From: an uncultured Gemmatimonadales bacterium
GTDB lineage: Bacteria; Gemmatimonadota; Gemmatimonadetes; Gemmatimonadales; GWC2-71-9
Length of the DNA: 64,000 nt
Assembly (NCBI GenBank): GCA_963773095.1
Contig: CAVYZY010000008.1
Span: forward strand, 266,589 to 330,588
Reading direction: 5' to 3'
Shown: positions 1-64,000 of the stretch, one piece after another
Position numbering within the stretch: the first letter of the stretch is position 1
Layout: every line of letters starts with the position of its first letter
Position numbers and translations under genes: made by a program
Notes under the pieces: model-generated
What the model was told of the DNA's origin: nothing
The model's input: only the letters and a program-made list of their open reading frames with translations
Databases searched by the model: none

Positions 1-2
1 AC

Positions 3-1838
3 CAGCTGCTGCTGGCGTGGGAGCGTGACCCGGAGGACCAGGCGCCACTCGACGGCCTCTTCCGCGCAGTTCACTCCCTGAAGGGGATGGCGGCCACGAT
101 GGGCTTTGCCCCGCTGGCCGAACTGGCGCACCGGGCCGAGAACCTGCTCGATGCGGTGCGGGGCGGGCGACTCGCGGTGAAGCCCGAGCATTTCGAGCTG
201 CTGTTCCGCTCGGTGGACGAACTCGAGGATGGCGTTGCACGGGCCACGACGGGGAAGGGCCTGCGCGCCGAGGCAGCCTCGCTGGTGAAGGCGCTGGACG
301 CGGCGGTGAAAAAGGCGGGTAAGGCGGGTGAGACTGACAAGGCGGGGAAGGCGGGGAGGACGGGGAGGGTGGGTGACACCGCCGCTGCAAAGGCGGAGAA
401 GCCCGGCGCGAAGGATGATCGGCCGTCGCTGGACGTGAAGGTTACCGTCCGGTCCGACGCACTGCTTCGCGGGGCGAGGGCGCTGCTGGCGCTGAGGAAG
501 GCGGAAGGACTCGGTGTGGTGTCCCGGGTGACGCCGCAGATGAGCGAGTTCGAGCGCGAGGACTTCGACGGGAAGCTCGCCTTCCGCATCCGCACGGGAG
601 CGGCGCCGAGCGAAGTCGATGCGGTGATCCGGTCGGCGGGCGACATCGCCGGGGTGGCGATCGACCTGGCCTCCGACGAAACGACGGTCGATGCGACCGC
701 GATGCGGCAGATCCGGATCGACCTGGCCCGGCTCGATGTGCTGATGAAGCTGGCGGGCGAACTGGTGGTGGCGCGCAACCGGCTGGTGGAGCTGGCCCGG
801 GCGTCCACCGATCCCGAGCTGGGCCAGGTCGGCGAGCGGATCTCGCGGCTGGTGGGCGCGGTGCAGTCGGAAGTGCTGGAGGCGCGGCTCACGCCGGTGC
901 GCGAGGTGTTCGACCGCTTTCCCCGCGTGGTGCGCGACCTGGCCCGGGACCTGGGCCGGCAGGTGCGGCTCGAGGTGGAGGGCGGCGACATCGAGCTGGA
1001 CCGCGCGGTGCTCGACGAGGTGGCCGACCCGCTGGTGCACCTGGTGCGGAACGCGATCGACCACGGCATCGAGGCGCCGCGCGAACGGGTGAAGGCAGGG
1101 AAGGCGGCGGAGGGACGGCTCCGGCTGTCGGCGTCGCGGGAGCGGAACAGCGTGGCGATCCGCGTGGCCGATGACGGCCGCGGCATCGACCGCTCGAAGA
1201 TCCTGGCGAAGGCGAAGGCCGATGGGCTGGTGGACGCCGCGGCCGAGACGCTGGCCGACGACCAGCTGCTGCGGATCCTTTCCCGCTCCGGCTTCAGCAC
1301 GGCGGCGGTGGTGAGCGGGGTGTCGGGCCGCGGGGTCGGGGTGGACGTGGTGATGACGCGGATCCGGCAGCTGGGCGGCGCGGTGGAGCTGGTCACCGAG
1401 GCGGGGCAGGGCACCGCGTTCGTGCTGCGGGTGCCGCTCACGCTGGCGATCGTGCGATCGCTGCTGGTGCAGGTGGGGGCCGAGCGATACGTCGTGCCGC
1501 TCAACTACGTGAGCGAGACGATCGAGTTCTCGGCGACACCGATCACCGCGCTGGGCGATCGCGAGGCGCTGGTGATCCGGGAGCAGCCGGTGCCGACGGT
1601 GCACCTGCACCGGCTGCTCAGCATCGAGGGCGCGGCCACCACAGGACGGCGGCCGGTCCTGGTGGTCCAGGTGGGGGAGCGCCGGAGCGCACTGGTGGTG
1701 GACGCGCTGCTGGGGCAGCAGGAAATCGTAGTGGAGCCGTTCGATGCGCCACGCGGGATGCCCGGCTGGTTCAGCGGGGCCACGATCCTCGCGGATGGCG
1801 CGCCGGCGCTGATCCTGGACGCGGCGGCGCTCGTCTGA
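3..1838 (+). CDS. cheA: Chemotaxis histidine kinase CheA (5' end cut by window edge)
   Basis: Frame is open from nt 3. Translation upstream of the ORF-track ATG (87) reads ...LDGLFRAVHSLKGMAATMGF, the HPt phospho-His motif. Later come the P3 dimerisation helix IRIDLARLDVLMKL, N-box HLVRNAIDHGIE, G1 DDGRGID, G2 GRGVGVD and a C-terminal CheW-like P5 domain. No receiver domain. Confidence 0.93.
   Translation, partial: QLLLAWERDPEDQAPLDGLFRAVHSLKGMAATMGFAPLAELAHRAENLLDAVRGGRLAVKPEHFELLFRSVDELEDGVARATTGKGLRAEAASLVKALDAAVKKAGKAGETDKAGKAGRTGRVGDTAAAKAEKPGAKDDRPSLDVKVTVRSDALLRGARALLALRKAEGLGVVSRVTPQMSEFEREDFDGKLAFRIRTGAAPSEVDAVIRSAGDIAGVAIDLASDETTVDATAMRQIRIDLARLDVLMKLAGELVVARNRLVELARASTDPELGQVGERISRLVGAVQSEVLEARLTPVREVFDRFPRVVRDLARDLGRQVRLEVEGGDIELDRAVLDEVADPLVHLVRNAIDHGIEAPRERVKAGKAAEGRLRLSASRERNSVAIRVADDGRGIDRSKILAKAKADGLVDAAAETLADDQLLRILSRSGFSTAAVVSGVSGRGVGVDVVMTRIRQLGGAVELVTEAGQGTAFVLRVPLTLAIVRSLLVQVGAERYVVPLNYVSETIEFSATPITALGDREALVIREQPVPTVHLHRLLSIEGAATTGRRPVLVVQVGERRSALVVDALLGQQEIVVEPFDAPRGMPGWFSGATILADGAPALILDAAALV
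315..377 (+). repeat. In-frame 9-nt tandem array, 7 units (GCGGGTAAG GCGGGTGAG ACTGACAAG GCGGGGAAG GCGGGGAGG ACGGGGAGG GTGGGTGAC) in the cheA P1-P2 linker
   Basis: Read directly; encodes AGK AGE TDK AGK AGR TGR VGD. Confidence 0.85.
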
Positions 1839-1863
1839 CTGGGTACGGGTTCGGGAGAGCACC

Positions 1864-2484
1864 ATGGACGACGTGCGGACACTGAAGGCGCACCAGCTCG
1901 ACGCGCTGCGCGAGGTCGCCAATATCGGCGCCGGCCACGCGGCGACCGCGCTTTCCCAGATGACCAACCGCACCATCATGATCGCGGTGCCCGAGGTCAA
2001 CGTGCGCCCGCTCGAGGACGTAGCCGAGCTTTTCGGCTCCGCCGATGCGGTCATCTCCGCCGTGCTCATGCACATGATGGGCGACCTGACCGGCCGCACC
2101 ATGATCCTCTTCCCCAACGAATCGGCCCGGAATCTCTGCGACATCCTGATGCGCCGTGCGCCAGGCACGACGCAGGAGTTCGGGCCGATGGAGCAGTCGG
2201 GGCTGAAGGAGGTCGGCAACATCCTCGTGAGTGCGTACCTCACGGCGCTGAGCGATTTCATGGGGATGATGCTCGTGCCGTCGGTGCCCAGCCTCGTGAT
2301 CGACCAGGCGGGGGCGATCCTCACCACTACCTACCTCAATTTCGGCCACGACCGCGATTACGTCTTCTGCGTCGAGACGGCATTCCAGGTCGCTGGCGCG
2401 TCCGAGCAGCTTCACGGGCATTTCCTGCTCCTGCCCGACCTGCCCTCGCTGCGCGCCATCTTCGACGCCATCCGCATCTCCTGA
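1864..2484 (+). CDS. cheC: CheY-P phosphatase CheC
   Basis: Both CheC active-site motifs D/S-x3-E-x2-N-x22-P can be counted exactly (DALREVAN+22+P and SGLKEVGN+22+P). EVANIGAGHAATALS signature. Confidence 0.88.
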   Translation: MDDVRTLKAHQLDALREVANIGAGHAATALSQMTNRTIMIAVPEVNVRPLEDVAELFGSADAVISAVLMHMMGDLTGRTMILFPNESARNLCDILMRRAPGTTQEFGPMEQSGLKEVGNILVSAYLTALSDFMGMMLVPSVPSLVIDQAGAILTTTYLNFGHDRDYVFCVETAFQVAGASEQLHGHFLLLPDLPSLRAIFDAIRIS

Positions 2485-2488
2485 CCCG

Positions 2489-5200
2489 ATGCCGGGTCCT
2501 GCGCCCTCCGATCGCGACCTTGCCATCCTCCGGTCGTTCGCGAGTCGCATTGACCCGTCGGACGCCGGCGCGCACAACAACCTCGGGGTCCTCTACTACC
2601 AGAAGGGCATGGTCGGCGAGGCGGTCGCCGCCTTCTCCCGCGCGCTCGAGATCGACTCGCGCATGCAGGTGGCCCAGGACAACCTGGAGCTTGCCTACCG
2701 GGAGAGCGGCTTCTACGACGGCCGGGTGGCCGAGCTGCAGGAACGCCTGCGCCGCATGCCCGATGATCGCGAGGCACGCTGGGAGCTGGGCCGGGCCTAC
2801 GCGTCGCTGAGCCGGCACGACCTGGCGGCGCAGGCCTTCGAGGAACTGCTGGTCCGCTCCCCTTCCGACGTTCCCGCCCTCATTCACCTCGGCCTGGCCG
2901 AGAAGGCACGCGGTCGCATCGAGGCGGCCGGCGGGTGCTTCGCGCTCGCGGCCGAGCTCGATCCGGGCAGCGCGGTCGCGCGATTCTACCAGGGCGAGAC
3001 GCTCTACAACCGCGGGCTCAACGACGCGGCGCTCGAGGCGCTCGAGGCCGCCATCGCGCACAACCCCGACTACGCCGAAGCCCACTACCTGCTCGCGTTC
3101 GTCTATGGCGACATGGGGCTGCACGAGCGCGCGCTCGAGGCCACCAAGCGGGCGATCGCGCTCAACCCCATGCTGTCGCGGGCGCAGGCGAATTTGTCGC
3201 TTGAGCGGCTGGTTCCTAAAGGCGAAGAGGCGGGGAGGGCGGGGAAGGCCGGGAGGGCGGGGGGCGCGGGCAACGATGCTGCAGGGACGCCGATGGAGCG
3301 CGATCCGCTGGCGCACTACCAGCTCGGGCTCGCCTTCCGGCAGAAGCGCTACTTCGCCGAGGCGCTGCGCGAGTACCGGATGGCGCTGGACGCGGGCGAG
3401 GACCGCTCGCTGGTGCTGCAGGCGATGGCCGAGGTGCACCTGCTGCGGCGGGACCACTCGACGGCGCTCGAGCTGTACGACGAACTGCTGCGGCAGAACC
3501 CCAGGGTGCCGAAGCTCTGGAACGAGCGCGGCGTGTGCCTGCACCAGGCGGGGCGCCGCGACGAGGCGGCGGTCGCCTACGAGCACGCGATCGCCGCCGA
3601 CCGGACCTACGCGCTGGCGTGGAACAACCTCGGCGTGCTGCGGGCGGGCGCGGCGGGCACGGACGCCGCGATGTCCGCCTTCCGCTCCGCGCTCGAGCGG
3701 CAACCCGGCCTCCACGCCGCGCGGCTCAACCTGGCCCTGCTGCTGATGCAGCGGCGCCAGCCGCAGGCGGCGCTCGAGGCGTACCGCGAGGTGCTCTCGC
3801 GCGACCACGCGAACGCGGTGGCGTGGAACGGGGTCGGCCTCGTGCTGATGGAGCTCAAGCGCTACACCGACGCGCGGAACGCCTTCGGCCGCGCCGTGGA
3901 GCACGACCCGGCGCTCGCCGCCGCGCACTACAACCTGAGCTTCACGCTGGGGCAGCTGGGCGACTTCGAGGGGGCGCTGCGCGAGACCAAGCGCGCGCTG
4001 GAGCTCGAGTCGTACTACGTGCCGCAGAAGTTCGCGCTCACGATCGACCTGCAGTACGAGGACCCCACGATCGCGATCGCGCCCGAAGTCGCGACCGAGG
4101 TGGGGCTCGAGTCGCTGGGCGGCGAGTTCGCGTTCGATCCCGGCGCGCTCGACGACCTGTTCGCGGAGCTGGCCCCCCCCGAAGCGCCGGTGGCAGCGGC
4201 GCGGGTCGAGGATCCGCTCACGCTGGCGCGCGACTACCTGAGCAAGGGACTGCTCGAACTGGCGACGGCCGAGGTGACCCGCGCGCAGGGACGCGGGGCG
4301 GGACGGGCCGAGGCGCAGACGCTGCTGGGCGAGATCTACGCGCGGCGCGGGCTGCACGGCGAGGCCCTGGAGCGGTTCCACACTGCGCGCGAGTCGAACC
4401 CCGGCGACCGGAGTGCCGCCCTGGGCGAGCTCCGCGCGCTGGTGGCGATGGAGCGCGCGGCCGAGGGCGGGATCCTCGCCGAGCAGCTGCTCGAGGCGTT
4501 CCCGCGCGACGTGGAAGTGCTGAGCGCCGTGGCGCGGGTGCGGCTCGCGATGGGCGATGCGACCCACGCGCTCACCGCGGTGCAGCTGGCGCAGACCCTC
4601 GCGCCGGGACGCTCCGACCTGCTGCACCTGCAGGCGCGGGTGGCGGTGCGGCTGGACGACCGGGCCGCGGCGATCGAGGCGTGCAAGCGCGCACTCGAAC
4701 TGGACGACTCGCTGGTGCAGGTGTGGTACGAACTCGGCCGGCTGGAAGAGGGACGCGAGGGCTGGGCGGCGGCGCAGGATGCGTACGTGCGGGCGCTCGA
4801 CATCTTGCCCACCTATCTCGAGGCCGGGCTGGCGCTCGGGGACCTGCTGCGGCGACGCATGCAGCATCGCGCGGCGCTCGACGTGCTGGTGGAACTCCTC
4901 ACCACCGACCCGTACGCGGTCGAGGCCCTGGTGCTGCTGGGAAAGGTGCTGTTCGAGCAGGGCCGCATCGACGAGGCGCTGGAAGGCTTCGGCCGCGCGC
5001 TGCGCTTCAATCCCGAGCACGCGGCGGCGCTCTTCCATTCGGGCGACGTGCTGGCGCGGAAGCGCCGCTTCGGGGACGCCGTGGAGGCGTGGGACCGGGT
5101 GTCGCAGATCGATCCCTCCGGGCCGTACGCCGCACCGGCGCGGAGCCGGGCGCGCTCGGCCCGGGATCTCCAGCACATCTTCGCCGCACAGCCGGGCTGA
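2489..5200 (+). CDS. Large TPR-repeat protein (903 aa)
   Basis: Repeated 34-aa TPR-like units throughout (NLGVLYYQKGMVGEAVAAFSRALEID, AHYLLAFVYGDMGLHERALEATKRAIALNP etc.). Starts 4 nt after the cheC stop. Carries an in-frame nonamer array at 3230-3274. Confidence 0.85.
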   Translation: MPGPAPSDRDLAILRSFASRIDPSDAGAHNNLGVLYYQKGMVGEAVAAFSRALEIDSRMQVAQDNLELAYRESGFYDGRVAELQERLRRMPDDREARWELGRAYASLSRHDLAAQAFEELLVRSPSDVPALIHLGLAEKARGRIEAAGGCFALAAELDPGSAVARFYQGETLYNRGLNDAALEALEAAIAHNPDYAEAHYLLAFVYGDMGLHERALEATKRAIALNPMLSRAQANLSLERLVPKGEEAGRAGKAGRAGGAGNDAAGTPMERDPLAHYQLGLAFRQKRYFAEALREYRMALDAGEDRSLVLQAMAEVHLLRRDHSTALELYDELLRQNPRVPKLWNERGVCLHQAGRRDEAAVAYEHAIAADRTYALAWNNLGVLRAGAAGTDAAMSAFRSALERQPGLHAARLNLALLLMQRRQPQAALEAYREVLSRDHANAVAWNGVGLVLMELKRYTDARNAFGRAVEHDPALAAAHYNLSFTLGQLGDFEGALRETKRALELESYYVPQKFALTIDLQYEDPTIAIAPEVATEVGLESLGGEFAFDPGALDDLFAELAPPEAPVAAARVEDPLTLARDYLSKGLLELATAEVTRAQGRGAGRAEAQTLLGEIYARRGLHGEALERFHTARESNPGDRSAALGELRALVAMERAAEGGILAEQLLEAFPRDVEVLSAVARVRLAMGDATHALTAVQLAQTLAPGRSDLLHLQARVAVRLDDRAAAIEACKRALELDDSLVQVWYELGRLEEGREGWAAAQDAYVRALDILPTYLEAGLALGDLLRRRMQHRAALDVLVELLTTDPYAVEALVLLGKVLFEQGRIDEALEGFGRALRFNPEHAAALFHSGDVLARKRRFGDAVEAWDRVSQIDPSGPYAAPARSRARSARDLQHIFAAQPG
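3230..3274 (+). repeat. In-frame 9-nt tandem array, 5 units (GCGGGGAGG GCGGGGAAG GCCGGGAGG GCGGGGGGC GCGGGCAAC) in the TPR gene
   Basis: Read directly; encodes AGR AGK AGR AGG AGN. Shares an identical 21-mer with 41447-41467. Confidence 0.85.
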
Positions 5201-5202
5201 TC

Positions 5203-6348
5203 ATGGCTATCGAGGGACCGCTCAAGGAACTGCACATCCACGATGTGTTCCAGCTGCTGGACCTCGGCCGGAAGACGGGCGTGCTGTGCGTCACTTCCGA
5301 GCTGCGGCAGAACTCGGGGATGGTCTACTTCGAGCGCGGGGCGGTGGTGGCGGCCGAGATCCGGAGCAACCCGCATCCGCTGGGCACGCTGCTGCTGCGC
5401 GCCGGCAAGATCGCGGAAGCCGACCTGGCGCGAGCGCGGGCGCTGCAGGGGGCGGGCGACGGCCGGCGGCTGGGCGACATCCTGGTGGACATGGGTGCGA
5501 TGAACCGGCGCGAGCTCGAGCGGCTGGTACGGCAGCAGGTGCAGGAAGTCATCTTCGAGCTGATGAACTGGTCGGAGGGATACTTCTCGTTCGAGGAGAC
5601 CACGGGTCCTCGGACGAGCGCCGAGGCGAGCGTGCGCATCCCGACCGAGTCACTGCTGATGGAGGCAGCGCGACGGATCGACGAGTGGTCGCGCATCGAG
5701 GCGAAGGTGCCGCACCTGGGCGTGGTGCCGCGCTTCGCCGATGCGGACAGCCAGCACGGCATGCTCGACCTGACGCCGTTCGAGTGGGAAGTGATCGCGA
5801 CAGTGGACGGCACGCGCGACCTGCGCGCGATTGCGGAAGCGCTGGGACGCGCGGAGTTCGAGATCGCGCGCACCATCTTCGGCCTGACGAGCACCGGCGT
5901 GGTGGTGCTGGACGACCCGACGCAGGTCTCATCGGGGCCCGAGACGCCGGACGTGATGCAGCTCGTCGCGCGCGCGGAGGAACAGCTCGCCTCGGGCGAC
6001 GTGGATTCGGCCCGCCTCATCGCCACCGAGGCGGCGGCCCACTTCCCGGACCAGGCAGGGGCGCACGCGGTGCTGGGGCGCGTGCTGCTCGCGGGCGGGC
6101 ACCATGCCGAGGCGGAGGAGGCGTTCTTCGAGGCACTCCGGCTCGAGCCGGGTTTCGCGTCGGCGCGACGGCTGCTGGGCACGTCCCAGGCGGCGAGCGG
6201 CCGCTTCGACGAGGCGATCGCCTCGTGGCAGCGCTGGCGGCAGCTGGCGGAACGGTCGCCCGAAGAGGTGAAGCTGCAGGAGGGAGTGGACCGGCTGCAG
6301 GCGGCCGCGCGGTTGCTGAGCGACGCGATCAAGGGGTGGTATGACTGA
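5203..6348 (+). CDS. PATAN/DUF4388 domain protein with helical insert and C-terminal TPR
   Basis: MAIEGPLKELHIHDVFQLLDLGRKTGVLCVTSE...MVYFERGAVVAAE matches the DUF4388/PATAN N-terminal pattern. It is followed by GspE-N-like LG..L...G.I helices and a C-terminal TPR (HAVLGRVLLAGGHHAEAEEAFFEALRLEP). ATG at 5203 is in frame with track ORF 3535-6348, whose upstream part is a shadow of the TPR gene. Confidence 0.8.
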   Translation: MAIEGPLKELHIHDVFQLLDLGRKTGVLCVTSELRQNSGMVYFERGAVVAAEIRSNPHPLGTLLLRAGKIAEADLARARALQGAGDGRRLGDILVDMGAMNRRELERLVRQQVQEVIFELMNWSEGYFSFEETTGPRTSAEASVRIPTESLLMEAARRIDEWSRIEAKVPHLGVVPRFADADSQHGMLDLTPFEWEVIATVDGTRDLRAIAEALGRAEFEIARTIFGLTSTGVVVLDDPTQVSSGPETPDVMQLVARAEEQLASGDVDSARLIATEAAAHFPDQAGAHAVLGRVLLAGGHHAEAEEAFFEALRLEPGFASARRLLGTSQAASGRFDEAIASWQRWRQLAERSPEEVKLQEGVDRLQAAARLLSDAIKGWYD

Positions 6349-7156
6349 CCCGATCCGCGAACTCACGGCGCAGCTGGCCTCCGATCCGCAGAGCCTCGTG
6401 TTCCTCGAGCTGGGCGAGGCGCTGCGGAACCGCGGGCAGCCAGCGGCCGCGTACAAGGTGGCGCGCATGGGCGTCAACCGGTATCCGGAGCTGGCGGCAT
6501 CACACGACCTGCTGGCGCGCGTGCTCGCCGACCAGGGTGACCGTCACGCGGCGGCCGAGGCGTGGCGGCGCGTGCTGGAGCTGTCGCCGGGACACCTCGG
6601 GGCCAACAAAGGTCTCGCGTTCCTGGCGTTCCGGGCGGGGGATCCCGAGGGCGCGCTCCCGTTTCTCGAGTCGGCGCTCGGTGCCGCGCCCGACGACGAG
6701 GGGCTCGCGATCGCGGTGCGGCGGGTGCGCACGGCGCTCGATGGCGCGGCAGCGCGCGCGGCGACCGCCGCCGCGAGGAGCGCCCCGAGCGCGCTCCGCG
6801 GCGCCGAGGGGTTCGAGCCGTTCGAAGATGCGCAGGGCGTGGTGCTGCTGGACACGCAGGGGCTGCGGCTCGCGGGCACGCTGGAGGCGCCCGACGGCCG
6901 CGACGTGAGCGACGCCGTGGCGGCGCACCTGCAGGGCGTGTCGCGTGAAGCGTCGCGCGCGGCCCGGCTGCTCGACCTCGGCGCGTGGGAGAGCGTGACG
7001 GCGGAGTCGCCGGATGGCCACCTCCTGGTGCTGCCGCCGACGCAGTCCACCGTGCTGCTCCTGCTGCGGGACGCGCGGGTGCCGGTGGGGCGGCTCGGGC
7101 TCATCGCGGAGCAGGCGGCGCGCGCGGCGCGCAGCTGGCTGGAACGGCTGGCATGA
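6341..7156 (+). CDS. TPR - Roadblock/LC7 fusion protein
   Basis: N-terminal TPR-like helices (LVFLELGEALRNRGQPAAAYKVARMGVNRYP). The C-terminal ~110 aa show a Roadblock pattern (GVVLLDTQGLRLAG...DAVAAHLQGV...ESVTAESPDGHLLVL...LLLLRDARVPVGRL). 8-nt overlap with the upstream gene. Confidence 0.7.
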   Translation: MTDPIRELTAQLASDPQSLVFLELGEALRNRGQPAAAYKVARMGVNRYPELAASHDLLARVLADQGDRHAAAEAWRRVLELSPGHLGANKGLAFLAFRAGDPEGALPFLESALGAAPDDEGLAIAVRRVRTALDGAAARAATAAARSAPSALRGAEGFEPFEDAQGVVLLDTQGLRLAGTLEAPDGRDVSDAVAAHLQGVSREASRAARLLDLGAWESVTAESPDGHLLVLPPTQSTVLLLLRDARVPVGRLGLIAEQAARAARSWLERLA

Positions 7157-7503
7157 GGAACCTGGGCGAGGCGCTCGAGCGGGTCACGCGGGTGGCGGGC
7201 ATCCGGGGTGCGATGCTGGTGTCCGAGTCGGACGGCCTCGTGGTGGCGGAGGCGCTGGCCGAGGGACTCGACGGCAACGCGGTCGCGGCCCTGGCGGCGA
7301 GCCTGACGCTGCGGCTCCGGCGCACGGCGACGAGCGCCGGGCTCGCAGTGCCGCAGGTGGTGCAACTCCGCGCCGAGCGAGGCACGGTGCTCAGCGTTCC
7401 CGCCGGCGACGACCTGCTGCTGGTGGCGGTGGCCGAGCGCGACGCGAACCTGGGCCTCGCGCGGCTCGAGCTCAGGCAGGCGGCGGCGCAGTTCGGATCA
7501 TGA
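7153..7503 (+). CDS. Roadblock/LC7 domain protein (116 aa)
   Basis: LERVTRVAGIRGAMLVSESDGLVVAE...AVAALAASL...QVVQLRAERGTVLSVPAGDDLLLVAVAERDANLGL is a typical Roadblock/MglB-fold pattern. ATGA overlap at both ends. Confidence 0.78.
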   Translation: MRNLGEALERVTRVAGIRGAMLVSESDGLVVAEALAEGLDGNAVAALAASLTLRLRRTATSAGLAVPQVVQLRAERGTVLSVPAGDDLLLVAVAERDANLGLARLELRQAAAQFGS

Positions 7504-7961
7504 GGGTCATCGAGCCGTGGGTGGCGGCGCCGCTGCAGGGCTTCCTCGACGAGTCGGGCGCGCGGCTCACGCTGCTCATGACCTCCGCGGGGCAGGTGAT
7601 CGCGCAGGACGGCTTCACCCGCTCGGTGGACGTGATGGCGGCGGCCGCGCTCGGGGCCGCGATCATGGCGTCGACGGACGCGATCGCTGACGTGATGAGC
7701 ACGCCGAGTTTCGGAGTGGTGCTGCACCAGGGCCCGAGGCAGAGCCTGGTGCTCCGGTCCTTCCCGACGCCGCGGGGACGCTGGATCGGGCTGGTGGTGT
7801 TCGGGTCGGAAACGTCGGTGGGGCTGGTGCAGCTCTTCTTCCAGGAACTGGAGGAGGCGCTGGCGAAGGCGGCGCCGGCGGAGCCAGCCACGCGGGCGGT
7901 GCTGGCGGAAAATTTCGAGTACGAACTCAACGCGAGCCTGCGCTCGCTCTTCGGACGGTAA
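7500..7961 (+). CDS. mglB: Roadblock/LC7 protein directly upstream of mglA (MglB-like GAP candidate)
   Basis: 153 aa; LQGFLDESGARLTLLMTSAGQVIAQDGF...MAAAALGAAIMASTDAIA...SLVLRSFPTPRGRWIGLVVF. Position 4 nt upstream of mglA mirrors the mglBA arrangement. Confidence 0.62.
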   Translation: MRVIEPWVAAPLQGFLDESGARLTLLMTSAGQVIAQDGFTRSVDVMAAAALGAAIMASTDAIADVMSTPSFGVVLHQGPRQSLVLRSFPTPRGRWIGLVVFGSETSVGLVQLFFQELEEALAKAAPAEPATRAVLAENFEYELNASLRSLFGR

Positions 7962-7965
7962 CGGG

Positions 7966-8568
7966 ATGTCGCTGGTCAACTTCACTGCGCGCGAGATCAC
8001 CTGCAAGATCGTCTACTACGGGCCGGGCCGGTCCGGGAAGACGACCAACCTGCAGTACATCTTCGGCCGCGTGCCGGATACCCGGCGCGGGCGGATGGTG
8101 TCGCTCGCCACGCAGGGCGACCGGACGCTGTTCTTCGATTTCCTCCCCATCGACCTGGGGAGCATCTCGGGGTTCCAGACCAAGTTCCAGTTGTACACCG
8201 TGCCGGGCCAGAGCTACTACAACGCGACGCGGAAGCTGGTGCTGCAGGGCGCCGACGGCATCGTGTTCGTGGCCGACAGCCAGGCGCGACGGTTCGACGA
8301 CAACCTCGAGAGCCTGCAGAACCTGCAGGAGAACCTGCTGAGCCAGGGCGTGGACGTGCGGACGATGCCGATCGCGTTCCAGTACAACAAGCAGGACCTG
8401 CCGGGCGAGCTGGTGCTGAAGCCGTCCGAGCTGGACGAGTCGCTGAACTTCCGCGGCGTGCCGAGCTTCGGCGCCGACGCGCTGCACGGCAGCGGCGTGT
8501 TCGAGACGCTCAGGGGCATTTCCGAACTGGTGCTGCGAAAGCTGGCCGCGGGAGGGATCGCCGAATGA
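7966..8568 (+). CDS. mglA: Ras-like small GTPase MglA
   Basis: Near-colinear with Myxococcus MglA as I recall it: REITCKIVYYGPGRSGKTTNLQYI (P-loop), DRTLFFDFLP, LYTVPGQSYY (catalytic Gln), QYNKQDL (NKxD). Confidence 0.93.
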   Translation: MSLVNFTAREITCKIVYYGPGRSGKTTNLQYIFGRVPDTRRGRMVSLATQGDRTLFFDFLPIDLGSISGFQTKFQLYTVPGQSYYNATRKLVLQGADGIVFVADSQARRFDDNLESLQNLQENLLSQGVDVRTMPIAFQYNKQDLPGELVLKPSELDESLNFRGVPSFGADALHGSGVFETLRGISELVLRKLAAGGIAE

Positions 8569-10810
8569 GCACGCTGCAGGGTGGTCACCGGTTCGATGCG
8601 CTGGTGGTGGGCACGGCCAACCGCACCGCGGTGACGGCCGGCCGCGCGGTGGCGAGCGCGCCGGGGTCGGCCTACAACCCGCTGCTCATCTACGCGCGCC
8701 CTGGCATGGGCAAGACGCACCTGCTGGGCGCGATCGCGCACCAGGTGCTGGTGGTGAACCCGTCGGCACGCATCGAGTTCCTGACGCTGGACGAGTTCAT
8801 CGAGGGATTCCACGCGGCGCTTGCCGTGGGCCGGAGCGACGAGTATCGCGCCCGGTTCGGGGCCGCCGACCTGCTGCTGCTGGACGACATCCAGTTCCTG
8901 AGCCGGCAGCGGGAGATGCAGGCGGAACTGCTGCGGGTGATCGACGTGATGCTCGGGGGGGAAAGCAGGTGGTGCTCACCAGCGACCGCGCGCCGGCCGA
9001 GATCGAGTCGCTCGACGACCGCCTGCTCACGCGCTTCGCCGGCGGGCTGGTGCTCGACATCGCGCAGCCCGACTACGAGACCCAGGTCGCGATCCTGTAC
9101 CGAAAGGCCGAGGAGCGCGGCGCGAGCTTCCCGGAGGGCGTGCTGGAGGCGGTGGCCTCGCTCGGCATCGAAAGCGTGCGCGAACTGGTGGGCGCGCTCA
9201 ACCGGCTGGTGGCGTTCCAGGCGGTGAGCGAGGCGCCGCTCGACGCGGCGCAAGCGCGGCTGCTGATCGGCGGGCCGCAGCCGGCGGTGGCGGCCGACGA
9301 GCTCGTGCTGGACCAGGCCGAGTCGCTCGAGTTCGCAGTGGCGGGCCATGCGGAGGTGGCCCACGCAGGCGGCGAATCCCGCCGGGTGCTGGCCGACGCG
9401 CTTCCCGGCGTGATGCTCGGGCAGTCGGACATGCTGGGCGGCCCCGCCGACGAGCTGCCGTCGCGCGACGGCGCCGGGCACGACGGCAGCCCGCAGGACT
9501 TCGGGATGCCGGGTGAGGCGCACGAGTACAGCGACGCGCACGAGTTCACGGCACCGCGCGACGCGGGCGCGCCGCCGGACAAGCTGGGGGAGAGCCTGGC
9601 GGACAAGCCGGCGCTGCAGGCCGATCGCGACGAGTTCGGCGACTTCCTGTCCGACCTCGCGGCGACGCTCGCGCGGCAGGTGGATCCGTGGCGGGCGCGG
9701 GTAGGCGAGGCCATCCTGCGCTGGGAGGGCGAGGGCTTCCGCACGTATCGCCTGGAGCGGCTGCTGGAGGATCCCGAGCCGCCCGATCCCGAGTCGGTGA
9801 TGATCCAGTACGAGGCCGACGCGGAGCAGCTGCTGGAGCTGCGCATGGAAGCGGAGTCGCTCGCCCCCGAGATGGCGGGTGCGGCGCAGCTCACCGATCC
9901 CGGCAACATGGCCGCGGCGGAAGCCTACATGCAGCGCGTGCGCGAGGGTGCCGTCCCGCCGCCGGGGCCGGTCGAGCACTGGCTGCTCGACGACCTGATC
10001 GAGGGGCCGGGGAACCGCATGGCGGTGCGCGCGGCGCTCGCGGCGATTGCCGAGCCGGGGCAGAAGTACAACCCGATCGTGGTGGTGGGCGGTTCGGGCG
10101 TGGGCAAGACCCACCTGCTGCACGGCATCGGGAACGCGCTGGCGCTGGCGAGAGACGGGCATGTGGCCTGCCTCAGCGCGCACGACTTCACCCAGGAACT
10201 GATCGACGCGATCGATCGCGACGGCGTTACGGCATGGCGCAACCGCTACCGGCGCTGCACGGCGCTGCTGCTCGACGACGTGCACCTGATCGCCGGGAAG
10301 GAGCGCACGCAGGAGGAGCTGTTCCTCCTGTTCAACCTCTTCCTCGAGTCGAACCGGCAGCTTGGGTTTGCCTCGGCGGTGCCACTGGCGGAGCTGTCGG
10401 GCGTGGAGCCGCGGCTGCTGACGCGGCTCGAGGGCGGGCTGGTGGTGGAATTGCCGCCACCCGACCGGGAGCTGCGCCAGCAACTGGTGGAACGGATCCT
10501 CACGGCGCGGGGCCAGGAGGCGGACGCGGAACTGGTGACCTACATCGCGTCGCGCCCGGCGGAGTCGGCGCGCGCGGTGCAGGGCTACGTGCAGCGGGTG
10601 CTCCACTCCGCCGACTCGCAGCAGACCAGGCCCAGCGCGGCCCTCGCGCGCGAAGTACTGGAGGGCGGCGCGCGTGTCGTGCGGAAGAGCACCGGCGCCG
10701 GTCGCTCGATCAGCGTGTCAGCAGCGTCGTCGGGCGGCGTGAAGAGCCGGGAGAAGACGGTGTGGTCGTGGCCCACGCTGTCGGACCGCGTCATCGAGGA
10801 GTGGCGATAG
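8565..10810 (+). CDS. Tandem DnaA/Hda-like AAA+ ATPase without DnaA domain IV; apparent -1 frameshift at G7 run 8955-8961
   Basis: Module 1: YNPLLIYARPGMGKTHLL (Walker A), LLLLDDIQFL (Walker B), then across the frameshift GKQVVLTSDRAPAEIESLDDRLLTRFAGGLVLDI (sensor 1/box VII), SVRELVGALNRL (box VIII). Acidic ~270-aa linker. Module 2: YNPIVVVGGSGVGKTHLL, ALLLDDVHLI, RLLTRLEGGLVVEL. No HTH domain IV. Track ORFs 8565-9227 and 8969-10810 are the two frames. Total length 2246 nt fits one -1 shift. Confidence 0.8.
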
Positions 10811-12429
10811 TGGCGATCAAGGGATCCCTCAAGGAAGCGAGCCTTCCCGACGTCATCCAGCTGCTCTACCTGGGGCGGCGGACCGGGTGCCTGGCGATCA
10901 CCGACCGCCAGAACCTGGGCTACATCTACTTCGATGACGGGAAGATCGCGTACGCCTCGATCGTGAACCGGCGCGACCGGCTGGGCGACATGCTGGTGCG
11001 CAACGGCCGGATCAACGCGGACCAGCTGCGCCGGGCGGTGGACCAGCAGGCGAGCGACCGCGAGGTGCGCCTGGGCGAGATCCTGCTGGGTCAGGGCGCG
11101 CTCACGCGGCAGGAACTCGACGACTACATGCGCCTCCAGATCGAGGAGGCGGTCTACTACCTGTTCACGTGGACCACGGGCGCCTTCAACTTCGAGGCGG
11201 GTGTCCGTCCCGATCCGCGCGACTTCCAGGTGCAGATCAACCCCGAGTGGCTGCTGCTCGAGGGCGCTCGCCGCGTGGACGAGTGGAGCCTGATCGAGAA
11301 GAAGATCCCCAGTTTCGACCTCATCTTCACGGCCGACCAGGCGCGGGTGGAGGCGGCGGGAGCGCCGCTGTCGGAGCAGGAGCAGTTGATCCTGCCGCTG
11401 CTCGATGGCCGGCGCGACGTGCAGCAGGTCGTGGACGAATCGGGCCTGGTGGAGTTCCTGGTGGGCCAGGCGCTCTACGGCCTGATCACGGCGGGCTACG
11501 CGCATCGTACCGGCTCCTCGGCGACGACCATCTCCCCGCGGGTCAACGACGCGCGAGTGGAGGAGCACCGCAACCTGGGCGTCGCGTTCTACCGCACCGG
11601 GATGCTGGACGAAGCGCTGCGGGAGTTCCGCCGGGTGGCGGACCTGCGCCCCACCGAGGGGAGCGCGCCGTTCTACCTCGGGCTCATTGCGCTGCGGCAG
11701 GGCAAGTGGGAGGAAGGGGTGGAGGCGTTCAAGCTCGCCGTGGAGAAGGGCGGGCCGCGTCCGGCCGCGCTGCACAACCTCGGGTTCGCCCTGGAGCAGC
11801 TCGGCCGGCTCGAGGAGTCGGAGGCGGCGTATGGCGACGCCACGAGCCGCGCGCGGGACGACCACCGCATCATGCTTGGCTGGGCGATCGCGGCGCTGCA
11901 GCGCGGCGAGCACCAGGTGGCGGTGAGCCGGCTCGAGCGCACCCGCGAACTACTGGGCGACAAGACGCCGCCGGCGGCGTGGCACTGGGCGATGGCGCTG
12001 GCGCAGGCGGCGAGCGACGACTTCGAGGCGGCGCTGGAGACGGCGCGCGCCGGTGTCACCGCGTACCCGGAGCAGGCGGTGCTGGGCAACAACCTGGCGG
12101 TGCTGCTGGAGCTCCGGGGCGACACGGCCGGGGCGGAGCAGATGCTGAAGCAGGCGTTCGCGGCCGATCCGGCGCTGCCGCAGGTGTCGAAGAACACCGG
12201 CGACCTGCTCTATCGCGCGGGACGGTACGACGAGGCCTTCGAGGCGTACGAGCGCGCGGCGCGCGTGGCGCCGGCGCTGGGCGATGACCTCTACTTCAAG
12301 CTGGGCAACATCGCATACAAGCGGCGGGACACGGCGCGGGCGCGGGCGAGCTGGGAGCATGCGACGGAACTCAACCCGAGCCACCAGCTGGCACGGGCCA
12401 ACCTCGACATGCTGGCGGCCGAGGCATGA
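10810..12429 (+). CDS. PATAN/DUF4388 domain protein with helical insert and C-terminal TPR (second copy)
   Basis: VAIKGSLKEASLPDVIQLLYLGRRTGCLAITD...GYIYFDDGKIAYAS parallels the N-terminus of the 5203 gene. RLGDMLVRNGRINADQL / RLGEILLGQGALTRQEL helices; TPRs from NLGVAFYRTGMLDEALREFRRVADLRP onward. GTG 10810 (or GTG 10801) is in frame with track ORF 9688-12429. Confidence 0.8.
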   Translation: MAIKGSLKEASLPDVIQLLYLGRRTGCLAITDRQNLGYIYFDDGKIAYASIVNRRDRLGDMLVRNGRINADQLRRAVDQQASDREVRLGEILLGQGALTRQELDDYMRLQIEEAVYYLFTWTTGAFNFEAGVRPDPRDFQVQINPEWLLLEGARRVDEWSLIEKKIPSFDLIFTADQARVEAAGAPLSEQEQLILPLLDGRRDVQQVVDESGLVEFLVGQALYGLITAGYAHRTGSSATTISPRVNDARVEEHRNLGVAFYRTGMLDEALREFRRVADLRPTEGSAPFYLGLIALRQGKWEEGVEAFKLAVEKGGPRPAALHNLGFALEQLGRLEESEAAYGDATSRARDDHRIMLGWAIAALQRGEHQVAVSRLERTRELLGDKTPPAAWHWAMALAQAASDDFEAALETARAGVTAYPEQAVLGNNLAVLLELRGDTAGAEQMLKQAFAADPALPQVSKNTGDLLYRAGRYDEAFEAYERAARVAPALGDDLYFKLGNIAYKRRDTARARASWEHATELNPSHQLARANLDMLAAEA

Positions 12430-13244
12430 AGGCGCCCGAGGATGCGGAGTTCGACGCACTGGCCAGGGACCTGACGGTGCGCACTGGCGTGTCGCTGGCG
12501 TCCTACAAGCCGAAGTGCCTGCGCCGCCGGATCGCGGTGCGAATGCGCGCCTGCGGGGTGCACACGTACGACGAGTATCGCGGCGTACTGGCGAACACCC
12601 CCGAAGAAGTGGAGCGGCTGCACGACGCCCTCACGATCAACGTCACCCGCTTCTTCCGGAACCCGGAAACGTGGGAAGCGGTGAAGTCGAACGTGCTGCC
12701 GGGCCTGCTGGCGAAGAACGCGCCGGTGCGCGCGTGGAGCGCGGGCTGTTCCTCGGGGGAGGAGGCGCACACGCTGGCCATGCTCTGGGCCGACGCGGCG
12801 GAACGGGCCGGTCACCCGGAGTGGCTGGACCGCTTCAGCGTGGAAGCGACGGACATCGACCGCGAGTGCATGCTGCGGGCCCGGGCGGGACAGTACCGCA
12901 CCGAAGCGTTCGTGGAGACGCCGTCGCGGCTGGTGGAGCGATGGACGCGCCCCGAGGGCGAGGGCCGCATCGTCGACGCGCGGCTGCGCGCGCGGATCGC
13001 CGTGTCGACGCTCGACCTGACGCGCGACGCGCTCCCGGTGCGGCGGTTCGACCTCGTGGTGTGCCGCAACGTGGTGATCTACTTCGACCGGGTGACGCAG
13101 GAGCGACTGTTCGTCGGGTTTCACGACGCACTGGTGCCAGGCGGCTTCCTGATCCTCGGCAAGGTTGAAACCCTGGTCGGCCCGGCGCGCGACCTGCTGG
13201 CGCTCGTGGATGTCCGCGAGCGCATCTATCGGAGGCCGGTGTGA
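12426..13244 (+). CDS. cheR: Chemotaxis protein methyltransferase CheR
   Basis: LRRRIAVRMRACGVHTYDEYRGVL, TINVTRFFRNPETWE, VRAWSAGCSSGEEAHTLAM (SAM-binding) are typical CheR blocks. ATGA overlap upstream. Confidence 0.9.
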   Translation: MKAPEDAEFDALARDLTVRTGVSLASYKPKCLRRRIAVRMRACGVHTYDEYRGVLANTPEEVERLHDALTINVTRFFRNPETWEAVKSNVLPGLLAKNAPVRAWSAGCSSGEEAHTLAMLWADAAERAGHPEWLDRFSVEATDIDRECMLRARAGQYRTEAFVETPSRLVERWTRPEGEGRIVDARLRARIAVSTLDLTRDALPVRRFDLVVCRNVVIYFDRVTQERLFVGFHDALVPGGFLILGKVETLVGPARDLLALVDVRERIYRRPV

Positions 13245-13729
13245 GCGCACGGGAGATAGTCGTGCGGGTGTCGGACATGGCCGTGGCGACGGCGGACGAG
13301 GTGCTCGTCACCGTGGGGCTCGGCAGCTGCGTCGCGATCATGCTCTACGATCCGGAGGCGAGGATCGGCGGGCTCGCGCACATCCTGCTGCCCTCGAAGG
13401 CGCTCACCCGGCAGGCGGAGAACCCGGCCAAGTTCCCGCAATCGGCGGTGCCGGCGCTGCTGGAGCGGATGGTGGCGGTGGGCGCGAGCCCGCGGCGGAT
13501 CACGGCGCGGCTGGCGGGCGGGGCGAGCATGTTCTCGCAGCTGGCGCCGCCGGGCACGATCCAGATGGGCGAGCGCAACCTCGTGGCCACGCGCCAGGCG
13601 CTGAGCGCGCAGAACGTGCCGCTCACCGGCGAGGCGGTAGGGGGCGACTTCGGCCGCACGGTGCGGCTGCACTGCAAGGACGGCCGGATCGACGTGTCAT
13701 CGGTCGCGCACGGTGTCCAGCACCTCTGA
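13241..13729 (+). CDS. cheD: Chemoreceptor glutamine deamidase CheD
   Basis: [30 protein letters not shown] is the CheD signature with catalytic Cys/His. GTGA overlap with cheR. Confidence 0.9.
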
Positions 13730-14786
13730 GCGACGGTCGGTCCTGATCGCCGACGACAGCCCGTTCTTCCGCCGCCTGCTTTCCGACATCCTGGAGCGCA
13801 GCGGGGAGTTCACCGTGGTGGGCACGGCACGCAACGGCATGGACGCGGTGCAGAAGGTGCACCGGCTGCAGCCCGACCTGGTGCTGATGGACCTGGAGAT
13901 GCCCGAGCTCGATGGGCTGGGCGCCATCGGGTACATCATGTCGGAGGCACCGCGGCCGATCGTGGTGGTGTCGAGCTACGCGGGGCCGGGCACGTCGGCG
14001 GCGATCCGCTCGCTGGAGCTGGGCGCGGTGGAAATCGTGGCGAAGGAGTCGGGCCGCGATGCCGCCGACCTGCAGCGGTTCGGCGAGCGGCTGCTGGAAA
14101 CGCTGCGGCTCTCCGCCGGTGCGGAACTGTTCCGGCTGCCGATCCTGGCGCGGCCGGCCCAGGGGATGCCGCCGGCGGCACTGTTCTCGCTGCCGGGGCG
14201 CGCGCGCGGCTGCGTCGCGATCGCGGCATCGACCGGCGGCCCGCGCGCGCTCGCGGAGGTGGTGCCGAAGCTGTCACCCGGACTCGGGGCGGGCGTCGTG
14301 ATCGTGCAGCACATGCCGCCCGGGTTCACCCGGAGCCTGGCCGAGCGGCTGGCGGGCCAGAGCCGGTTGCGGGTCGTGGAAGCGGAGCACGGGACACCGT
14401 TCCTCGAGGACACGGCGTACGTGGCGCCGGGAGACTGGCACATGCGCGTGGCGGCGGGACCGGAAGGGGTGCACCTCCTGCTCGATCGCGAACCCACGAT
14501 GTGGGGTGTGCGACCGGCGGCCGACCCGCTCTTCCGCTCGGTGGCCGAGGTGTTCGGCGCGCAGGCAGTGGGGGTGGTGCTCACCGGGCTCGGGCGCGAC
14601 GGGGCGGACGGACTGCGGCGCATCCACGAGGCGGGTGGCATCGGCATCGCGCAGGATCACGCCAGCGCCACGATCGACGGCATGCCCGCGGCGGCGCGGG
14701 CGGCGGGCGGTGCCGATCACGTGCTGTCGGTGACGCAGGTGGCGGGGCAGGTGGATGCGGAGATCCGCCGCATGCGCCTGCTGTGA
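13713..14786 (+). CDS. cheB: Chemotaxis response regulator / protein-glutamate methylesterase CheB
   Basis: Receiver domain [14 protein letters not shown]...[14 protein letters not shown] plus methylesterase domain ([29 protein letters not shown]). Confidence 0.92.
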
Positions 14787-15205
14787 GCGCCACGAGCGGG
14801 GCGTTCCTGCTGGTGCGGGCGGGCGGCCGAAGGGTCGGCCTCGCGGTGGAGGCGGTGATCGAGGTGCGCGAGCCCGACGAGCTGGGCACGATCCCGTCGC
14901 ACGAGCCGGCGCTGCGCGGCGTCACTGCGCTCCGGGGCCAGCTGATGCCGGTGCTCAACCTGGCGGCGCTGCTGGGCGGCGAGGCGGGGCCGGGACTGGT
15001 GGTGGTGGTCACCGATCTCGGCGGGCGCCGCGTGGGGCTCGAGGTGGATGACGCGGACATCGTCGTGGGCTCGGGTGTGTCACTGCTGCGCGCCGACGAA
15101 ACGCTCCCGTGGGCCCGCGCCATCGCGGTACTGCCCGACCAGGTATACGTGCCGCTGCTCGACCTGGGTGCCCTGTCAGCGCGGCTTACGGAGGTCAGCA
15201 CATGA
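14783..15205 (+). CDS. cheW: CheW-like coupling protein (short, divergent)
   Basis: [23 protein letters not shown]...[29 protein letters not shown] is the CheW pattern. GTG 14783 overlaps the cheB stop (GTGA). In frame with track ORF 14501-15205. Confidence 0.78.
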
Positions 15206-15669
15206 CACATGGAGACGACGTCCAGCTCGTCACCTTCCGGTGCGGTGGACACGACTTCGCGTTCGACATCCTGCAGTTGCAGCGGATCCTCCGCTACGAG
15301 GTGCCGTCGCCGCTGCCGGACGCGCCCGACTTCCTGGAGGGCGTGCTCTCCTACGAGGGCAGTGCCGTGCCGGTGGTGGACCTGCGCAAGCGCCTGGGGC
15401 TGCCGGCCACGGTGACGGAGGAGACGCGGGTGATGCTGCTCGAACTCGACGGGCACCGCGTGGGCGTCGTGGTGGATGCGGCGCGCGAACTGGTGCGGGT
15501 GGACAGCACTACGATCAGCGCGCCGCCGCCGATGGTCCGCGGGCTGGCGGCGCGGTACATCGCCGGCATCCTGGCGCGGCCCGAGCGCACCCTCGTCATC
15601 CTGAACGCCCAGCGGCTCCTGGCCGACGACGAACGGAACGTCCTGCACCACCTGGAGATCCCGACGTGA
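15202..15669 (+). CDS. cheW: CheW coupling protein
   Basis: LVTFRCGGHDFAFDILQLQRILRYE...LPDAPDFLEGVLSYEGSAVPVVDLRKRLGL. ATGA overlap with the previous gene. In frame with track ORF 15109-15669. Confidence 0.88.
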   Translation: MTHGDDVQLVTFRCGGHDFAFDILQLQRILRYEVPSPLPDAPDFLEGVLSYEGSAVPVVDLRKRLGLPATVTEETRVMLLELDGHRVGVVVDAARELVRVDSTTISAPPPMVRGLAARYIAGILARPERTLVILNAQRLLADDERNVLHHLEIPT

Positions 15670-16559
15670 GTGAACCGACCGGTTCCGGCCCCGATCCGTG
15701 GGTGACGGGCCTCCGCGCCACGCACGCCGACATCGCGCGGCGCCTGGATGCGGCCACCACCGCCATCGACCGGGACGTCCTGAAGCGGGAGATCATCTCG
15801 TTCTTCAAGCGGGTGGACGGGGCACTGACCGACCTGACGCGGCTCAAGGAAGAGATCCGCGTCCTGGTGAACCAGTACAAGCAGGTGGCCTCGACGGCCG
15901 ACTCGGCGCAGGCCCCGCAGTTCACCGGCGCCTTCCCGGTGGTGCAGGCCGATCACCTCGGCGCGTCGACGTATATCGAAAAGGGCTGGAGCCTGATCTC
16001 GCTCGGGGATCACGCCGGTGCGATCCAGGCGCTGCAGCGCGCGCTCCAACTGGCACCGGGCGACACCCAGGCGCAGTCGCTGCTGGGGTGGGCACAGATG
16101 CTCCACGAGGACTACGACGACGCGCTGAGCACCTTCTCGCGGGTGCTGATGAAGGAGCCGGCCAACTCGCTCGCCCGGATCAATGTGGGCTACATTTGCC
16201 TCAAGAAGGGGATCTTCGGCGAGGCGATCGAGCACCTGTCCAAGGCCATCCGGCTGGACAACGACCGCAAGGCCACGCTGTACGCGCACTTCTACCTCGG
16301 CCTCGTGTACCTCGAGCGGGAAATGTTCGAGGACGCGCAGTCCTTTTTCCGGAAGACGCTGCAGCTCGGACCCAACCTCATTGAGGCCTACTTCGAGCTG
16401 GGCCGCGCCCAATGGTTCGCCGGTGAACGGGAGCCGGCGGTGGCGACCTGGACGGAGGGGCAGAAGGCCAACCGGTTCAACCCGTGGTCAAAACGGTGCG
16501 GCGAGATGCTGGAGCGTGCGGCAGCGGGCGAGGAGATTCCGCGGGCGCTGGTTTCGTAG
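15666..16559 (+). CDS. TPR-repeat protein (last gene of the che/mglA operon)
   Basis: GTG 15666 overlaps the cheW stop (GTGA). N-terminal coiled region, then TPRs (GWSLISLGDHAGAIQALQRALQLAP, AHFYLGLVYLEREMFEDAQSFFRKTLQLGP). Followed by an inverted nonamer-array hairpin. Confidence 0.8.
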   Translation: MSEPTGSGPDPWVTGLRATHADIARRLDAATTAIDRDVLKREIISFFKRVDGALTDLTRLKEEIRVLVNQYKQVASTADSAQAPQFTGAFPVVQADHLGASTYIEKGWSLISLGDHAGAIQALQRALQLAPGDTQAQSLLGWAQMLHEDYDDALSTFSRVLMKEPANSLARINVGYICLKKGIFGEAIEHLSKAIRLDNDRKATLYAHFYLGLVYLEREMFEDAQSFFRKTLQLGPNLIEAYFELGRAQWFAGEREPAVATWTEGQKANRFNPWSKRCGEMLERAAAGEEIPRALVS

Positions 16560-17521
16560 CGAAGACGGGACGGCGGGGAAGGCGGGCCGCATTCGCCCTC
16601 CTGCTCTCGCTTGCCGTCCGTCACCTCCCCGGCCTCCCCGCCGTCCCCGCCCTCCTCGCCCAGGGCGACCTCGCCACGGTCCAGATTGGGAACGTCTCAG
16701 TCGTCGCGGCGCAGCCCGAGCTCAACGCCGCGATGGGGCTGGCGGAGTGGGCCGACCAGCCGGCCAGCTGGCCGGGCCTGGGCCGGCGGAGCCCGCCACC
16801 TTTCCGGCTCATCCTGGCGCACGATGCCGCCGGGCTTTCCCGGCTCACGGGGGGCCGCGCCCCGGCCTGGGGGGCGGGGATCACGCTGCCCGGGCTGCGC
16901 CTCGTGGCCCTCCGCGCCGACGCGGACCCTGCACATACGCTCCGCCACGAGCTTGCCCACCTGGTGCTGCACGACGCGGTACGCGTCCCGCTGCCACTCT
17001 GGTTCGAGGAGGGGTATGCAGTATACGCGGCGGGTGAGTGGGACCTGCTCGATGCGCTGAGTCTCAACTACGCCGTGGTCGGCGGGGCGACGCCGAGCCT
17101 CGATTCGCTCAACCGCGAGCTCCGGGGCCATCCGGCGGGGATCAGCACGGCGTACGCGCTCTCGGCGTCCGCAGTCCTGGAAATGGCGCGCCGGAATCCG
17201 AGCCGCAGCCTGACGCCACTGGTGGAGCTTCTCTCGGCCGGGATGGCCTTTGATTCCGCGCTGCATGCCACGACGGGCCTCAGCGCGGAGAACTTCGACG
17301 AGTCGTGGCAACGAGGCATTCGGAAGCGGTACAGCCTGTTCACCTGGCTGGCGGCCGGTGGGGCCTGGGCACTGCTCGCGCTGGCGCTGATGGCGGGGAC
17401 GTACTGGCGGCGCCGGGCCGACCGCAGGAGACGCTTGGCACTGGATGAAGGGTGGGAACTGCCGCCGGAGCCGGAAATGCAAGTGGCGCAGGCGCTTGAC
17501 CCGACTCCCTCCGGCGAGTAG
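16484..17521 (+). CDS. Peptidase-MA-like zinc metalloprotease-fold protein with C-terminal TM helix
   Basis: HELAHLVLHD (HExxH) followed by LWFEEGYAVYAAGEW, as in the Peptidase_MA_2 pattern. C-terminal LFTWLAAGGAWALLALALMAG. Start is uncertain: ATG 16484 or GTG 16496 overlap the upstream gene, and no in-frame start lies between there and the hydrophobic N-region. Confidence 0.6.
   Translation: MVKTVRRDAGACGSGRGDSAGAGFVAKTGRRGRRAAFALLLSLAVRHLPGLPAVPALLAQGDLATVQIGNVSVVAAQPELNAAMGLAEWADQPASWPGLGRRSPPPFRLILAHDAAGLSRLTGGRAPAWGAGITLPGLRLVALRADADPAHTLRHELAHLVLHDAVRVPLPLWFEEGYAVYAAGEWDLLDALSLNYAVVGGATPSLDSLNRELRGHPAGISTAYALSASAVLEMARRNPSRSLTPLVELLSAGMAFDSALHATTGLSAENFDESWQRGIRKRYSLFTWLAAGGAWALLALALMAGTYWRRRADRRRRLALDEGWELPPEPEMQVAQALDPTPSGE
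16564..16660. repeat. Inverted pair of nonamer arrays (G-rich 16564-16590, C-rich 16625-16660) forming a hairpin just after the operon's last stop
   Basis: GACGGGACG GCGGGGAAG GCGGGCCGC ... reverse complement of the downstream arm reads GCGAGGAGG GCGGGGACG GCGGGGAGG CCGGGGAGG. ACGGCGGGGA pairs perfectly with TCCCCGCCGT. Confidence 0.75.
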
Positions 17522-17536
17522 TCTCTTTAGCCTTAT

Positions 17537-17737
17537 ATGCCAGAACTGACAGCCTCCAAGGTACCGACCGCCCGCGGCCGCTGGCCATTGGCGCCCCGCA
17601 ACCTGATCATCATTGGTGCGGCGCTCGCGTCCATCGTCGCGGGTTACATGGTTCTCTCGGCAGGACATGCCAGCGCCGCGGCGGTGCTGCTCGTGCTGGG
17701 ATATTGTGTGCTGCTCCCGCTCGGTATCGTCATCTAG
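17537..17737 (+). CDS. Small two-TM membrane protein (66 aa), function unknown
   Basis: Two hydrophobic helices (NLIIIGAALASIVAGYMVL, AAAVLLVLGYCVLLPLGIVI) after a basic N-terminus. AT-richer upstream region. No motif-level identification. Confidence 0.45.
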   Translation: MPELTASKVPTARGRWPLAPRNLIIIGAALASIVAGYMVLSAGHASAAAVLLVLGYCVLLPLGIVI

Positions 17738-17808
17738 ACAAGGCCCAGGCCGGGGCCGTTGCAGATGCCGTTCCGGAGCAGAGACTCGAACCGCGCCGAC
17801 CCTGATGC

Positions 17809-17883
17809 GGGCGATTAGCTCAGCCGGTTCAGAGCGCCTGCCTTACACGCAGGATGTCGGGGGTTCGAATCCCTCATCGCCCA
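17809..17883 (+). tRNA. tRNA-Val (anticodon TAC)
   Basis: Hand-folded cloverleaf: acceptor GGGCGAT/ATCGCCC, D-arm GCTC-AGCCGGTTCA-GAGC, anticodon arm CCTGC-CTTACAC-GCAGG, T-arm GGGGG-TTCGAAT-CCCTC, discriminator A. 75 nt, no encoded CCA. Confidence 0.9.
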
Positions 17884-17952
17884 TTTCTGCGCGCCAGCCC
17901 GGCGCGCGTCACACGGCCGTCCGGCCGGTGTTCCCGCAGGAGACATGAACGC

Positions 17953-19671
17953 ATGACGCGAATCGGTCAGGTAGTGCTGTCATCGCTGGCGCTCGGTGCA
18001 GCGCTCTCGGCCGACCTCGGTGCGCAGGGGATTCCCAAGAACACGCGGCGCCTCGGCGCGCCGGCGGCCACCGCGATCCGGGTCATGGTTGCGAATCCGT
18101 ACGCCAGTTCGACCGCGGACTCGGCGGCGGCCGTCGCCATCGCGGCGGGGATGCGCACGAGGCTGGTGAGCGTCGCCGGCTCGGGATACTCGATCGTGTC
18201 CGACACGACCATGAACACGGCCCTCGAACAGTTCGGCTATCCGCGCAACGCCATCCTCAGCCCGACCAACGCGCTCATCCTGGCCAAGCAGATCCCGGGC
18301 ACCAAGGGGATCATCACGTCCACGCTGGCGCGTCCGGAGGGTGGGCTGTACACCATGACCTCCCGGTTCTACGGCGTGCTGGCGGACGCCGGGGTGGTGG
18401 AGAGCCACCAGCAGAACGCGGGCGAGAAGCTCGAGGCCTTTGGCCAGCGCGCGGCCGAACATTTCGGGCCGCCCTTCGACGCGTTCGACGATGCGAAGGC
18501 GTGCGAGGACCTGCGCGCCACCAAGCCGCAGGATGCCGTGAAGGCCGCCGAGAAGTCGCTCAAGATCGTGCCGAACCAGGGCCTGGCGCACCTCTGCCTG
18601 GCCGAGATCGCCATCGCCGAGAAGAAGCCGCGGCCGGAGGTCGTCGCCCACCTCACTGCGGCCACCGAGGGCGACCCGCTCAGCCTCACGGCATGGACGC
18701 TGTTGGCAGAGCAGCATGAACAGGCCGCCGACACTGCTGCGGTGATCGCCGACTTCAAGCAGATGCTGCTGGTGGCGCCCAGCAACCAGAAGCTGCGGGA
18801 GCAGATCTTCAAGTACCTGCTTCAGGCGGGCAAGCCCAACGTGGCGCGCGAAGTCGCCGACGAGGGCCTCAAGCAGGACCCGAACAACTGGCCGCTGTAC
18901 GACCTCAAGAGCAATGCCTGCCTCTTCCAGAGCGACTTCAAGTGTGCCATCGACGCGCTGGCCCAGGCGTATGCCGTCGACTCAAGCCGTGCCGATTCCA
19001 CCTTCTTCACGAAGATCGCCGTGGCCGCCGCGCAGCAGCCCGACACCGTGCGGCTACTCGAATGGGCGCAGCGCGGCCTCAAGAAGTACCCGCAGAACCT
19101 CGAACTGCTCGGTTACGCGGAGCAGGGCTACATGCTGACGGGCCAGGTGGACTCGACGGTCGCGGTGGCCAAGCGCCTTTTGGCGCAAGACCCGACTCAG
19201 CTCGACCCCGCCCTCGCCGCCGTTCAGTCACTCGCTGGGGCCGGGCGCATCGCCGAAGCGACGCCGCTCATCGACATGGTGCAGGCGAAGGGTTCGCCGC
19301 AGCAGAAGGAGCAACTCTCCGCCATCCTGGCGAACGCGGCGCTGCCGCTGCTGCAGAAGGCCGACTATCCCGCGGCCGCCGATCTGGCGCGCCAGTGCGT
19401 GAAGAGCGCCGACCCCAAGGGGCGGATCGTCGGGAGCTGCCAGCTCATCCTCGGCCTCTCCGCCTTCCAGTCGGCGGCCACGATGGACTCCGAGACCGAG
19501 AAGAGCAAGTCGTGCGACATGGCGAAGAAGGAAGACGCCCTGGTGTCGGAGGCGGAGGTGGCGCTGACGGCGGCCAAGACCACGCGGCCGGATGCGGTGG
19601 AGAAGCCGCTGGCGGCGGTACCGCAGTTCAAGGCCCGCACGTCGTCGATGATCAAGTCATACTGCAAGTAG
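17953..19671 (+). CDS. Secreted Lys-rich TPR-like protein (572 aa)
   Basis: Signal peptide MTRIGQVVLSSLALGAALSADLGAQG. Helical-repeat C-terminal two thirds. ATG 17953 is in frame with track ORF 17854-19671, whose upstream part overlaps the tRNA. Confidence 0.75.
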   Translation: MTRIGQVVLSSLALGAALSADLGAQGIPKNTRRLGAPAATAIRVMVANPYASSTADSAAAVAIAAGMRTRLVSVAGSGYSIVSDTTMNTALEQFGYPRNAILSPTNALILAKQIPGTKGIITSTLARPEGGLYTMTSRFYGVLADAGVVESHQQNAGEKLEAFGQRAAEHFGPPFDAFDDAKACEDLRATKPQDAVKAAEKSLKIVPNQGLAHLCLAEIAIAEKKPRPEVVAHLTAATEGDPLSLTAWTLLAEQHEQAADTAAVIADFKQMLLVAPSNQKLREQIFKYLLQAGKPNVAREVADEGLKQDPNNWPLYDLKSNACLFQSDFKCAIDALAQAYAVDSSRADSTFFTKIAVAAAQQPDTVRLLEWAQRGLKKYPQNLELLGYAEQGYMLTGQVDSTVAVAKRLLAQDPTQLDPALAAVQSLAGAGRIAEATPLIDMVQAKGSPQQKEQLSAILANAALPLLQKADYPAAADLARQCVKSADPKGRIVGSCQLILGLSAFQSAATMDSETEKSKSCDMAKKEDALVSEAEVALTAAKTTRPDAVEKPLAAVPQFKARTSSMIKSYCK

Positions 19672-19699
19672 GTCGTGGGTCGTGGGTCGTGAGTCGTGA
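19672..19699 (+). repeat. Tandem heptamer array GTCGTGG GTCGTGG GTCGTGA GTCGTGA
   Basis: Starts immediately after the TAG stop at 19669-19671. Confidence 0.85.
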
Positions 19700-19772
19700 G
19701 TTAGGGGCTGAGAACCGGGGGTTGCCGGGGGGCGTGGGGCTGCCTAACTTTGCCCCCCGCCGCAAAGGTCCG

Positions 19773-19847
19773 GGGGCTGTAGCTCAGCTTGGTTAGAGTG
19801 CCGCACTGTCACTGCGGAGGTCGCGGGTTCGAGCCCCGTCAGCCCCG
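19773..19847 (+). tRNA. tRNA-Asp (anticodon GTC)
   Basis: Acceptor GGGGCTG/CAGCCCC, D-arm GCTC-AGCTTGGTTA-GAGT, anticodon arm CCGCA-CTGTCAC-TGCGG, T-arm GCGGG-TTCGAGC-CCCGT, discriminator G. 75 nt. Confidence 0.9.
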
Positions 19848-19862
19848 TCGTCCTCTCAGTAC

Positions 19863-19899
19863 CGCACTCCGTCTCCTGGACGGGGTGCGTTTCTTTTTT
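19863..19899 (+). terminator. Rho-independent terminator after tRNA-Asp
   Basis: 11-bp stem CGCACTCCGTC / GACGGGGTGCG (one G-U), 5-nt loop, followed by TTTCTTTTTT. Confidence 0.75.
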
Positions 19900-19910
19900 C
19901 CGGCCTATCC

Positions 19911-20834
19911 ATGTCCATCGGTAACACTCAGTCGCTGCACGAGCCCGTCCTGCTCGCCGAGGTCCTGGCGGCAGCTGCCGGGGCACGCCGGGTGGTGGAC
20001 GCCACCGTGGGTCACGGCGGTCACGCGGGGGCGCTGCGCGCGCAGGGGGCGGAGGTCCTCGGCATCGACCGGGACCCGGACGCCCTGGCGACGGCGCGGG
20101 CCCGGCTGGGCGACGCACAGATGACGTGGCTCGAGGCCCCCTACGGCTCGCCAGCCGCGCTCGAGGCCGTGACGGCGTTCCGGCCGGATCTTATCCTTCT
20201 TGACCTCGGGGTGTCGTCGCGCCAGCTCGATTCGGATGCCCGCGGGTTCAGTTTCCGCCCGGGTGTCGCGCTCGACATGCGCATGGGCACCGCCGGCCCC
20301 ACCGCGGCCGACCTGCTCAACGAATTGCCGGAAGCGGAGCTCGTGGCGATCCTGCGTGACTACGCGGATGAGCGCCGGGCAGGCGCGATGGCGCGCGAGA
20401 TCACCCGGCGTCGGGTGCGCAGTCCGTTCGTGTCGAGCGACGACTTGGTGAACGCCATCCGCGCAGTGCTCGGTGCGCGCGCAGGCCCGGGCGAGTTCGC
20501 GCGGATCTTCCAGGGGTTCCGTATCGCGGTGAATGACGAACTGGGCGGGCTGGCGCGAGCGCTGGATGCCTTTCGCGAAGCGCTGGTGCCTGGCGGCCGG
20601 CTGGCGGTGATCAGCTACCACTCGGGAGAGGATCGTCTCGTGAAGCAGGCGTTCCGCGCCTGGAGCACCGCATGCAGCTGTCCCCCGGGCCTGCCAGTCT
20701 GCATCTGCGGCGGCAAGGCCTCCGGCACGCTGGTGACGCGCCGCGCGATCGTGGCGAGCGACACCGAGTCGGCGGCGAACCCGCGCGCCCGCAGCGCCCA
20801 CCTCCGGGTCTTCCAGGTGAATGATGCAGCTTAA
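19911..20834 (+). CDS. rsmH: 16S rRNA (cytosine1402-N4)-methyltransferase RsmH (MraW)
   Basis: HEPVLLAEVL..., DATVGHGGHA, GIDRDPDAL, FSFRPGVALDMRM. First gene of the dcw cluster. Confidence 0.92.
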   Translation: MSIGNTQSLHEPVLLAEVLAAAAGARRVVDATVGHGGHAGALRAQGAEVLGIDRDPDALATARARLGDAQMTWLEAPYGSPAALEAVTAFRPDLILLDLGVSSRQLDSDARGFSFRPGVALDMRMGTAGPTAADLLNELPEAELVAILRDYADERRAGAMAREITRRRVRSPFVSSDDLVNAIRAVLGARAGPGEFARIFQGFRIAVNDELGGLARALDAFREALVPGGRLAVISYHSGEDRLVKQAFRAWSTACSCPPGLPVCICGGKASGTLVTRRAIVASDTESAANPRARSAHLRVFQVNDAA

Positions 20835-21114
20835 GGGGCGCCACCACCTCCTGTTCTGGTTGCTGCTCTTCCTGGTGGTGGCGGGCGGCGTCGTGGCGCG
20901 GCAGAACGCTTCGATCGCGGCTGCTGGCCGGCTGAGCCGCCTCCGGGAGGAGCGAACGACACTGGAGGCGCGCCGTGCCGACCTCACCGGCCAGATCCGG
21001 GAGGCGTCGAGCCGCCGGGCGCTCGCTCCCGTGGCGGAGGCGCTGGGCCTGCACGAGCCTTCCGACTCCGAGGTCAACTACCTCAAGCTGCCCGCGGACG
21101 CCCGCCGTCCATGA
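20821..21114 (+). CDS. ftsL: Cell division protein FtsL-like (97 aa, single TM + coiled coil)
   Basis: Position between rsmH and ftsI. TM helix HLLFWLLLFLVVAGGVV followed by a coiled segment LSRLREERTTLEARRADLTGQIRE. Overlaps both neighbours. Confidence 0.7.
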   Translation: MMQLKGRHHLLFWLLLFLVVAGGVVARQNASIAAAGRLSRLREERTTLEARRADLTGQIREASSRRALAPVAEALGLHEPSDSEVNYLKLPADARRP

Positions 21115-23082
21115 ACCGCACCTCCAAGCGCATCGCCTTCCTGCAGGGCTGCTTCGCCCTGGCGCTCGCGATCGTGGTGCTGCGCGCGGGACAGCTCCAG
21201 CTGGTGGAAGGGAGCTACTGGTCGGAGCAGGCCGAGTCGCGGCGCACGGCACGCGATACGCTCGAGGCGCGGCGGGGATCGATCTACGACCGCCGGGGCG
21301 TCCAGCTGGCGGTGACCCAGGAGTTCTATCACGTCGGCATCGCGCCCAACGAGGTGGACGACCGGCGGGTGCTGGTGCAGAAGGGTGCGCGCGCGCTGGG
21401 CGTGGGGGCGGGTGAGCTGCAGCGCAAGCTCCGTGCGGGCAAGTACATGTACTTCTACGGCCCCTACACCGCGACGCAGATCGAGTCACTGCGCCAGCTC
21501 AAGGGCGTGCATCTCGAGGGCAGTTTCCGGCGCGACTATCCATCGTCGCTCGCCGCGCCGGTCATCGGCCGGCTCCCCCCTGACAGCAGCCGTGGAGGTT
21601 CCGGGCTCGAGCGCGCGCTCGACGAGCTCCTCACGGGGACGCCGGGCGAGGCGGTGTTCCTGCGCGACCGGGTCGGGCGCAGGCTCGAGTCGCCGGCGCG
21701 AAAGATCAGCGACCCGGTCCCGGGCAACGATGTGTGGCTCACGCTCGACGCGGAGCTGCAGGACATCGCCGAGCGGGAACTGGAGGACGCGCTCCGGGAA
21801 TCGGGCGCCGACGGCGGGCGACATCGTCGTGCTCGACCCGCGCACCGGCGAGCTGCTGGCGGTGGCGTCGCGCCAGTCGGGCGTCGACCGCGCCGCGTCC
21901 AGTCCGACCGCCTTCACCAGTCCGTTCGAGCCGGGCTCCACCGCGAAGCTGTTCACGGCGGCGGCGCTGCTTCGCCTCGACAAGGTGGACAGCACCGACC
22001 GGGTGAGCGGGGAGAACGGGCACTACATGATGCCGCTCTCGCGCGGCGGGGTTCGCGAGATCAACGATGCGCACAAGTCCGAGGGGTCGCTGACGCTGGC
22101 CGACGCGATCAAGGTGTCGAGCAACATCGCGATGGCGAAGTTCTCCCAGCGCCTCACTCCGGTCGAGCAGTTCGAGGCGTTGCGCGACTTCGGGTTCGGC
22201 AGTCCCACCGGGGTCGAGTTCCCGTCGGAATCGCGGGGCCAGCTCAAGAGCCCCGAGCGCTGGATTCCCGACTATGCCAGGGCCAGCATGGCGATGGGCT
22301 ACGAGATCGGGGTGACGGCGCTGCAGCTCGCGGTGGCCTATGCGGCGATCGCGAACGACGGCGTGCTGGTGACGCCGACGCTGGTGCGCGAGGTGCGCGA
22401 CCCCGCAGGTCAGCTGCTCTACCAGCACCAGCCGGAACCGGTGCGCCGGGTCATTCCTTCCGCGATCGCGGCGAAGCTGCAGGCCTACCTGCGCAGCGTG
22501 GTGGAGGAGGGCGGCGGCACCGGCGACGAGGCGCGGCTGGCCAATTACGAGCTGGCGGGCAAGACCGGCACGGCCCGGCGGTTCGTGGGCAAGCAGTACA
22601 AGGGCTATCGCGCGTCGTTCGCGGCGTTCTTCCCGGCGAAGGATCCGCAGCTCGTGGTCGTCGTCACGATCGACAACCCGACCAAGGGGTCGTACTACGG
22701 CGGGCAGACGGCGGCGCCGGTGACGAAGCGGATGCTGGAGCAGGCGCTCGCGTCGCGCTTCATCGCGATCGACCGGGCGCGGCTGGGCGGCACGACGGCG
22801 GCCGTGGCGGCGCAACTGCCGGCGCCGGCACCGCGGGTGGATGCGGTGGCATCGGTGACCCGCGTCGCATGGCCGTATCGCAAGCCCGACACGACCGCGG
22901 CGAAGGGCATGGCCACCGTGCCCGACGTGAGCGGGCGCGGCGTGCGCGCGGCGGTGCTCGCGGTGCACAAGCAGGGTTTCCACGCCAACGTGAAGGGCAC
23001 CGGTCGCGCCGTGCGGACGGACCCCGCAGCGGGGGCCAGTGCCGGCACCGGTACCGTCGTGACCATCTGGACCGAGGAGTGA
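21111..23082 (+). CDS. ftsI: Peptidoglycan D,D-transpeptidase FtsI (PBP3-type), apparent +1 frameshift near 21816-21822
   Basis: N-terminal TM and PBP-dimer domain in frame 0 up to ...ALRESGADGG. Continuation DIVVLDPRTGELLAVAS, STAKLF (SxxK), SSN, KTGTA in frame +1 (track ORF 21385-23082). Length 1972 nt equals 3n+1. Confidence 0.85.
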
Positions 23083-23090
23083 CCGTGCGC

Positions 23091-24533
23091 ATGAGTGCGC
23101 TGCTCGACGCGTTGCGCCGCGCAGACCTCCTGGTCGAGGCCGACGCGCTGCCCGAGGTGAGCGGGGTCGGCACCGACAGCCGCAGCACGCAACCGGGATC
23201 GGTCTACGTGGCGGTGCGCGGATCGCAGGCTGACGGGCACCGGTTCATCGGCGACGCGCTCGCCCGGGGCGCCACGGCGCTTGTGGTGGAGTCGCGGCAG
23301 CCGGTGGTGGCGCCGCAAGTGGTGGTGCGCGACGGCCGCCGCGCCGCACTCGTGCTCGCACGCGCGTGGTTCGGTGATCCTGCCGGCGCGATGCAGCTCA
23401 TCGGAATCACCGGCACCAACGGGAAGACGACCACGACGGCGCTGGTGCGCCACCTCTTCAATGCCGACGGGACGGCAGCCAGCATCGGCACGCTCGGCGC
23501 TTTCGACGGGCAGGGCAACGCGGTGCCCTCCACCGCCGGCTCACTCACGACGCCCGGACCGGTGGACCTGCAGGCGACCTTCGCGGCGCTGCGCGAGCGC
23601 GGCTGTTCCACGGTGGCGATGGAGACGTCGTCGCACAGCCTCGACCAGGGGCGGCTCGACGGGCTGAGCTTCGCCGCGGGCATCTTCACCAACCTGACCC
23701 GCGATCATCTCGACTATCACGGGACGATGGAAGCCTACCTCGCCGCCAAGCTCAAGCTGGCGTCGCTGCTGCGGCTCCGGGGCGTCGAGGTGGTGAACAC
23801 CGACGACCCGGCGTGGACGGCGCTTCCGGGCGGTGACCGTCGCGTCACCTTCGGCCTCGGTCCCGACGCCGATGTCCGCGCCGCGCGGCTCGAGCTCGGG
23901 GCCGCCGGCAGCCGCTTCCTGCTCGACGGCCGGTTCGGGCGCGCCGAGGTGGCGCTGCCGCTGCTGGGCGACTTCAACGTATCGAACGCACTGGCAGCGG
24001 CAGCGTGCGCGCTGGCGCTGGGCCATCCGGTGACCGAGGTGGCCGCGCGGCTCACGGCGGCACCACAGGTGCCGGGTCGCATGGAGCTGATCACCGATCG
24101 CCCGTGTGCCGTGTTGCGCGACTACGCGCACACGCCCGATGCCCTGGAGCGGGCGCTCCGGGCGCTCCGTCCCGTCACGCCGGGCCGCATCATCGTGGTG
24201 TTCGGCTGCGGCGGTGACCGCGACCGGGGCAAGCGCCCGATCATGGGCCAGCTCGCCGCCGAACTGGCCGACCTGCCGGTGGTGACCTCGGACAACCCGC
24301 GCACCGAGGACCCGGACTCGATCATCGACGACGTGGAGCGGGGCATGGGCTCGGTGCGGCGGATCCGCATCGCGGACCGGCGCGTGGCCATCGCCGCGGC
24401 GCTGGGCGAGGCCCGGCCCGGCGACACGCTGCTGCTGGCGGGCAAGGGACACGAGACCTACCAGGTGATCGGCACCGAGAAGCAGCCGTTCGACGAACGC
24501 GAGATCGTGCTCGCGGCACTCGCCGCCACATGA
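23091..24533 (+). CDS. murE: UDP-MurNAc-L-Ala-D-Glu:meso-DAP ligase MurE
   Basis: GITGTNGKTTTT, HSLDQGRLDG, DYAHTPDAL, SDNPRTEDP (DNPR motif, typical of meso-DAP-adding enzymes). ATG 23091 (GTG 23085 possible). Shares a frame with the run-on track ORF 21111-24533. Confidence 0.92.
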   Translation: MSALLDALRRADLLVEADALPEVSGVGTDSRSTQPGSVYVAVRGSQADGHRFIGDALARGATALVVESRQPVVAPQVVVRDGRRAALVLARAWFGDPAGAMQLIGITGTNGKTTTTALVRHLFNADGTAASIGTLGAFDGQGNAVPSTAGSLTTPGPVDLQATFAALRERGCSTVAMETSSHSLDQGRLDGLSFAAGIFTNLTRDHLDYHGTMEAYLAAKLKLASLLRLRGVEVVNTDDPAWTALPGGDRRVTFGLGPDADVRAARLELGAAGSRFLLDGRFGRAEVALPLLGDFNVSNALAAAACALALGHPVTEVAARLTAAPQVPGRMELITDRPCAVLRDYAHTPDALERALRALRPVTPGRIIVVFGCGGDRDRGKRPIMGQLAAELADLPVVTSDNPRTEDPDSIIDDVERGMGSVRRIRIADRRVAIAAALGEARPGDTLLLAGKGHETYQVIGTEKQPFDEREIVLAALAAT

Positions 24534-25882
24534 ACCCCTGGACAGCAGGTCTCCTGCAGGACGCGCTGGGCCTGCGCGCGCTCCCGGCCAGCGGGCCGTG
24601 GACCGGCGTGTCCACCGATACGCGCAGCATCGAACCAGGTGCCCTGTTCGTGGCCCTGGCTGGGGAGCGGTTCGACGGGCACAACTACCTGACCGCGGCG
24701 CGCGACCAGGGCGCGACGGCGGCAGTGGTGCGGCGGGGCACGGCGGCGGTGGCGGGCCTCGAGCTGCTCGAGGTGGATGACACGCTTCGCGCTTACGGTG
24801 ACATCGCGCGTGCGCGGCGCCGGCTCGTTACCGGCCCGGTGGTGTGCATCACCGGGAACAACGGCAAGACGACGGTGAAGGAGATGGTCGCGGCGGTTCT
24901 CCGGACGCGCTTCCGGGTGCATGCGACCCGGGCCAACAACAACAACCTGGTCGGCGTGCCGCTCACCATCATCGAGGCGCCGTGGGACGTGGAGGCGCTG
25001 GTGATCGAGGGGGGCGGCAACGTACCCGGCGAGTTGCCGCGCTACCGCGAGATCATCGAGCCCGGCATCACGGTCGCGACCAACGCGACGGAAGGCCACC
25101 TCGAAGGCTACGGCACGCTGGAGGCGATCGTGGCCGACACCGTCGCGGTGACGGCGGGCGTGGAGCTCGCGGTGGTGGGCACGGAGCCGCCGTCGCTGGC
25201 GGAGGGGGCGCGCCGGGTTGCCCGAAAGGTGATCACGGTGGGCTGGCAGGGTGCCGACCGGATCCCGGTGGTCCTCTCGGCCGATGCGCTCGCGCGACCG
25301 CGGGTGCGGGTGGGAGGGCGGGAGGTGCAGCTGCCGCTCCCGGGCCGGCATCAGGCGCTCAATGCGGAGTTCGCGTGGGCGGTGGCGGGCGCGGTGGGCA
25401 TCGGTGCGGAGGCCGTGGTAAACGCGCTGGCGACCGTGACGGTGCCGGGCGGCCGGAGCGAACTGAGCCAGGTGGGCGCGCTCACCATCCTCAACGACTG
25501 CTACAACGCCAACCCGCACTCGTTCGCGGCCTCGATCGCCACGGCAGCCGAGCTGCGGCGCGGCCGGCGGCTGGTGTTCGTCGCGGGGACGATGCGCGAG
25601 CTGGGCCCCGACGCGGAGCGTCTCCACCGCGAGGTGGCGGCGAAGGTCGTGGCCCTCGACCCGGAACTGATCGCGGCCGTGGGCGAGTTCGTCCCGGCGT
25701 TCGAGTCATGGGCCGGCACGCTCGGCGACCGCCTCATCACGGCCGTGGACGCCCCGGCCATGGGTCCGCTGCTCGCATCGCGACTGCGCGGCGACGAAGT
25801 CATCGTGCTGAAAGGGTCCCGCGGGGCAGCGCTCGAACGTATACTTCCGGCCATCACTGGCCGTGCCGCCGCCCCGCACTGA
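24530..25882 (+). CDS. murF: UDP-MurNAc-tripeptide:D-Ala-D-Ala ligase MurF
   Basis: STDTRSIEPGALFVALAGERFDGHNY, ITGNNGKTTVKEM, NDCYNANPHS. ATGA overlap with murE. Confidence 0.92.
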   Translation: MNPWTAGLLQDALGLRALPASGPWTGVSTDTRSIEPGALFVALAGERFDGHNYLTAARDQGATAAVVRRGTAAVAGLELLEVDDTLRAYGDIARARRRLVTGPVVCITGNNGKTTVKEMVAAVLRTRFRVHATRANNNNLVGVPLTIIEAPWDVEALVIEGGGNVPGELPRYREIIEPGITVATNATEGHLEGYGTLEAIVADTVAVTAGVELAVVGTEPPSLAEGARRVARKVITVGWQGADRIPVVLSADALARPRVRVGGREVQLPLPGRHQALNAEFAWAVAGAVGIGAEAVVNALATVTVPGGRSELSQVGALTILNDCYNANPHSFAASIATAAELRRGRRLVFVAGTMRELGPDAERLHREVAAKVVALDPELIAAVGEFVPAFESWAGTLGDRLITAVDAPAMGPLLASRLRGDEVIVLKGSRGAALERILPAITGRAAAPH

Positions 25883-25888
25883 GGCTCG

Positions 25889-27016
25889 ATGCTCTACTAC
25901 CTGCTCGCACCGCTGGGCAAGAAGTATCTCCTCTTCAACCTCATCAACTACCTGAGCTTCCGGGCGGCGGCCGCGATGGTCACCGCGCTGCTCATCGCGT
26001 TCCTGGTGGGCCCGGGCATCATCGCGAAGCTGCGGGCGCGGAAGGTGGGGCAGGTGATCCGCGCGGAGGGGCCCGCGAGCCACCAGGGGAAGCGTGGCAC
26101 GCCGACGATGGGCGGGATCATCATCCTGCTCGCGACGGTGATCCCGACGCTGTTGTGGGCCCGGCTGGAGAACCGCGCGGTGCTGTTCGCGCTGCTCTCG
26201 ATCCTCTGGATGGGCGGCATCGGGTTCCTCGACGACTACCTCAAGATCGTGCAGGGCAAGTCGCGCGGGCTGGTGGCGCGCTGGAAGCTGGTGGGACAGT
26301 GCTCGTTCGGCATCGCGCTGGGCCTCCTGCTCTACCACTATCCAGTGGTACCGGTAGACACCATCCCGGCCACCGCTACAACTCTTCCTTTCTTCAAGTA
26401 CCTGGTGGTCAACTTCACGCCGCTCGTGTTCGTGGGCTTCGTCACGCTGGTCATCACCGGCAGCAGCAACGCCGTCAACCTGACGGACGGGCTCGATGGC
26501 CTCGCCGCCGGGCTTGCGGCCATCGCCGCGTTCGGCTTCGCGGTGTTCGCCTACCTGCTGGGCCGCACCGACGCGACCAGTTACCTGTATCTCTTCTACC
26601 TGCCCGGTGCCGGGGAGATCGCGGTGTTCTGTGCCGCGCTCATGGGTGGCTGCATCGGATTCCTCTGGTTCAACGCCCACCCGGCGCAGGTGTTCATGGG
26701 CGACACCGGCAGCCTCGCGATCGGCGGGGCCTTCGGGACGGTGGCGATCCTGCTCAAGGCGGAGTTCCTGCTGCTGCTGATCGGCGGCGTGTTCGTGGCG
26801 GAAGCGGTGTCGGTGATGGCGCAGACCTCGGTGTACAAGTGGTTCCGTCGCACGCGAGGGAAGGAATACGCCGACGCGCACCGCGTGTTCCGCATGGCGC
26901 CGCTGCACCACCACTTCGAGAAGCTGGGCTGGCACGAGACCACGGTGGTGACCCGCTTCTACATTCTCGGCATCTTCTGCGCGCTGCTGGCGCTCTCCAC
27001 CCTCAAGCTACGGTGA
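25889..27016 (+). CDS. mraY: Phospho-MurNAc-pentapeptide translocase MraY
   Basis: Polytopic membrane protein with KRGTPTMGGIIIL, NAVNLTDGLDGLA, MGDTGSLAIGG, PLHHHFE blocks. Confidence 0.95.
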   Translation: MLYYLLAPLGKKYLLFNLINYLSFRAAAAMVTALLIAFLVGPGIIAKLRARKVGQVIRAEGPASHQGKRGTPTMGGIIILLATVIPTLLWARLENRAVLFALLSILWMGGIGFLDDYLKIVQGKSRGLVARWKLVGQCSFGIALGLLLYHYPVVPVDTIPATATTLPFFKYLVVNFTPLVFVGFVTLVITGSSNAVNLTDGLDGLAAGLAAIAAFGFAVFAYLLGRTDATSYLYLFYLPGAGEIAVFCAALMGGCIGFLWFNAHPAQVFMGDTGSLAIGGAFGTVAILLKAEFLLLLIGGVFVAEAVSVMAQTSVYKWFRRTRGKEYADAHRVFRMAPLHHHFEKLGWHETTVVTRFYILGIFCALLALSTLKLR

Positions 27017-28368
27017 GCCTGCTCGACGACCTTCGCCGAGATGGCCGGGAGACGGCGATCATCGGGCTGGGCAAGAGCGGCGTCGCGGCCGGGCAGCTGC
27101 TGCGCGACCATGACGTCCCGGTCTATGCATCGGAGATCCGGGACAGCGCCACGACGCAGGGCTGGGCCGCGACGCTTCGGCAGGCGGGAGCGCAGGTGGA
27201 ACTGGGCGCACACGACCTCGCGCGCATTGCGCATGCGGGCACCGTGATCGTGGCGCCGGGCGTGCCACCGGCAGCGCCGCCGATCCGTGCCGCCGTGGAC
27301 GCCGGGATGCCGATCCTGGCGGAGGTGGACCTCGGGTTCACCGCGCTCCCGGCAACGCGCTTCGTGGCCCTCACCGGGACGAACGGCAAGACGACGACCA
27401 CATCGCTGGTGGCCCACCTCATGACGGCAACCGGGCTCGACGCGGTGGCGGCCGGCAACATCGGCCTGCCGCTCTGCGAGGTGGCGCGCGGTGCCACGCC
27501 GCCGGCGTGGGTGGCACTCGAGCTGTCCTCGTTCCAGCTCCACGACTGTCCCCACGTCAAGCCGCAGGTGGGTGCGCTGCTCAACCTCGCGCCCAATCAC
27601 CTCGACCGGTACGAGAGCCTGAAGGAGTACTACGACGACAAGGCGCTCCTCTTCCGGAACGCCGACGCCGCGTCGGTGACGGTCTCCAACGCCGACGATG
27701 CGGCGGTGCAGGGCATCGTGGCCACCGTACCCGGGCGGCACCTCCGGTTCTCGGTCGCGGGACGCGCCGATGGATGGTTCGATCGCGCGGGCGGATGGCT
27801 CATGCTGGGATCGGAGCGGCTACTGGAACGCGGACGGCTGCCGCTGCTGGGCGATCACAACATCGCCAACGCGCTGGCGGCGGGCCTCATGGTGCGCGAG
27901 CTGGGAGGCACGGTCGTGGCGATGGCCGCCGGGCTGACCAGCTTCCGGGCCATCGAGCACCGGGTGGAGCCGGTGCGCGAGGTGAGGGGCGTGCTCTGGA
28001 TCAACGACTCCAAGTCGACCAACGTGACGTCGACCGAGGTGGCGATCGCGGCACTCGACCGGCCGTTCGTGCTGCTGCTGGGCGGGCGGCACAAGGGTGA
28101 GCCCTACACGAAGCTGGGGCCGCTGCTGCGGCCGCGCTGCCGGGCGGTGGTGGCCTACGGCGAATCGGGCGATCTGGTCGAGCACGACCTGCGCGACGCG
28201 GTGCAGGTGGTGCGGGCCGGCACGTTCGAGCAGGTGGTGGAGACCGCCGCCGGCCTTGCCCAGGCGGGTGATGCCGTGCTGCTGTCGCCTGCCTGCTCGA
28301 GCTATGACATGTTCAACAACTACGAGGAGCGCGGGGCCCGCTTCCGCGCGCTGGTCGAGGCACTCTGA
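27013..28368 (+). CDS. murD: UDP-MurNAc-L-Ala:D-Glu ligase MurD
   Basis: IIGLGKSGVAAGQLL, LTGTNGKTTTTSL, NDSKSTNV. GTG 27013 overlaps the mraY stop. In frame with track ORF 24844-28368, whose upstream part is shadow. Confidence 0.9.
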   Translation: MSLLDDLRRDGRETAIIGLGKSGVAAGQLLRDHDVPVYASEIRDSATTQGWAATLRQAGAQVELGAHDLARIAHAGTVIVAPGVPPAAPPIRAAVDAGMPILAEVDLGFTALPATRFVALTGTNGKTTTTSLVAHLMTATGLDAVAAGNIGLPLCEVARGATPPAWVALELSSFQLHDCPHVKPQVGALLNLAPNHLDRYESLKEYYDDKALLFRNADAASVTVSNADDAAVQGIVATVPGRHLRFSVAGRADGWFDRAGGWLMLGSERLLERGRLPLLGDHNIANALAAGLMVRELGGTVVAMAAGLTSFRAIEHRVEPVREVRGVLWINDSKSTNVTSTEVAIAALDRPFVLLLGGRHKGEPYTKLGPLLRPRCRAVVAYGESGDLVEHDLRDAVQVVRAGTFEQVVETAAGLAQAGDAVLLSPACSSYDMFNNYEERGARFRALVEAL

Positions 28369-29516
28369 TGGCGGCACCAATGGTGAAGCACCCAGGCGAA
28401 CTGCGGTGGGAGACGCGACTGCTCGCCGTCGTGGTGCTCACGCTGCTCGTGTTCGGCGTGGCCACCGTCTATGGCGCCGCCGGACTCCAGACCCGCAGCG
28501 CCGGTCTCAACGTGGCGCTGAGCCAGCTCTCGGGCGCGCTCCTGGGTGGCGTGCTGCTCGTCGCGATCGCCCGGGTGGACTACCGGGTGTGGCAGCGGCT
28601 CGCATGGCCGGTGCTGCTCGTCACGATCGTACTGCTGATCATTCCGCTGCTGCCGTTCACGTACGGCATCGCGCCCCTCATCAACGGTGCCCGCCGCTGG
28701 GTGCAGATCGGGCCACTGCGCCTGCAGCCCTCGGAGCTTGCGCGCCTCGCCGTCGTCATCTGGTGCGCCATGCTCGCGGCCCGGAAGGGCGAGGCGGTGC
28801 GCGGCTTCAAGAAGGGCGTCCTGCCGTTCCTGGTGGGGATGGGAGCGCTGTCGGGGCTCATCGTGCTCGAGCCCAACATGTCGATGGCCACGCTGGTGGC
28901 GCTCTGTGGCGCGATGGTGCTCTTCACGGCAGGTGCCAAGCTGGGCCACTTCCTGCTGCTCGGCCTGGGCGCGATGCTGCTCGCGGTACAGGCGGTCATC
29001 ATGGCGCCGTACCGGATGCAGCGCGTGCTCGCGTTCATCGATCCTGACAAGGTGGGCGCCGACGCCCATCACCAGATCAACGAATCGATCATCGGGGTGG
29101 GCGCCGGCCGCTTCCTGGGGGTGGGCTTCGGGGAAGGGCAGCAGAAGTTCCACCTGCCGTATGCCTATTCCGACTTCCTGTTCAGCACCATCGCCGAGGA
29201 ATGGGGCTTCATCGGCGTGTGCCTGGTGGTGCTGCTGTTCTCCCTCTTCTGCTGGCTGGGCTTCCGCATCGCGCGCACGGCGGCGGACAATTTCGGCCAA
29301 TACCTCGCGGTCGGGCTCACGAGCGCGGTGGGGCTCACCGCCTTCCTGCACATGGCGGTGTCGCTCGGGCTGATGCCGACGACGGGGCTCACGCTGCCGT
29401 TCATGTCGTACGGTCGCACCAGTCTCGTGATCTCCCTGATCGGTGCCGGGATACTGATCAACATCGGGCGGATGCGGGGGAAGCCGGCTCCCAGGAAAGT
29501 GAGCGGTGAGCGGTGA
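28368..29516 (+). CDS. ftsW: SEDS-family peptidoglycan polymerase / division protein FtsW
   Basis: 10-TM SEDS pattern (RWVQIGPLRLQPSELARL, LEPNMSMA, HLPYAYSDFLFSTIAEEWGFIG, GLMPTTGLTLPFMSYGRTS). TGATG junction with murD. Confidence 0.9.
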   Translation: MAAPMVKHPGELRWETRLLAVVVLTLLVFGVATVYGAAGLQTRSAGLNVALSQLSGALLGGVLLVAIARVDYRVWQRLAWPVLLVTIVLLIIPLLPFTYGIAPLINGARRWVQIGPLRLQPSELARLAVVIWCAMLAARKGEAVRGFKKGVLPFLVGMGALSGLIVLEPNMSMATLVALCGAMVLFTAGAKLGHFLLLGLGAMLLAVQAVIMAPYRMQRVLAFIDPDKVGADAHHQINESIIGVGAGRFLGVGFGEGQQKFHLPYAYSDFLFSTIAEEWGFIGVCLVVLLFSLFCWLGFRIARTAADNFGQYLAVGLTSAVGLTAFLHMAVSLGLMPTTGLTLPFMSYGRTSLVISLIGAGILINIGRMRGKPAPRKVSGER

Positions 29517-29572
29517 GCAGTGAGCGGGGGTGCGGGGAGTCACCCGCTCACCGCTCACCGCTGAGCGCTGAC
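29499..29572. repeat. Palindromic heptamer-array element (GTGAGCG x4 | loop | CCGCTCA-type x4), terminator-like hairpin between ftsW and murG
   Basis: GTGAGCGGG (29520-29528) pairs perfectly with CCCGCTCAC (29543-29551); the arms extend in heptamer register with few mismatches. The ftsW stop lies in the left arm. Confidence 0.85.
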
Positions 29573-29586
29573 CGGTAGGAGGGGGA

Positions 29587-30696
29587 TTGTCGCCACGCGT
29601 CGCCTCCTCCGGCTCCCGCATCCTCATCGCGGGCGGCGGCACCGGCGGCCATCTCATGCCGGCGCTGTCGGTGGCCGAGGCGCTGCGGGCGATGCCGGCC
29701 GGATTCGAGCCGGTGCTGATCGGGGCGGTGCGGGGCGTGGAGGCGCGGCTGCTGCCGCACCGGAACTTCCGCTACCACCTGCTGCCCGCGGAACCGATCT
29801 ACCGGCGCCAGTGGTGGAAGAACCTCCGCTGGCCGTTCGTCAGCATCAGTCTGCTGCGCAAGCTGAGGAAGCTGTTTCGGGAGGAGCATCCGGTCGCCGT
29901 GCTGGGCACGGGCGGCTACGCGAGTGCCCCGGTGGTGTGGTGGGCCAGTCGGCTCGGCATCCCGACCGCGATCCAGGAGCAGAACGCCTATCCCGGCCTG
30001 TCGAACCGGTGGCTGGCGAAGCGGGTGCAGGAGATCTACCTGGGCCTGCCCGAAGCCATGGCGCACTTCGACAAGGGCACGACGGCGCGAATGATCGAGA
30101 CGGGCAACCCGATCGCGCCGCCCACGCCGGGGCGGGCCGAACATGCGCGGCTCCGCTTCGGGATCAAGCCGGGCCGTCGCACGGTGCTCATCACCGGCGG
30201 CAGCCAGGGAGCGCTCGCGATCAACCAGGCGGTGGCCGACTGGATCGGGGCGGGTGGCCCGCGTGGCGTGGACATCCTCTGGATCACCGGGTCCGGCACC
30301 TACGAGCAGTTCAAGCACTTCCATGAGCCGCACGTGCAGGTCATCTCCTTCCTCGACCCGATGGCGGACGGCTATGCGGTCGCGGACCTGGTAGTGTCGC
30401 GGGCGGGGATGATCACGATCGCCGAGCTCTGCGCGTGGGGGCTGCCCAGCATCCTCGTTCCGCTGCCGACGGCGGCGGCCGACCACCAGACCGGCAACGC
30501 GCGCGCGATGGAGATGGCGGGCGCCGCGAGCGTGCTGCTGCAGAGCGAGCTCACCGGGAAGCGGCTGGGCGAGGAGATCGGGCGCCTGTTCGAGTTCCCC
30601 GAGGCGCGGAGGGAAATGGCCGACCAGGCCCGGAAGCGTGGCCGGCCCGACGCCGCCCGGGCCATTGCCGCACGGCTGGCCGCCCTGGCCGGGTAA
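29587..30696 (+). CDS. murG: Lipid I : UDP-GlcNAc transferase MurG
   Basis: ILIAGGGTGGHLMPALSVAEAL, GGSQGA, TAAADHQTGNA. TTG start 6 nt after an AGGAGGGGG Shine-Dalgarno. Confidence 0.9.
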   Translation: MSPRVASSGSRILIAGGGTGGHLMPALSVAEALRAMPAGFEPVLIGAVRGVEARLLPHRNFRYHLLPAEPIYRRQWWKNLRWPFVSISLLRKLRKLFREEHPVAVLGTGGYASAPVVWWASRLGIPTAIQEQNAYPGLSNRWLAKRVQEIYLGLPEAMAHFDKGTTARMIETGNPIAPPTPGRAEHARLRFGIKPGRRTVLITGGSQGALAINQAVADWIGAGGPRGVDILWITGSGTYEQFKHFHEPHVQVISFLDPMADGYAVADLVVSRAGMITIAELCAWGLPSILVPLPTAAADHQTGNARAMEMAGAASVLLQSELTGKRLGEEIGRLFEFPEARREMADQARKRGRPDAARAIAARLAALAG

Positions 30697-30754
30697 CTGT
30701 CCAGTTTCCGGACTGTTCCCGGCGTCACAACTGTCCTAAATTCAGCAAGTTACG

Positions 30755-32128
30755 ATGGATCTTTTCGCAGCAAACGACTCGCGTCCGGTGCACTTCATGG
30801 GCATTGGTGGCGCCGGGATGAGTGCCTTGGCGCTCCTGGCCCGGCGCCGGGGCGTGGTGCTCAGTGGCTGCGACAACGATCCCAGCGGGGCGGCGGACCT
30901 CATCGAGCTGGGCGTCCCGGTGGTGCAGGGGCACGGCGCGGCCCATGTGCAGGGTTGCCGGGCGGTGGTGGTGACGGCGGCGGTTCCGGCCGACCATCCC
31001 GAACTGGCCGCAGCGCGGGCGGCGGGCATTCCGGTGGTGCCACGGAAGGACGCGCTCGCGGCGCTCTGCGCCGGGCGCGAGACGGTGGCGGTGAGCGGCA
31101 CACACGGCAAGACGACCACCACCGTCATGACCACCGAGGCATTGATGCAGGCGGGACTCGACCCCACGGGGCTCGCCGGCGGGCGGGTTTCGAGCTGGGG
31201 TGGCAACGCGCGGGTTGGGGGGGACGGGTTGTTCGTGGTGGAGGCCGACGAGTACGACCAGGCGTTCCTGGCGCTCGCTCCCACGGTGGCCATCGTCAAC
31301 AACGTCGAGGCCGACCATCTCGAGTGCTATGGTTCGCTCGAGTCGCTGGAGACCGCCTTCGTTACCTTCGCGGCGCGGGCGCGGGTGGCGATCGTGGGCA
31401 TCGACGATCCCGGTGCTGCCCGGATCGCTGCGCGGCTGGGCGACCGGGTGATGCGGTTCGGACTCGGCGCGGAGGCCGACGCCCGGATCCACGACATCTC
31501 GCAGCGGCCGGACCGCACCCATGCCCGGGTGCGCTTCCGCGATGGCGGCGAGATCGGCCTCACGCTGCACGTACCCGGGCTGCACAACCTCCGGAACGCG
31601 GTGGCGGCGCTCCTCGCGGTGGATGCCCTGGGCGGCGACCTGGAGGCAGCGGTCACGGCGCTGGCCCGGTTCCGCGGTGTGGGCCGCCGATTCGACCGGG
31701 TCGGCACGGCGGGCGGTGTGGACGTGATCGACGACTACGCGCACCACCCGACGGAGCTGGTGGCGACGCTCGAGGCCGCGCGGCAGGCGTTCCCCGGGCG
31801 GCGACTCGTGGCGGTGTTCCAGCCGCACCTGTACTCGAGGACCGAGCTTCACGGTGACGCGATGGGCATCGCCCTCGCGGCCGCGGACCTTGCGGTCGTC
31901 ACCGAGATCTACGCGGCGCGGGAACAGCCGGTGGCGGGCATCAGCGGACGCCGTGTAGCCGACGCGGCGCGGGCAGCGGGCGGCACGGCGCACTTCGAGG
32001 GTGATCGTGCCGGGCTGGGCCGGGCGGTCGCCACGCACCTCCGCGTCGGCGACGTGGTGCTGACCCTCGGTGCCGGCGACATCACGCGGGTGGGTCCGGA
32101 GCTGGTCGGCTTGCTGCAGCAGCGATGA
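30755..32128 (+). CDS. murC: UDP-MurNAc:L-Ala ligase MurC
   Basis: VHFMGIGGAGMSALA, VSGTHGKTTTT, VEADEYD, DDYAHHPTE. Confidence 0.92.
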   Translation: MDLFAANDSRPVHFMGIGGAGMSALALLARRRGVVLSGCDNDPSGAADLIELGVPVVQGHGAAHVQGCRAVVVTAAVPADHPELAAARAAGIPVVPRKDALAALCAGRETVAVSGTHGKTTTTVMTTEALMQAGLDPTGLAGGRVSSWGGNARVGGDGLFVVEADEYDQAFLALAPTVAIVNNVEADHLECYGSLESLETAFVTFAARARVAIVGIDDPGAARIAARLGDRVMRFGLGAEADARIHDISQRPDRTHARVRFRDGGEIGLTLHVPGLHNLRNAVAALLAVDALGGDLEAAVTALARFRGVGRRFDRVGTAGGVDVIDDYAHHPTELVATLEAARQAFPGRRLVAVFQPHLYSRTELHGDAMGIALAAADLAVVTEIYAAREQPVAGISGRRVADAARAAGGTAHFEGDRAGLGRAVATHLRVGDVVLTLGAGDITRVGPELVGLLQQR

Positions 32129-32799
32129 AACCGGGCTGGTACGTGGTGGGGGCGCTGGCCCTGCTCGGGTCGGGATGGTTCCTGGCGCCGAAACTCGGAC
32201 GCCGCCTCGCCTTCTTCGACGTGCGGAACATCGAGGTGGTGGGCGCCCGGTTCGTCCCGATGAGTACCCTTGTGGGCGCGCTCAAGCTCCCCGCCTCGGC
32301 CAGCATCTTCGATCCGCTCGGCCCGGTCGTGTCGCGGGTGCGCAAGCTTCCCGGCATCAAGGGCGTCGAGATCAGTCGCCGGCTTCCTGGCACGCTGGTG
32401 GTACGGGTCACGGAAGTGGTGCCGGTGGCGCTCGCGAATACGAAGGACGGCCTCCGCATGGTGGATGAGCAGGGCCATGCGCTGCCGTTCGATCCCTCGA
32501 GGACGGCGCCCGACCTGCCGCTGACGCCGACGCCCGACTCGCTGGTAGCCGGCCTCCTCGGACGGGTGCGCGAGATCGACCCCGCGTTCTACGCGAACGT
32601 GGATGCCGCCTGGCAGGTGCAGGGTGACGTGGTGCTCAGGATGCAGGGCCACCGAGTCTGGTTCCGGCCCGACGCCGGAGCGGCGGAGTTGCGCGCGATC
32701 AGGCTGGTGGAGCAGGACCTTGCCCGGCGTGGGAAGGCCTACGCGGAGCTCGACGGACGATTCGCGGACCAGGTGGTGGTCCGCTGGAGCGCGGCATGA
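32125..32799 (+). CDS. ftsQ: Cell division protein FtsQ (TM + POTRA)
   Basis: N-terminal TM WYVVGALALLGSGWFL, POTRA-like VRNIEVVGARFVPMSTL...VSRVRKLPGIKGVEISRRLPGTLVVRVTE. Position between murC and ftsA. Confidence 0.82.
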   Translation: MKPGWYVVGALALLGSGWFLAPKLGRRLAFFDVRNIEVVGARFVPMSTLVGALKLPASASIFDPLGPVVSRVRKLPGIKGVEISRRLPGTLVVRVTEVVPVALANTKDGLRMVDEQGHALPFDPSRTAPDLPLTPTPDSLVAGLLGRVREIDPAFYANVDAAWQVQGDVVLRMQGHRVWFRPDAGAAELRAIRLVEQDLARRGKAYAELDGRFADQVVVRWSAA

Positions 32800-34046
32800 C
32801 CGAACCGCAGAAACAGCTCGTGGCCGCCATCGACCTTGGCACGACCAAGGTCGCGGCGGCCGTTGCCGAAGCCACGGGCGACCCCCGGCATCCCTCCGCC
32901 AAGGTGCTGGGGATCGGTGTAGAGCGAACGCAGGGCGTGCGGCGCGGGGTGGTGCGCGACATCGAGGAAGCGACCCGGGCGATCACCAAGGCGATGAGCG
33001 CGGCGCAGAAGATGGCGGGCGCGGAGATCGGCACGGTGTACATCGGTGTCGCGGGCGAGCACGTGGCCGGCCGCACCTCGCATGGCATGGTGTCAGTGAC
33101 AAGCGACGAGATCCGCACCAGCGACGTGGCCCGGGTCAACGACATGGCCAGCAACATCTCGTTCGGTCGGGACCACGAGCTGCTGCACGCCATTCCGCTC
33201 GACTACCTGGTGGACCAGCAGGGCGGCATCACCGAGCCGATCGGCATGACCGGCTCCCGGCTGGAGGCCGAGGTGTACCTGGTCACCGTGCTCTCGAGCG
33301 TGCTCACCAACCTGCGGAAGTGCTCCGAGCGGGCCGGTTTCCAGGTGGGCGAGTTCGTGCTCGAGCCGCTGGCAGCCTCGACGGCGGTCCTGACCAGCGA
33401 CGAGCGCGAGCTGGGCTGCGCTATCGTGGAGCTGGGCGGCGGGTCCACCAACGTGGCGATCTTCCAGCACGGCAAGATCCGTCATACCGCGTCACTGCTC
33501 TGTGCCGGTGGGCACGTCACCAACGACATCGTGCACGGGCTCCAGGTCACCCAGGCCGACGCGGAGCGGCTCAAGGAGCGCTCTGGCTCGGCGTGGGAGC
33601 CGCTGGTGCCCGACACCGACATCATCGAGTTGCCGGGCACCCCGGGGCAGGGCGTCCGCACGGCCCAGCGCCGGGTGCTCGCGCACATCATGCATGCCCG
33701 GATGCAGGAGACGCTGGAATACGCGCTCGACGAAATCAGCAAGGCCGGGTACCACCAGCAGCTTCCCGCCGGTATCATCCTGACAGGTGGCGGCGCGCTC
33801 GCCCCGGGGATCGTGGAACTGGCCCGCGAGGTGTTCGCGATGCCGGTGCGGGTCGGGGTGCCGGGCCAGGGGTTGCGGGGCCTGGCCGACAGCCTGGAGA
33901 CGCCCCGGATGGCGGTGGTGGCGGGGCTCCTGCTCTACGGCGCGCGCCAGGAACTTTCAGGTGCATTCGGTACCGGCGTCCGCCGGAACCGCACAGTTGA
34001 GAAACTCGTGACCCCGGTCAAGCGGTGGCTCCAGGACTTCTTCTGA
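32796..34046 (+). CDS. ftsA: Cell division protein FtsA
   Basis: Actin-fold motifs [27 protein letters not shown]-terminal amphipathic tail KRWLQDFF. Confidence 0.93.
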
Positions 34047-34056
34047 GGAGGGGCGT

Positions 34057-35232
34057 GTGTCCGGAATGATCTTCGAGTTCGAGGACGCGGAGCGGAACGC
34101 GCAGAGCGCCCGGATGAAGGTGATCGGCATCGGCGGCGGCGGCGGCAACGCCGTCAACCGCATGATCGACGAAAACCTCCAGGGCGTGGACTTCATCTCC
34201 GTCAACACCGACGCGCAGGCGCTGACCCGGTCGAAGGCGGGCCACAAGATCCAGATCGGCAAGCGGCTCACCCGCGGGCTCGGTGCCGGTGCTCGGCCCG
34301 AGATCGGGCGCCAGGCGATCGAGGAGGATCGCGCCGAGGTGCTCGAGGCGCTGCAGGGCGCCGACATGGTGTTCATTACCTGCGGCATGGGCGGCGGCAC
34401 CGGTACCGGCGCGGCGCCAATCATTGCCGAGCTGGCGCGCGACGTGTCGGCGCTGACGGTCGGCATCGTGACGCGGCCCTTCCAGTTCGAGGGGAAGAAG
34501 CGCACGCTGCAGGCGGAGATGGGCATCGCGGAGATGCGGAAGAACGTCGACACCATGATCGTGGTGCCGAACGAGCGGCTCCTGGCCATCGTGGGGAAGG
34601 GCACCCAGTTCCTCGAGGCGCTCAAGAAGGCCGACGAGGTGTTGCTGCACGCCACGCAGGGCATTTCCCGCCTCATCACCACCACCGGCATCATCAACGT
34701 CGACTTCGCGGACGTGCGCACCGTCATGCAGAACGGCGGCGCCGCGCTCATGGGCACCGGCATCGGCCGGGGCGAGAACCGGGCGCTCGAGGCGGCACAG
34801 CAGGCGATCTCGAGCCCGCTGCTCGACAACGTGTCGATCACCGGAGCCTCTGCGGTGCTGCTCAACATCGTGGGTGGCGACGACCTGACCTTGGGTGAGG
34901 CCACCACCATCAGCGAGATCGTGCATGAGGCCGTGGGCGAGGACGCCGAGATCATCTTCGGCGCCGGCAACGATCCCGCGATGCAGGGCGAGATCCGCGT
35001 CACGGTCATTGCGACCGGTTTCGACCGCGGACAGATGCACGAGACGCGTCCGAGCGGCGTGATCTCATTCCCCGGCAGGAAGCGCCCTCCGCTTGGTGAG
35101 GAGCGCCAGGCGGCCGCCCCGCCACCGCCAGCACAGGTCCGTCCGCTGCGCCAGCCGCACCCGCAACCGCCGCCAGGGGCCGACGTGCCGGACATGGAAA
35201 TCCCGACCTTCATCCGTCGCCAGATGGATTGA
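34057..35232 (+). CDS. ftsZ: Cell division GTPase FtsZ
   Basis: [33 protein letters not shown] (tubulin signature). Pro-rich linker and conserved C-terminal peptide DIPTFIRRQ-like ([11 protein letters not shown]). GTG 34057 after GAGGAGG (ATG 34066 possible). Confidence 0.95.
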
Positions 35233-36494
35233 TGCGGCTTCGATACCTCGCTGCCGCCGTGGTCACACTGGCGTTCGCCCTTGGCGGACGCCAGTTGTGG
35301 TATCAAAACCGTGCATCGCCAGCCATTGCTCCTGCCGTCCTCGCCCTGGATTCCACCGCACCGGCCATCGAGTCACCCGATACGCTGCACCGCGGCGAGA
35401 CGCTGGCGCACCTCTTCGCGCGGCACGGGCTGGGCGCGGCGGAAGTGAAGCACCTGGCGGCGATGCTCGACCTGAGGAGGCTCAAGGCCGGGCTCGTGTT
35501 TCACGTACGGCGCCAGCACGCCGATTCCGCGCCGGACCAGATCAGCGTGCGCACCGGCCCGGAGCAGCGGCTCAAGCTGACACGCCTCTCGGCCAACTGG
35601 CTCGCGACCGCGGAGCCGATTCGCTGGTATGTGGACACGGTGCGGTATGCCGGATCGATCGAATCGTCGCTGTACGAGGCACTCGACCGCGCGGTGCCGT
35701 GGTCGTCGCTCGCGAGCGATGAGCGGATCAAGCTTGCGTGGGAGCTTGCCGACGTGTTCGCGTGGCAACTCGACTTCAGCCGTGACCTGCAACCGGGCGA
35801 CAAGTTCCAGGTGGTGCTGGAGCGCCTTACTTCCGAGGAAGGCGAGACGCGAACCGGCGACGTGCTCGCTGCCGACCTCGAGGTGAACGGCAGGCCGGTG
35901 AGCGCGTTCCGGTTCACGGAAAACGACAAGCCGGGATTCTTCGACGCGGCGGGGCTTTCGCTGCGGCGCGCATTCCTCCGGGCGCCGGTAGAGTTCCGGC
36001 GCATTTCCAGCCGCTTCAACCGGGCGCGGATGCACCCGGTGCTCGGCTACGCGCGGCGGCACGAGGGCACCGACTACGCCGCCGATGCGGGCACGCCGGT
36101 GATGTCGGCGGGCGACGGGACGGTGGTGAGCACCGGGTGGAGCGGGGGCTACGGCAACATGGTGGTGGTACGTCACCGCAACGGGATCACGACACGCTAC
36201 GGTCACCTGCGCGGGTTTGCCGCGGGAGTGCGGGCCGGGGCGAGCGTGGCGCAGGGCGAGGTGATCGGGTATGTCGGGTCGACGGGGCTCGCGACCGGGC
36301 CGCACCTGCACTACGAGTTCCGGGTGAACGGTGCGGCGCGGGATCCCTCGCGGGTGGACCTGGGCGACGGCGAACCGATCGCGCCGTCGCTCAAGCCCGC
36401 GTTCGATGCCGACCGACTCCTGCTGACTCACCTGCTGCTGGCGCAGCCGGTCAGGGCGGTGGCGACGACACCGGCCACCGCGCCGCCGCCGTAA
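35232..36494 (+). CDS. M23/LytM-family metallopeptidase
   Basis: HEGTDYAADAGTPV (HxxxD) and GPHLHYEF (HxH) zinc ligands intact. N-terminal TM. ATG 35232 shares one nt with the ftsZ stop (TGATG); the track start TTG 35229 is the alternative. Confidence 0.85.
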   Translation: MRLRYLAAAVVTLAFALGGRQLWYQNRASPAIAPAVLALDSTAPAIESPDTLHRGETLAHLFARHGLGAAEVKHLAAMLDLRRLKAGLVFHVRRQHADSAPDQISVRTGPEQRLKLTRLSANWLATAEPIRWYVDTVRYAGSIESSLYEALDRAVPWSSLASDERIKLAWELADVFAWQLDFSRDLQPGDKFQVVLERLTSEEGETRTGDVLAADLEVNGRPVSAFRFTENDKPGFFDAAGLSLRRAFLRAPVEFRRISSRFNRARMHPVLGYARRHEGTDYAADAGTPVMSAGDGTVVSTGWSGGYGNMVVVRHRNGITTRYGHLRGFAAGVRAGASVAQGEVIGYVGSTGLATGPHLHYEFRVNGAARDPSRVDLGDGEPIAPSLKPAFDADRLLLTHLLLAQPVRAVATTPATAPPP

Positions 36495-36691
36495 TCTCCG
36501 GGCCAGGACGTCGCTTTCTCTCCGTAGTTCCTCGCAGTTCTCTCGCCGCTTGTGAACCTTTCTTCCTTTTCTCGTTGCTGGTCCGCATCTTCATACCGCA
36601 CCGTGGCATCTGAGTCCTGTCCAGACATGCCAGAGGCGGGGACGGAGTGAGTCGCGGGCCACAGGCAGGATGAACCCGAGGAGCACGGAGG

Positions 36692-39337
36692 ATGAGGAGC
36701 ATGAGTGCAGCAGCCGGGGTCATCACTGGTGCCACCGCCCTGCTCGTGGGAATGCTCGCGGCCGAACCGCTGGCGGCGCAGGTGATCACCGGCACGCCTG
36801 GCTCCCCCAGTGCTACGACCACGATCAAGGGCGACCAAATGCCGGTCGGCCAGCCGCCGTTCGGCGGCGTGATCAAGGAAAGTGCGAAGCAGTCGACACC
36901 GTGGTGGGCGCCACGCATCGTGCCGCCCAAGGGGGCGCCAAACATCCTCCTGATCATGACGGATGACCAGGGGTATGGCGTGCCCGGGACCTTCGGCGGC
37001 GTGATCCCGACGCCGGCGCTGGATCGCATCGCGAAGGCCGGGCTGCGCTACACCCAGTTCCACTCCACTGCGCTCTGCTCGCCCACGCGGGCGGCGCTGA
37101 TTACTGGCCGCAACCATCACGCGGTCGGCGCCGGCGTCGTTGGAGAGCTCTCCACCGGCTTCCCCGGATACAACTCGATCATCGGCCCCGAGAATGCCAC
37201 GATCGGCCGGATCCTCGAAGGCAACGGCTACGCCACGTCCTGGTTCGGCAAGAACCACAACACGCCAGGGTTCCAGTTCAGCAGTGCCGCCGGACCCTTC
37301 GAGCAGTGGCCCTCGGGCATGGGCTTCCAGTACTTCTACGGCTTCATGGGCGGCGAGACCGACCAGTGGCAGCCGTACCTCTTCCGCGATCACACCCAGA
37401 TCTTCCCCTGGATCGGGAAGCCGGGCTACAACCTCATCACCGACATGGCCGACGACGCCATCCGGTACGTGAATGAACTGAACGCCGCGGCACCGGACAA
37501 GCCGTTCTTCCTCTACTACGTGCCGGGCGGCACGCATTCGCCGCACCAGCCGAAGCCGGAGTGGGTGGAGAAGTTCAAGGGCAAGTTCGACATGGGCTTC
37601 GAGAAGCTGCGCGACTCGATCTTCGCCAACCAGAAGCGGCTGGGCGTGATCCCGGCCAATACCCAGCTCACCCCCTGGCCGGCCGACCTGCCCAAGTGGG
37701 ACACGCTCAAGCCGGTGCAGAAGAAGCTCTTCACCCGGCAGGTGGAGGTGTTCGCGGGCTACGCGGCGTACACGGACTACGAGATCGGGCGCGTCATCCA
37801 GGCGGTGCAGGACCTGGGCAAGCTCGACAACACGCTGATCATCTACATCGACGGTGACAACGGCACGAGCCCGGAGGGCGGCATCGATGGCACCTTCAAC
37901 CAGTTGACCGCCTACAACGGGATCTTCAACCTCCCTGAGGCGTTGCAGCTCCTGCATGCCCCCGCCTGGGGAAGCGACAAGACCTACCCGCACATGTCGG
38001 CGGCGTGGACCTGGGCATTCGACACCCCGTTCAAGTGGACCAAGCAGGTAGCGTCGCACTTCGGCGGTACGCGCCAGGGGCTGGCGATCTCGTGGCCGGG
38101 ACACATCACGGACGAGGGGGGCATCCGGACCCAGTTCCATCACGTCATCGACATCGTCCCGACGATCCTCGAAGCCACCGGGATCAGGGCGCCGGACATG
38201 GTCGACGGGATCATGCAGCACCCGATGGACGGGGTGAGCATGGCGTACACCTTCGACCAGGCGAACGCGAACGCACCGTCGAGGCGCGAAACCCAGTACT
38301 TCGAGATGGTCGGCAACCGCGCGATCTATCACGATGGCTGGATCGCCGCCACGACGCCGCCGCAGCCACCGTGGAAGCTTGGTGCCCCGATGCCGGAGCT
38401 TTCGGGCTACAAGTGGGAGCTGTACAACATCGCGGACGACTACTCGGAGAACATCGACCTCGCCGCCAGCAACCCGGCCAAGCTCGCGGAGATGCAGGCG
38501 CTGTTCCTGTCGGAGGCGGCCAAGTACAACGTCCTTCCGCTGGACAACTCGGGGTTCTCGCGAGCGCTCACGCCGCGACCGAGCGCCGTGGCGGGAATGA
38601 CGGAGTTCACCTACAGTGGGCCCAACCCCGGCATCCCGCCGGGCAACGCGCCGAACATCCTGGACCGCGACTACACCGTTTCGGCACAGGTGACGATCCC
38701 CAAGGGCGGGGCCGAGGGGATGATCGCGACGCTGGGCGGCCGGTTCGGGGGATACGGCCTCTACCTGAGCCGGAGCTTCAACTGGTGGTTCCGCGAGACG
38801 CTGTTCCGGCGGGTGGGCCTGGGGTTGCTGGCCTTGGGGCTGGTCCTGAGCCTCTTCGGCAAGGGCGGCAAGTGGTCACGCGGCCTGATGTACCTGGGAG
38901 CGGCATGGGTGGTGGTGGTATTCGGTGCGGGGGGGCTCGGTATGGGCCGCGGCAGGCCGGTGTTCGTCTACAATTTCCTGGACCTGGAGCGGTTCAAGTG
39001 GGCAGGCCCGTCGCTCAGCGCGGGCACGCACACGATCGTATTCGACTTCAAGTATGACGGTCCTGGCCCGGCCAAGGGCGGCACCGGCGTGCTGAGCGTC
39101 GACGGCAAGGAAGTCGATCGCAAATCAGTCAAGCACACGATCCCGCTGCTGATGACTGTCGACGAGACTTTCGACATCGGGAGCGATACCCGGACGCCGG
39201 TGGACGACAACGCGTACCAGGTGCCGTTCACCTTCACCGGCACGATCGACACGCTGCGGATCAAGCTCGGACCGGAGCAGCTTTCCGAGCCCGAGAAGCA
39301 GGCCGCCGCGGCAATGGTGGCCGCGGCGAACAACTAG
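36692..39337 (+). CDS. Cys-type arylsulfatase (about 880 aa) with hydrophobic insertion in the C-terminal domain
   Basis: Signal peptide; ILLIMTDDQGYG, sulfatase signature LCSPTRAALITGRNHH (C-x-P-x-R), GTHSPH. Start ATG 36692 or 36701. Confidence 0.88.
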   Translation: MRSMSAAAGVITGATALLVGMLAAEPLAAQVITGTPGSPSATTTIKGDQMPVGQPPFGGVIKESAKQSTPWWAPRIVPPKGAPNILLIMTDDQGYGVPGTFGGVIPTPALDRIAKAGLRYTQFHSTALCSPTRAALITGRNHHAVGAGVVGELSTGFPGYNSIIGPENATIGRILEGNGYATSWFGKNHNTPGFQFSSAAGPFEQWPSGMGFQYFYGFMGGETDQWQPYLFRDHTQIFPWIGKPGYNLITDMADDAIRYVNELNAAAPDKPFFLYYVPGGTHSPHQPKPEWVEKFKGKFDMGFEKLRDSIFANQKRLGVIPANTQLTPWPADLPKWDTLKPVQKKLFTRQVEVFAGYAAYTDYEIGRVIQAVQDLGKLDNTLIIYIDGDNGTSPEGGIDGTFNQLTAYNGIFNLPEALQLLHAPAWGSDKTYPHMSAAWTWAFDTPFKWTKQVASHFGGTRQGLAISWPGHITDEGGIRTQFHHVIDIVPTILEATGIRAPDMVDGIMQHPMDGVSMAYTFDQANANAPSRRETQYFEMVGNRAIYHDGWIAATTPPQPPWKLGAPMPELSGYKWELYNIADDYSENIDLAASNPAKLAEMQALFLSEAAKYNVLPLDNSGFSRALTPRPSAVAGMTEFTYSGPNPGIPPGNAPNILDRDYTVSAQVTIPKGGAEGMIATLGGRFGGYGLYLSRSFNWWFRETLFRRVGLGLLALGLVLSLFGKGGKWSRGLMYLGAAWVVVVFGAGGLGMGRGRPVFVYNFLDLERFKWAGPSLSAGTHTIVFDFKYDGPGPAKGGTGVLSVDGKEVDRKSVKHTIPLLMTVDETFDIGSDTRTPVDDNAYQVPFTFTGTIDTLRIKLGPEQLSEPEKQAAAAMVAAANN

Positions 39338-39343
39338 GTGGTT

Positions 39344-39838
39344 TCAGAAGCTGAACCCCAGTTCCGCGCCGAACACGAACACCGCCCGGCCGTTGGCCAG
39401 GTCGAGGTTCACATTGGGGCCGAGGCTCCACCGCTCCGTGAGTTCGAAGTCGTAGTCCGCGCCGAGCCGCAGCACGAACGCCGACTCGTCCTCCGCCTCG
39501 ATGCGCTCGAACCCGGGCGCGATGTCGAGGCGCATCGGTGGTAGCGGATGCCAATAGAGCGCGCCCGCCGCGATGAAGGCCCGCTCACCCCCGAAGGCCT
39601 TGTCGATGATCACGCCCACCCCGAAATGCGGGCCCAGCCGCCGTTCGTAGTCGAGGCCGAGGGTGAAGGCGGACCCTTCATCTTCCACTGTCCCGCCAAC
39701 GAACCCCGAGAGCTTGTTGCGGAATCGGGGCGCCGCCTCCGGCGACTCCGGTGCCGTGCCTTCCTCCTGCGCAGCCCCGGGGACGGCTGCGGCCGCGGCA
39801 AGCGTCACGAGCAGGGCCGCACTGCGGAACAGGTTCAT
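39344..39838 (-). CDS. Small secreted beta-barrel-like outer-membrane protein (164 aa)
   Basis: Signal peptide MNLFRSAALLVTLAAAAAVPGAAQ, alternating beta-strand pattern, C-terminal ...AELGFSF (aromatic terminus). Only the last 495 nt of track ORF 39344-40273 are credible. Confidence 0.6.
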   Translation of the reverse strand: MNLFRSAALLVTLAAAAAVPGAAQEEGTAPESPEAAPRFRNKLSGFVGGTVEDEGSAFTLGLDYERRLGPHFGVGVIIDKAFGGERAFIAAGALYWHPLPPMRLDIAPGFERIEAEDESAFVLRLGADYDFELTERWSLGPNVNLDLANGRAVFVFGAELGFSF

Positions 39839-39936
39839 GAAGATCCTCGAGAAGGGGGGACGCTGGTCGCCGTGGCAGAAGAGCCCCATTAGCTTGCCGT
39901 GCTCGACCGCGCCTGTCCACCCGACCTTAGCACTGG

Positions 39937-40662
39937 TTGCGCGTGATTCTCTATCCTGCCATAGACCTTCGTCGCGGCCGCGTTGTGCGGCTGACTCAAG
40001 GCAGCGCCGCGAAGGAAACCGTGTATTCCCACGACCCGGTGGCCCAGGCCCAGGCGTTCGTAGCCGACGGAGCATCGTGGCTCCACGTCGTCGACCTCGA
40101 CCGTGCCTTCGGCGACGGCGACAATCTCCGGGTGATGGCGTCCATCGTCGCGGCACAGGGCCCAGGGGTGAGCGTGCAGGCGGGCGGTGGCTTCCGCACC
40201 CTGGTGACGATCGGAGCCGCCATCGAGGCCGGGATGTCGCGGGTGGTGATCGGGACGGCTGCCGTACGGACACCCGCGTTGCTCGCCGAGGCGGTGGCGG
40301 CGGTGGGAGCCGACCGGCTCGCGGTGGGCCTCGATGCGCGGGCAGGAATAGTGGCGGTGCGGGGCTGGACCGAGCGCACAGGTGTGCGAGTGGAGGAGGC
40401 CGCGCGCCGGGCCATCGACGCTGGCATCAAGACCATCGTCTATACCGATATCGAGCGTGACGGGATGCTGACCGGGCCGGATCTCGAGGGCTGTCAGGCC
40501 CTGATCGCGCTCGGCGCCGAGGTCATCGGCAGCGGCGGGTTCGCCACACTGGAGCATGTCGAAGCCGCGCGTGATGCCGGTTGTGCCGGGGCGATCCTGG
40601 GGCGGTCGCTGTACGAGAAGACGATGTCGCTGCCGGAGGCGATCGCAGCCGCGACAGCGTGA
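39937..40662 (+). CDS. hisA: ProFAR isomerase HisA (or HisA/PriA type)
   Basis: ILYPAIDLRRGRVVRL, LHVVDLDRAFG, VQAGGGFR, VVIGTAA, IVYTDIERDGML, GSGG. TTG 39937 or GTG 39943 start. No other his genes nearby. Confidence 0.85.
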   Translation: MRVILYPAIDLRRGRVVRLTQGSAAKETVYSHDPVAQAQAFVADGASWLHVVDLDRAFGDGDNLRVMASIVAAQGPGVSVQAGGGFRTLVTIGAAIEAGMSRVVIGTAAVRTPALLAEAVAAVGADRLAVGLDARAGIVAVRGWTERTGVRVEEAARRAIDAGIKTIVYTDIERDGMLTGPDLEGCQALIALGAEVIGSGGFATLEHVEAARDAGCAGAILGRSLYEKTMSLPEAIAAATA

Positions 40663-40693
40663 GCGGTGAGCGGTAAGCAGTAAGCGGTGAGCA
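40659..40693 (+). repeat. Tandem heptamer array GTGAGCG GTGAGCG GTAAGCA GTAAGCG GTGAGCA (single arm)
   Basis: The hisA stop codon TGA (40660-40662) is inside the first unit. No inverted partner array seen downstream. Confidence 0.85.
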
Positions 40694-40742
40694 GGAGCTT
40701 CTGGAGTGGCGGGCAGGCAGCGTCCGTAGTTAGGATGCTGCC

Positions 40743-43031
40743 GTGACGTTCGATACCCATTCGCTGGTTCGTCGTTCCATCGTTCTTGTCGCCCTCTTAC
40801 TCGCTGCCGCATGCGGCGAGCGAGGCGCGACGATGCCCGCAGCGGCCATCGCCAATGCGCGGTACGTGGGCGGCAAGGCGTGCGTGGACTGCCACGAGAA
40901 GGAGTACGCCGCCTGGGCGCCGTCGCAGCATGCCGGTGCCATGAAGCACGCCGCCGACTCCACCGTTCTCGCCAACTTCGACAACACCAGCTTCAACGAC
41001 GGCCGGGTCACGACGCGGTTCTCGCGGCGCGACGGCAAGTTCATGGTCAGCACCGAGGGTCCCGACAGCAAGCCGCACGACTACGAGGTGAAGTACACGT
41101 TCGGACTCTTTCCGCTGCAGCAGTACCTCATCGACATCGACAACGGGCGGATCCAGTCGCTCACGATCGCCTGGGATTCACGCGCCAAGGCAGACGGCGG
41201 GCAGCGCTGGTTCTCGCTATATCCGGGCGAGAAGATCCTGCCGGGTGAGTCCATCCATTGGACGGGCCGGGACCAGAACTGGAACTTCATGTGCGCGGAG
41301 TGTCATTCGACCAACGTGAAGAAGAACTACGACCCGACCCAGCCGCGTTACACCACCTCGTGGACCGACATCAGCGTGAACTGCGAGGCATGCCATGGGG
41401 CGGGGTCGGAGCATGTGGCGTGGGCGGGCGATAAGGAGGCCAATAGGGCGGGGAGGGCGGGGAAGGCGGGTGAGATGGGGTTGGTCGTGGAGTTCGATGA
41501 GCGGCAGGGTGTGGCCTGGACTATCGATTCCGCGACAGGGAAGCCGGTGCGAAGCAGCCCGAGGCGTACTGACAAGGAAATCGAGACTTGCGGCCTGTGC
41601 CATGCGCGGCGGGCGCAGCTCGAGGACGGGTATGTGCCGGGGCAGTCGCTGGGCACCACGGAGCAGGTGGCGCTGCTCGAGCCGGGCCTATTCTGGCCCG
41701 ACGGGCAGATGCGCGACGAGGTGTACAACTACGCCCTGTTCCTGCAGAGCAAGATGTACAGCAAGGGTGTCACCTGCAGCGACTGCCATGACCCGCATAC
41801 GTCGAAGCTGCGGGCGCCGGGGGCGCAGGTGTGCCTGGCCTGTCACAGCAAGGAAAAGTACGCCCCGCCGTCGCACGACCACCACCCGGCGGGCACCACG
41901 CGCGTGGACTGCGTGAGCTGTCACATGCCGTCGGCGACCTACATGGTGATCGACGTGCGGCACGATCACGGCTTCCGGGTGCCGCGGCCGGAGCAGACGG
42001 TGCGGTTCGGGGTGCCCAACACGTGCAATGCGTGCCACCGGGAGCAGTCGGCGCAGTGGGCCGCGGACCAGGTGGCGAAGTGGTATGGGCATGCCCCGGA
42101 GGGGTTTCAGCGCTACGCCGAGACGCTCTACAACTCGGAGCGGCACCTCCCGGGATCACTGGCGCGACTTACCGGGCTCGCGGGCGACACGCTGCAACCG
42201 GCGATCGCGCGGGCCACGGCGGTGAGCCGGCTCCCCGGATACAACGCGCCGAGTGCGGTGTCGGCGGCGGAAGCGGTGGTGGCTGACCGCAATCCACTTC
42301 TGCGCGCCGCGGCGGTGACGGCGCTCGAGGGCGTCGAACCCGGTGAGCGTGTGCGGCTGCTGGCGCCGCGACTCTCGGACTCCATCCTGGCGGTGCGCAC
42401 CGAGGCGGCACGCGCGCTCGCGGGGCTTGAGCAGCAGATGCCCGATTCGGCGAAGGCGGCGTTCGGCATGGCGCTGCAGGAATACATCGATGTGCAGATG
42501 TTCAACGCCGACCGGCCGGAGTCGTGGACCAACCTGGCCGGGGTCCACGCGCTCCGCGGCGAACGCGCCAAGGCGCTCATGGCCTACGGCAGGGCGCTGG
42601 CGCTGGATTCGGCGTTCGTCCCGGCGTGGGTCAACCTGGCCGACTACCTGAGGGCGACCGGGAACGAGACGGGGGCCGGGGCGGCGTTGCGGGACGGGAT
42701 CAGGCACAGTCCCGACAACGCATCACTGCATTACGCGCTGGGGCTGACACTCATCCGGCAGCGGCAGTTGCCGGGTGCGATGGCCGAGCTCAAAGCGGCT
42801 GCCCGGCTTGCACCCGATGACGCCCACATCGGCTACGTGTATGGCGTGGCGCTGCATGACACCGGGAAGCCGAAGGAAGGGATCCGGCAGTTGGAGGCGG
42901 TGCTCAAGCAGCACCCGGATGATCTCCAGGTGCTGCAGGCACTCAGTTCATACTATCGCGAGGCTGGCGATGTGCAGCGCGCCTCGGCGGCGTCGGCGAA
43001 GCTGCAGGAGCTGAACGCGACTGGTCCCTGA
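40743..43031 (+). CDS. Octaheme c-type cytochrome fused to C-terminal TPR domain, lipoprotein
   Basis: Lipobox LLLAAAC. Eight CxxCH motifs (CVDCH, CAECH, CEACH, CGLCH, CSDCH, CLACH, CVSCH, CNACH). C-terminal TPRs (WTNLAGVHALRGERAKALMAYGRALALDS, LHYALGLTLIRQRQLPGAMAELKAAARLAP). Confidence 0.85.
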   Translation: MTFDTHSLVRRSIVLVALLLAAACGERGATMPAAAIANARYVGGKACVDCHEKEYAAWAPSQHAGAMKHAADSTVLANFDNTSFNDGRVTTRFSRRDGKFMVSTEGPDSKPHDYEVKYTFGLFPLQQYLIDIDNGRIQSLTIAWDSRAKADGGQRWFSLYPGEKILPGESIHWTGRDQNWNFMCAECHSTNVKKNYDPTQPRYTTSWTDISVNCEACHGAGSEHVAWAGDKEANRAGRAGKAGEMGLVVEFDERQGVAWTIDSATGKPVRSSPRRTDKEIETCGLCHARRAQLEDGYVPGQSLGTTEQVALLEPGLFWPDGQMRDEVYNYALFLQSKMYSKGVTCSDCHDPHTSKLRAPGAQVCLACHSKEKYAPPSHDHHPAGTTRVDCVSCHMPSATYMVIDVRHDHGFRVPRPEQTVRFGVPNTCNACHREQSAQWAADQVAKWYGHAPEGFQRYAETLYNSERHLPGSLARLTGLAGDTLQPAIARATAVSRLPGYNAPSAVSAAEAVVADRNPLLRAAAVTALEGVEPGERVRLLAPRLSDSILAVRTEAARALAGLEQQMPDSAKAAFGMALQEYIDVQMFNADRPESWTNLAGVHALRGERAKALMAYGRALALDSAFVPAWVNLADYLRATGNETGAGAALRDGIRHSPDNASLHYALGLTLIRQRQLPGAMAELKAAARLAPDDAHIGYVYGVALHDTGKPKEGIRQLEAVLKQHPDDLQVLQALSSYYREAGDVQRASAASAKLQELNATGP
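41448..41474 (+). repeat. In-frame 9-nt tandem array, 3 units (GCGGGGAGG GCGGGGAAG GCGGGTGAG) in the octaheme cytochrome gene
   Basis: Read directly; encodes AGR AGK AGE between heme motifs 3 and 4. Confidence 0.85.
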
Positions 43032-43038
43032 GGGCCCG

Positions 43039-44469
43039 CTACTCGGGTTCCGTCGCGAGCTCGATCCGCCCGGATCGGGCCGCCTTCATCAGCACCTCGT
43101 GATCGCGTTCCGTCTGGTCGGCGTAGGCCAGCGAGAAGTCCGCTATCGCCTCGTCAAAGACGTCGCTCTTGCCGAGGTAGCCCGTGATCTGAGCCGGCGA
43201 GCCGGAACGGGCGTGGGCCCGCGCCAGGCTCCAGCCGCAGATCGCGGCGAATTCGGCGATGACGCTTGGCGTGAACAACTCCACCTGCGGTCCGATCTTC
43301 ATATCCCGGAGCTGGCGGACGTAGAAGTGGCGCCCTTCCTTGCCCGTGGTCCAACCCAGAAAGATGTCACTGGCAGACTGCATGAGGCGGATGCCGTTCA
43401 CCACCCGCTGACCGTGATTGGGGTGCAGGCTGGCTCCGGCGTACGGCTCCAGGACCGATGTACGCGCCTCCTTGACCTGCAGGAACAGGGGATCCTCGGC
43501 GCTCGCCATCATCAGCATGACGGCGCACATCGTGCCGACGCTGCCCACGCCGACGACCTTGATCGCAATGTCCCCGAAGTCGAAGCGATCCAGCAACACG
43601 CGGCGGTCTTCCTGGAGTGACCGGCGATATTCCGCGAAGGCGTCGCGGACTCGCGCAACGAGGCTCTCCTCCGCGTCATCCCGCAGGTGGTAGATCAACG
43701 GCGGGTTGTCCTTGATTCGGGGCTTGGCTCCCGCCATCGCCGCGAGCTTGGGGAAGTCGTGCTCGAGCACGCTTCGCTCGCGGGCCCTGGCCAGCACCTT
43801 CCTGGCGCGCTCGCGCGCCTCCTTGTCGCCGACAGTTGCAGTCAGCCGGTCGATATCGAGGCTCGAATACCACACGTCGAGGATCCGCATCTCGCTGTAT
43901 TCCGCCATGTGCTCGCGATACGATCGCGCGGCGGCCAGCGTGGCGTCCCGGGCCACATCCTCGCTGAAGCCGTTGGAGCGGCTGGCCAAAACGAAACTCG
44001 CCGCCAGCCGCTTCACGTCCCATTCCCACGGGGCGGGAAGAGTCTCGTCCAGGTCGTTGATGTCGAAGATGACCCGCCGTTCCGGGGTCGCGAAGGCGCC
44101 GAAATTCATGAGGTGGGCGTCGCCACAGCACTGTACCCGCATCCCGGTCGCCGGTGTGCCGGCCAGGTCGGCCGCCATGTTGAGCGCCGCCCCGCGGTAG
44201 AACGTGAACGGCGACCGCAGCATGCGTCCGTGGCGGATAGGAATCAGCTCGGGAATACGCCCCTGGTTGGAGGACTCCATGAGCTCCACCGGATCCCGGC
44301 GGTCGAGGGGCGCTTTCCACTCCGCGTGCGAGCGTCGCGGGCAGGTCTCCCGCAGCTTCTTGCCCGCTGCCACGAGTTCGGACCGGGTGGGGCCGGGCCC
44401 GATACGCAGTTCACGCTCTGCCGCTGACTTGCGCGAGTCCTTGCGGGAAGACTTCTCTCTCGTGGCCAT
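43039..44469 (-). CDS. DUF2252-family protein
   Basis: PELIPIRHGRMLRSPFTFYRGAA, QCCGDAHLMNFG, FDINDLDETLPAPWEWDVKRL match my recollection of DUF2252. Start taken at MATREK (ATG 44469, AAGGA upstream) rather than the track start 44592. Confidence 0.75.
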   Translation of the reverse strand: MATREKSSRKDSRKSAAERELRIGPGPTRSELVAAGKKLRETCPRRSHAEWKAPLDRRDPVELMESSNQGRIPELIPIRHGRMLRSPFTFYRGAALNMAADLAGTPATGMRVQCCGDAHLMNFGAFATPERRVIFDINDLDETLPAPWEWDVKRLAASFVLASRSNGFSEDVARDATLAAARSYREHMAEYSEMRILDVWYSSLDIDRLTATVGDKEARERARKVLARARERSVLEHDFPKLAAMAGAKPRIKDNPPLIYHLRDDAEESLVARVRDAFAEYRRSLQEDRRVLLDRFDFGDIAIKVVGVGSVGTMCAVMLMMASAEDPLFLQVKEARTSVLEPYAGASLHPNHGQRVVNGIRLMQSASDIFLGWTTGKEGRHFYVRQLRDMKIGPQVELFTPSVIAEFAAICGWSLARAHARSGSPAQITGYLGKSDVFDEAIADFSLAYADQTERDHEVLMKAARSGRIELATEPE

Positions 44470-44654
44470 AAGGTCGTCCTTGTTGCGAGGCAGTTGCACG
44501 AGGCCGCCCACGCGGTTGGCATTCCGGTGCAGGCCAGATCTGTACGCCATGAAGATGCGGCGGAGGGATGCACACCGCCCTTGGAGTATCATGAAGGTGG
44601 CTTCACTGGAGACTCAAGGCAACAACGTGCCGCCTGTAGTGGCAGGCGGCGCGC

Positions 44655-45680
44655 CTACCGCTCGAACGCGAAGATGCGCTTCCAATCCTGCTTCATGCTG
44701 ATTACCACCCAGCCACTCTTCGTCGCCTCGTCGTACAACGCCTGTGTGAAAGTGCCCACCTTCGTGTCGGGCAGCCCCTGCGCCGGGCCGTAGGCGTACT
44801 CCCGCGTGGCGTCGTCGTGCAGCACCAGCATCGCGAGTCGGGCGCCGGTTCCCGCCTTGGTGTACTCCAGCATCTGCCGGTCGCCGGGCGAGTTCCCGAA
44901 CGCGGCATACGGCCGGCGGCCGATCATGAGGTGAATACCCTCCACTTTTCCGGCGTTGTCGTCATTGAGGAGCAGCTTTGGTTCCTTGGTGAGGAATGGC
45001 TTGCCGGACCTGTCGTATGACAGGGACGTGGCTCCGGCCGATCCCACCACCTGCTCGGGCGGCACGCCATACGTCTTCTCGGAATAGACGCGGACGAAGT
45101 CCTGGCCGCCGCCGGTTACGATGTAGGTCTTGTAGCCGTTCTCGCGGAGGTAGTGCATCACCTCCTGCATCGGCTGATAGGTGAGCTCGGTGTAGGGCTT
45201 CTTCCAGCGCGGGTCGCGCGCGGAGGTCAGCCACTTGGCCACCTCAGCGTTGAAGTCATCCACGGACATGCCGGTTAGCGTGGCGACCGCGATCTTGACC
45301 AAATCGGCGGTGGGGAGGCGGGCGATAGCATCCCTGTTTCCGCTCAGAACGGTCTTGAAGGGCTCGGCGTTCGCCAACTCCGGCTTCGCCTTCACCAAGG
45401 CCGGTACCCGGTCGAGGCAGAAGATCAGTTGGGCGTAGATCGGATGCGAAACCCAGAGCGTCCCGTCCTGGTCGAACGTGGCGATGCGCTCCGGCACGGG
45501 CACGAACTGCGGGCTCGCCTTGTCGGTGGAGGCCTTCACGAACTCGAGGATGGCCTTCTTCGCTGGCCCCTCGTTCCATGAGGGCAGGGGGTCGCGCCGT
45601 GCCGGTGCCAAGGCGGTGAGCGACGCAAACGCGCCGGCCGCGAGCAGCCAGGGGACGTGCCGCTCTGTGATCCGTGCCAT
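44655..45680 (-). CDS. Secreted HAD-superfamily hydrolase (phosphatase-like)
   Basis: Signal peptide; FDQDGTLW (DxDxT nucleophile motif), YIVTGGG, GNSPGDRQM (motif IV-like). Confidence 0.72.
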   Translation of the reverse strand: MARITERHVPWLLAAGAFASLTALAPARRDPLPSWNEGPAKKAILEFVKASTDKASPQFVPVPERIATFDQDGTLWVSHPIYAQLIFCLDRVPALVKAKPELANAEPFKTVLSGNRDAIARLPTADLVKIAVATLTGMSVDDFNAEVAKWLTSARDPRWKKPYTELTYQPMQEVMHYLRENGYKTYIVTGGGQDFVRVYSEKTYGVPPEQVVGSAGATSLSYDRSGKPFLTKEPKLLLNDDNAGKVEGIHLMIGRRPYAAFGNSPGDRQMLEYTKAGTGARLAMLVLHDDATREYAYGPAQGLPDTKVGTFTQALYDEATKSGWVVISMKQDWKRIFAFER

Positions 45681-45758
45681 GCTTGGCCTCTATACGGGAA
45701 GTGAGGACGCGCCGTCCGGAGTTGCCGGGCGGCGCGTCAGCGAGGGTTGAAGCGGCAG

Positions 45759-47378
<1,620 letters not shown>

Positions 47379-47456
47379 CGGTACTCCAATCAATGTTATG
47401 GGGCTCGGTATCCGGACCTGCTCGCCAAAAACATTACCTGTTCTTCATTCTTAGGC

Positions 47457-47492
47457 AACTGGATGCGGATCATGAACTGGATGCGGATCATG
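47457..47492. repeat. Perfect 18-bp tandem duplication AACTGGATGCGGATCATG x2 in an AT-richer intergenic region
   Basis: Read directly. Lies 79-114 nt upstream of the minus-strand sulfatase start (47378). Confidence 0.9.
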
Positions 47493-47568
47493 AAACGGTC
47501 AAGGTGCGCACCATTTCGTGCATCATGTGCGGCGCTACTGGTTCAGACCAAAAGGAACCTGTGGAACG

Positions 47569-48186
47569 TCACGTCTTCGTCACGGTGACCGCGACGCCTT
47601 CGGTCACCACTGCATTGACCTGGTCGCCTACCGACACGCCGGTCAGGTCGGCGCCCTTGCCGAGCTTGTAGGTCTGCGGCTTGCCGGTGTCGAACTGCAG
47701 CGTCACCTTGCCCTTCGCCTGGTCGATTGCCGTGATCGTGGCGGTGACGGCCACCGTCGCCACGGCGATACCACCCGGCTTGGCACCGACCGGCGTCAGG
47801 ATCGCGCCGCCTTCGACCGCGGAACTCGGCGGCCCGCCGTTCTTCGACAGCCACACCACCGCCTGCTCCGTCACCACCGCGTTCACCTGGTCGCCCACCT
47901 GGAGCTGGTTGTAGTTGACCATGTCGGGTGTCGCCTTGAACGTGGTCTTCTTTCCGTCGGGAAACTCGAGCGTGACCTTGCGGTCCTTGGTGTTGAGCGC
48001 GCTCACCTTGGCGGTGGAGGTGAACGTCTCCACCACGATGGCGCCGCCGCCGGGCGCGGCGGCAACCGCCACCGATTCCGTGCCCTCGACCTTGTTGCCA
48101 CCGCAGGCGGCCAGCGCCGCCGCAACAAGCGGAAGCACGGCGAGACCGCGAGTGTTCCTCGGATTCTGACTGGAATGGAATTCCAT
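47569..48186 (-). CDS. Lipoprotein with two internally duplicated about 65-aa domains
   Basis: Lipobox LAAC. Repeat 1 ...RKVTLEFPDGKKTTFKATPDMVNYNQLQVGDQVNAVVTEQAVV, repeat 2 ...GKVTLQFDTGKPQTYKLGKGADLTGVSVGDQVNAVVTEGVAV. Confidence 0.65.
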   Translation of the reverse strand: MEFHSSQNPRNTRGLAVLPLVAAALAACGGNKVEGTESVAVAAAPGGGAIVVETFTSTAKVSALNTKDRKVTLEFPDGKKTTFKATPDMVNYNQLQVGDQVNAVVTEQAVVWLSKNGGPPSSAVEGGAILTPVGAKPGGIAVATVAVTATITAIDQAKGKVTLQFDTGKPQTYKLGKGADLTGVSVGDQVNAVVTEGVAVTVTKT

Positions 48187-48266
48187 CGGACCATCTGCTC
48201 CTTGGACGAGGGTTCAGGATCATTGCCACTGCGTTTGCTGCAAGCTATCGGGTCCCGCAAGAGCTG

Positions 48267-49094
48267 TCAGTCGCGGTCGAGGTCGAGTGCGGTCCATACC
48301 GCGCGATGGTCGCTGGCAGTCAGGGCCTCGTCGACGGACGCGGCGCGGACACCCCGAGGTTCGAGCCCGCGCAGGAAGACATGGTCGAAGGACCAGACGT
48401 GATGAGTGCGCCCCACGCCGCGGGTGAGCCAGTGGTACCCCGACCGTGCAAACACCTGTCCGGCTCCCATGCGGTTCAAGTCGCCGGCAATGAGGACGGG
48501 ATCGGGGCTCGCGACGGCATCGTCCACCACGGCCTGCGCCTGGGCGTCCTGGCCGCTCGGGAACATCTCCCACATCGTGCTGAAGTGCACGTTGTAGAAG
48601 CGCAGTCTGACGCCGCGCACGAGGATGGTGGCGCGCACCGCGATGCGCCGCGAGCCGCGGGTCCAGCCGCGGCCGGGGAGGGGCACCTTACCGTCGTGCA
48701 CGATTGGCCATCGACTGAGGATGGCGGGGCCGAAATTGCGACCCGTGACCGGGTGCAGCATGGAGGGGTAGTAGACGTAGTGCCCGCCGAGGCGCTCGGC
48801 GGCCCGGGCGACGATGGCGTCGTCCGCCTCCTGGAGGGCGAGGATGTCGGCACCGCCCAGTTGCGGCTCGCGCTCGAGCAGGGACAGCACGGCGTCGGGC
48901 CGCTTGACCAGCTCCACGTTATAGGTCGCGACGTGCAGTGCGCGTGCGTTCCCATTGGCGTCCTCGTTCAGTACGGCGTCATGCCGCGCGAAACGGGGGC
49001 CCCCCTCATCCGCGTAGTTGTGGGACTGTCTCCAGCCCAGCGGCAGCGGCCGGCCGGCGACACCGCGCTGCCAGCGACGTGATTCGTTATCCAT
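48267..49094 (-). CDS. Endonuclease/exonuclease/phosphatase (EEP) family protein
   Basis: VATYNV...ADILALQE...RFYNVHF...IAGDLN...SDHRAV is the canonical EEP motif order. Confidence 0.8.
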   Translation of the reverse strand: MDNESRRWQRGVAGRPLPLGWRQSHNYADEGGPRFARHDAVLNEDANGNARALHVATYNVELVKRPDAVLSLLEREPQLGGADILALQEADDAIVARAAERLGGHYVYYPSMLHPVTGRNFGPAILSRWPIVHDGKVPLPGRGWTRGSRRIAVRATILVRGVRLRFYNVHFSTMWEMFPSGQDAQAQAVVDDAVASPDPVLIAGDLNRMGAGQVFARSGYHWLTRGVGRTHHVWSFDHVFLRGLEPRGVRAASVDEALTASDHRAVWTALDLDRD

Positions 49095-49157
49095 AGGACG
49101 GACAATCTATATCGAGGCTCCATCGAATCGGGCCTCTTCCCGTATATTCGGTGGCCT

Positions 49158-50957
49158 GTGCGCATCCTCCTCGTCGTCCTCGCCGCCGTCGCCCTTTCCG
49201 CCGGCACCTATCTCGGTCTTGAGCGTCTTGGTCGCCGGGCTTGGCCCGCGATCGTGGCGCGCGCCGTGGCGTGGGCCGCGCTGGGCCTGCTGCTGCTCAA
49301 CGTGAGCTGTCCCCGACCGCCGCTGGCACGGCGGCCGATCGTGCTGCTGGACGGGTCGCTCAGCATGACCGCCGCCGGCCGGGACTGGAGCACGAGCCTG
49401 CGACTGGCCGACTCGCTGGGTGAAGTGCGCTACTTCGGGGACGCCCGTCCCGGTACCGACAGCCTGCCCAGCCGGGGGCGGTCGCTGCTGTCGCCGGCGC
49501 TTGCGGCGGCGGCGGCGAGCGCCCGGCCGGTGGTCGTCGTGACGGACGGCGAGATCGATGATGCCACCGAGGTCCCGGCGGACCTGCTGGCGCGCGCGCG
49601 GATCGAGGTACTACCCAGGGCACCGGCGCGGGACGTGGCGGTCGTGGGCGTCGACGGCCCGGCGCGGGTAACGGCCGGCGATTCGTTGCGCTACGAGGTC
49701 ACCGTGCGGATTACCGGTGACACCGCCCGCGACTCAGCTGTGGTCGAACTCCGCTCGGACGATGCGAAGCGGACGCTGCTGGCGCGCCGGGTGCTCCGCG
49801 CGACCGGCGGGGAGGCGCGCGCGGCGCTGCGCGCGGCCTCGAGCGGAATCGCGGCCGGAGAGCACGTGCTGTCGATCAAGGCCGTGGATACCGGTGACGC
49901 CGAGCCGCGCACCGACGAGCGGCTGGTGTACCTGTCGGTCGCGGAAACGCCGGGCGTGGTGTTCGTCGCCAATCCAGCCGACTGGGATGCGCGCTTCCTG
50001 TTCCGCACCATCCGGGAGGTCGCGGCGTTGCCGGTGCGCGGCTACGTGCGGATCGGCGAGAGCTGGCGCACCATGACCGACCTCAAGCCGATCTCCGACG
50101 ACATGCTGCGCCAGGTCATCCGGGGCGCGGACCTGGTAGTGCTCAAGGGAGCGGCGGTCGAGCGCGCCGGTGACGTGCGCGGGCGTGGTGTCTGGCTCTG
50201 GCCGAGCGGGTCCGGCGCGGCAGCGCAGGAAGGGGACTGGTACCTGACGGCGACGCCGGCGTCGCCACTCGCGACGGCGCTCAGTGGATTGCCGATCGAC
50301 TCGTTCCCGCCAGCGGTGGTCCTCACGGCCCAGCAGCCGGCGTCGACGGGTTGGGTGGGGCTCATGGCGCAGGCGGGGCGGCACGGGGCGCCGCGACCGG
50401 CGTTCTTCGGAGCGGAGACAGGCAGCGTGCGCCGGGTGACCACGGCAGTGGATGGGCTCTGGCGCTGGAGCTTCCGCGGGGGCTCGTCGGAGCAGGGGTA
50501 TCGCTCACTCGTGGGCGCCACGGTGACCTGGCTGCTCGGCGCCCCGGACACGGCGCGCGGGCCGGCACACGCCGTTCGGCCGGTGGTGATGAACGGCCGG
50601 CCGCTGGTGTTCGAGTGGACCGGCGCCGGAGCGGCGCATCCGGTGGCGATCACCTGGACCGGTGCGGGCAACAACGGCGCGGATACGCTGCGGTTCGACG
50701 GTGCGGGCCGCGCGGAACTGTGGCTCGCGCCAGGCACATGGCGTTACCGGCTCGAGGGTGACACGCAGGGGCTGGTGGCGGTGGAGGAGTACTCCGACGA
50801 GCTGGTGGCGCGCGCACCGTCCATCGCTTCGAAGGCGGGCGCAAGCGTCACCGGCACGTCACGAACGGCGGCGAGGGATTGGGCGTGGCTGTTTGGGATG
50901 GTGGTGCTTGGGCTGTGCGTGGAGTGGATGATACGACGCCGGCTCGGGCTCAGATAG
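49158..50957 (+). CDS. Large membrane-anchored hypothetical protein (N-terminal 2 TM, C-terminal TM)
   Basis: Coherent 599-aa ORF, GTG start. N-terminal helices, LLDGSLSM (degenerate vWA MIDAS-like DxSxS), C-terminal WAWLFGMVVLGLCVEWMIRRR. No firm family assignment. Confidence 0.55.
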   Translation: MRILLVVLAAVALSAGTYLGLERLGRRAWPAIVARAVAWAALGLLLLNVSCPRPPLARRPIVLLDGSLSMTAAGRDWSTSLRLADSLGEVRYFGDARPGTDSLPSRGRSLLSPALAAAAASARPVVVVTDGEIDDATEVPADLLARARIEVLPRAPARDVAVVGVDGPARVTAGDSLRYEVTVRITGDTARDSAVVELRSDDAKRTLLARRVLRATGGEARAALRAASSGIAAGEHVLSIKAVDTGDAEPRTDERLVYLSVAETPGVVFVANPADWDARFLFRTIREVAALPVRGYVRIGESWRTMTDLKPISDDMLRQVIRGADLVVLKGAAVERAGDVRGRGVWLWPSGSGAAAQEGDWYLTATPASPLATALSGLPIDSFPPAVVLTAQQPASTGWVGLMAQAGRHGAPRPAFFGAETGSVRRVTTAVDGLWRWSFRGGSSEQGYRSLVGATVTWLLGAPDTARGPAHAVRPVVMNGRPLVFEWTGAGAAHPVAITWTGAGNNGADTLRFDGAGRAELWLAPGTWRYRLEGDTQGLVAVEEYSDELVARAPSIASKAGASVTGTSRTAARDWAWLFGMVVLGLCVEWMIRRRLGLR

Positions 50958-50964
50958 GAACTAC

Positions 50965-51033
50965 GTGAGCGGTAAGTGGTGAGCGGTAAGCGGGTAATGG
51001 GCCCGCTCACTGCTTACCGCTTACCGCTTACCT
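50965..51033. repeat. Palindromic heptamer-array element (GTGAGCG GTAAGTG GTGAGCG GTAAGCG | loop | CCGCTCA CTGCTTA CCGCTTA CCGCTTA) upstream of ftsY
   Basis: Same GTRAGCR unit family as 29499 and 40659. Arm mismatches are mostly G-U compatible. Confidence 0.85.
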
Positions 51034-51040
51034 TTCATGG

Positions 51041-51967
<927 letters not shown>

Positions 51968-51984
51968 GGGATCATCCCGGCCCC

Positions 51985-54336
51985 ATGCCTCCACGCGCCC
52001 TGCCTCGCACCTCCTCGCTGCAGCCCGACACCCCGATCCAGTTCCTCAAGGGTGTGGGTGAGAAGCGGGCCGACGCCTTTGCCCGGCTCGGCGTCCGCAC
52101 CGCGCTCGACCTCGTGTGGCACCTCCCGCACCGCTATCTCGACGCTTCCACCCTGACACCGTTTGCGAAGGCGCGCGTGGGCGACGAGATCGCCGCGGTG
52201 GGTCGCGTCATGGCGAAGCGGGTCCTGCCGACTCGGAAGGGGTTGCGGATCTTCCATGCGGTGCTGCGCGACGAGTCCGGCCTGCTCGAGTGCGTGTGGC
52301 CGGGGCAGGCCTTCCTCGACCGAACCATCCGCGAGGGGCAGCTCCTGCTGGTGTCGGGCCCGGTGCGCTTCTATCACGGCCGGCAGCTGGCGCCGCGCGA
52401 GTTCATCATCCTGGGCGAGGCCGACGACGCCGAGTCGGTGCCGGAAGGGCTGATCCTCCCGATCTATCCGGCGACGGAGGGGTTGGGGCACCGGCAGATC
52501 CGCGCGCTGATCGATCGGCACCTCGACGCGCTCATCCCGCTCATTGCCGACCTCCTTCCGCCGGCGCGGCGCGAGGCGCTGGGGCTCCCGACACTGCCCG
52601 AGGCGCTGCGGGTGGTGCACCGTCCGTCGAGCGCCGCCGAGGCGGAACTGGGGCGGAGGCGGCTGGCGTTCGACGAGCTGTTCGACGTGCAGTTGATGCT
52701 GGCGCGCGCGCGGGCGCTGGCCAAGCGCGACAAGGGCGGCCTGGCGCAGGTGAGCAATGCCACCTTCACCCGGCGGCTGCGCGAGTCGCTGCCGTGGACG
52801 CTCACGGGCGACCAGGAGAAGGCGCTCGCGCAGATCGCCACCGACATGGCGGCGCCGGAGCGGATGCACCGCCTGCTGATGGGCGACGTGGGCACGGGCA
52901 AGACGGTGGTGGCGCTGCTCGCGATGCTGGTGGCCCTGGAGAACCAGCACCAGGCCGCGCTCATGGCGCCGACGGAACTGCTGGCCGAACAGCACGCGAC
53001 CACGCTGGCCCGGCTGCTGGCACCGCTCGGCATCATGCCGGAAGTGCTGCTGGGGCGCATGCCCGCCGCCGACAAGGCCGCGTCGCGGAAGCGCATCGCC
53101 TCCGGTGCGGCGCGCATCATCATCGGCACCCATGCGCTGCTGCAGGAGACGGTGGCGTTCAAGCAACTGGGGCTGGTGGTGATCGACGAACAGCACCGCT
53201 TCGGGGTGGAGCAGCGCGCGGCGCTCATCAGCAAGGGGTCGGCGCCCGATGTGCTGCTGCTCACGGCGACGCCGATCCCGCGATCCCTTGCGCTCACGCT
53301 CTACGGCGACCTCGATGTCTCGGCGCTGCGCGAGCGCCCGCCGGGCCGGGGCAAGGTACGCACCGCGATCCGGGTCGACGCGGAGCGGGAACGGGTGTGG
53401 ACCTTCGTCGGTGAGGAATGCCGGCGCGGGCGGCAGGCGTACGTCGTGCTGCCGGTGATCGACGAATCGGAGAAGGCGGACCTGCGTGCGGCGACCACGA
53501 TGGCGGAGCAGCTCAGGAGCCGGTACGTGGACGTCGAGGTCGGCCTGGTGCACGGACGGCTCAAGCCGGAAGAGCGCGACGCGGTGATGCGGCGCTTCCG
53601 CGACGGGACGGTCCGGGTGCTGGTGGCGACGACGGTGATCGAGGTGGGGATCGACGTGCCGAATGCGACGATCATGGTGGTGGAGCATCCGGAGCGGTTC
53701 GGGCTGGCGCAACTGCACCAGTTGCGGGGCCGCGTGGGACGGGGGGACGACGAGAGCTACTGCATCCTGCTGGCCGACGGCGGCGTGCCGGAGCGGCTGA
53801 AGGCGTTCGCGGCGACGACGGACGGGTTCAAGGTGGCGGAGCTGGACCTGCAGGAGCGGGGGATGGGAGACCTGATCGGTGCCCGCCAGTCGGGCGGAAT
53901 CACGCTACGGCATGCGAAGCTGGCGGAGGACGGAGACCTGCTCGAGAAGGCGCGGGCGATGGCGCGAGACGTGATCGAGCGGGATCCCGCGTTGCAGCGG
54001 CCGGAGTACGCGGCGCTGCGGGAGCGGGCGATTGCGCGGTTTCCGAGGGCGGTGGAGTTGTTCAGAGTGGGTAGGAGGGTCGGAGTCGTCAGGAAGTGGC
54101 AGTCGCAGGAACAGCTGACGACTCTGGACTCCGACTCCGACTTCGCTCTCACGGAAAGATCCCCATCTCCCGATAGATCGCCGCTACCTTATCGATCGCC
54201 GTCACCATGGCGGCAGTACGCAGGTCCACGCCCGCGCCCAATGCCACCTTCGTTTCACGCACACCCTGGTACGCCCCGATCATCGTTTCCTCGAGGCCGG
54301 AATTCACGAGGTCGATCTCGTCGGCACCGTGGGTGA
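51985..54336 (+). CDS. recG: ATP-dependent DNA helicase RecG (3' end uncertain; ORF runs 188 nt into convergent gdh)
   Basis: Wedge domain (LKGVGEKRADAF), Walker A GDVGTGKT, DEQH box VIDEQHRFG, QLHQLRGRVGRG. A canonical-length RecG would end near 54070, but no in-frame stop occurs until 54336. Confidence 0.85.
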   Translation: MPPRALPRTSSLQPDTPIQFLKGVGEKRADAFARLGVRTALDLVWHLPHRYLDASTLTPFAKARVGDEIAAVGRVMAKRVLPTRKGLRIFHAVLRDESGLLECVWPGQAFLDRTIREGQLLLVSGPVRFYHGRQLAPREFIILGEADDAESVPEGLILPIYPATEGLGHRQIRALIDRHLDALIPLIADLLPPARREALGLPTLPEALRVVHRPSSAAEAELGRRRLAFDELFDVQLMLARARALAKRDKGGLAQVSNATFTRRLRESLPWTLTGDQEKALAQIATDMAAPERMHRLLMGDVGTGKTVVALLAMLVALENQHQAALMAPTELLAEQHATTLARLLAPLGIMPEVLLGRMPAADKAASRKRIASGAARIIIGTHALLQETVAFKQLGLVVIDEQHRFGVEQRAALISKGSAPDVLLLTATPIPRSLALTLYGDLDVSALRERPPGRGKVRTAIRVDAERERVWTFVGEECRRGRQAYVVLPVIDESEKADLRAATTMAEQLRSRYVDVEVGLVHGRLKPEERDAVMRRFRDGTVRVLVATTVIEVGIDVPNATIMVVEHPERFGLAQLHQLRGRVGRGDDESYCILLADGGVPERLKAFAATTDGFKVAELDLQERGMGDLIGARQSGGITLRHAKLAEDGDLLEKARAMARDVIERDPALQRPEYAALRERAIARFPRAVELFRVGRRVGVVRKWQSQEQLTTLDSDSDFALTERSPSPDRSPLPYRSPSPWRQYAGPRPRPMPPSFHAHPGTPRSSFPRGRNSRGRSRRHRG
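54079..54141. repeat. Convergent-gene hairpin with short-repeat arms (GTCGGAGTCGTCAG ... CTGACGACTCTGGACTCCGACTCCGAC) between recG and gdh
   Basis: 10-bp perfect stem 54083-54092 / 54115-54124. The right arm contains GACTCC GACTCC GAC, which allows register shifts. Confidence 0.7.
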
Positions 54337-55564
54337 GTTCCGCCTTCTCCTTCATCCCGAGTGCCTTGCCGGTGAGCCGCTCCACGCCGCCGAGCAGGCC
54401 GCGGGCGAAACCCTCGTCGAAACGCTTCTCCATGCGGCCGAAGCGCACGTGGGAGAGGTTCTTGAGCCACTCGAAGTAGGAGACGGTGACGCCGCCGGCG
54501 TTGAGGTAGAGATCGGGGAGGACCAGCACGCCGCGCTGCTGCAGGATAGCGTCGGCCTCGCTGGTAGTCGGGCCGTTGGCGCCCTCCGCGATGATCTTCG
54601 CCTTGATCTTCGGGGCATTCTCGGCGGTGAGCTGGCGCTCGAGTGCGGCGGGGACGAGGATGTCGCAGTCGAGCTCGAGGGCAGCGACTGACGGGGTGAT
54701 GTCGGTGGCGCCGGGGAAGCCAAGACAGGTGCCCTTCGCCTTGCGGTGGGCCACGACCTTTTCGAGGTCGAGGCCCTTGGGATTGTGCACCGCGCCCTCG
54801 CGCTCAGCGACGGCGACGATGATGGCGCCGCCTTCCTCGAGGAACTTGGCGGCGTGATAACCGACATTGCCCAGCCCCTGCACGATGACGCGCTTGCCGG
54901 CGAGCCCGGGCGTGAGCCCGAGCGCCTTCATGTCCTCGACCACGTCGCAGGCCTCGCGCACGCCAAAGTACACGCCGCGCCCGGTGGCCTCGGTGCGCCC
55001 GCGGATCCCGCCGAGCTGTACCGGCTTTCCGGTGACGCAGCCGAGGGCGTTGAGGTCGTCGGAGCGGATCTGGGCGTAGGTATCGGCGATCCAGGCCATT
55101 TCCTTGGGGCCGGTGCCGAAGTCGGGGGCAGGGACGTCGATGCCGGGCCCGATGTAGTTCTTGCGCACGAGCTCGAAGGTGTAGCGGCGGGTAATGCGCT
55201 CGAGTTCGCCCTCGGAGTACTTGTGCCGGGAGATCCTGATGCCGCCCTTGGCGCCGCCGAACGGTACGTCCACGACGGCGCATTTGTAGGTCATGAGTGC
55301 CGCGAGGGCCATCGTCTCTTCAGCGTCGACGTTCACGTCGTAGCGGATGCCGCCCTTGGTGGGCAGCTTGTGCTGGCTGTGCTCGGCCCGCCAGGCGTGG
55401 ATCGTCTCCAGCGTGCCATCATCGCGGCGGAGGGGGAAGCTGAACTGCACCACGGTGTTGCACTGCCGGATCTGGCCAAGGAGAGTCGGATGGTGTTTCG
55501 TCAGCGCCGCCGCACGGTCAAAGCTGGCCTCGACCTGCGCGAGAAAGCTGGCACCCTGGGACAT
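54149..55564 (-). CDS. gdh: Glutamate dehydrogenase (Glu/Leu/Phe/Val dehydrogenase family, 471 aa)
   Basis: KGGIRY, PFGGAKGGI (catalytic Lys), GLGNVGYHAAK (Rossmann), AEGANGP. ATG 55564; the rest of track ORF 54149-56590 is antisense shadow of asnS. Confidence 0.9.
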   Translation of the reverse strand: MSQGASFLAQVEASFDRAAALTKHHPTLLGQIRQCNTVVQFSFPLRRDDGTLETIHAWRAEHSQHKLPTKGGIRYDVNVDAEETMALAALMTYKCAVVDVPFGGAKGGIRISRHKYSEGELERITRRYTFELVRKNYIGPGIDVPAPDFGTGPKEMAWIADTYAQIRSDDLNALGCVTGKPVQLGGIRGRTEATGRGVYFGVREACDVVEDMKALGLTPGLAGKRVIVQGLGNVGYHAAKFLEEGGAIIVAVAEREGAVHNPKGLDLEKVVAHRKAKGTCLGFPGATDITPSVAALELDCDILVPAALERQLTAENAPKIKAKIIAEGANGPTTSEADAILQQRGVLVLPDLYLNAGGVTVSYFEWLKNLSHVRFGRMEKRFDEGFARGLLGGVERLTGKALGMKEKAELTHGADEIDLVNSGLEETMIGAYQGVRETKVALGAGVDLRTAAMVTAIDKVAAIYREMGIFP

Positions 55565-55654
55565 GACGGCTCCGGTCTGTGGATCGATCGTCAAATGGGA
55601 CGTGGGGAGGTCCTGTAGAGCCCGGAATATGCGAAGCTGCCCGCCCGCCGCAAG

Positions 55655-55683
55655 TTGACGCTCGGGTGACCCGCCAGTAATCT
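55655..55683 (+). promoter_or_regulatory. Candidate sigma70-type promoter of asnS (TTGACG-17-TAATCT)
   Basis: TTGACG at 55655-55660, 17-nt spacer, TAATCT at 55678-55683. Only 10 nt remain before the asnS ATG, which implies a leaderless or near-leaderless mRNA. Sequence match only. Confidence 0.3.
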
Positions 55684-55693
55684 CCCTGCCGCC

Positions 55694-56989
55694 ATGACAA
55701 TGACTTACATCAACGAACTCCCGCGCCACGTCGGCGAAACGGTGACGCTCCGCGGGTGGATCATGACCACCCGTTCGAGCGGAAAGATCGCGTTCCTCGT
55801 GCTGCGCGACGGCTCGGGCTACGTACAGGGCGTGCTCTCCAGGCGGGAAGTGCCGGAGGACACCTGGGCGCTGTTCCTGACCCTCGCCCAGGAATCTTCG
55901 GTGGCGGTGACCGGAGTCGTGCGGGAGGACCCGCGCGCGCCGGCCGGTGTCGAGCTCACGGTGACGGGGCTCGAGGTGCTGGGAACGAGCGTCGATTTCC
56001 CGGTCTCGCCCAAGGAGCACGGGACGCAGTTCCTGTTCGAGCAGCGGCACCTGTGGCTGCGCAGCCGGCGGCAGGTGGCGATCGCGCGGGTGCGGCACGA
56101 GGTGGTGCAGTCGATCCGCGACTTCTTCTACCAGCGCGACTTCGTGCTGGTGGACACGCCGATCCTCACCGGTGCCATCGGCGAGGAGGCGGGCAACCTG
56201 TTCTCGACCGACTACTTCGACCTCGGCAAGGCGTACCTGGCGCAGACAGGCCAGCTCTACGTGGAGGCCGCCGCTGCCGCGCTCGGACGGGTGTACTGCT
56301 TCGGCCCCACGTTCCGGGCGGAGAAGTCGAAGACGCGGCGCCACCTCACGGAGTTCTGGATGGTGGAGCCGGAGGTGGCGTTCAATGACTCGAACGACAA
56401 CATGCGCCTGCAGGAAGAGTTCGTGAGCTACATCGTGGGGCGCGCGCTCGAGCGCTGCGCCGAGCAGCTCAAGGAGCTGGAGCGGGACACGGCGGCACTC
56501 GAGCGGGTGAAGGCACCGTTCGCGCGGATCAGCTACACCGACGCGGTGGCGACGCTCAACCGGCTTGGCTCGGACATGCAGTGGGGGCACGACCTGGGCG
56601 GTGACGACGAGACGCTCCTGGCGCAGCAGTACGACCGCCCGGTGTTCGTCTTCAACTATCCCAAGGGCGTGAAGGCGTTCTACATGAAGGAGAACCCGGA
56701 GGATCCCCGGACCGTCCTGAACAACGACTGCCTGGCTCCGGAGGGTTACGGCGAGATCATCGGCGGGTCACAGCGGGAAGACGACTACGACAGGCTGCTG
56801 GCGCGCATTCTGGCGCAGGGGCTGGATCCGGAGGCGTACCGCTGGTACCTGGACCTGAGGAAATACGGCACCTTCGTGCACTCGGGATTCGGGCTGGGCG
56901 TGGAGCGGACGGTGGCGTGGATCAGCGGGATTCAACACGTCAGGGAAGCGATCGCGTTCCCGAGGCAACTGCACAGGCTGTACCCGTGA
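55694..56989 (+). CDS. asnS: Asparaginyl-tRNA synthetase
   Basis: OB-fold N-domain, class II motifs FRAEKSKTRRHLTEFWMVEPE and GFGLGVERTV. Length 431 aa is typical of AsnRS. Confidence 0.92.
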   Translation: MTMTYINELPRHVGETVTLRGWIMTTRSSGKIAFLVLRDGSGYVQGVLSRREVPEDTWALFLTLAQESSVAVTGVVREDPRAPAGVELTVTGLEVLGTSVDFPVSPKEHGTQFLFEQRHLWLRSRRQVAIARVRHEVVQSIRDFFYQRDFVLVDTPILTGAIGEEAGNLFSTDYFDLGKAYLAQTGQLYVEAAAAALGRVYCFGPTFRAEKSKTRRHLTEFWMVEPEVAFNDSNDNMRLQEEFVSYIVGRALERCAEQLKELERDTAALERVKAPFARISYTDAVATLNRLGSDMQWGHDLGGDDETLLAQQYDRPVFVFNYPKGVKAFYMKENPEDPRTVLNNDCLAPEGYGEIIGGSQREDDYDRLLARILAQGLDPEAYRWYLDLRKYGTFVHSGFGLGVERTVAWISGIQHVREAIAFPRQLHRLYP

Positions 56990-56993
56990 CGGG

Positions 56994-57062
56994 GTCGAGA
57001 GTCCAGAGTTGAGAGTCCAGAGTTAGCGTCAGGCTCTGGACTCTGGACCCTCAACTCTTGAC
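56994..57062. repeat. Palindromic repeat element (GAGAGTCCAGAGTT x2 | loop | inverted copies) between convergent asnS and mazG
   Basis: GAGTCCAGA (57013-57021) pairs perfectly with TCTGGACTC (57035-57043). 22 of 28 arm positions are complementary. The mazG stop lies in the right arm. Confidence 0.8.
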
Positions 57063-57809
57063 CTCTTTGCCTTTCACCTCGTCCCACAGGCCATCCAGCA
57101 CTTCAAGCCCCGCGCCATGCATGTCGATCCCCTTCTCGCCGGCCATGCGCTCGATTTCGGCGAAGCGGCGGCGGAACTTCGCGTTGGTGCGATCGAGGGC
57201 GGGGCCGGGATGAACACCGGCCTTGCGCGCCAGGTTGACGACGGCGAAGAGGAGGTCACCGATCTCGTCGGCGAGGGCGTCGTGGCCATCCTGACCGACT
57301 GACAGCTCCTCCTCGACCTCCTCGAGTTCCTCCCGCACCTTGTTGAGCGGTCCACCGACGTCGGGCCAGTCGAAGCCGACGCTCGCGGCGCGTTCCTGCA
57401 GCCGGTACGCCATGAGCAGGTCTGGCAGGGTGGGCGGGAGGCCCTCGAGGAGGCCCTTCCGTCCTTCCTTCCGCTTGAGCTGTTCCCACGGCTCGCGGGG
57501 GCCGAGGTTGAAGAGGTGGGGATGGCGGCGCTCCATCTTGCGCACGACGCGATCGGCGATGTCATCGGGAGTGGCCTCGCCGCGTTCTTCGGCGATCACG
57601 AACTGCCAGGCGAGGTGGAGCAGGAAGTCGCCGAGTTCCTCGCGGATGGCGTCGGGATCCTCTTCGCGGAGCGCGTGATCGAGCTCAAGGACTTCCTCGA
57701 CGAGGTAAGGACGCAGCGTCTCCCGGGTCTGCGCGCGATCCCAGGCGCAGCGCACGCGCAGGTCCTTTACGAGGTCGAGCACCCGCTCCAGCGGCGGCCT
57801 GTCTTGCAT
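57051..57809 (-). CDS. mazG: Nucleoside triphosphate pyrophosphohydrolase MazG (tandem MazG domains)
   Basis: Two EExxE...ELGD-type motifs (EEVLELDHAL...ELGDFLLHL and ELEEVEEEL...EIGDLLFAVVNLAR). ATG 57809 with GGAGAAG upstream is preferred over the track start 57863. Confidence 0.88.
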   Translation of the reverse strand: MQDRPPLERVLDLVKDLRVRCAWDRAQTRETLRPYLVEEVLELDHALREEDPDAIREELGDFLLHLAWQFVIAEERGEATPDDIADRVVRKMERRHPHLFNLGPREPWEQLKRKEGRKGLLEGLPPTLPDLLMAYRLQERAASVGFDWPDVGGPLNKVREELEEVEEELSVGQDGHDALADEIGDLLFAVVNLARKAGVHPGPALDRTNAKFRRRFAEIERMAGEKGIDMHGAGLEVLDGLWDEVKGKEVKS

Positions 57810-57841
57810 GGCTTCTCCGTCCCGGTAGTTTACGCGCCGAC

Positions 57842-58909
57842 ATGGCAATACTCGAGCCGACACAGCAACGCGCGTGGGTGGACGTGGATCTCACGGCAGT
57901 GGTGAGAAACGCGCGCACGATCGCGAACCGGTCACGCGCCCGGCTGCTGCCGATGGTCAAAGCTAACGGCTACGGACTGGGGGCCGTGCGGGTGAGCCGG
58001 GCGCTGGAGGTGCTCGACCCGTGGGGCTTCGGTGTGGCGACCGTAGCCGAGGGCGTGGAGCTGCGCGCTGCGGAGATCAGGCGCCCGATCGTGGTGTTCT
58101 CGCCGGTCGTTCCCGCGAGTTTCGCCGAGTGCATTGCACATGACCTCCGGCCGTCGCTGGGCGACGTAGCCTCCCTGGCCGCCTGGATCCCCAGCGGCAA
58201 GCCCTTCCATCTCGAAATCGACACTGGCATGGCGCGCGCCGGGCTGCGCTGGAGCGACGGCACCGCCCTCGCCGACGCGGCGCGGTTGCTGGCTGGTGCC
58301 GCCGGACTTGAAGGGGTGTTCACCCATTTCCATTCGGCGGACACCGATCCCGCCGCGACGGCAGTGCAGTGGGAGCGCTTCGAGATGGTGCTGAGCGCGC
58401 TGCCGTCGCGCCCTCCCCTCGTGCATGCCGCCAATAGTGCCGCTGCGCTGGCGGGCACCCGCTTCGCGGCCGACCTGGTGCGGCCGGGCATCTTTCTTTA
58501 CGGCGGCGCGGCAGGCGGGATGGCGCCCGAACCGGTGGCGCGGCTGTGCGCGCGGGTGGTGGCGACGCGTCATCTGCAGGCCGGGGACCCGGTGAGCTAC
58601 GGCGCCACCTGGATCGCGCCGGGCCCGGTGGTGGCGGCGACGCTCGGCATCGGCTACGCGGACGGCGTGCCCCGGTCGCTCTCCAACCACGGCGCCATCG
58701 AGGTGCGGGGGCGCCGCTGCTCGATCCTCGGGCGGGTCACGATGGACATGACGGTGATCGAGTCGGACGCGGCCATTGGCGACGTCGCGACGGTGTTCGG
58801 CGGGATCGTGACGCTGGACCAGCAGGCGGTGGCGGCAGGCACGATCAGCTACGAGCTGCTCACCTCGCTCTCGGCCCGCGTCGAGCGCCGCTACATCGAG
58901 GCGTCATGA
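57842..58909 (+). CDS. alr: Alanine racemase
   Basis: PLP-Lys motif LLPMVKANGYGLG; later THFHSAD and SYG..W, RVTMDM blocks. Confidence 0.88.
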   Translation: MAILEPTQQRAWVDVDLTAVVRNARTIANRSRARLLPMVKANGYGLGAVRVSRALEVLDPWGFGVATVAEGVELRAAEIRRPIVVFSPVVPASFAECIAHDLRPSLGDVASLAAWIPSGKPFHLEIDTGMARAGLRWSDGTALADAARLLAGAAGLEGVFTHFHSADTDPAATAVQWERFEMVLSALPSRPPLVHAANSAAALAGTRFAADLVRPGIFLYGGAAGGMAPEPVARLCARVVATRHLQAGDPVSYGATWIAPGPVVAATLGIGYADGVPRSLSNHGAIEVRGRRCSILGRVTMDMTVIESDAAIGDVATVFGGIVTLDQQAVAAGTISYELLTSLSARVERRYIEAS

Positions 58910-60081
58910 GTCGCGCGCGGCGGGCGGCGATCATCGTGCTCGATGGCCTGGGATGCGGGCCGGCTCCCGACACGGCGGCGTACGGGGATGCCGGCAGCGA
59001 CACGCTGGGCAACGTGGCGCGTTCGGTGGGCGGCCTGACGCTGCCCAACCTCGAGCGACTGGGGCTGGGGCTCTGCGCGCCGATCCGCGGAGTGGCCCCG
59101 GTCGCGGCGCCGATGGCGGCGCACGGCGTGGCGGAGCCGGTGAGTCCGGGGAAGGACAGCACGACGGGCCACTGGGAACTCTGCGGATTGGTGCTGTCCA
59201 AGCCGTTCGCCACCTATCCGCGCGGCTTTCCGCCGGAGCTGCTGGCGGAGTTCTCGCGCCGCACCGGGCGCGGCGTGCTGGGGAACAAGGCGGCGTCGGG
59301 CACGGTGATCCTCGATGAGCTGGGGGCGCAGCACCTCCGCACCGGCGACTGGATCGTGTACACGTCGGCCGACAGCGTCTTCCAGGTGGCGGCGCACCAG
59401 GAGACGGTAGCGCTCGCCGAGCTGTATCGCGCGTGTGGCATCGCGCGGGAGATGCTCACGGGCGAGCATGCGGTGTCGCGCGTGATCGCGCGGCCATTCG
59501 TGGGGACGCCAGGCCACTGGACGCGGACGCCCAACCGGAAGGACCTGAGCCTCGCGCCGCCCGGGCCGACGCTGCTCGATGGGCTGGCCGAGGCGCAGGT
59601 GCCGGTGGTGGGCGTGGGAAAGGTGGACGACCTCTTTGCCGGGCGGGGAATCAGCAGCCGGCACACCGCCACGAACGCCGAGGCGTACCGGCTCATCGGC
59701 GAGGCGCTGGGGAGCCTGGAGCGCGGGTTCCTCTTCGCCAACGTGATCGAGTTCGACCAGAGCTGGGGGCACCGGAACGACGTGCCGGGTTTCCACCGGG
59801 GGCTGCTCGAGCTCGACGCCGCCCTGCCGGGGCTGCTCGGCTCCGGACGGGCGGACGACCTGATTATCTTCACCGCGGACCACGGCAACGATCCAACGAC
59901 GCCCTCCACCGATCATTCTCGCGAGGTGGTGCCGCTGCTGGTCTGGGGCCCGAAGGTGCGGCCGGTCGCACTGGGAGTGCGGCGCAGCTTCGCCGATGTG
60001 GGACAGACGGTAGCGGAGTTCCTCGGCGCGGCGAAGCTGCCCGCCGGCGACTCATTTCTTCATGAGGTCTGGCGTGACTGA
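58906..60081 (+). CDS. deoB: Phosphopentomutase
   Basis: AIIVLDGLGCG, GKDSTTGHWE, NVIEFDQSWGHRND, TADHGNDPT. ATGA overlap with alr. In frame with track ORF 58546-60081. Confidence 0.9.
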   Translation: MSRARRAAIIVLDGLGCGPAPDTAAYGDAGSDTLGNVARSVGGLTLPNLERLGLGLCAPIRGVAPVAAPMAAHGVAEPVSPGKDSTTGHWELCGLVLSKPFATYPRGFPPELLAEFSRRTGRGVLGNKAASGTVILDELGAQHLRTGDWIVYTSADSVFQVAAHQETVALAELYRACGIAREMLTGEHAVSRVIARPFVGTPGHWTRTPNRKDLSLAPPGPTLLDGLAEAQVPVVGVGKVDDLFAGRGISSRHTATNAEAYRLIGEALGSLERGFLFANVIEFDQSWGHRNDVPGFHRGLLELDAALPGLLGSGRADDLIIFTADHGNDPTTPSTDHSREVVPLLVWGPKVRPVALGVRRSFADVGQTVAEFLGAAKLPAGDSFLHEVWRD

Positions 60082-60460
60082 AACGCTGGTCGCGGCGGCG
60101 CGCCGCGCGCAGCAGCAGGCTTATGCCCCGTACTCGAGATACCAGGTGGGTGCCGCGCTCGAGGCGGAGGATGGGCAGATCTACACCGGCTGCAACATCG
60201 AGAACGCGTCCTTCGGGCTCACGATCTGCGCGGAGCGCACGGCCGTGGCCACGGCGGTGACGGCGGGCGCGCGGCGGTTCCGTCGCATCGCCATCGTGGT
60301 GGGGAGCGAGCCGCCGGCGATGCCGTGCGGCGCCTGCCGCCAGGTGCTGGCCGAGTTCGGCCTCGACCTGGCGGGCGAATCGGTGGGCCCGAAGACCCGC
60401 GTGACCTGGACCCTGCGCAACCTCCTGCCCGACGCCTTCGGCCCCGGCAACCTGGCATGA
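60062..60460 (+). CDS. cdd: Cytidine deaminase
   Basis: AYAPYSRYQVGAAL, zinc ligands CAERTA and PCGACRQ. Confidence 0.9.
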   Translation: MRSGVTETLVAAARRAQQQAYAPYSRYQVGAALEAEDGQIYTGCNIENASFGLTICAERTAVATAVTAGARRFRRIAIVVGSEPPAMPCGACRQVLAEFGLDLAGESVGPKTRVTWTLRNLLPDAFGPGNLA

Positions 60461-61686
60461 CATCCCCGGCGGCGACGTCCCGGCGGCGATGGGTCGTGCC
60501 CGCCTTCCTCGCGGTGGTCGCGGTGGTCTCGGGCGCGTGCTCCGAGAAGCTCCTTACCCCGGCCAACTGTCCGGAACTCTGTCCCGGCGGGCAGATCGTG
60601 GTCTACGACACGGTGCTCACGCCGATCGCGGGTGCAGACAGCTCGTTCTCGGGCTATGTGGCGGCCAACCAGTCGACCGGGTTCCTGGTGAGCAACAACC
60701 TGCCGGCGGCGGATGCGCGCGGGTTCGTGCGGTTCGTGCGGCGGAGCGACACCGTGTTCGTGCAGGACACGGCGCGGACCTACACCATCGACTCGGTGAA
60801 GATCTCGCTCACGCTCGATGCGCGGGACACGCTGCAAGGTGGAATCTTCCTGCTGCTATACAAGCTGCCGCCCACGGTGGACTCGAACGCGACGTTCAGC
60901 GAACTGACGGCGGCGTTTACCCCCGAGGCGTTCCTGGACACGGTGGAAGTACCGGACACGCTGCTCACCGGGAAGCTCTCGGCGCTGTTTTCCGGGGAGA
61001 CCCTGGCCCGGGTGGCCCTGGCGCCAGGGGACTCGGGGGTGCTGCGGCTCGGCGTGGCGCTGACCGCCCCGGCCGCAACCGGGGTGCGGATGCTCACGCT
61101 GCGGGCAGGCAGCGGAGCGCCAACGTTCCAGACCTTCGTGCATGCGTCGGTCACGGACACGACACTGCAGCCGCAGACCATCACGCGCATTCCCAGCTAC
61201 AACAGCTACGTCACGGCGGCGCCTTTTCCGGGGCCGACGCCGACCACGCTGGTCGTCGGTGGCGCGCCCTCGGCGCGGGCGCTGATGCGCTTCCCGTGGC
61301 CGTCGGTGCTCAAGGACACCGCGGAGATCATCCGTGCCACGCTCGAACTGGTGCCGGTCGCGCCGATCGAGGGGCTCGCGAACGTCAACTCGAGCATGGT
61401 GGTGCAGGGGATCCTGGTGGACCTCGGCGCCAAGTCACCGACCATCGCGGACCCGACCGCCATCACCACCCTCAAGGTTCCCACGAGTCTGCCGCAGTCG
61501 TTCGAGGTGCTCAAGATCGTGAAGCTGTGGCAGGGTAGTGCCGGCCGGCCGCCGGCGCTGTTTGCACTGCTCTCGCCCGAGGGGTCGTCGTTCTCGGTGC
61601 CGGTGTTCGGCTCGACGGCCAACCCGACGTACCAGCCCCGCCTGCGCATCGAGTACGTGCGGCCATACCAGTTCGCGCTGCCGTGA
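60457..61686 (+). CDS. Lipoprotein of unknown function (409 aa)
   Basis: Lipobox VVSGAC after a basic N-terminus. ATGA overlap with cdd. Beta-rich sequence. No recognisable catalytic motif. Confidence 0.6.
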   Translation: MTSPAATSRRRWVVPAFLAVVAVVSGACSEKLLTPANCPELCPGGQIVVYDTVLTPIAGADSSFSGYVAANQSTGFLVSNNLPAADARGFVRFVRRSDTVFVQDTARTYTIDSVKISLTLDARDTLQGGIFLLLYKLPPTVDSNATFSELTAAFTPEAFLDTVEVPDTLLTGKLSALFSGETLARVALAPGDSGVLRLGVALTAPAATGVRMLTLRAGSGAPTFQTFVHASVTDTTLQPQTITRIPSYNSYVTAAPFPGPTPTTLVVGGAPSARALMRFPWPSVLKDTAEIIRATLELVPVAPIEGLANVNSSMVVQGILVDLGAKSPTIADPTAITTLKVPTSLPQSFEVLKIVKLWQGSAGRPPALFALLSPEGSSFSVPVFGSTANPTYQPRLRIEYVRPYQFALP

Positions 61687-62861
61687 GCGCGCGCCGACGG
61701 ACCTGGCTCGCGCTCGGGCTGCTCTGCTTCCCGGCCACACTGGCGGCGCAGGCGTCGATCTTCGGCGTGCGCGGCCCGGGCTTCCCGGGGCGGCCCTATT
61801 CGGCGGCCGCCATCGGCACCGGGGGGAGTATCGGCCTGTTCGATCCGCAGTCGCAGCTGAGCCCGGCGTCGCTGGGCCCGCTCCAGACCGGCGCCGGCTC
61901 GTTCACGCTGCTGGGCGACTTCCGCTCGGTGGACACGCCGGCGGGTTCCTCGCGCACGCGGGACTTCCGGTTCCCCAACGTCTACATCACGGCCCCGATC
62001 CGCCGCGGGCACTACGCCTTCGGTATCGGCGCCACGACGTACGTGGACCGTGACTTCACGCTGGCGGTGCGCGATTCGGTGGTGCTGCGCGACAGCGTGC
62101 GGGCGTACACCGACACGACGCGCTCGCGAGGCGGCCTGAGCGACCTGCAGCTCGCCTTCGCGATCCGGACGATCCCGAAGACCACCGTGGGCTTCGCAGT
62201 GCACCTCATCACCGGCACCGACCGGCTGGTGGCGCGGCGCGCGTTCGACGACACGAGCTACGCCACCGTGCTGCAGTCGGCGGAGCTGTCCACCACGTCG
62301 TGGGGCCTGGCGGTCGGCGCCACGCGCGACCTCAGCAGCAAGGTGACGCTGTCCGCGCTGATCCGGAAAGACTTCACCGCCAGCGTTCACGTCGACTCCG
62401 CGCTGTACGGCGGCGCCACCAGCCTCGGGGCCGACTACGGCCTGCCGTGGACCTTCGCCGGGGCGGGTCTGTTCCGGGTGACGCCGCTGCTGCAGGTGGC
62501 CACCCAGGCGGTGTATCGCACCTGGGCGTCGGCCAACCAGGGCATGGTGAGCCTGGGCGCCCCGGGCGCCAGCAACAGCCTGGAGTTGAGCGCCGGGGGC
62601 GAACTCACCTCGCGCGTGCGGCGCACGACCCAGTTCCCGCTCCGCATCGGCGTCCGTTACGCGACGCTGCCGTTCCTGATCGGCGAGGGCCCGACCACGC
62701 AGCCGCACGAGTTCGCGCTGTCGGTCGGCACCGGGGCGCGCTTCGCGCGGCAGAAAGGCGGGATCGACATCAGCCTCGAGCGAGTGTGGCGGAGTGCCAG
62801 CGGCACGGACATCTCCGAGCGCGCGTGGCTCCTGTACACCGGGTTCAGCATCCGACCGTAG
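61683..62861 (+). CDS. Secreted beta-barrel-like (outer-membrane?) protein of unknown function
   Basis: Signal peptide ...LLCFPATLAAQA. Alternating-strand pattern, Gly/aromatic-rich. GTGA overlap with the upstream lipoprotein gene. Confidence 0.55.
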   Translation: MSARRRTWLALGLLCFPATLAAQASIFGVRGPGFPGRPYSAAAIGTGGSIGLFDPQSQLSPASLGPLQTGAGSFTLLGDFRSVDTPAGSSRTRDFRFPNVYITAPIRRGHYAFGIGATTYVDRDFTLAVRDSVVLRDSVRAYTDTTRSRGGLSDLQLAFAIRTIPKTTVGFAVHLITGTDRLVARRAFDDTSYATVLQSAELSTTSWGLAVGATRDLSSKVTLSALIRKDFTASVHVDSALYGGATSLGADYGLPWTFAGAGLFRVTPLLQVATQAVYRTWASANQGMVSLGAPGASNSLELSAGGELTSRVRRTTQFPLRIGVRYATLPFLIGEGPTTQPHEFALSVGTGARFARQKGGIDISLERVWRSASGTDISERAWLLYTGFSIRP

Positions 62862-62901
62862 TGCCGTACCCCGCCGTCCCCTGACGGGGTATCTTTTCCC
62901 G

Positions 62902-64000
62902 ATGGCCAAGCGCGTCTACATCGAGACCTACGGCTGCCAGATGAACGTAGCCGACACCGAGCTCATGCTCGGCGTCCTGGCGCGTGACGGCTACGAGCAG
63001 GTGGATACGCCCGACGAGGCCGACGTCATGCTGGTGAACACCTGCGCCGTGCGGGAAAACGCGGAGCAGCGGGTGGCTGGCCGGGTGGGCGAGCTGCAGC
63101 GGTTCAAGCGGCGGGGCGACGTGCTGGGCGTGGTGGGCTGCATGGCACAGCGGCTCGGGCCGGCACTGCTGGAGAAGGCGCCGCGGGTGGACCTGGTGGT
63201 CGGACCCGACGGCTATCGGAATATCTCCATGCTGCTGGCGCAGGTGACGGCCGGGCAGCGGGTGACGGACACCGAGTTCCGCTCGTGGGAGCACTACGAG
63301 GACGTGCCGGCGGTGTGCGACGGATCGCCGACCCGCTTCGTGACGGTGCAGCGGGGCTGCGATTACAAGTGCACGTTCTGCATCGTTCCGTACACGCGCG
63401 GGCCGGAGCGGAGTCGCAAGCTGGAGGACGTGGTGGCGGAGGTGCGCCTGCTGGCGGCGAGCGGCACGTCGGAAGTGACGCTGCTGGGCCAGACAGTGAA
63501 CAGCTATCACGACGGCACGCACGACTTCGCCGATCTGCTGCGGGGCGTGGGCGCGGTGGACGGCATCCGGCGCCTGCGCTTCACCAGCCCATATCCCACG
63601 GACTTCACGCCGCGGGTGATCGCGGCGATGGCCGAGGTCGAGGCGGTGTGCGAGCACGTGCACCTGCCGGCACAGAGCGGATCGAACGCGGTCCTGCGGC
63701 GGATGCTGCGGCGCTACACCCGCGAGCGGTACCTCGAGGTCGTGCAGGAGCTGCGGTCGGCGATTCCCGGGCTCACCATCAGCACCGACCTCATCGTCGG
63801 GTTCCCGGGTGAGACGGAAGCGCAGTTCGCCGAGACGCTGTCGCTGGTGGGCGAGGCCGACTTCGACGAGGCGTATACTTTCAAGTACTCGGTGCGCGAG
63901 GGCACGCCGGCGGCGCGGCTGGCGGTTCATGTGGACGATGCCGTCGCGTCGGAGCGGCTCGACCGGCTGATCGGCGTAGTGCGGGCGCAGGCGCGCGGGC
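62902..64000 (+). CDS. miaB: tRNA-i6A37 methylthiotransferase MiaB (3' end cut by window edge)
   Basis: Not in the ORF track because it has no stop in the window. Read directly: MAKRVYIETYGCQMNVADTE, NTCAVRE, VVGCMAQ (MTTase Cys triad), radical-SAM CDYKCTFC, LVGFPGETE. Confidence 0.9.
   Translation, partial: MAKRVYIETYGCQMNVADTELMLGVLARDGYEQVDTPDEADVMLVNTCAVRENAEQRVAGRVGELQRFKRRGDVLGVVGCMAQRLGPALLEKAPRVDLVVGPDGYRNISMLLAQVTAGQRVTDTEFRSWEHYEDVPAVCDGSPTRFVTVQRGCDYKCTFCIVPYTRGPERSRKLEDVVAEVRLLAASGTSEVTLLGQTVNSYHDGTHDFADLLRGVGAVDGIRRLRFTSPYPTDFTPRVIAAMAEVEAVCEHVHLPAQSGSNAVLRRMLRRYTRERYLEVVQELRSAIPGLTISTDLIVGFPGETEAQFAETLSLVGEADFDEAYTFKYSVREGTPAARLAVHVDDAVASERLDRLIGVVRAQARG

Follow-up and report, generated by a model that had tools for sequence, protein, structure and literature searches.

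What is a cell-polarity switch doing inside a chemosensory gene cluster, in the company of a relative of the replication initiator DnaA? This question is raised by the first quarter of a 64,000-nucleotide stretch of Gemmatimonadales DNA (the whole stretch is called the window below). Gene calling in positions 3-16559, by GC3 frame plot, start-codon scan and Pfam, gave 16 genes, all on the + strand:

<3-1838, +: cheA, truncated at its 5' end by the start of the window; Pfam Hpt, P2, dimerisation, HATPase and CheW domains
1864-2484, +: cheC; Pfam CheC twice, best NCBIfam match CheC_Thtogales (E 3e-50)
2489-5200, +: all-TPR protein, 903 aa; Pfam TPR families over residues 27-879
5203-6348, +: PATAN (DUF4388) protein with an MshEN-like helical insert, then TPRs, 381 aa; Pfam DUF4388
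6341-7156, +: TPR protein with a C-terminal Roadblock/LC7 domain, 271 aa; Pfam TPR_2, Robl_LC7 at residues 163-242
7153-7503, +: stand-alone Roadblock/LC7 protein, 116 aa; Pfam Robl_LC7 (E 1e-9)
7500-7961, +: MglB-like Roadblock protein, 153 aa; PDB match M. xanthus MglB, 6h5b_B (E 5e-8)
7966-8568, +: MglA, Ras-like GTPase of group-1 type, 200 aa; PDB matches 5ymx, 6h17, 3t12
8565-10810, +: DnaA-like ATPase; Pfam Bac_DnaA twice, 748 aa where intact in relatives
10810-12429, +: PATAN protein with an MshEN-type insert, a winged-helix-like part and TPRs, 539 aa; Pfam DUF4388, TPR
12426-13244, +: cheR methyltransferase; Pfam CheR, CheR_N
13241-13729, +: cheD deamidase; Pfam CheD
13713-14786, +: cheB methylesterase with receiver domain; Pfam Response_reg, CheB_methylest
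14783-15205, +: cheW, 140 aa; Pfam CheW
15202-15669, +: cheW, 155 aa; Pfam CheW
15666-16559, +: TPR protein, 297 aa, last gene of the cluster; Pfam TPR

From the coordinates, 11 of the 15 junctions are overlaps (eight of them 4-nt ATGA/GTGA overlaps) and the other four are gaps of 25, 4, 2 and 4 nt, which reproduces exactly the counts of the preliminary description of this locus. Its "16-gene operon" is right for the window but falls short of the whole cluster: in contig L002, which is 99.97% identical to the window, a cheW and a stand-alone cheY lie immediately upstream of cheA, so that the window edge truncates what is an 18-gene cluster (cheW-cheY-cheA-cheC-TPR-PATAN/TPR-TPR/Roadblock-Roadblock-MglB-MglA-DnaA-like-PATAN/TPR-cheR-cheD-cheB-cheW-cheW-TPR). 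The gene packing suggests a single transcript. Overlapping starts are common beyond the cluster as well, upstream at lspA/rluD and rluD/cheW (contig L002) and, in the dcw cluster, where rsmH, ftsL and ftsI join; part of the tight packing is thus characteristic of the genome itself.

The Pfam assignments agree that CheA and CheC on one side and CheR, CheD, CheB and two CheW on the other make up a complete Che pathway. The complete cheA of contig L002 encodes 633 aa, the protein matches E. coli and T. maritima CheA in the PDB (E 1e-87 to 1e-92), and its Pfam domain set includes no C-terminal receiver domain. A motif search (regular expression) finds both D/S-x3-E-x2-N-x22-P sites of CheC retained, as had been claimed, and by these motifs CheC is a CheY-P phosphatase with two active sites. 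The apparent lack of a stand-alone CheY, true inside the window, is an edge artefact, since cheY sits just before nucleotide 1; with it goes the puzzle of an intact CheC without a CheY. The pathway appears to be F1-like: the best NCBIfam matches are CheA_Halo, CheY_Halo and CheC_Thtogales, and CheC and CheD are both present. CheY is among the best-conserved proteins of the cluster (72-95% identity outside the window's own species group) and ends in ...AKDFVVKPFQPSRV, an ending that it shares with the CheY of B. subtilis and T. maritima. The reported absence of an MCP gene stands for the Gemmatimonadota cluster but not for all its relatives: MCP genes directly follow the cluster in Ca. Edwardsbacteria and on two other MAG contigs (GC 42-59%), and the neighboring MCP, of the 44H type, aligns with T. 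maritima TM1143 over 300 residues without a gap.

The genes enclosed by this pathway centre on MglA. Its motifs GPGRSGKT, DRTLFFDF, TVPGQ and NKQD are all present, as first described; its PDB matches are to MglA structures (E 1e-65 to 1e-70, M. xanthus MglA at 1e-70), and it is 55% identical to the M. xanthus protein, with the P-loop, R53, T78 and Q82 conserved. The neighboring MglB-like protein, presumed to be the GAP for MglA, matches the NCBIfam MglB model at E 2e-7, under that model's cut-off, and a Roadblock alignment at 96% probability (hhalign); the 116-aa Roadblock protein matches the Roadblock protein 7f8m (E 3e-9). TPRs occur in five proteins of the cluster, not four as previously counted. 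The 903-aa protein, found at the same position in all related loci, is a candidate scaffold or MglA effector, and the terminal 297-aa protein keeps 58-76% identity in nearly all listed Gemmatimonadota loci (54% in one) and 40-43% outside the phylum.

Both PATAN proteins may sense c-di-GMP. In the 539-aa protein the NF053729 c-di-GMP motif scores 43.8 bits against a cut-off of 38, and its insert (AF2 model) superimposes on MshE-N with bound c-di-GMP (5htl) with an rmsd of 1.1 A and 36% identity; in the 381-aa protein (DUF4388 at residues 4-163, E 2e-33) the motif is conserved and scores 37.5 bits, just under the cut-off. The inserts of both would thus be predicted to bind the nucleotide. The 539-aa protein had looked like a carrier of two PATAN domains, a reading we rejected: it has one, interrupted by the helical insert.

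The two-headed DnaA-like protein described earlier exists intact in relatives, while as sequenced in the window its gene is split: the G-run at 8955-8961 is G7 here and G8 in contig L002, and this 1-nt deletion yields two ORFs in different frames that become one when the base is restored. The intact protein consists of a DnaA domain-III head, a disordered linker, a family-specific helical domain, an Hda-like second head (present in Gemmatimonadales and Gemmatimonadaceae) and a conserved C-terminal W-x-W-P...EE(W/L)R motif. Head 1 superimposes on B. subtilis DnaA domain III (TM 0.93, rmsd 1.6 A, about 40% identity; AF2, Foldseek) and retains Walker A and B, box VII and the sensor II arginines; head 2 is closest to Hda. 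Of 1.84 billion cluster representatives, just 232 have the middle domain, and there it invariably follows the first head. Compared with DnaA and Hda, fellow members of the initiator-clade AAA+ proteins, the ATPase shares the ATP-binding and arginine-finger motifs and adds the helical domain and the C-terminal motif, whereas an NCBIfam search found in it no DnaA domain I, domain II or DNA-binding domain IV.

Is this nesting more than an accident of one genome? The same order recurs in dozens of independent genomes, so it is not due to chance, and in Gemmatimonadales all 18 genes keep their order, with proteins about 60% identical. A synteny count covered the 31 species-representative loci whose flanks were long enough: in 25 of them mglA has che genes to its left and right, and all but one of the 25 (24) also have the DnaA-like gene; L057 lacks the cheR match alone, and the remaining five are che-less small-module loci, including three from Ignavibacteria or Ignavibacteriales and one from Zixibacteriota. 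Apart from that one cheR match, the cluster order is retained in all the Gemmatimonadota loci of this set. The Gemmatimonadota flanks (yggS-divIVA-ileS-lspA-rluD upstream; tRNA genes and the dcw cluster, rsmH to ftsZ, downstream) are equally syntenic, which makes within-phylum synteny weak evidence and leaves the argument to the cross-phylum loci. Loci L089 (Ca. Edwardsbacteria), L090, L091, L077 and L074 show the cluster order together with MCP genes, with GC of 42-64%, CheA identity of 35-37% and DnaA-like identity of 32-38%. The adjacency of che genes and mglA is therefore Gemmatimonadota-wide and reaches at least one named candidate phylum beyond it, and the nesting of the polarity module and the ATPase within a Che pathway is borne out by domain calls and multi-phylum synteny alike.

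These loci also bear on the suggestion that a rearrangement brought together two gene sets with no functional relation, and that vertical descent within a compact genome is all that has kept them adjacent. The equally conserved housekeeping flanks and the frequent overlapping starts elsewhere in the window and upstream of it would fit such a history, but we consider it highly improbable: the order with che genes on both sides is kept in at least two named lineages of phylum rank and in further relatives, at loci that differ in their flanks and in GC (42-72%) and whose proteins are mostly only 30-40% identical. The genes at these loci do not overlap at their junctions, so the order is preserved without translational coupling.

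What, then, might the pathway control? On balance, with confidence slightly above even, we favor the reading that an F1-like Che pathway outputs to an MglA/MglB polarity switch, most probably setting or reversing the active type IV pilus pole. MCPs, encoded elsewhere in Gemmatimonadota and beside the cluster in Ca. Edwardsbacteria and the two relatives, would govern CheA via the CheW proteins; CheA would phosphorylate the single-domain CheY, CheC would remove the phosphate, and CheR, CheB and CheD would adapt the receptors. CheY-P may then act on the central module, likeliest through the two PATAN-TPR proteins. Cyanobacterial PatA-type regulators have PATAN fused to a receiver domain, from which an interaction is predicted where, as here, the two are separate. 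The PATAN proteins, or CheY-P itself, could change how active the MglB/Roadblock GAP complex is or where it sits, and so flip MglA between its GDP and GTP states; MglA-GTP would then direct the pilus motor, with scaffolds or effectors in the large TPR proteins. Through the MshEN-like inserts, c-di-GMP would come in as a further input, and the DnaA-derived ATPase, a constant companion of mglA, may serve the module as an ATP-dependent oligomerising scaffold or timer.

The pilus enters this reading through the che-less relatives, whose MglA has 58-62% identity. In all eight, PATAN-x-TPR-Roadblock-Roadblock-MglA-MglB is followed at once by pilB, and pilT-pilC come next wherever the contig goes on (L080 ends within pilB); this linkage of the che-less core to pilB-pilT-pilC is seen in Ignavibacteria and Zixibacteria. 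Counting against a pilus output, the 10 kb around the che-embedded version contain no pil genes. Type IV pilus genes have been reported for Gemmatimonadota from every environment except marine (PMC10581226), and cyanobacterial Che-like PATAN-REC regulators bind the pilus ATPase PilB1 (bioRxiv 10.1101/2021.06.11.447907).

A further point against a pilus output is that the Che part has the look of an orthodox F1 system of the flagellar or archaellar kind. The che genes could accordingly be the lineage's flagellar F1 operon, with CheY-P acting on FliM and the embedded genes not its output but a co-expressed polar organiser that places or segregates the chemoreceptor array and flagellum at one pole, in a ParC/ParP- or HubP-like role. 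We judge this unlikely, yet it is the rival with most in its favor: the F1-like composition, a CheY and CheC like those of B. subtilis and T. maritima, the 44H receptor, and the strong conservation of CheY, which would be expected if its partner were a conserved motor. Against it, many of the loci come from MAG series (SMAG, MFD) that we take to be soil or terrestrial. Soil Gemmatimonadota are reportedly nearly devoid of flagellar genes, with only one or two MAGs having them (PMC10581226), and the nearest che-less version of the module adjoins pilBTC rather than fli genes. Cultured Gemmatimonas does have a single polar flagellum (PMC9862903), so an ancestral or parallel target of CheY could be the flagellar switch.

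The ATPase and the genomic setting prompt another reading, in which an "alternative cellular function" pathway couples sensing to the cell cycle: the DnaA/Hda-like output would modulate DnaA or replication initiation, and MglA would mark the budding or division pole. The likeness of the two heads to DnaA and Hda, with ATPase motifs kept in head 1, and the position between the divIVA-containing flank and the dcw cluster speak for it; we nevertheless regard it as improbable. The protein is without domains I and IV, and reading its N-terminus by eye revealed no Hda-type clamp-binding motif; the gene is lost in L064, L066, L067, L069 and L070 while the rest of the cluster stays; rsmH is set apart from the cluster by a terminator and two tRNA genes; and the dcw adjacency is absent from the Edwardsbacteria-type loci.

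The literature searched contained no published description of the che/MglA/DnaA-like composition, in line with the earlier statement that no characterised system of this kind is known. The favored polarity reading has its closest parallel in the M. xanthus Frz-MglA/MglB(/RomR/MglC) system, where a Che-type pathway (MCP, CheW, CheA, CheR, CheB) and a single-domain receiver output likewise govern an MglA of group 1 together with MglB, the Roadblock protein that is its GAP; extra Roadblock proteins (MglC) and TPR effectors (SgmX) are involved, and type IV pili are the output. Frz acts on MglA/MglB, and MglAB has been proposed as recruited to a chemosensory system (PMC4546325). The frz and mglBA genes are, as the preliminary description held, separate loci (PMC4316618), so that two layers kept apart in Myxococcus are here physically fused in one cluster. 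Frz in turn has a CheA-receiver fusion (FrzE), an in-cluster cytoplasmic receptor (FrzCD) and a protein with two receivers (FrzZ), none of which occurs in our cluster; ours differs in having CheC, CheD, three CheW, two PATAN-MshEN-TPR proteins and the DnaA-like ATPase, and it contains no RomR- or RomX-like gene, a point against the polarity reading.

The cyanobacterial Tax/Pix/Pil systems share a Che-like pathway, an output involving PATAN (PatA-type PATAN-REC) and type IV pilus polarity, but here PATAN is fused to TPRs rather than to a receiver, CheY is separate, and MglA/MglB and the ATPase are interposed. The F1 operons of B. subtilis and T. maritima have the same Che parts, including CheC and CheD, with a very similar CheY and a 44H receptor; they are without small GTPase, Roadblock, PATAN, large TPR and DnaA-like genes, and their output is the flagellar switch. 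Actinobacterial conservons (CvnA-D), which differ in using a membrane histidine kinase instead of a CheA pathway with adaptation enzymes, in having a GTPase of MglA group 2, and in being without PATAN, TPR and DnaA-like proteins, resemble the cluster in that one operon unites a histidine kinase, a Roadblock protein and an MglA-family GTPase (PMC4316618).

The window has a G+C content of about 71%, and its raw lists of open reading frames are crowded with spurious frames; genes were called from a third-position GC frame plot combined with a scan for starts beside the preceding stop and with Pfam matches. The cluster at the start of the window contains the following genes:

Genes of the cluster in the window, in order
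From 3, + strand: cheA, 5' end cut by the window edge (Pfam)
After cheA, + strand: cheC (Pfam)
After cheC, + strand: 903-aa protein with TPR throughout
5203-6348, + strand: fourth gene, PATAN and TPR protein of 381 aa (GC3 plot and gene calls on related contigs)
After the 381-aa PATAN gene, + strand: TPR and Roadblock protein
After the TPR and Roadblock gene, + strand: Roadblock protein of 116 aa
7500-7961, + strand: MglB-like protein of 153 aa (match to MglB structures)
After the MglB-like gene, + strand: MglA
After mglA, + strand: DnaA-like ATPase
10810-12429, + strand: PATAN and TPR protein of 539 aa (Pfam)
After the 539-aa PATAN gene, + strand: cheR, cheD, cheB, then two cheW (Pfam)
Ending at 16559, + strand: last gene, TPR protein of 297 aa

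Genes overlap at 11 of the 15 junctions, in eight cases through ATGA or GTGA, and are spaced by 25, 4, 2 and 4 nt at the other four, which reproduces exactly the figures, including the maximum gap of 25 nt, in the preliminary description of a 16-gene operon with an MglA module nested inside a Che pathway. That observation is confirmed and its interpretation supported, both with corrections at the window edge. An exact look-up of the CheC sequence returned six metagenomic contigs, among them L002, which is 99.97% identical to the window across 12.5 kb with one gap. Upstream of cheA, L002 carries rluD, a cheW (145 aa) and a single-domain cheY (120 residues), so that the cluster comprises 18 genes and is cut by the window. 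The statement that there is no stand-alone CheY was therefore right for the window only and is an edge artefact for the cluster; of the two genes sought before the first nucleotide, cheY was found and an MCP gene was absent, both from the 8 kb upstream and from the window itself (Pfam). Upstream of the cluster, rluD and cheW overlap by 8 nt, and since overlapping starts are also common outside the cluster, packing alone is no proof of a dedicated operon.

The sole gap between L002 and the window falls inside the DnaA-like gene, where a run at 8955-8961 has seven G in the window and eight in L002, shifting the frame. In L002 (16702-18948) and in dozens of relatives this gene is a single open reading frame of 640-750 aa with two Bac_DnaA heads; in view of these intact genes and of the G-run difference, a call of two separate DnaA-like genes (8565-9227 and 9224-10810) was dropped. 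The missing G is probably an assembly or sequencing indel, and the difference may also be one of phase variation. A second switch, of the third-position GC frame from 3 to 1, lies near 21750 (about 21700-21800) in the essential ftsI (21111-23082), at a place with no G or C run of seven or more bases, and suggests indel errors in the window rather than true pseudogenes.

Homologues of the DnaA-like protein are plentiful in Gemmatimonadales metagenomes, and the order of the 18 genes is identical in two Gemmatimonadales contigs carrying copies of it that are about 60% identical. Scanning one genome per GTDB species with the MglA alignment gave 80 loci whose MglA is 57-86% identical; their neighbourhoods (+/-10 kb) were scored by tblastn with all cluster proteins. 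Among the 31 loci with sufficient flank (at least 9 kb upstream and at least 8.5 kb downstream of mglA), che genes flank mglA on both sides in 25, of which 24 also carry the DnaA-like ATPase; in L057 only a match to cheR is missing, and the other five are small-module loci without che genes (three labelled Ignavibacteria/-les, one Zixibacteriota and one further). The loci span Gemmatimonadales, Gemmatimonadaceae and a Gemmatimonas sp., with Longimicrobiales on short contigs. The DnaA-like gene is missing from a Gemmatimonadaceae-related sublineage (L064, L066, L067, L069 and L070) in which the Che-MglA nesting is otherwise kept; cheD is also missing in L064, L066, L069 and L070, where the contig reaches that far, and L066 and L069 have in addition no match to the two distal cheW genes or the closing TPR gene.

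Since the rluD and division/cell-wall (dcw) sides are equally syntenic within Gemmatimonadota, the cluster was sought outside the phylum. Two loci, L077 and L074, show the same gene order with a single-headed DnaA-like gene, and three neighbourhoods from the family found by searching with that protein were inspected: L089 (Ca. Edwardsbacteria, GCA_001777935.1), L090 and L091 (GC 42%). The first half of the cluster in L089 and L091 reads (cheW-)cheY-cheA-cheC-TPR(895)-PATAN/TPR-TPR/Roadblock-Roadblock-MglB-MglA, followed by DnaA-like-PATAN/TPR-cheR-cheD-cheB-TPR-cheW and, directly after these, one or two HAMP-MCP genes; L090, cut at its 5' end, begins at PATAN/TPR and has an MCP gene about 3 kb downstream, beyond four unrelated genes. 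These non-Gemmatimonadota relatives are 29-47% identical to the window proteins, with the exceptions of CheY (72-73%) and MglA (58-61%). The che genes and the mglA block are thus adjacent well beyond this genome, Ca. Edwardsbacteria included, which goes against the suggested refutation, an adjacency confined to this genome. The nesting has persisted through this divergence, between different flanks and with junctions that do not overlap, which is strong evidence that the genes act as one unit, and we consider it likely that the whole cluster does. A chance juxtaposition of gene sets is very improbable in the light of this retention.

CheA has Hpt, dimerisation, kinase and CheW-like domains (Pfam), and the cheW and single-domain cheY that stand alongside it are those upstream in L002. 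CheY keeps DD, D54, S82 and K104, and its C-terminus closely resembles those of the CheY proteins of B. subtilis and T. maritima. The adaptation set is complete, with CheR, CheB and the F1-typical CheC and CheD (Pfam), and CheC has both phosphatase motifs intact, as had been claimed. The top NCBIfam models are haloarchaeal (CheA_Halo, CheY_Halo) or from Thermotogales (CheC_Thtogales). A Che composition with CheC and CheD is that of the F1 class, and the pathway appears F1-like, an assignment by composition and best hits only. Over 300 residues the L089 receptor shows no gap in its alignment with T. maritima TM1143, a 44-heptad receptor. In its proposed role the cluster works like the Frz-Mgl system of Myxococcus xanthus, yet it is not a Frz orthologue: unlike FrzE, with its CheA-receiver fusion, the window CheA ends at the CheW domain, and the cluster has neither a FrzCD-like receptor nor a dual-receiver FrzZ.

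The MglA of the cluster matches M. xanthus MglA with an E value of 1e-70 and keeps the P-loop, R53 (the switch I intrinsic arginine), T78, Q82 and NKxD, with the P-loop, R53, T78 and Q82 invariant in the MglA alignment; the protein described at first as an MglA with intact motifs is indeed a close relative of a characterised one. Adjoining mglA is an MglB-type Roadblock gene, whose 153-aa product matches MglB structures (E 5e-8), falls below the NCBIfam MglB cut-off and belongs to the Roadblock family at 96% probability in hhalign. No RomR/RomX-like receiver-plus-Pro-rich protein is encoded within the cluster.

Both PATAN proteins match PF14332/DUF4388 (E 2e-33 and 8e-37) and have one PATAN domain split by a helical insert, then a small winged-helix-like part and then TPRs; two PATAN domains in the 539-aa protein, as its two Pfam stretches might suggest, were rejected, the stretches being halves of one domain that flank the insert. 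Neither protein matches Response_reg, the feature of PatA-type fusions, and TPRs are found instead. The NCBIfam model NF053729 ("c-di-GMP motif, MshE-related"; cut-off 38 bits) scores 43.8 for the 539-aa and 37.5 for the 381-aa protein. With tandem RLGxx(L/V/I)(L/V/I)xxG(L/V/I/F)(L/V/I)xxxxLxxxLxxQ motifs in an MshEN fold as the criterion, MshEN-type inserts were located at aa 59-112 of the 381-aa and aa 57-108 of the 539-aa protein, and tandem RLGxxLLxxGxIxxxxLxxAxxxQ motifs are conserved in the Gemmatimonadota, Edwardsbacteria-type and Ignavibacteria/Zixibacteria copies; the L066 homologue of the 539-aa protein has the insert deleted. The PATAN region of the 539-aa protein was modelled with AF2 (mean pLDDT 81); its insert, modelled as four helices, superposes on the MshE-N of V. 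cholerae with c-di-GMP (5htl; rmsd 1.1 A, 36% identity) and also on T. thermophilus PilF GSPII-B. It is plausible that these predicted MshEN-type inserts provide a c-di-GMP input. A whole-model Foldseek search with the AF2 model of 10810-11559 gave weak matches (E 0.01-0.07, TM about 0.3) to GATOR1 NPRL2/NPRL3, which are longin and winged-helix GAP subunits for Rag GTPases. Kinship of PATAN with Roadblock/longin domains was rejected, hhalign against Roadblock giving 0.2% probability, and the weak GATOR1 matches are kept as a hint only. Some PATAN proteins had already been noted with a GspE_N annotation, and cyanobacterial PATAN-REC regulators bind PilB1 (bioRxiv 10.1101/2021.06.11.447907).

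The nearest relatives without che genes form eight loci from Ignavibacteria, Zixibacteria and further MAGs (L075, L076, L078, L079, L080, L082, L083 and L084), with MglA 58-62% identical to that of the window. They share the order PATAN-x-TPR-(x)Roadblock-Roadblock-MglA-MglB, then directly pilB (T2SSE plus MshEN), with pilT and pilC next in every contig long enough (that of L080 stops within pilB) and comEC upstream in most; MglA there can be extended at the C-terminus (L078, 328 aa). In the closest relatives lacking che genes, the core module is thus firmly tied to the type IV pilus motor. On a rival reading, the che genes are a flagellar chemotaxis operon into which a polar-organiser module is built. 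Many of the loci come from MAG series (SMAG, MFD) that we take to be soil or terrestrial. Among the more than 400 Gemmatimonadota MAGs of a published survey, only one or two soil genomes had flagellar genes, and type IV pilus genes occurred in all environments but marine (PMC10581226). Together with the pilB linkage this survey favours pili over flagella as the machine controlled, and we regard the flagellar reading as unlikely.

By a slight preference, we favour a circuit in which the CheY-P output of an F1-like Che pathway would drive a polarity switch of MglA, MglB and Roadblock proteins. PATAN-TPR adaptors, also sensing c-di-GMP, would link CheY-P to the switch, and type IV pili would be the machine under control. 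A contact between CheY-P and PATAN is proposed because PATAN and REC are fused in the cyanobacterial regulators.

The first head of the DnaA-like ATPase is a DnaA domain III (8bv3, E 2e-51; Foldseek TM 0.93, rmsd 1.6 A), with Walker A and B, box VII and the sensor II arginines kept across all lineages aligned. DnaA_N (PF11638) and domain IV (Bac_DnaA_C, PF08299), both present in the true DnaAs compared, are absent, and TIGR00362 is matched only over model positions 103-331, twice. The Hda model TIGR03420 scores 151 bits, under its cut-off of 194.8; whereas Hda consists of one AAA+ module of some 230 aa, these proteins have 450-750 aa with extra domains, and reading the N-terminus by eye revealed no Hda-type clamp-binding QL[SP]LPL motif. 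By the features that define each in sequence, the protein is neither DnaA nor Hda. Its first head is followed by a disordered linker and a confidently modelled helical domain. Among 1.84 billion cluster representatives only 232 have this domain, in every case preceded by one AAA+ head. At the C-terminus, after a disordered tail, stands a conserved REKxVWxWP...DRxIEE(W/L)R. The Hda-like second head is an addition of Gemmatimonadales/Gemmatimonadaceae, absent in L063, L072, L074 and L077 and with a degenerate Walker A in L068. A search with the single-headed protein of the L077/L074 type defined a well-separated family (350-800 bits, versus about 150 for true DnaA) with members named from Zixibacteria, Ca. 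Edwardsbacteria and TA06. The conserved C-terminal segment could be a TPR-docking peptide, and it is only a guess that the protein is an ATP-dependent oligomeric scaffold docking by its acidic C-terminus to a TPR protein.

A broader reading, offered tentatively and at a little under an even chance, is that the cluster belongs to an undescribed chemosensory class. Its elements are held jointly, at that same level: a Ras-like switch (MglA, MglB and two further Roadblock proteins) would be the dedicated output of an F1-type pathway, c-di-GMP would gate this switch by way of PATAN-MshEN-TPR adaptors standing in for a fused PatA-type regulator, and a DnaA domain-III ATPase would have been exapted from replication initiation into polarity signalling. 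The class would be multi-phylum, common to Gemmatimonadota, Ca. Edwardsbacteria and probably TA06 and some Zixibacteria, all of which we take to belong to the FCB group. If this is true, the Frz-Mgl problem would have been solved independently, or ancestrally, by a system whose components are all encoded in one cluster.

The cluster recurs in several phyla, and its DnaA-derived component is puzzling. In Myxococcus the coupling of a Che phosphorelay to a small-GTPase polarity switch is a matter of debate, the components being dispersed and the direct links (FrzX, FrzZ, RomR) only partly mapped. A whole circuit in one cluster, its order kept across phyla, offers a closed set of candidates for the coupling: CheY, two PATAN-TPR, three Roadblock, MglA, three TPR-only (five TPR-containing in total) and the ATPase. 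The analysis also reveals a small, well-separated family of DnaA-derived ATPases without a DNA-binding domain, and it suggests a role for non-cyanobacterial PATAN proteins as c-di-GMP-sensing adaptors between CheY and MglA or PilB. To our knowledge almost nothing is known of movement or polarity in Gemmatimonadota, one of the most abundant phyla in soil. In a broad survey of prokaryotic small GTPases the only entries for MglA loci of G. aurantiaca are "MglB>MglA>" and "PATAN>MglA>-PATAN>"; the survey found the neighbourhoods of group-1 MglA to vary and to lie "occasionally" near PATAN genes, and noted that in M. xanthus and Bdellovibrio mglA does not neighbour the genes for its signalling partners (PMC4316618). 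Recruitment of MglAB to a chemosensory system was proposed by Guzzo et al., who described no fused locus (PMC4546325); such recruitment is supported here, outside Myxococcota. We found no published description of the cluster in the literature on Gemmatimonas, MglA, Che, DnaA, PATAN and MshEN.

Upstream of the cluster, L001-L006 carry yggS, divIVA, ileS, a dksA-like gene, lspA and rluD (1-7230 in L002). Downstream, the window continues as follows:

Features downstream of the cluster
After the cluster: Peptidase_MA gene
17809-17883: tRNA-Val(TAC), between the cluster and the dcw genes
Between the two tRNA genes: TPR gene
19773-19847: tRNA-Asp(GTC), between the cluster and the dcw genes
19863-19899, + strand: strong terminator-like hairpin after tRNA-Asp
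19911-35232: dcw cluster (rsmH, ftsL, ftsI, murE, murF, mraY, murD, ftsW, murG, murC, ftsQ, ftsA, ftsZ)

The 605-aa TPR open reading frame called from 17854 overlaps tRNA-Val, so that its true start must come after the tRNA. A promoter scan found no sigma-70-like sites, and the hairpin after tRNA-Asp is the only strong + strand terminator; in this phylum both scans are uninformative on operon limits. The neighbouring division genes might point to a cell-cycle-linked pathway: rluD lies upstream in almost all Gemmatimonadota loci long enough to show it, and rsmH was confirmed downstream in the few that extend to it. The flanking arrangement, from yggS to rluD on one side and dcw on the other, is absent from the Edwardsbacteria-type loci, and we hold a cell-cycle-linked pathway to be improbable. 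A functional tie to the dcw cluster and DivIVA was likewise rejected, the adjacency being conserved only within Gemmatimonadota and interrupted by tRNA genes. Farther along the window and unrelated to the cluster, 40734-43031 encodes a 765-aa protein with several multihaem cytochrome c motifs (Cytochrome_C7, C554, paired CXXCH) and C-terminal TPRs.

Follow-up and report, generated by a model that had tools for sequence, protein, structure and literature searches.

The window, by which we mean the whole 64-kb stretch of Gemmatimonadales DNA that was analysed, opens on an operon with the order cheA/W/C-TPR-PATAN-Roadblock-mglB-mglA-X-PATAN-cheR/D/B, in which X is a gene for a two-headed DnaA-like protein. 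By position and strand the features are:

3..2484, + strand: cheA, truncated at the start of the window, and cheC/cheX
2489..5200, + strand: large TPR protein, "TPR900", 903 aa
5203..6348, + strand: PATAN (DUF4388) + TPR protein 1, 381 aa
6341..7156, + strand: TPR + Roadblock protein, 271 aa
7153..7503, + strand: Roadblock/LC7 protein, 116 aa
7500..7961, + strand: mglB-like Roadblock protein, 153 aa (36 bits against 6h5b_B)
7966..8568, + strand: mglA (240 bits against M. xanthus MglA, 5ymx; TVPGQ motif)
8565..10810, + strand: two-headed DnaA-like gene (X), 748 aa with the G-run taken as 8 G
8955..8961, + strand: 7-G run that breaks the reading frame of X; the L089 copy is otherwise identical, with 8 G
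10810..12429, + strand: PATAN + TPR protein 2, 539 aa, GTG start
12426..14786, + strand: cheR, cheD and cheB, whose starts and stops overlap
14783..16559, + strand: two cheW and a TPR gene, closing the cluster

Overlapping starts and stops run from cheC through cheW. The ATG of X (8565) overlaps the mglA stop in an ATGA, and the last letter of its TAG stop (10808-10810) is also the first of the PATAN gene, whose GTG begins at 10810, in line with the preliminary description; by its sequence X shows translational coupling both to mglA, upstream, and to the PATAN-TPR gene, downstream. The MglA of the operon is a bona fide one, with the TVPGQ switch motif, and a Roadblock-type MglB lies alongside, which identifies the pair as an MglA/MglB module. 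The cluster adjoins the dcw/ftsZ division cluster and contains no MCP gene, and neither pilus genes nor a second DnaA-like gene were found within the 64-kb window.

In the window the gene is read in two frames, ORF A (8565-9227, 220 aa) and ORF B (8969-10810, 613 aa), which belong to a single gene; one G added at 8955-8961 gives a DnaA-like product of 748 aa. A two-headed product of about this length had been predicted after frame correction, and an intact copy of it was recovered in another assembly (L089, ENA ERZ25039554 contig_23705), where the 2247-nt gene has 8 G, is identical to the window gene at all other bases, and encodes the frame-corrected window protein. In the L001 relative, at 89% identity, the G-run is absent at the matching site. 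Taken together, the 8-G copy and the relative lacking the run speak for a frame break that arose through a miscounted homopolymer or a lesion of very recent date, and the same two observations rule out programmed frameshifting at the G-run.

It could also be that the gene is a true pseudogene in this genome, or a phase-variable gene turned off by slippage in the G-run, so that only fragments are made. The 7 G and the two overlapping ORFs of the window would fit such a state, and G-runs are classic slippage sites. We nevertheless regard it as improbable, as the otherwise 100% identical 8-G gene of another assembly speaks against decay, and a G-run that is missing at 89% identity is not a conserved switch. 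Further, a different relative on another long ENA contig has a similar split (561 + 211 aa), as expected from long-read homopolymer errors.

The DnaA-like protein consists of five parts:

8565..9277, + strand: module 1, DnaA domain III, aa 1-238
9269..9625, + strand: linker, acidic and disordered, variable in length, aa 236-354
9626..9958, + strand: five-helix middle domain, aa 355-465, conserved, with DEFGDFL...W...LRWEGEGFR...DP..N..AEA
9959..10678, + strand: module 2, divergent DnaA domain III, aa 466-705
10679..10807, + strand: C-terminal tail, a disordered stretch followed by SREKtVWsWPtlsDRVIEEWR at the extreme C-terminus

The acidic linker of about 270 aa postulated in the preliminary description turned out to be only partly a linker. 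An acidic disordered stretch is indeed there, but it spans 119 aa (D+E 23, K+R 6), a length that varies within the family between 5 and 131 aa, and the remainder is a conserved helical domain of 111 aa with a confidently predicted fold (pLDDT 87). This middle domain is present in 116 of the 148 representatives, always after module 1. A PDB profile search with it gave no match below E = 0.3, Foldseek with the confident model gave none below E = 4, and Pfam scans of member sequences returned scattered weak matches only. The 43 residues after module 2 are mostly disordered, while the C-terminal peptide SREKxVWxWP...DRVIEEWR is kept across the phylum. The mutual placement of modules 1 and 2 is not confident in the AlphaFold model (pTM 0.47).

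The motifs listed earlier for the two modules were all found in the sequence, being GMGKTH, LLLLDD, VVLTSDR, DRLLTRFAGG and SVRELVGALNRL in module 1, and GVGKTH, LLLDDVH and PRLLTRLEGG in module 2. The catalytic set of module 1 comprises Walker A G47-T51, Walker B D107/D108, sensor I D141, box VII R153/R157 and sensor II R206, and was invariant in all groups in a motif census of 341 family members. Module 2 of the window protein retains Walker A/B, box VII R617/R621 and sensor II R670, and in the window lineage its sensor-I Asp has become Ala. In the Longimicrobiales-like group of the same census module 2 has lost Walker A/B and sensor II, and still its two box VII arginines are invariant (118/118). 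What remains invariant family-wide is the ATP site of module 1 and the arginine finger of module 2.

Pfam Bac_DnaA matches the whole protein in two stretches (E = 3.7e-88). With the DnaA profile (TIGR00362) module 1 scores 243 and module 2 196 bits, as against 72 and 85 bits with the Hda profile (TIGR03420, cut-off 194.8 not reached) and 50 and 41 bits with the IstB profile (cut-off 200 not reached); the DnaC profile gives 27 bits for the whole protein, its cut-off of 357 likewise not reached. The best structural match in Foldseek was domain III of B. subtilis DnaA (TM 0.92, rmsd 1.7 Å), to which module 1 is about 50% identical at an rmsd of 1.5-1.7 Å. Thus profiles and predicted structure support the placing of both modules in the DnaA clade that had been proposed. 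They share with DnaA domain III (PF00308; PDB 8bv3, 2z4r, 2hcb) the fold, Walker A/B, the two box VII arginines and sensor II. In a rough NJ tree, which carries no support values, sequences of module 1 and of module 2 from across the phylum fall into clades of their own, and from this we take the duplication to be ancient. Two other candidates were rejected. A classical tandem (type II) AAA+ unfoldase of the p97, NSF or ClpB kind does not fit, as p97 aligned in Foldseek at an rmsd of about 20 Å and 12% identity and the modules singly match DnaA; an anti-phage defence system does not fit either, as PADLOC gave only generic weak P-loop/TPR matches (<=31 bits) for the ATPase and its neighbours.

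The domain III match begins at residue 3-5, leaving the protein without DnaA domains I and II, and both modules match only about positions 103-337 of the 437 in TIGR00362. When the family alignment or the middle domain was aligned by hhalign to a domain-IV alignment the probability was 0.1-0.2%, which rules out that the middle domain or the tail hides a domain IV. The lack of domains I, II and IV suspected from the first inspection is therefore upheld. Compared with DnaA, the window protein has two copies of domain III per chain, adds a helical domain and a C-terminal peptide, has lost the sensor-I Asp in module 2, and is encoded in a signalling operon and not beside dnaN.

The surroundings of the gene were followed through 64 loci from species-representative genomes, which span Gemmatimonadales, Gemmatimonadaceae, Gemmatimonas and Longimicrobiales with identity down to 36%. 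The immediate neighbours of the DnaA-like gene are kept in 64/64 of these wherever the contig reaches, although tblastn misses some flanking genes in the most divergent loci. The shared order is TPR900-PATAN-Robl-MglB-MglA-X-PATAN-CheR/D/B, and PATAN-TPR protein 2 is the neighbour in every locus with downstream sequence. The embedding in a GTPase/chemosensory operon noted earlier holds, and the mglBA/PATAN/che context recurs in every Gemmatimonadota locus examined.

Several JGI annotations take the protein for the replication initiator of the organism, with relatives named 'chromosomal replication initiator protein DnaA', and the whole protein does reach 433 bits on TIGR00362, above the cut-off of 343.9. 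This score is however the sum of the two partial domain III matches (243 and 196 bits), each of which alone is under the cut-off, and it is because the two sum above it that JGI gives the name; NCBI uses 'DnaA/Hda family protein' only. Such a role is contradicted by the absent DNA-box domain, and in the 64 loci the gene is never beside dnaN but always in the che/mgl/PATAN cluster. We give this reading practically no credence.

The family as a whole holds thousands of sequences in well over 100 clusters at 50% identity. Its distant relatives retain PATAN and/or large-TPR and che neighbours, whereas MglA is missing from the loci of some of them. In the distant member P0168 the gene directly upstream is an orthologue of TPR900, with 29% identity over 811 aa, P0172 has the order cheY-cheA-cheW-cheC-TPR-PATAN-X, and P0185 has X followed by an overlapping PATAN-TPR gene, without che or mgl genes. 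In P0216 the DnaA-like protein is fused to a receiver domain and lies beside an Hpt/REC phosphorelay. Fusions of MshEN to DnaA domain III, some of them two-headed, were found in Ca. Fermentibacteria, between pilD and pilB in three genomes; MshEN is the c-di-GMP-binding N-terminus of MshE/PilB ATPases (PMC5013675). The window DnaA-like protein itself has no MshEN domain. The PATAN inserts in the window contain two tandem MshEN_N-like 24-residue motifs, as judged by the published motif and one pairwise alignment, while the Pfam MshEN model gives no match there. Conserved neighbours and fusion partners are all signalling or pilus components (PATAN, TPR, Che, REC, MshEN) and never replication genes. 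As far as gene order tells, the constant partners of the DnaA-like protein are the PATAN-TPR protein, the TPR protein of about 900 aa and the che genes.

Hda is a DnaA domain III paralogue without DNA-binding domains, and Hda/HdaA is in this respect like the window protein. The likeness raises the question of a replication-linked regulator, whose modules would dock on the AAA+ domain of genuine DnaA as Hda does in RIDA, stimulating ATP hydrolysis or titrating DnaA, and so couple initiation to chemosensory, polarity or division signals. The identity of about 50% between module 1 and canonical B. subtilis domain III, the invariant box VII arginines of both modules and the adjoining dcw/ftsZ cluster are all in accordance with it. 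Hda, however, is a single module of about 230 aa with an N-terminal clamp-binding motif and a replication role, and the window protein differs in size, motif and gene context. Its scores of 72-85 bits stay far from the Hda cut-off of 194.8, its N-terminus (MSTLQGGHRFDALVVG) lacks a beta-clamp-binding motif, which in Hda is of the QL[SP]LPL type, and the signalling and pilus neighbours point away from replication. We therefore hold a replication regulator to be unlikely. DnaC, DnaI and IstB are likewise initiator-clade AAA+ proteins reused outside origin recognition, but they are single modules with other partners, and the similarity of IstB to the window modules is weak (41-50 bits).

The preliminary description further held the protein to be stripped of DNA binding. 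This is borne out for the DnaA-box domain alone, which is missing. The H/B-motif residues of DnaA bind single-stranded DNA, and module 2 retains their equivalents I547 and K579; in the Gemmatimonadales group I547 is kept in 119/119, K/R579 in 119/119 and R581 in 117/119. Because module 2 keeps I547 and K579/R581, some capacity for nucleic-acid binding may persist. The protein might then be an ATP-dependent binder of single-stranded nucleic acid, either as a DnaA-like spiral on DNA or RNA of a type IV pilus machine (DNA uptake), or as a signalling platform scaffolded on nucleic acid. The initiator-clade fold is kept, including the initiator-specific motif region, and relatives are located in type IV pilus clusters. 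On the other hand, the hydrophobic H-motif residue of module 1 has become His, Thr or Glu, K579 is Thr in the Longimicrobiales-like group, no competence genes lie near the DnaA-like gene, and the MglA/Che context suggests regulation rather than DNA processing. To us this makes a nucleic-acid binder distinctly unlikely.

On balance we lean towards reading the DnaA-like protein as a non-replicative tandem AAA+ of the initiator clade, which would be a fixed part of a Gemmatimonadota signalling module of Che, MglA-MglB, PATAN-TPR and large TPR proteins. Its most likely role is that of an ATP-driven switch or scaffold within a cell-polarity/pilus pathway, and not one in replication. From the observed anatomy, motif conservation, synteny, gene fusions and loss of domains I and IV we infer its ATP-dependent self-association, the identities of its partners and its pilus/polarity output.

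In the mechanism that we propose, ATP would be bound and hydrolysed by module 1, and the box VII arginine finger of module 2 would reach a neighbouring ATP site, within the chain or between chains. This would be the contact that Hda makes with DnaA: the Hda finger acts on the ATP of a DnaA-type partner, and the same relation is proposed for module 2 towards module 1. As the finger of module 2 would serve a neighbouring ATP site, ATP would bring about a closed or oligomeric head-to-tail state, which hydrolysis would undo. Docking would fall to the helical middle domain and to the C-terminal W-x-W-P...EEW peptide, both of which may vary in exposure or valency with the nucleotide state. Likely partners of these two elements are the PATAN-TPR protein with the translationally coupled gene and the large TPR protein. 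As output we propose control of cell polarity and/or of the motor of type IV pili, in analogy to MglA-SgmX-PilB in Myxococcus and PATAN-PilB in cyanobacteria. As the cluster adjoins dcw, division or cell-cycle polarity could be the output instead of motility.

Further, we speculate that the protein, as a cytoplasmic regulator of polarity or of the pilus motor, might polymerise head to tail into an ATP-dependent, DnaA-like spiral in which active module 1 units alternate with arginine-donating module 2 units, making a switchable landmark or scaffold that recruits the PATAN-TPR and large TPR effectors and is set by MglA-GTP, possibly also by c-di-GMP through the MshEN-like PATAN inserts. We consider this extension doubtful.

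Our full-text literature searches found no paper on the two-headed DnaA-like protein. In M. xanthus MglA-MglB controls PilB together with SgmX, FrzS and SopA, and the window operon also has MglA, MglB, Roadblock and large TPR proteins, as well as a Che pathway like Frz; no DnaA-like ATPase was found described for the Myxococcus polarity network in the literature searched. SgmX, itself a TPR protein, is recruited by MglA and then recruits PilB, and it co-occurs with PATAN and TPR proteins (PMC11580455). PATAN genes close to mglA/mglB have been noted before (PMC4316618). In cyanobacterial PatA-type regulators such as PixE and PixG the PATAN domain lies beside chemosensory genes, as in the window, and it is an output domain, binding PilB1 and PilC in Synechocystis (10.1101/2021.06.11.447907). 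The window PATAN, unlike that of PixE and PixG, is fused to TPRs and not to a receiver, and shows translational coupling to the DnaA-like ATPase gene.

The naming of these proteins as DnaA is a recurrent misannotation. TIGR00362 also serves as a single-copy phylogenomic marker, and if so used, it could be disturbed by the DnaA-like paralogue in Gemmatimonadota. The family further poses a question of AAA+ mechanics, namely whether the arginine finger of a degenerate module controls the ATP site of an active one.

AAA+ modules of the DnaA type are known in replication initiators, in proteins that directly assist initiation (Hda, DnaC) and in transposition helpers of the IstB kind. If our reading is true, there is a large phylum-wide family in which the DnaA module has been doubled, left without its origin-binding parts and wired into a small-GTPase/chemosensory pathway, and research on MglA/PATAN polarity gains a conserved new component that can be tested. 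The family occurs in MAGs labelled Gemmatimonas, a genus with cultured species. Should the head-to-tail spiral also prove true, bacterial spatial organisation would have a new principle in DnaA-type self-assembly, and MglA networks outside Myxococcota would have in this protein a core component not recognised before.

In the window, the DnaA-like gene is divided between two overlapping open reading frames in different frames, which meet at a run of seven G. With eight G instead of seven, a single protein of 748 aa is read through both of them:

8565-9227 (+), first open reading frame, 220 aa
8955-8961, run of seven G at the junction
8969-10810 (+), second open reading frame, 613 aa
8565-10810 (+), corrected gene, 748 aa

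A 437-kb contig of another assembly (L089, ENA ERZ25039554 contig_23705) carries a 2247-nt gene in which the extra G is the sole difference from the window, and its product is identical to the corrected 748-aa sequence. The G-run is absent at the equivalent site in a relative with 89% identity. Another relative's gene, on a long ENA contig (743,854 bp), was called as two pieces of 561 and 211 aa (P0525/P0526), and together with the window these split calls suggest that frameshift errors recur in these long-read assemblies. On these three grounds the frame break in the window appears to be either a miscounted homopolymer or a lesion of very recent date, and no decay is visible in the gene. Programmed frameshifting at the G-run was ruled out by the copy with eight G and by the relative lacking the run. 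Every motif listed in the preliminary description is present in the corrected protein, and the gene ends are as it had them; the ATG at 8565 lies within ATGA and overlaps the mglA stop, and the GTG with which the following PATAN-TPR gene starts overlaps the TAG at 10808-10810.

Pfam Bac_DnaA matched the corrected protein twice (E = 3.7e-88), and either module covers only positions from about 103 to 337 of the 437 in the DnaA model TIGR00362, that is domain III.

Scores (bits) of the two modules against three family models
Module 1, aa 1-238: TIGR00362 (DnaA) 243, Hda 72, IstB 50
Module 2, aa 466-705: TIGR00362 (DnaA) 196, Hda 85, IstB 41

Domain III of B. subtilis DnaA shares about 50% identity with module 1, the best match of module 2 is Aquifex DnaA, and identity between the two modules is 30%. 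In an AlphaFold model of the intact orthologue P0002, built with 57 family sequences, both AAA+ modules are confident (pLDDT about 90), as is a helical domain at 356-462; residues 239-354 and 702-730 are disordered, a helix lies at the terminus, and the modules are placed relative to each other without confidence (pTM 0.47). The top Foldseek matches are DnaA domain III structures (8bv3, TM 0.92, rmsd 1.7 Å).

The absence of a domain IV helix-turn-helix, claimed from the sequence at first reading, held when the family alignment and the middle domain were compared by hhalign with a domain-IV alignment (probability 0.1-0.2%). The acidic linker of about 270 aa proposed at the same time divides into an acidic disordered linker of 119 aa (D+E 23, K+R 6; 5-131 aa in the family) and a conserved middle domain of 111 aa with five helices, modelled at pLDDT 87. 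No relative of the middle domain was found by sequence in Pfam or PDB, and Foldseek gave nothing below E = 4. The C-terminal 20 or so residues, SREKxVWxWP...DR(V/L)IEE(W/L)(R/D)-COOH, are kept across the phylum Gemmatimonadota.

Four known identities were ruled out. The protein is not a DnaA, as it lacks domains I, II and IV and its 433 bits on TIGR00362 (cut-off 343.9) are the sum of the two sub-threshold domain III matches, 243 + 196. For Hda the score is under the cut-off and the clamp motif is absent, and for DnaC/IstB the IstB scores are too low in both modules. Nor is it a classical tandem AAA+ unfoldase, the p97 alignments from Foldseek being generic tandem-AAA with an rmsd of about 20 Å. 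Many family members are labelled 'chromosomal replication initiator protein DnaA' by JGI, and the NCBI name, where given, is 'DnaA/Hda family protein [Gemmatimonadales bacterium]'.

The window starts inside cheA, followed by cheC/X, a TPR gene (903 aa), PATAN-TPR, TPR-Roadblock, Roadblock, mglB, mglA and the DnaA-like gene, and then by PATAN-TPR, cheR, cheD, cheB, cheW, cheW and TPR, with nearly all junctions overlapping or a few bases apart. MglA is bona fide (240 bits against M. xanthus MglA) and MglB is recognisable. The surroundings are as follows:

1-19671, chemosensory cluster with cheA, at least three cheW, cheC/X, cheR, cheD and cheB
19911-35232, division and cell-wall cluster directly after it, with rsmH, Mur ligases, mraY, ftsW, murC and ftsZ
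34057-35232, ftsZ, within this dcw cluster

No MCP gene was found within the chemosensory cluster (1-19671), and in syntenic relatives cheY lies upstream of the region equivalent to the window. The adjacency of rsmH to the che/mgl cluster is repeated in three further loci (L001-L003). With the refinements described here, the analysis supports the earlier reading of a DnaA-type tandem in a GTPase/chemosensory operon, with a suggested role as a nucleotide-dependent scaffold or switch.

A scan of species-representative genomes gave 64 Gemmatimonadota loci (L004-L067) with the two-headed gene, from Gemmatimonadales, Gemmatimonadaceae, Gemmatimonas and Longimicrobiales, at identities down to 36%. 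Wherever the contig reaches, mglA is directly upstream and PATAN-TPR directly downstream (64/64). The wider gene order is also retained, with some flanking genes missed by tblastn in the most divergent loci. A 65th locus (L073) has the downstream PATAN-TPR, and no mglA is detectable in the 6 kb upstream. One 4-kb contig (L005, JBOGZC010000159.1), from a MAG labelled Solirubrobacterales, has the Gemmatimonadota order Robl-mglB-mglA-DnaA-like gene-PATAN at 55-82% identity and is probably mis-binned.

Among the results of the protein search were intact orthologues of 745-760 aa (77-89% identity) and hundreds of proteins of 640-700 aa (about 60%). When 1.84 billion representatives were searched exhaustively with a profile, well over 100 clusters (50% identity) of this architecture ranked before the first canonical DnaAs, and the middle-domain model matches 116 of the 148 representatives listed, always immediately after module 1. 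A second subgroup carries the names Longimicrobiales or Gemmatimonadota, and a third is Gemmatimonadaceae. A rough neighbour-joining tree, drawn without support values, places the module-1 sequences in one clade and the module-2 sequences in another, each phylum-wide; therefore the tandem looks ancient and not like a recent internal duplication. A protein of 1248 aa (P0246, L088 10001-13747) has about eight middle-domain-like repeats (W..EGY.V..L ... L.DP) with one DnaA domain III after them, and its neighbours are archaeal-looking or unusual (an E2-like UQ_con protein, H+-PPase, Cas4). Taken together, the two-headed gene is real and conserved, and appears ancient.

We made a census of key residues over 341 family members. 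No subgroup shows any change in module 1 at the Walker A Lys, the Walker B Asp-Asp pair, the sensor I Asp, the two box VII arginines or the sensor II Arg. Module 2 retains Walker A and B in Gemmatimonadales and Gemmatimonadaceae, with the sensor I Asp changed to Ala in the window's lineage. Module 2 of the Longimicrobiales-like subgroup no longer has Walker A (K to G/A), Walker B (DD to HG) or sensor II, yet both of its box VII arginines are invariant (118/118). Because the catalytic set of module 1 and these module 2 arginines are invariant, selection everywhere preserves one ATP site and the other module's arginine finger.

An AAA+ unit within an assembly has its ATP site completed by the finger of the adjacent unit, and Hda applies its own arginine finger to DnaA-ATP. 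The operation of the DnaA-like protein would most resemble a built-in version of such a DnaA-Hda pair; module 2 would act on the module 1 nucleotide, within or between chains, and the outcome would be a closed or polymeric state that depends on ATP. The arginine finger of E. coli DnaA is Arg285 (PMC3287180). The middle domain and the C-terminal peptide would be the obvious partner-binding elements, and the acidic C-terminus (...IEEWR) beside several TPR proteins recalls EEVD-TPR docking, which is only an idea.

Binding of DnaA boxes has been lost. The H/B motifs with which DnaA contacts single-stranded DNA lie at Val211/Arg245 (E. coli) and at V176/K209 (T. maritima; PMC3287180), and the equivalents are H83/Q115 in module 1 and I547/K579, conserved, in module 2. 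As module 2 retains these residues, the protein could possibly still bind single-stranded nucleic acid.

More distant members retain subsets of the same neighbours. The P0185 gene overlaps a PATAN-TPR gene downstream of it, and its locus lacks che and mgl genes; P0172 is preceded by cheY-cheA-cheW-cheC-TPR-PATAN; and P0168 by an orthologue of the 903-aa TPR protein that is 29% identical to it over 811 aa (E = 8e-86). Hence PATAN, the large TPR protein and che genes are the constant partners of the family, and MglA/MglB are an addition in most Gemmatimonadota. The P0168 locus (L084 7373-12094) comes from a low-GC MAG labelled Gemmatimonadetes; an N-terminal motif, DP.DAGAHNNLGV, is common to the TPR orthologues, two bactofilin genes are nearby, and che and mgl genes are absent. 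P0216 (L094 8001-11691) is a two-headed member with a receiver domain fused at its C-terminus; beside it lie Hpt-REC-Hpt-REC genes and genes for a hybrid histidine kinase and a REC-HD protein (HD-GYP-like).

Three genomes related to Ca. Fermentibacteria, with one protein so named, have runs of MshEN-bearing genes after pilD:

L087, 4309-15923
L092, 5797-15198
L093, 5800-17268

In the two loci with contigs long enough, the run has four genes and ends at TonB_C and pilB. DnaA domain III modules are encoded by three genes of the run, of which up to two are two-headed; a protein of about 980 aa has two such matches in two of the three loci, and one of about 1990 aa has a giant coiled coil between its heads. 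The pilus machine is thus a recurring theme in the neighbouring phylum.

The MshEN motif (RLGxxLVxxGxIxxxxLxxxLxxQ, 24 residues, c-di-GMP-binding) is present as two tandem copies in the helical inserts of both PATAN proteins of the window, for example RLGDMLVRNGRINADQLRRAVDQQ-ASDREV-RLGEILLGQGALTRQELDDYMRLQ:

10978-11139, PATAN-TPR 2, aa 57-110
about 5377-5538, PATAN-TPR 1, aa about 59-112

Over 42 residues, PATAN-TPR 2 also aligns at 45% identity with the N-terminus of an MshEN-DnaA protein from Fermentibacteria, and for these two reasons we suggest that the PATAN proteins may be c-di-GMP receptors.

PATAN genes near mglA/mglB have been noted previously (PMC4316618), and in the literature searched we found no mention of a DnaA-like ATPase beside them. 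The closest resemblances in context are the MglA-SgmX(TPR)-PilB network of Myxococcus (PMC11580455) and the PATAN-PilB1/PilC network of Synechocystis (10.1101/2021.06.11.447907). What appears to be new is the architecture and the pathway in which a DnaA-type AAA+ module is found here, with pilus, polarity or division as the candidate outputs.
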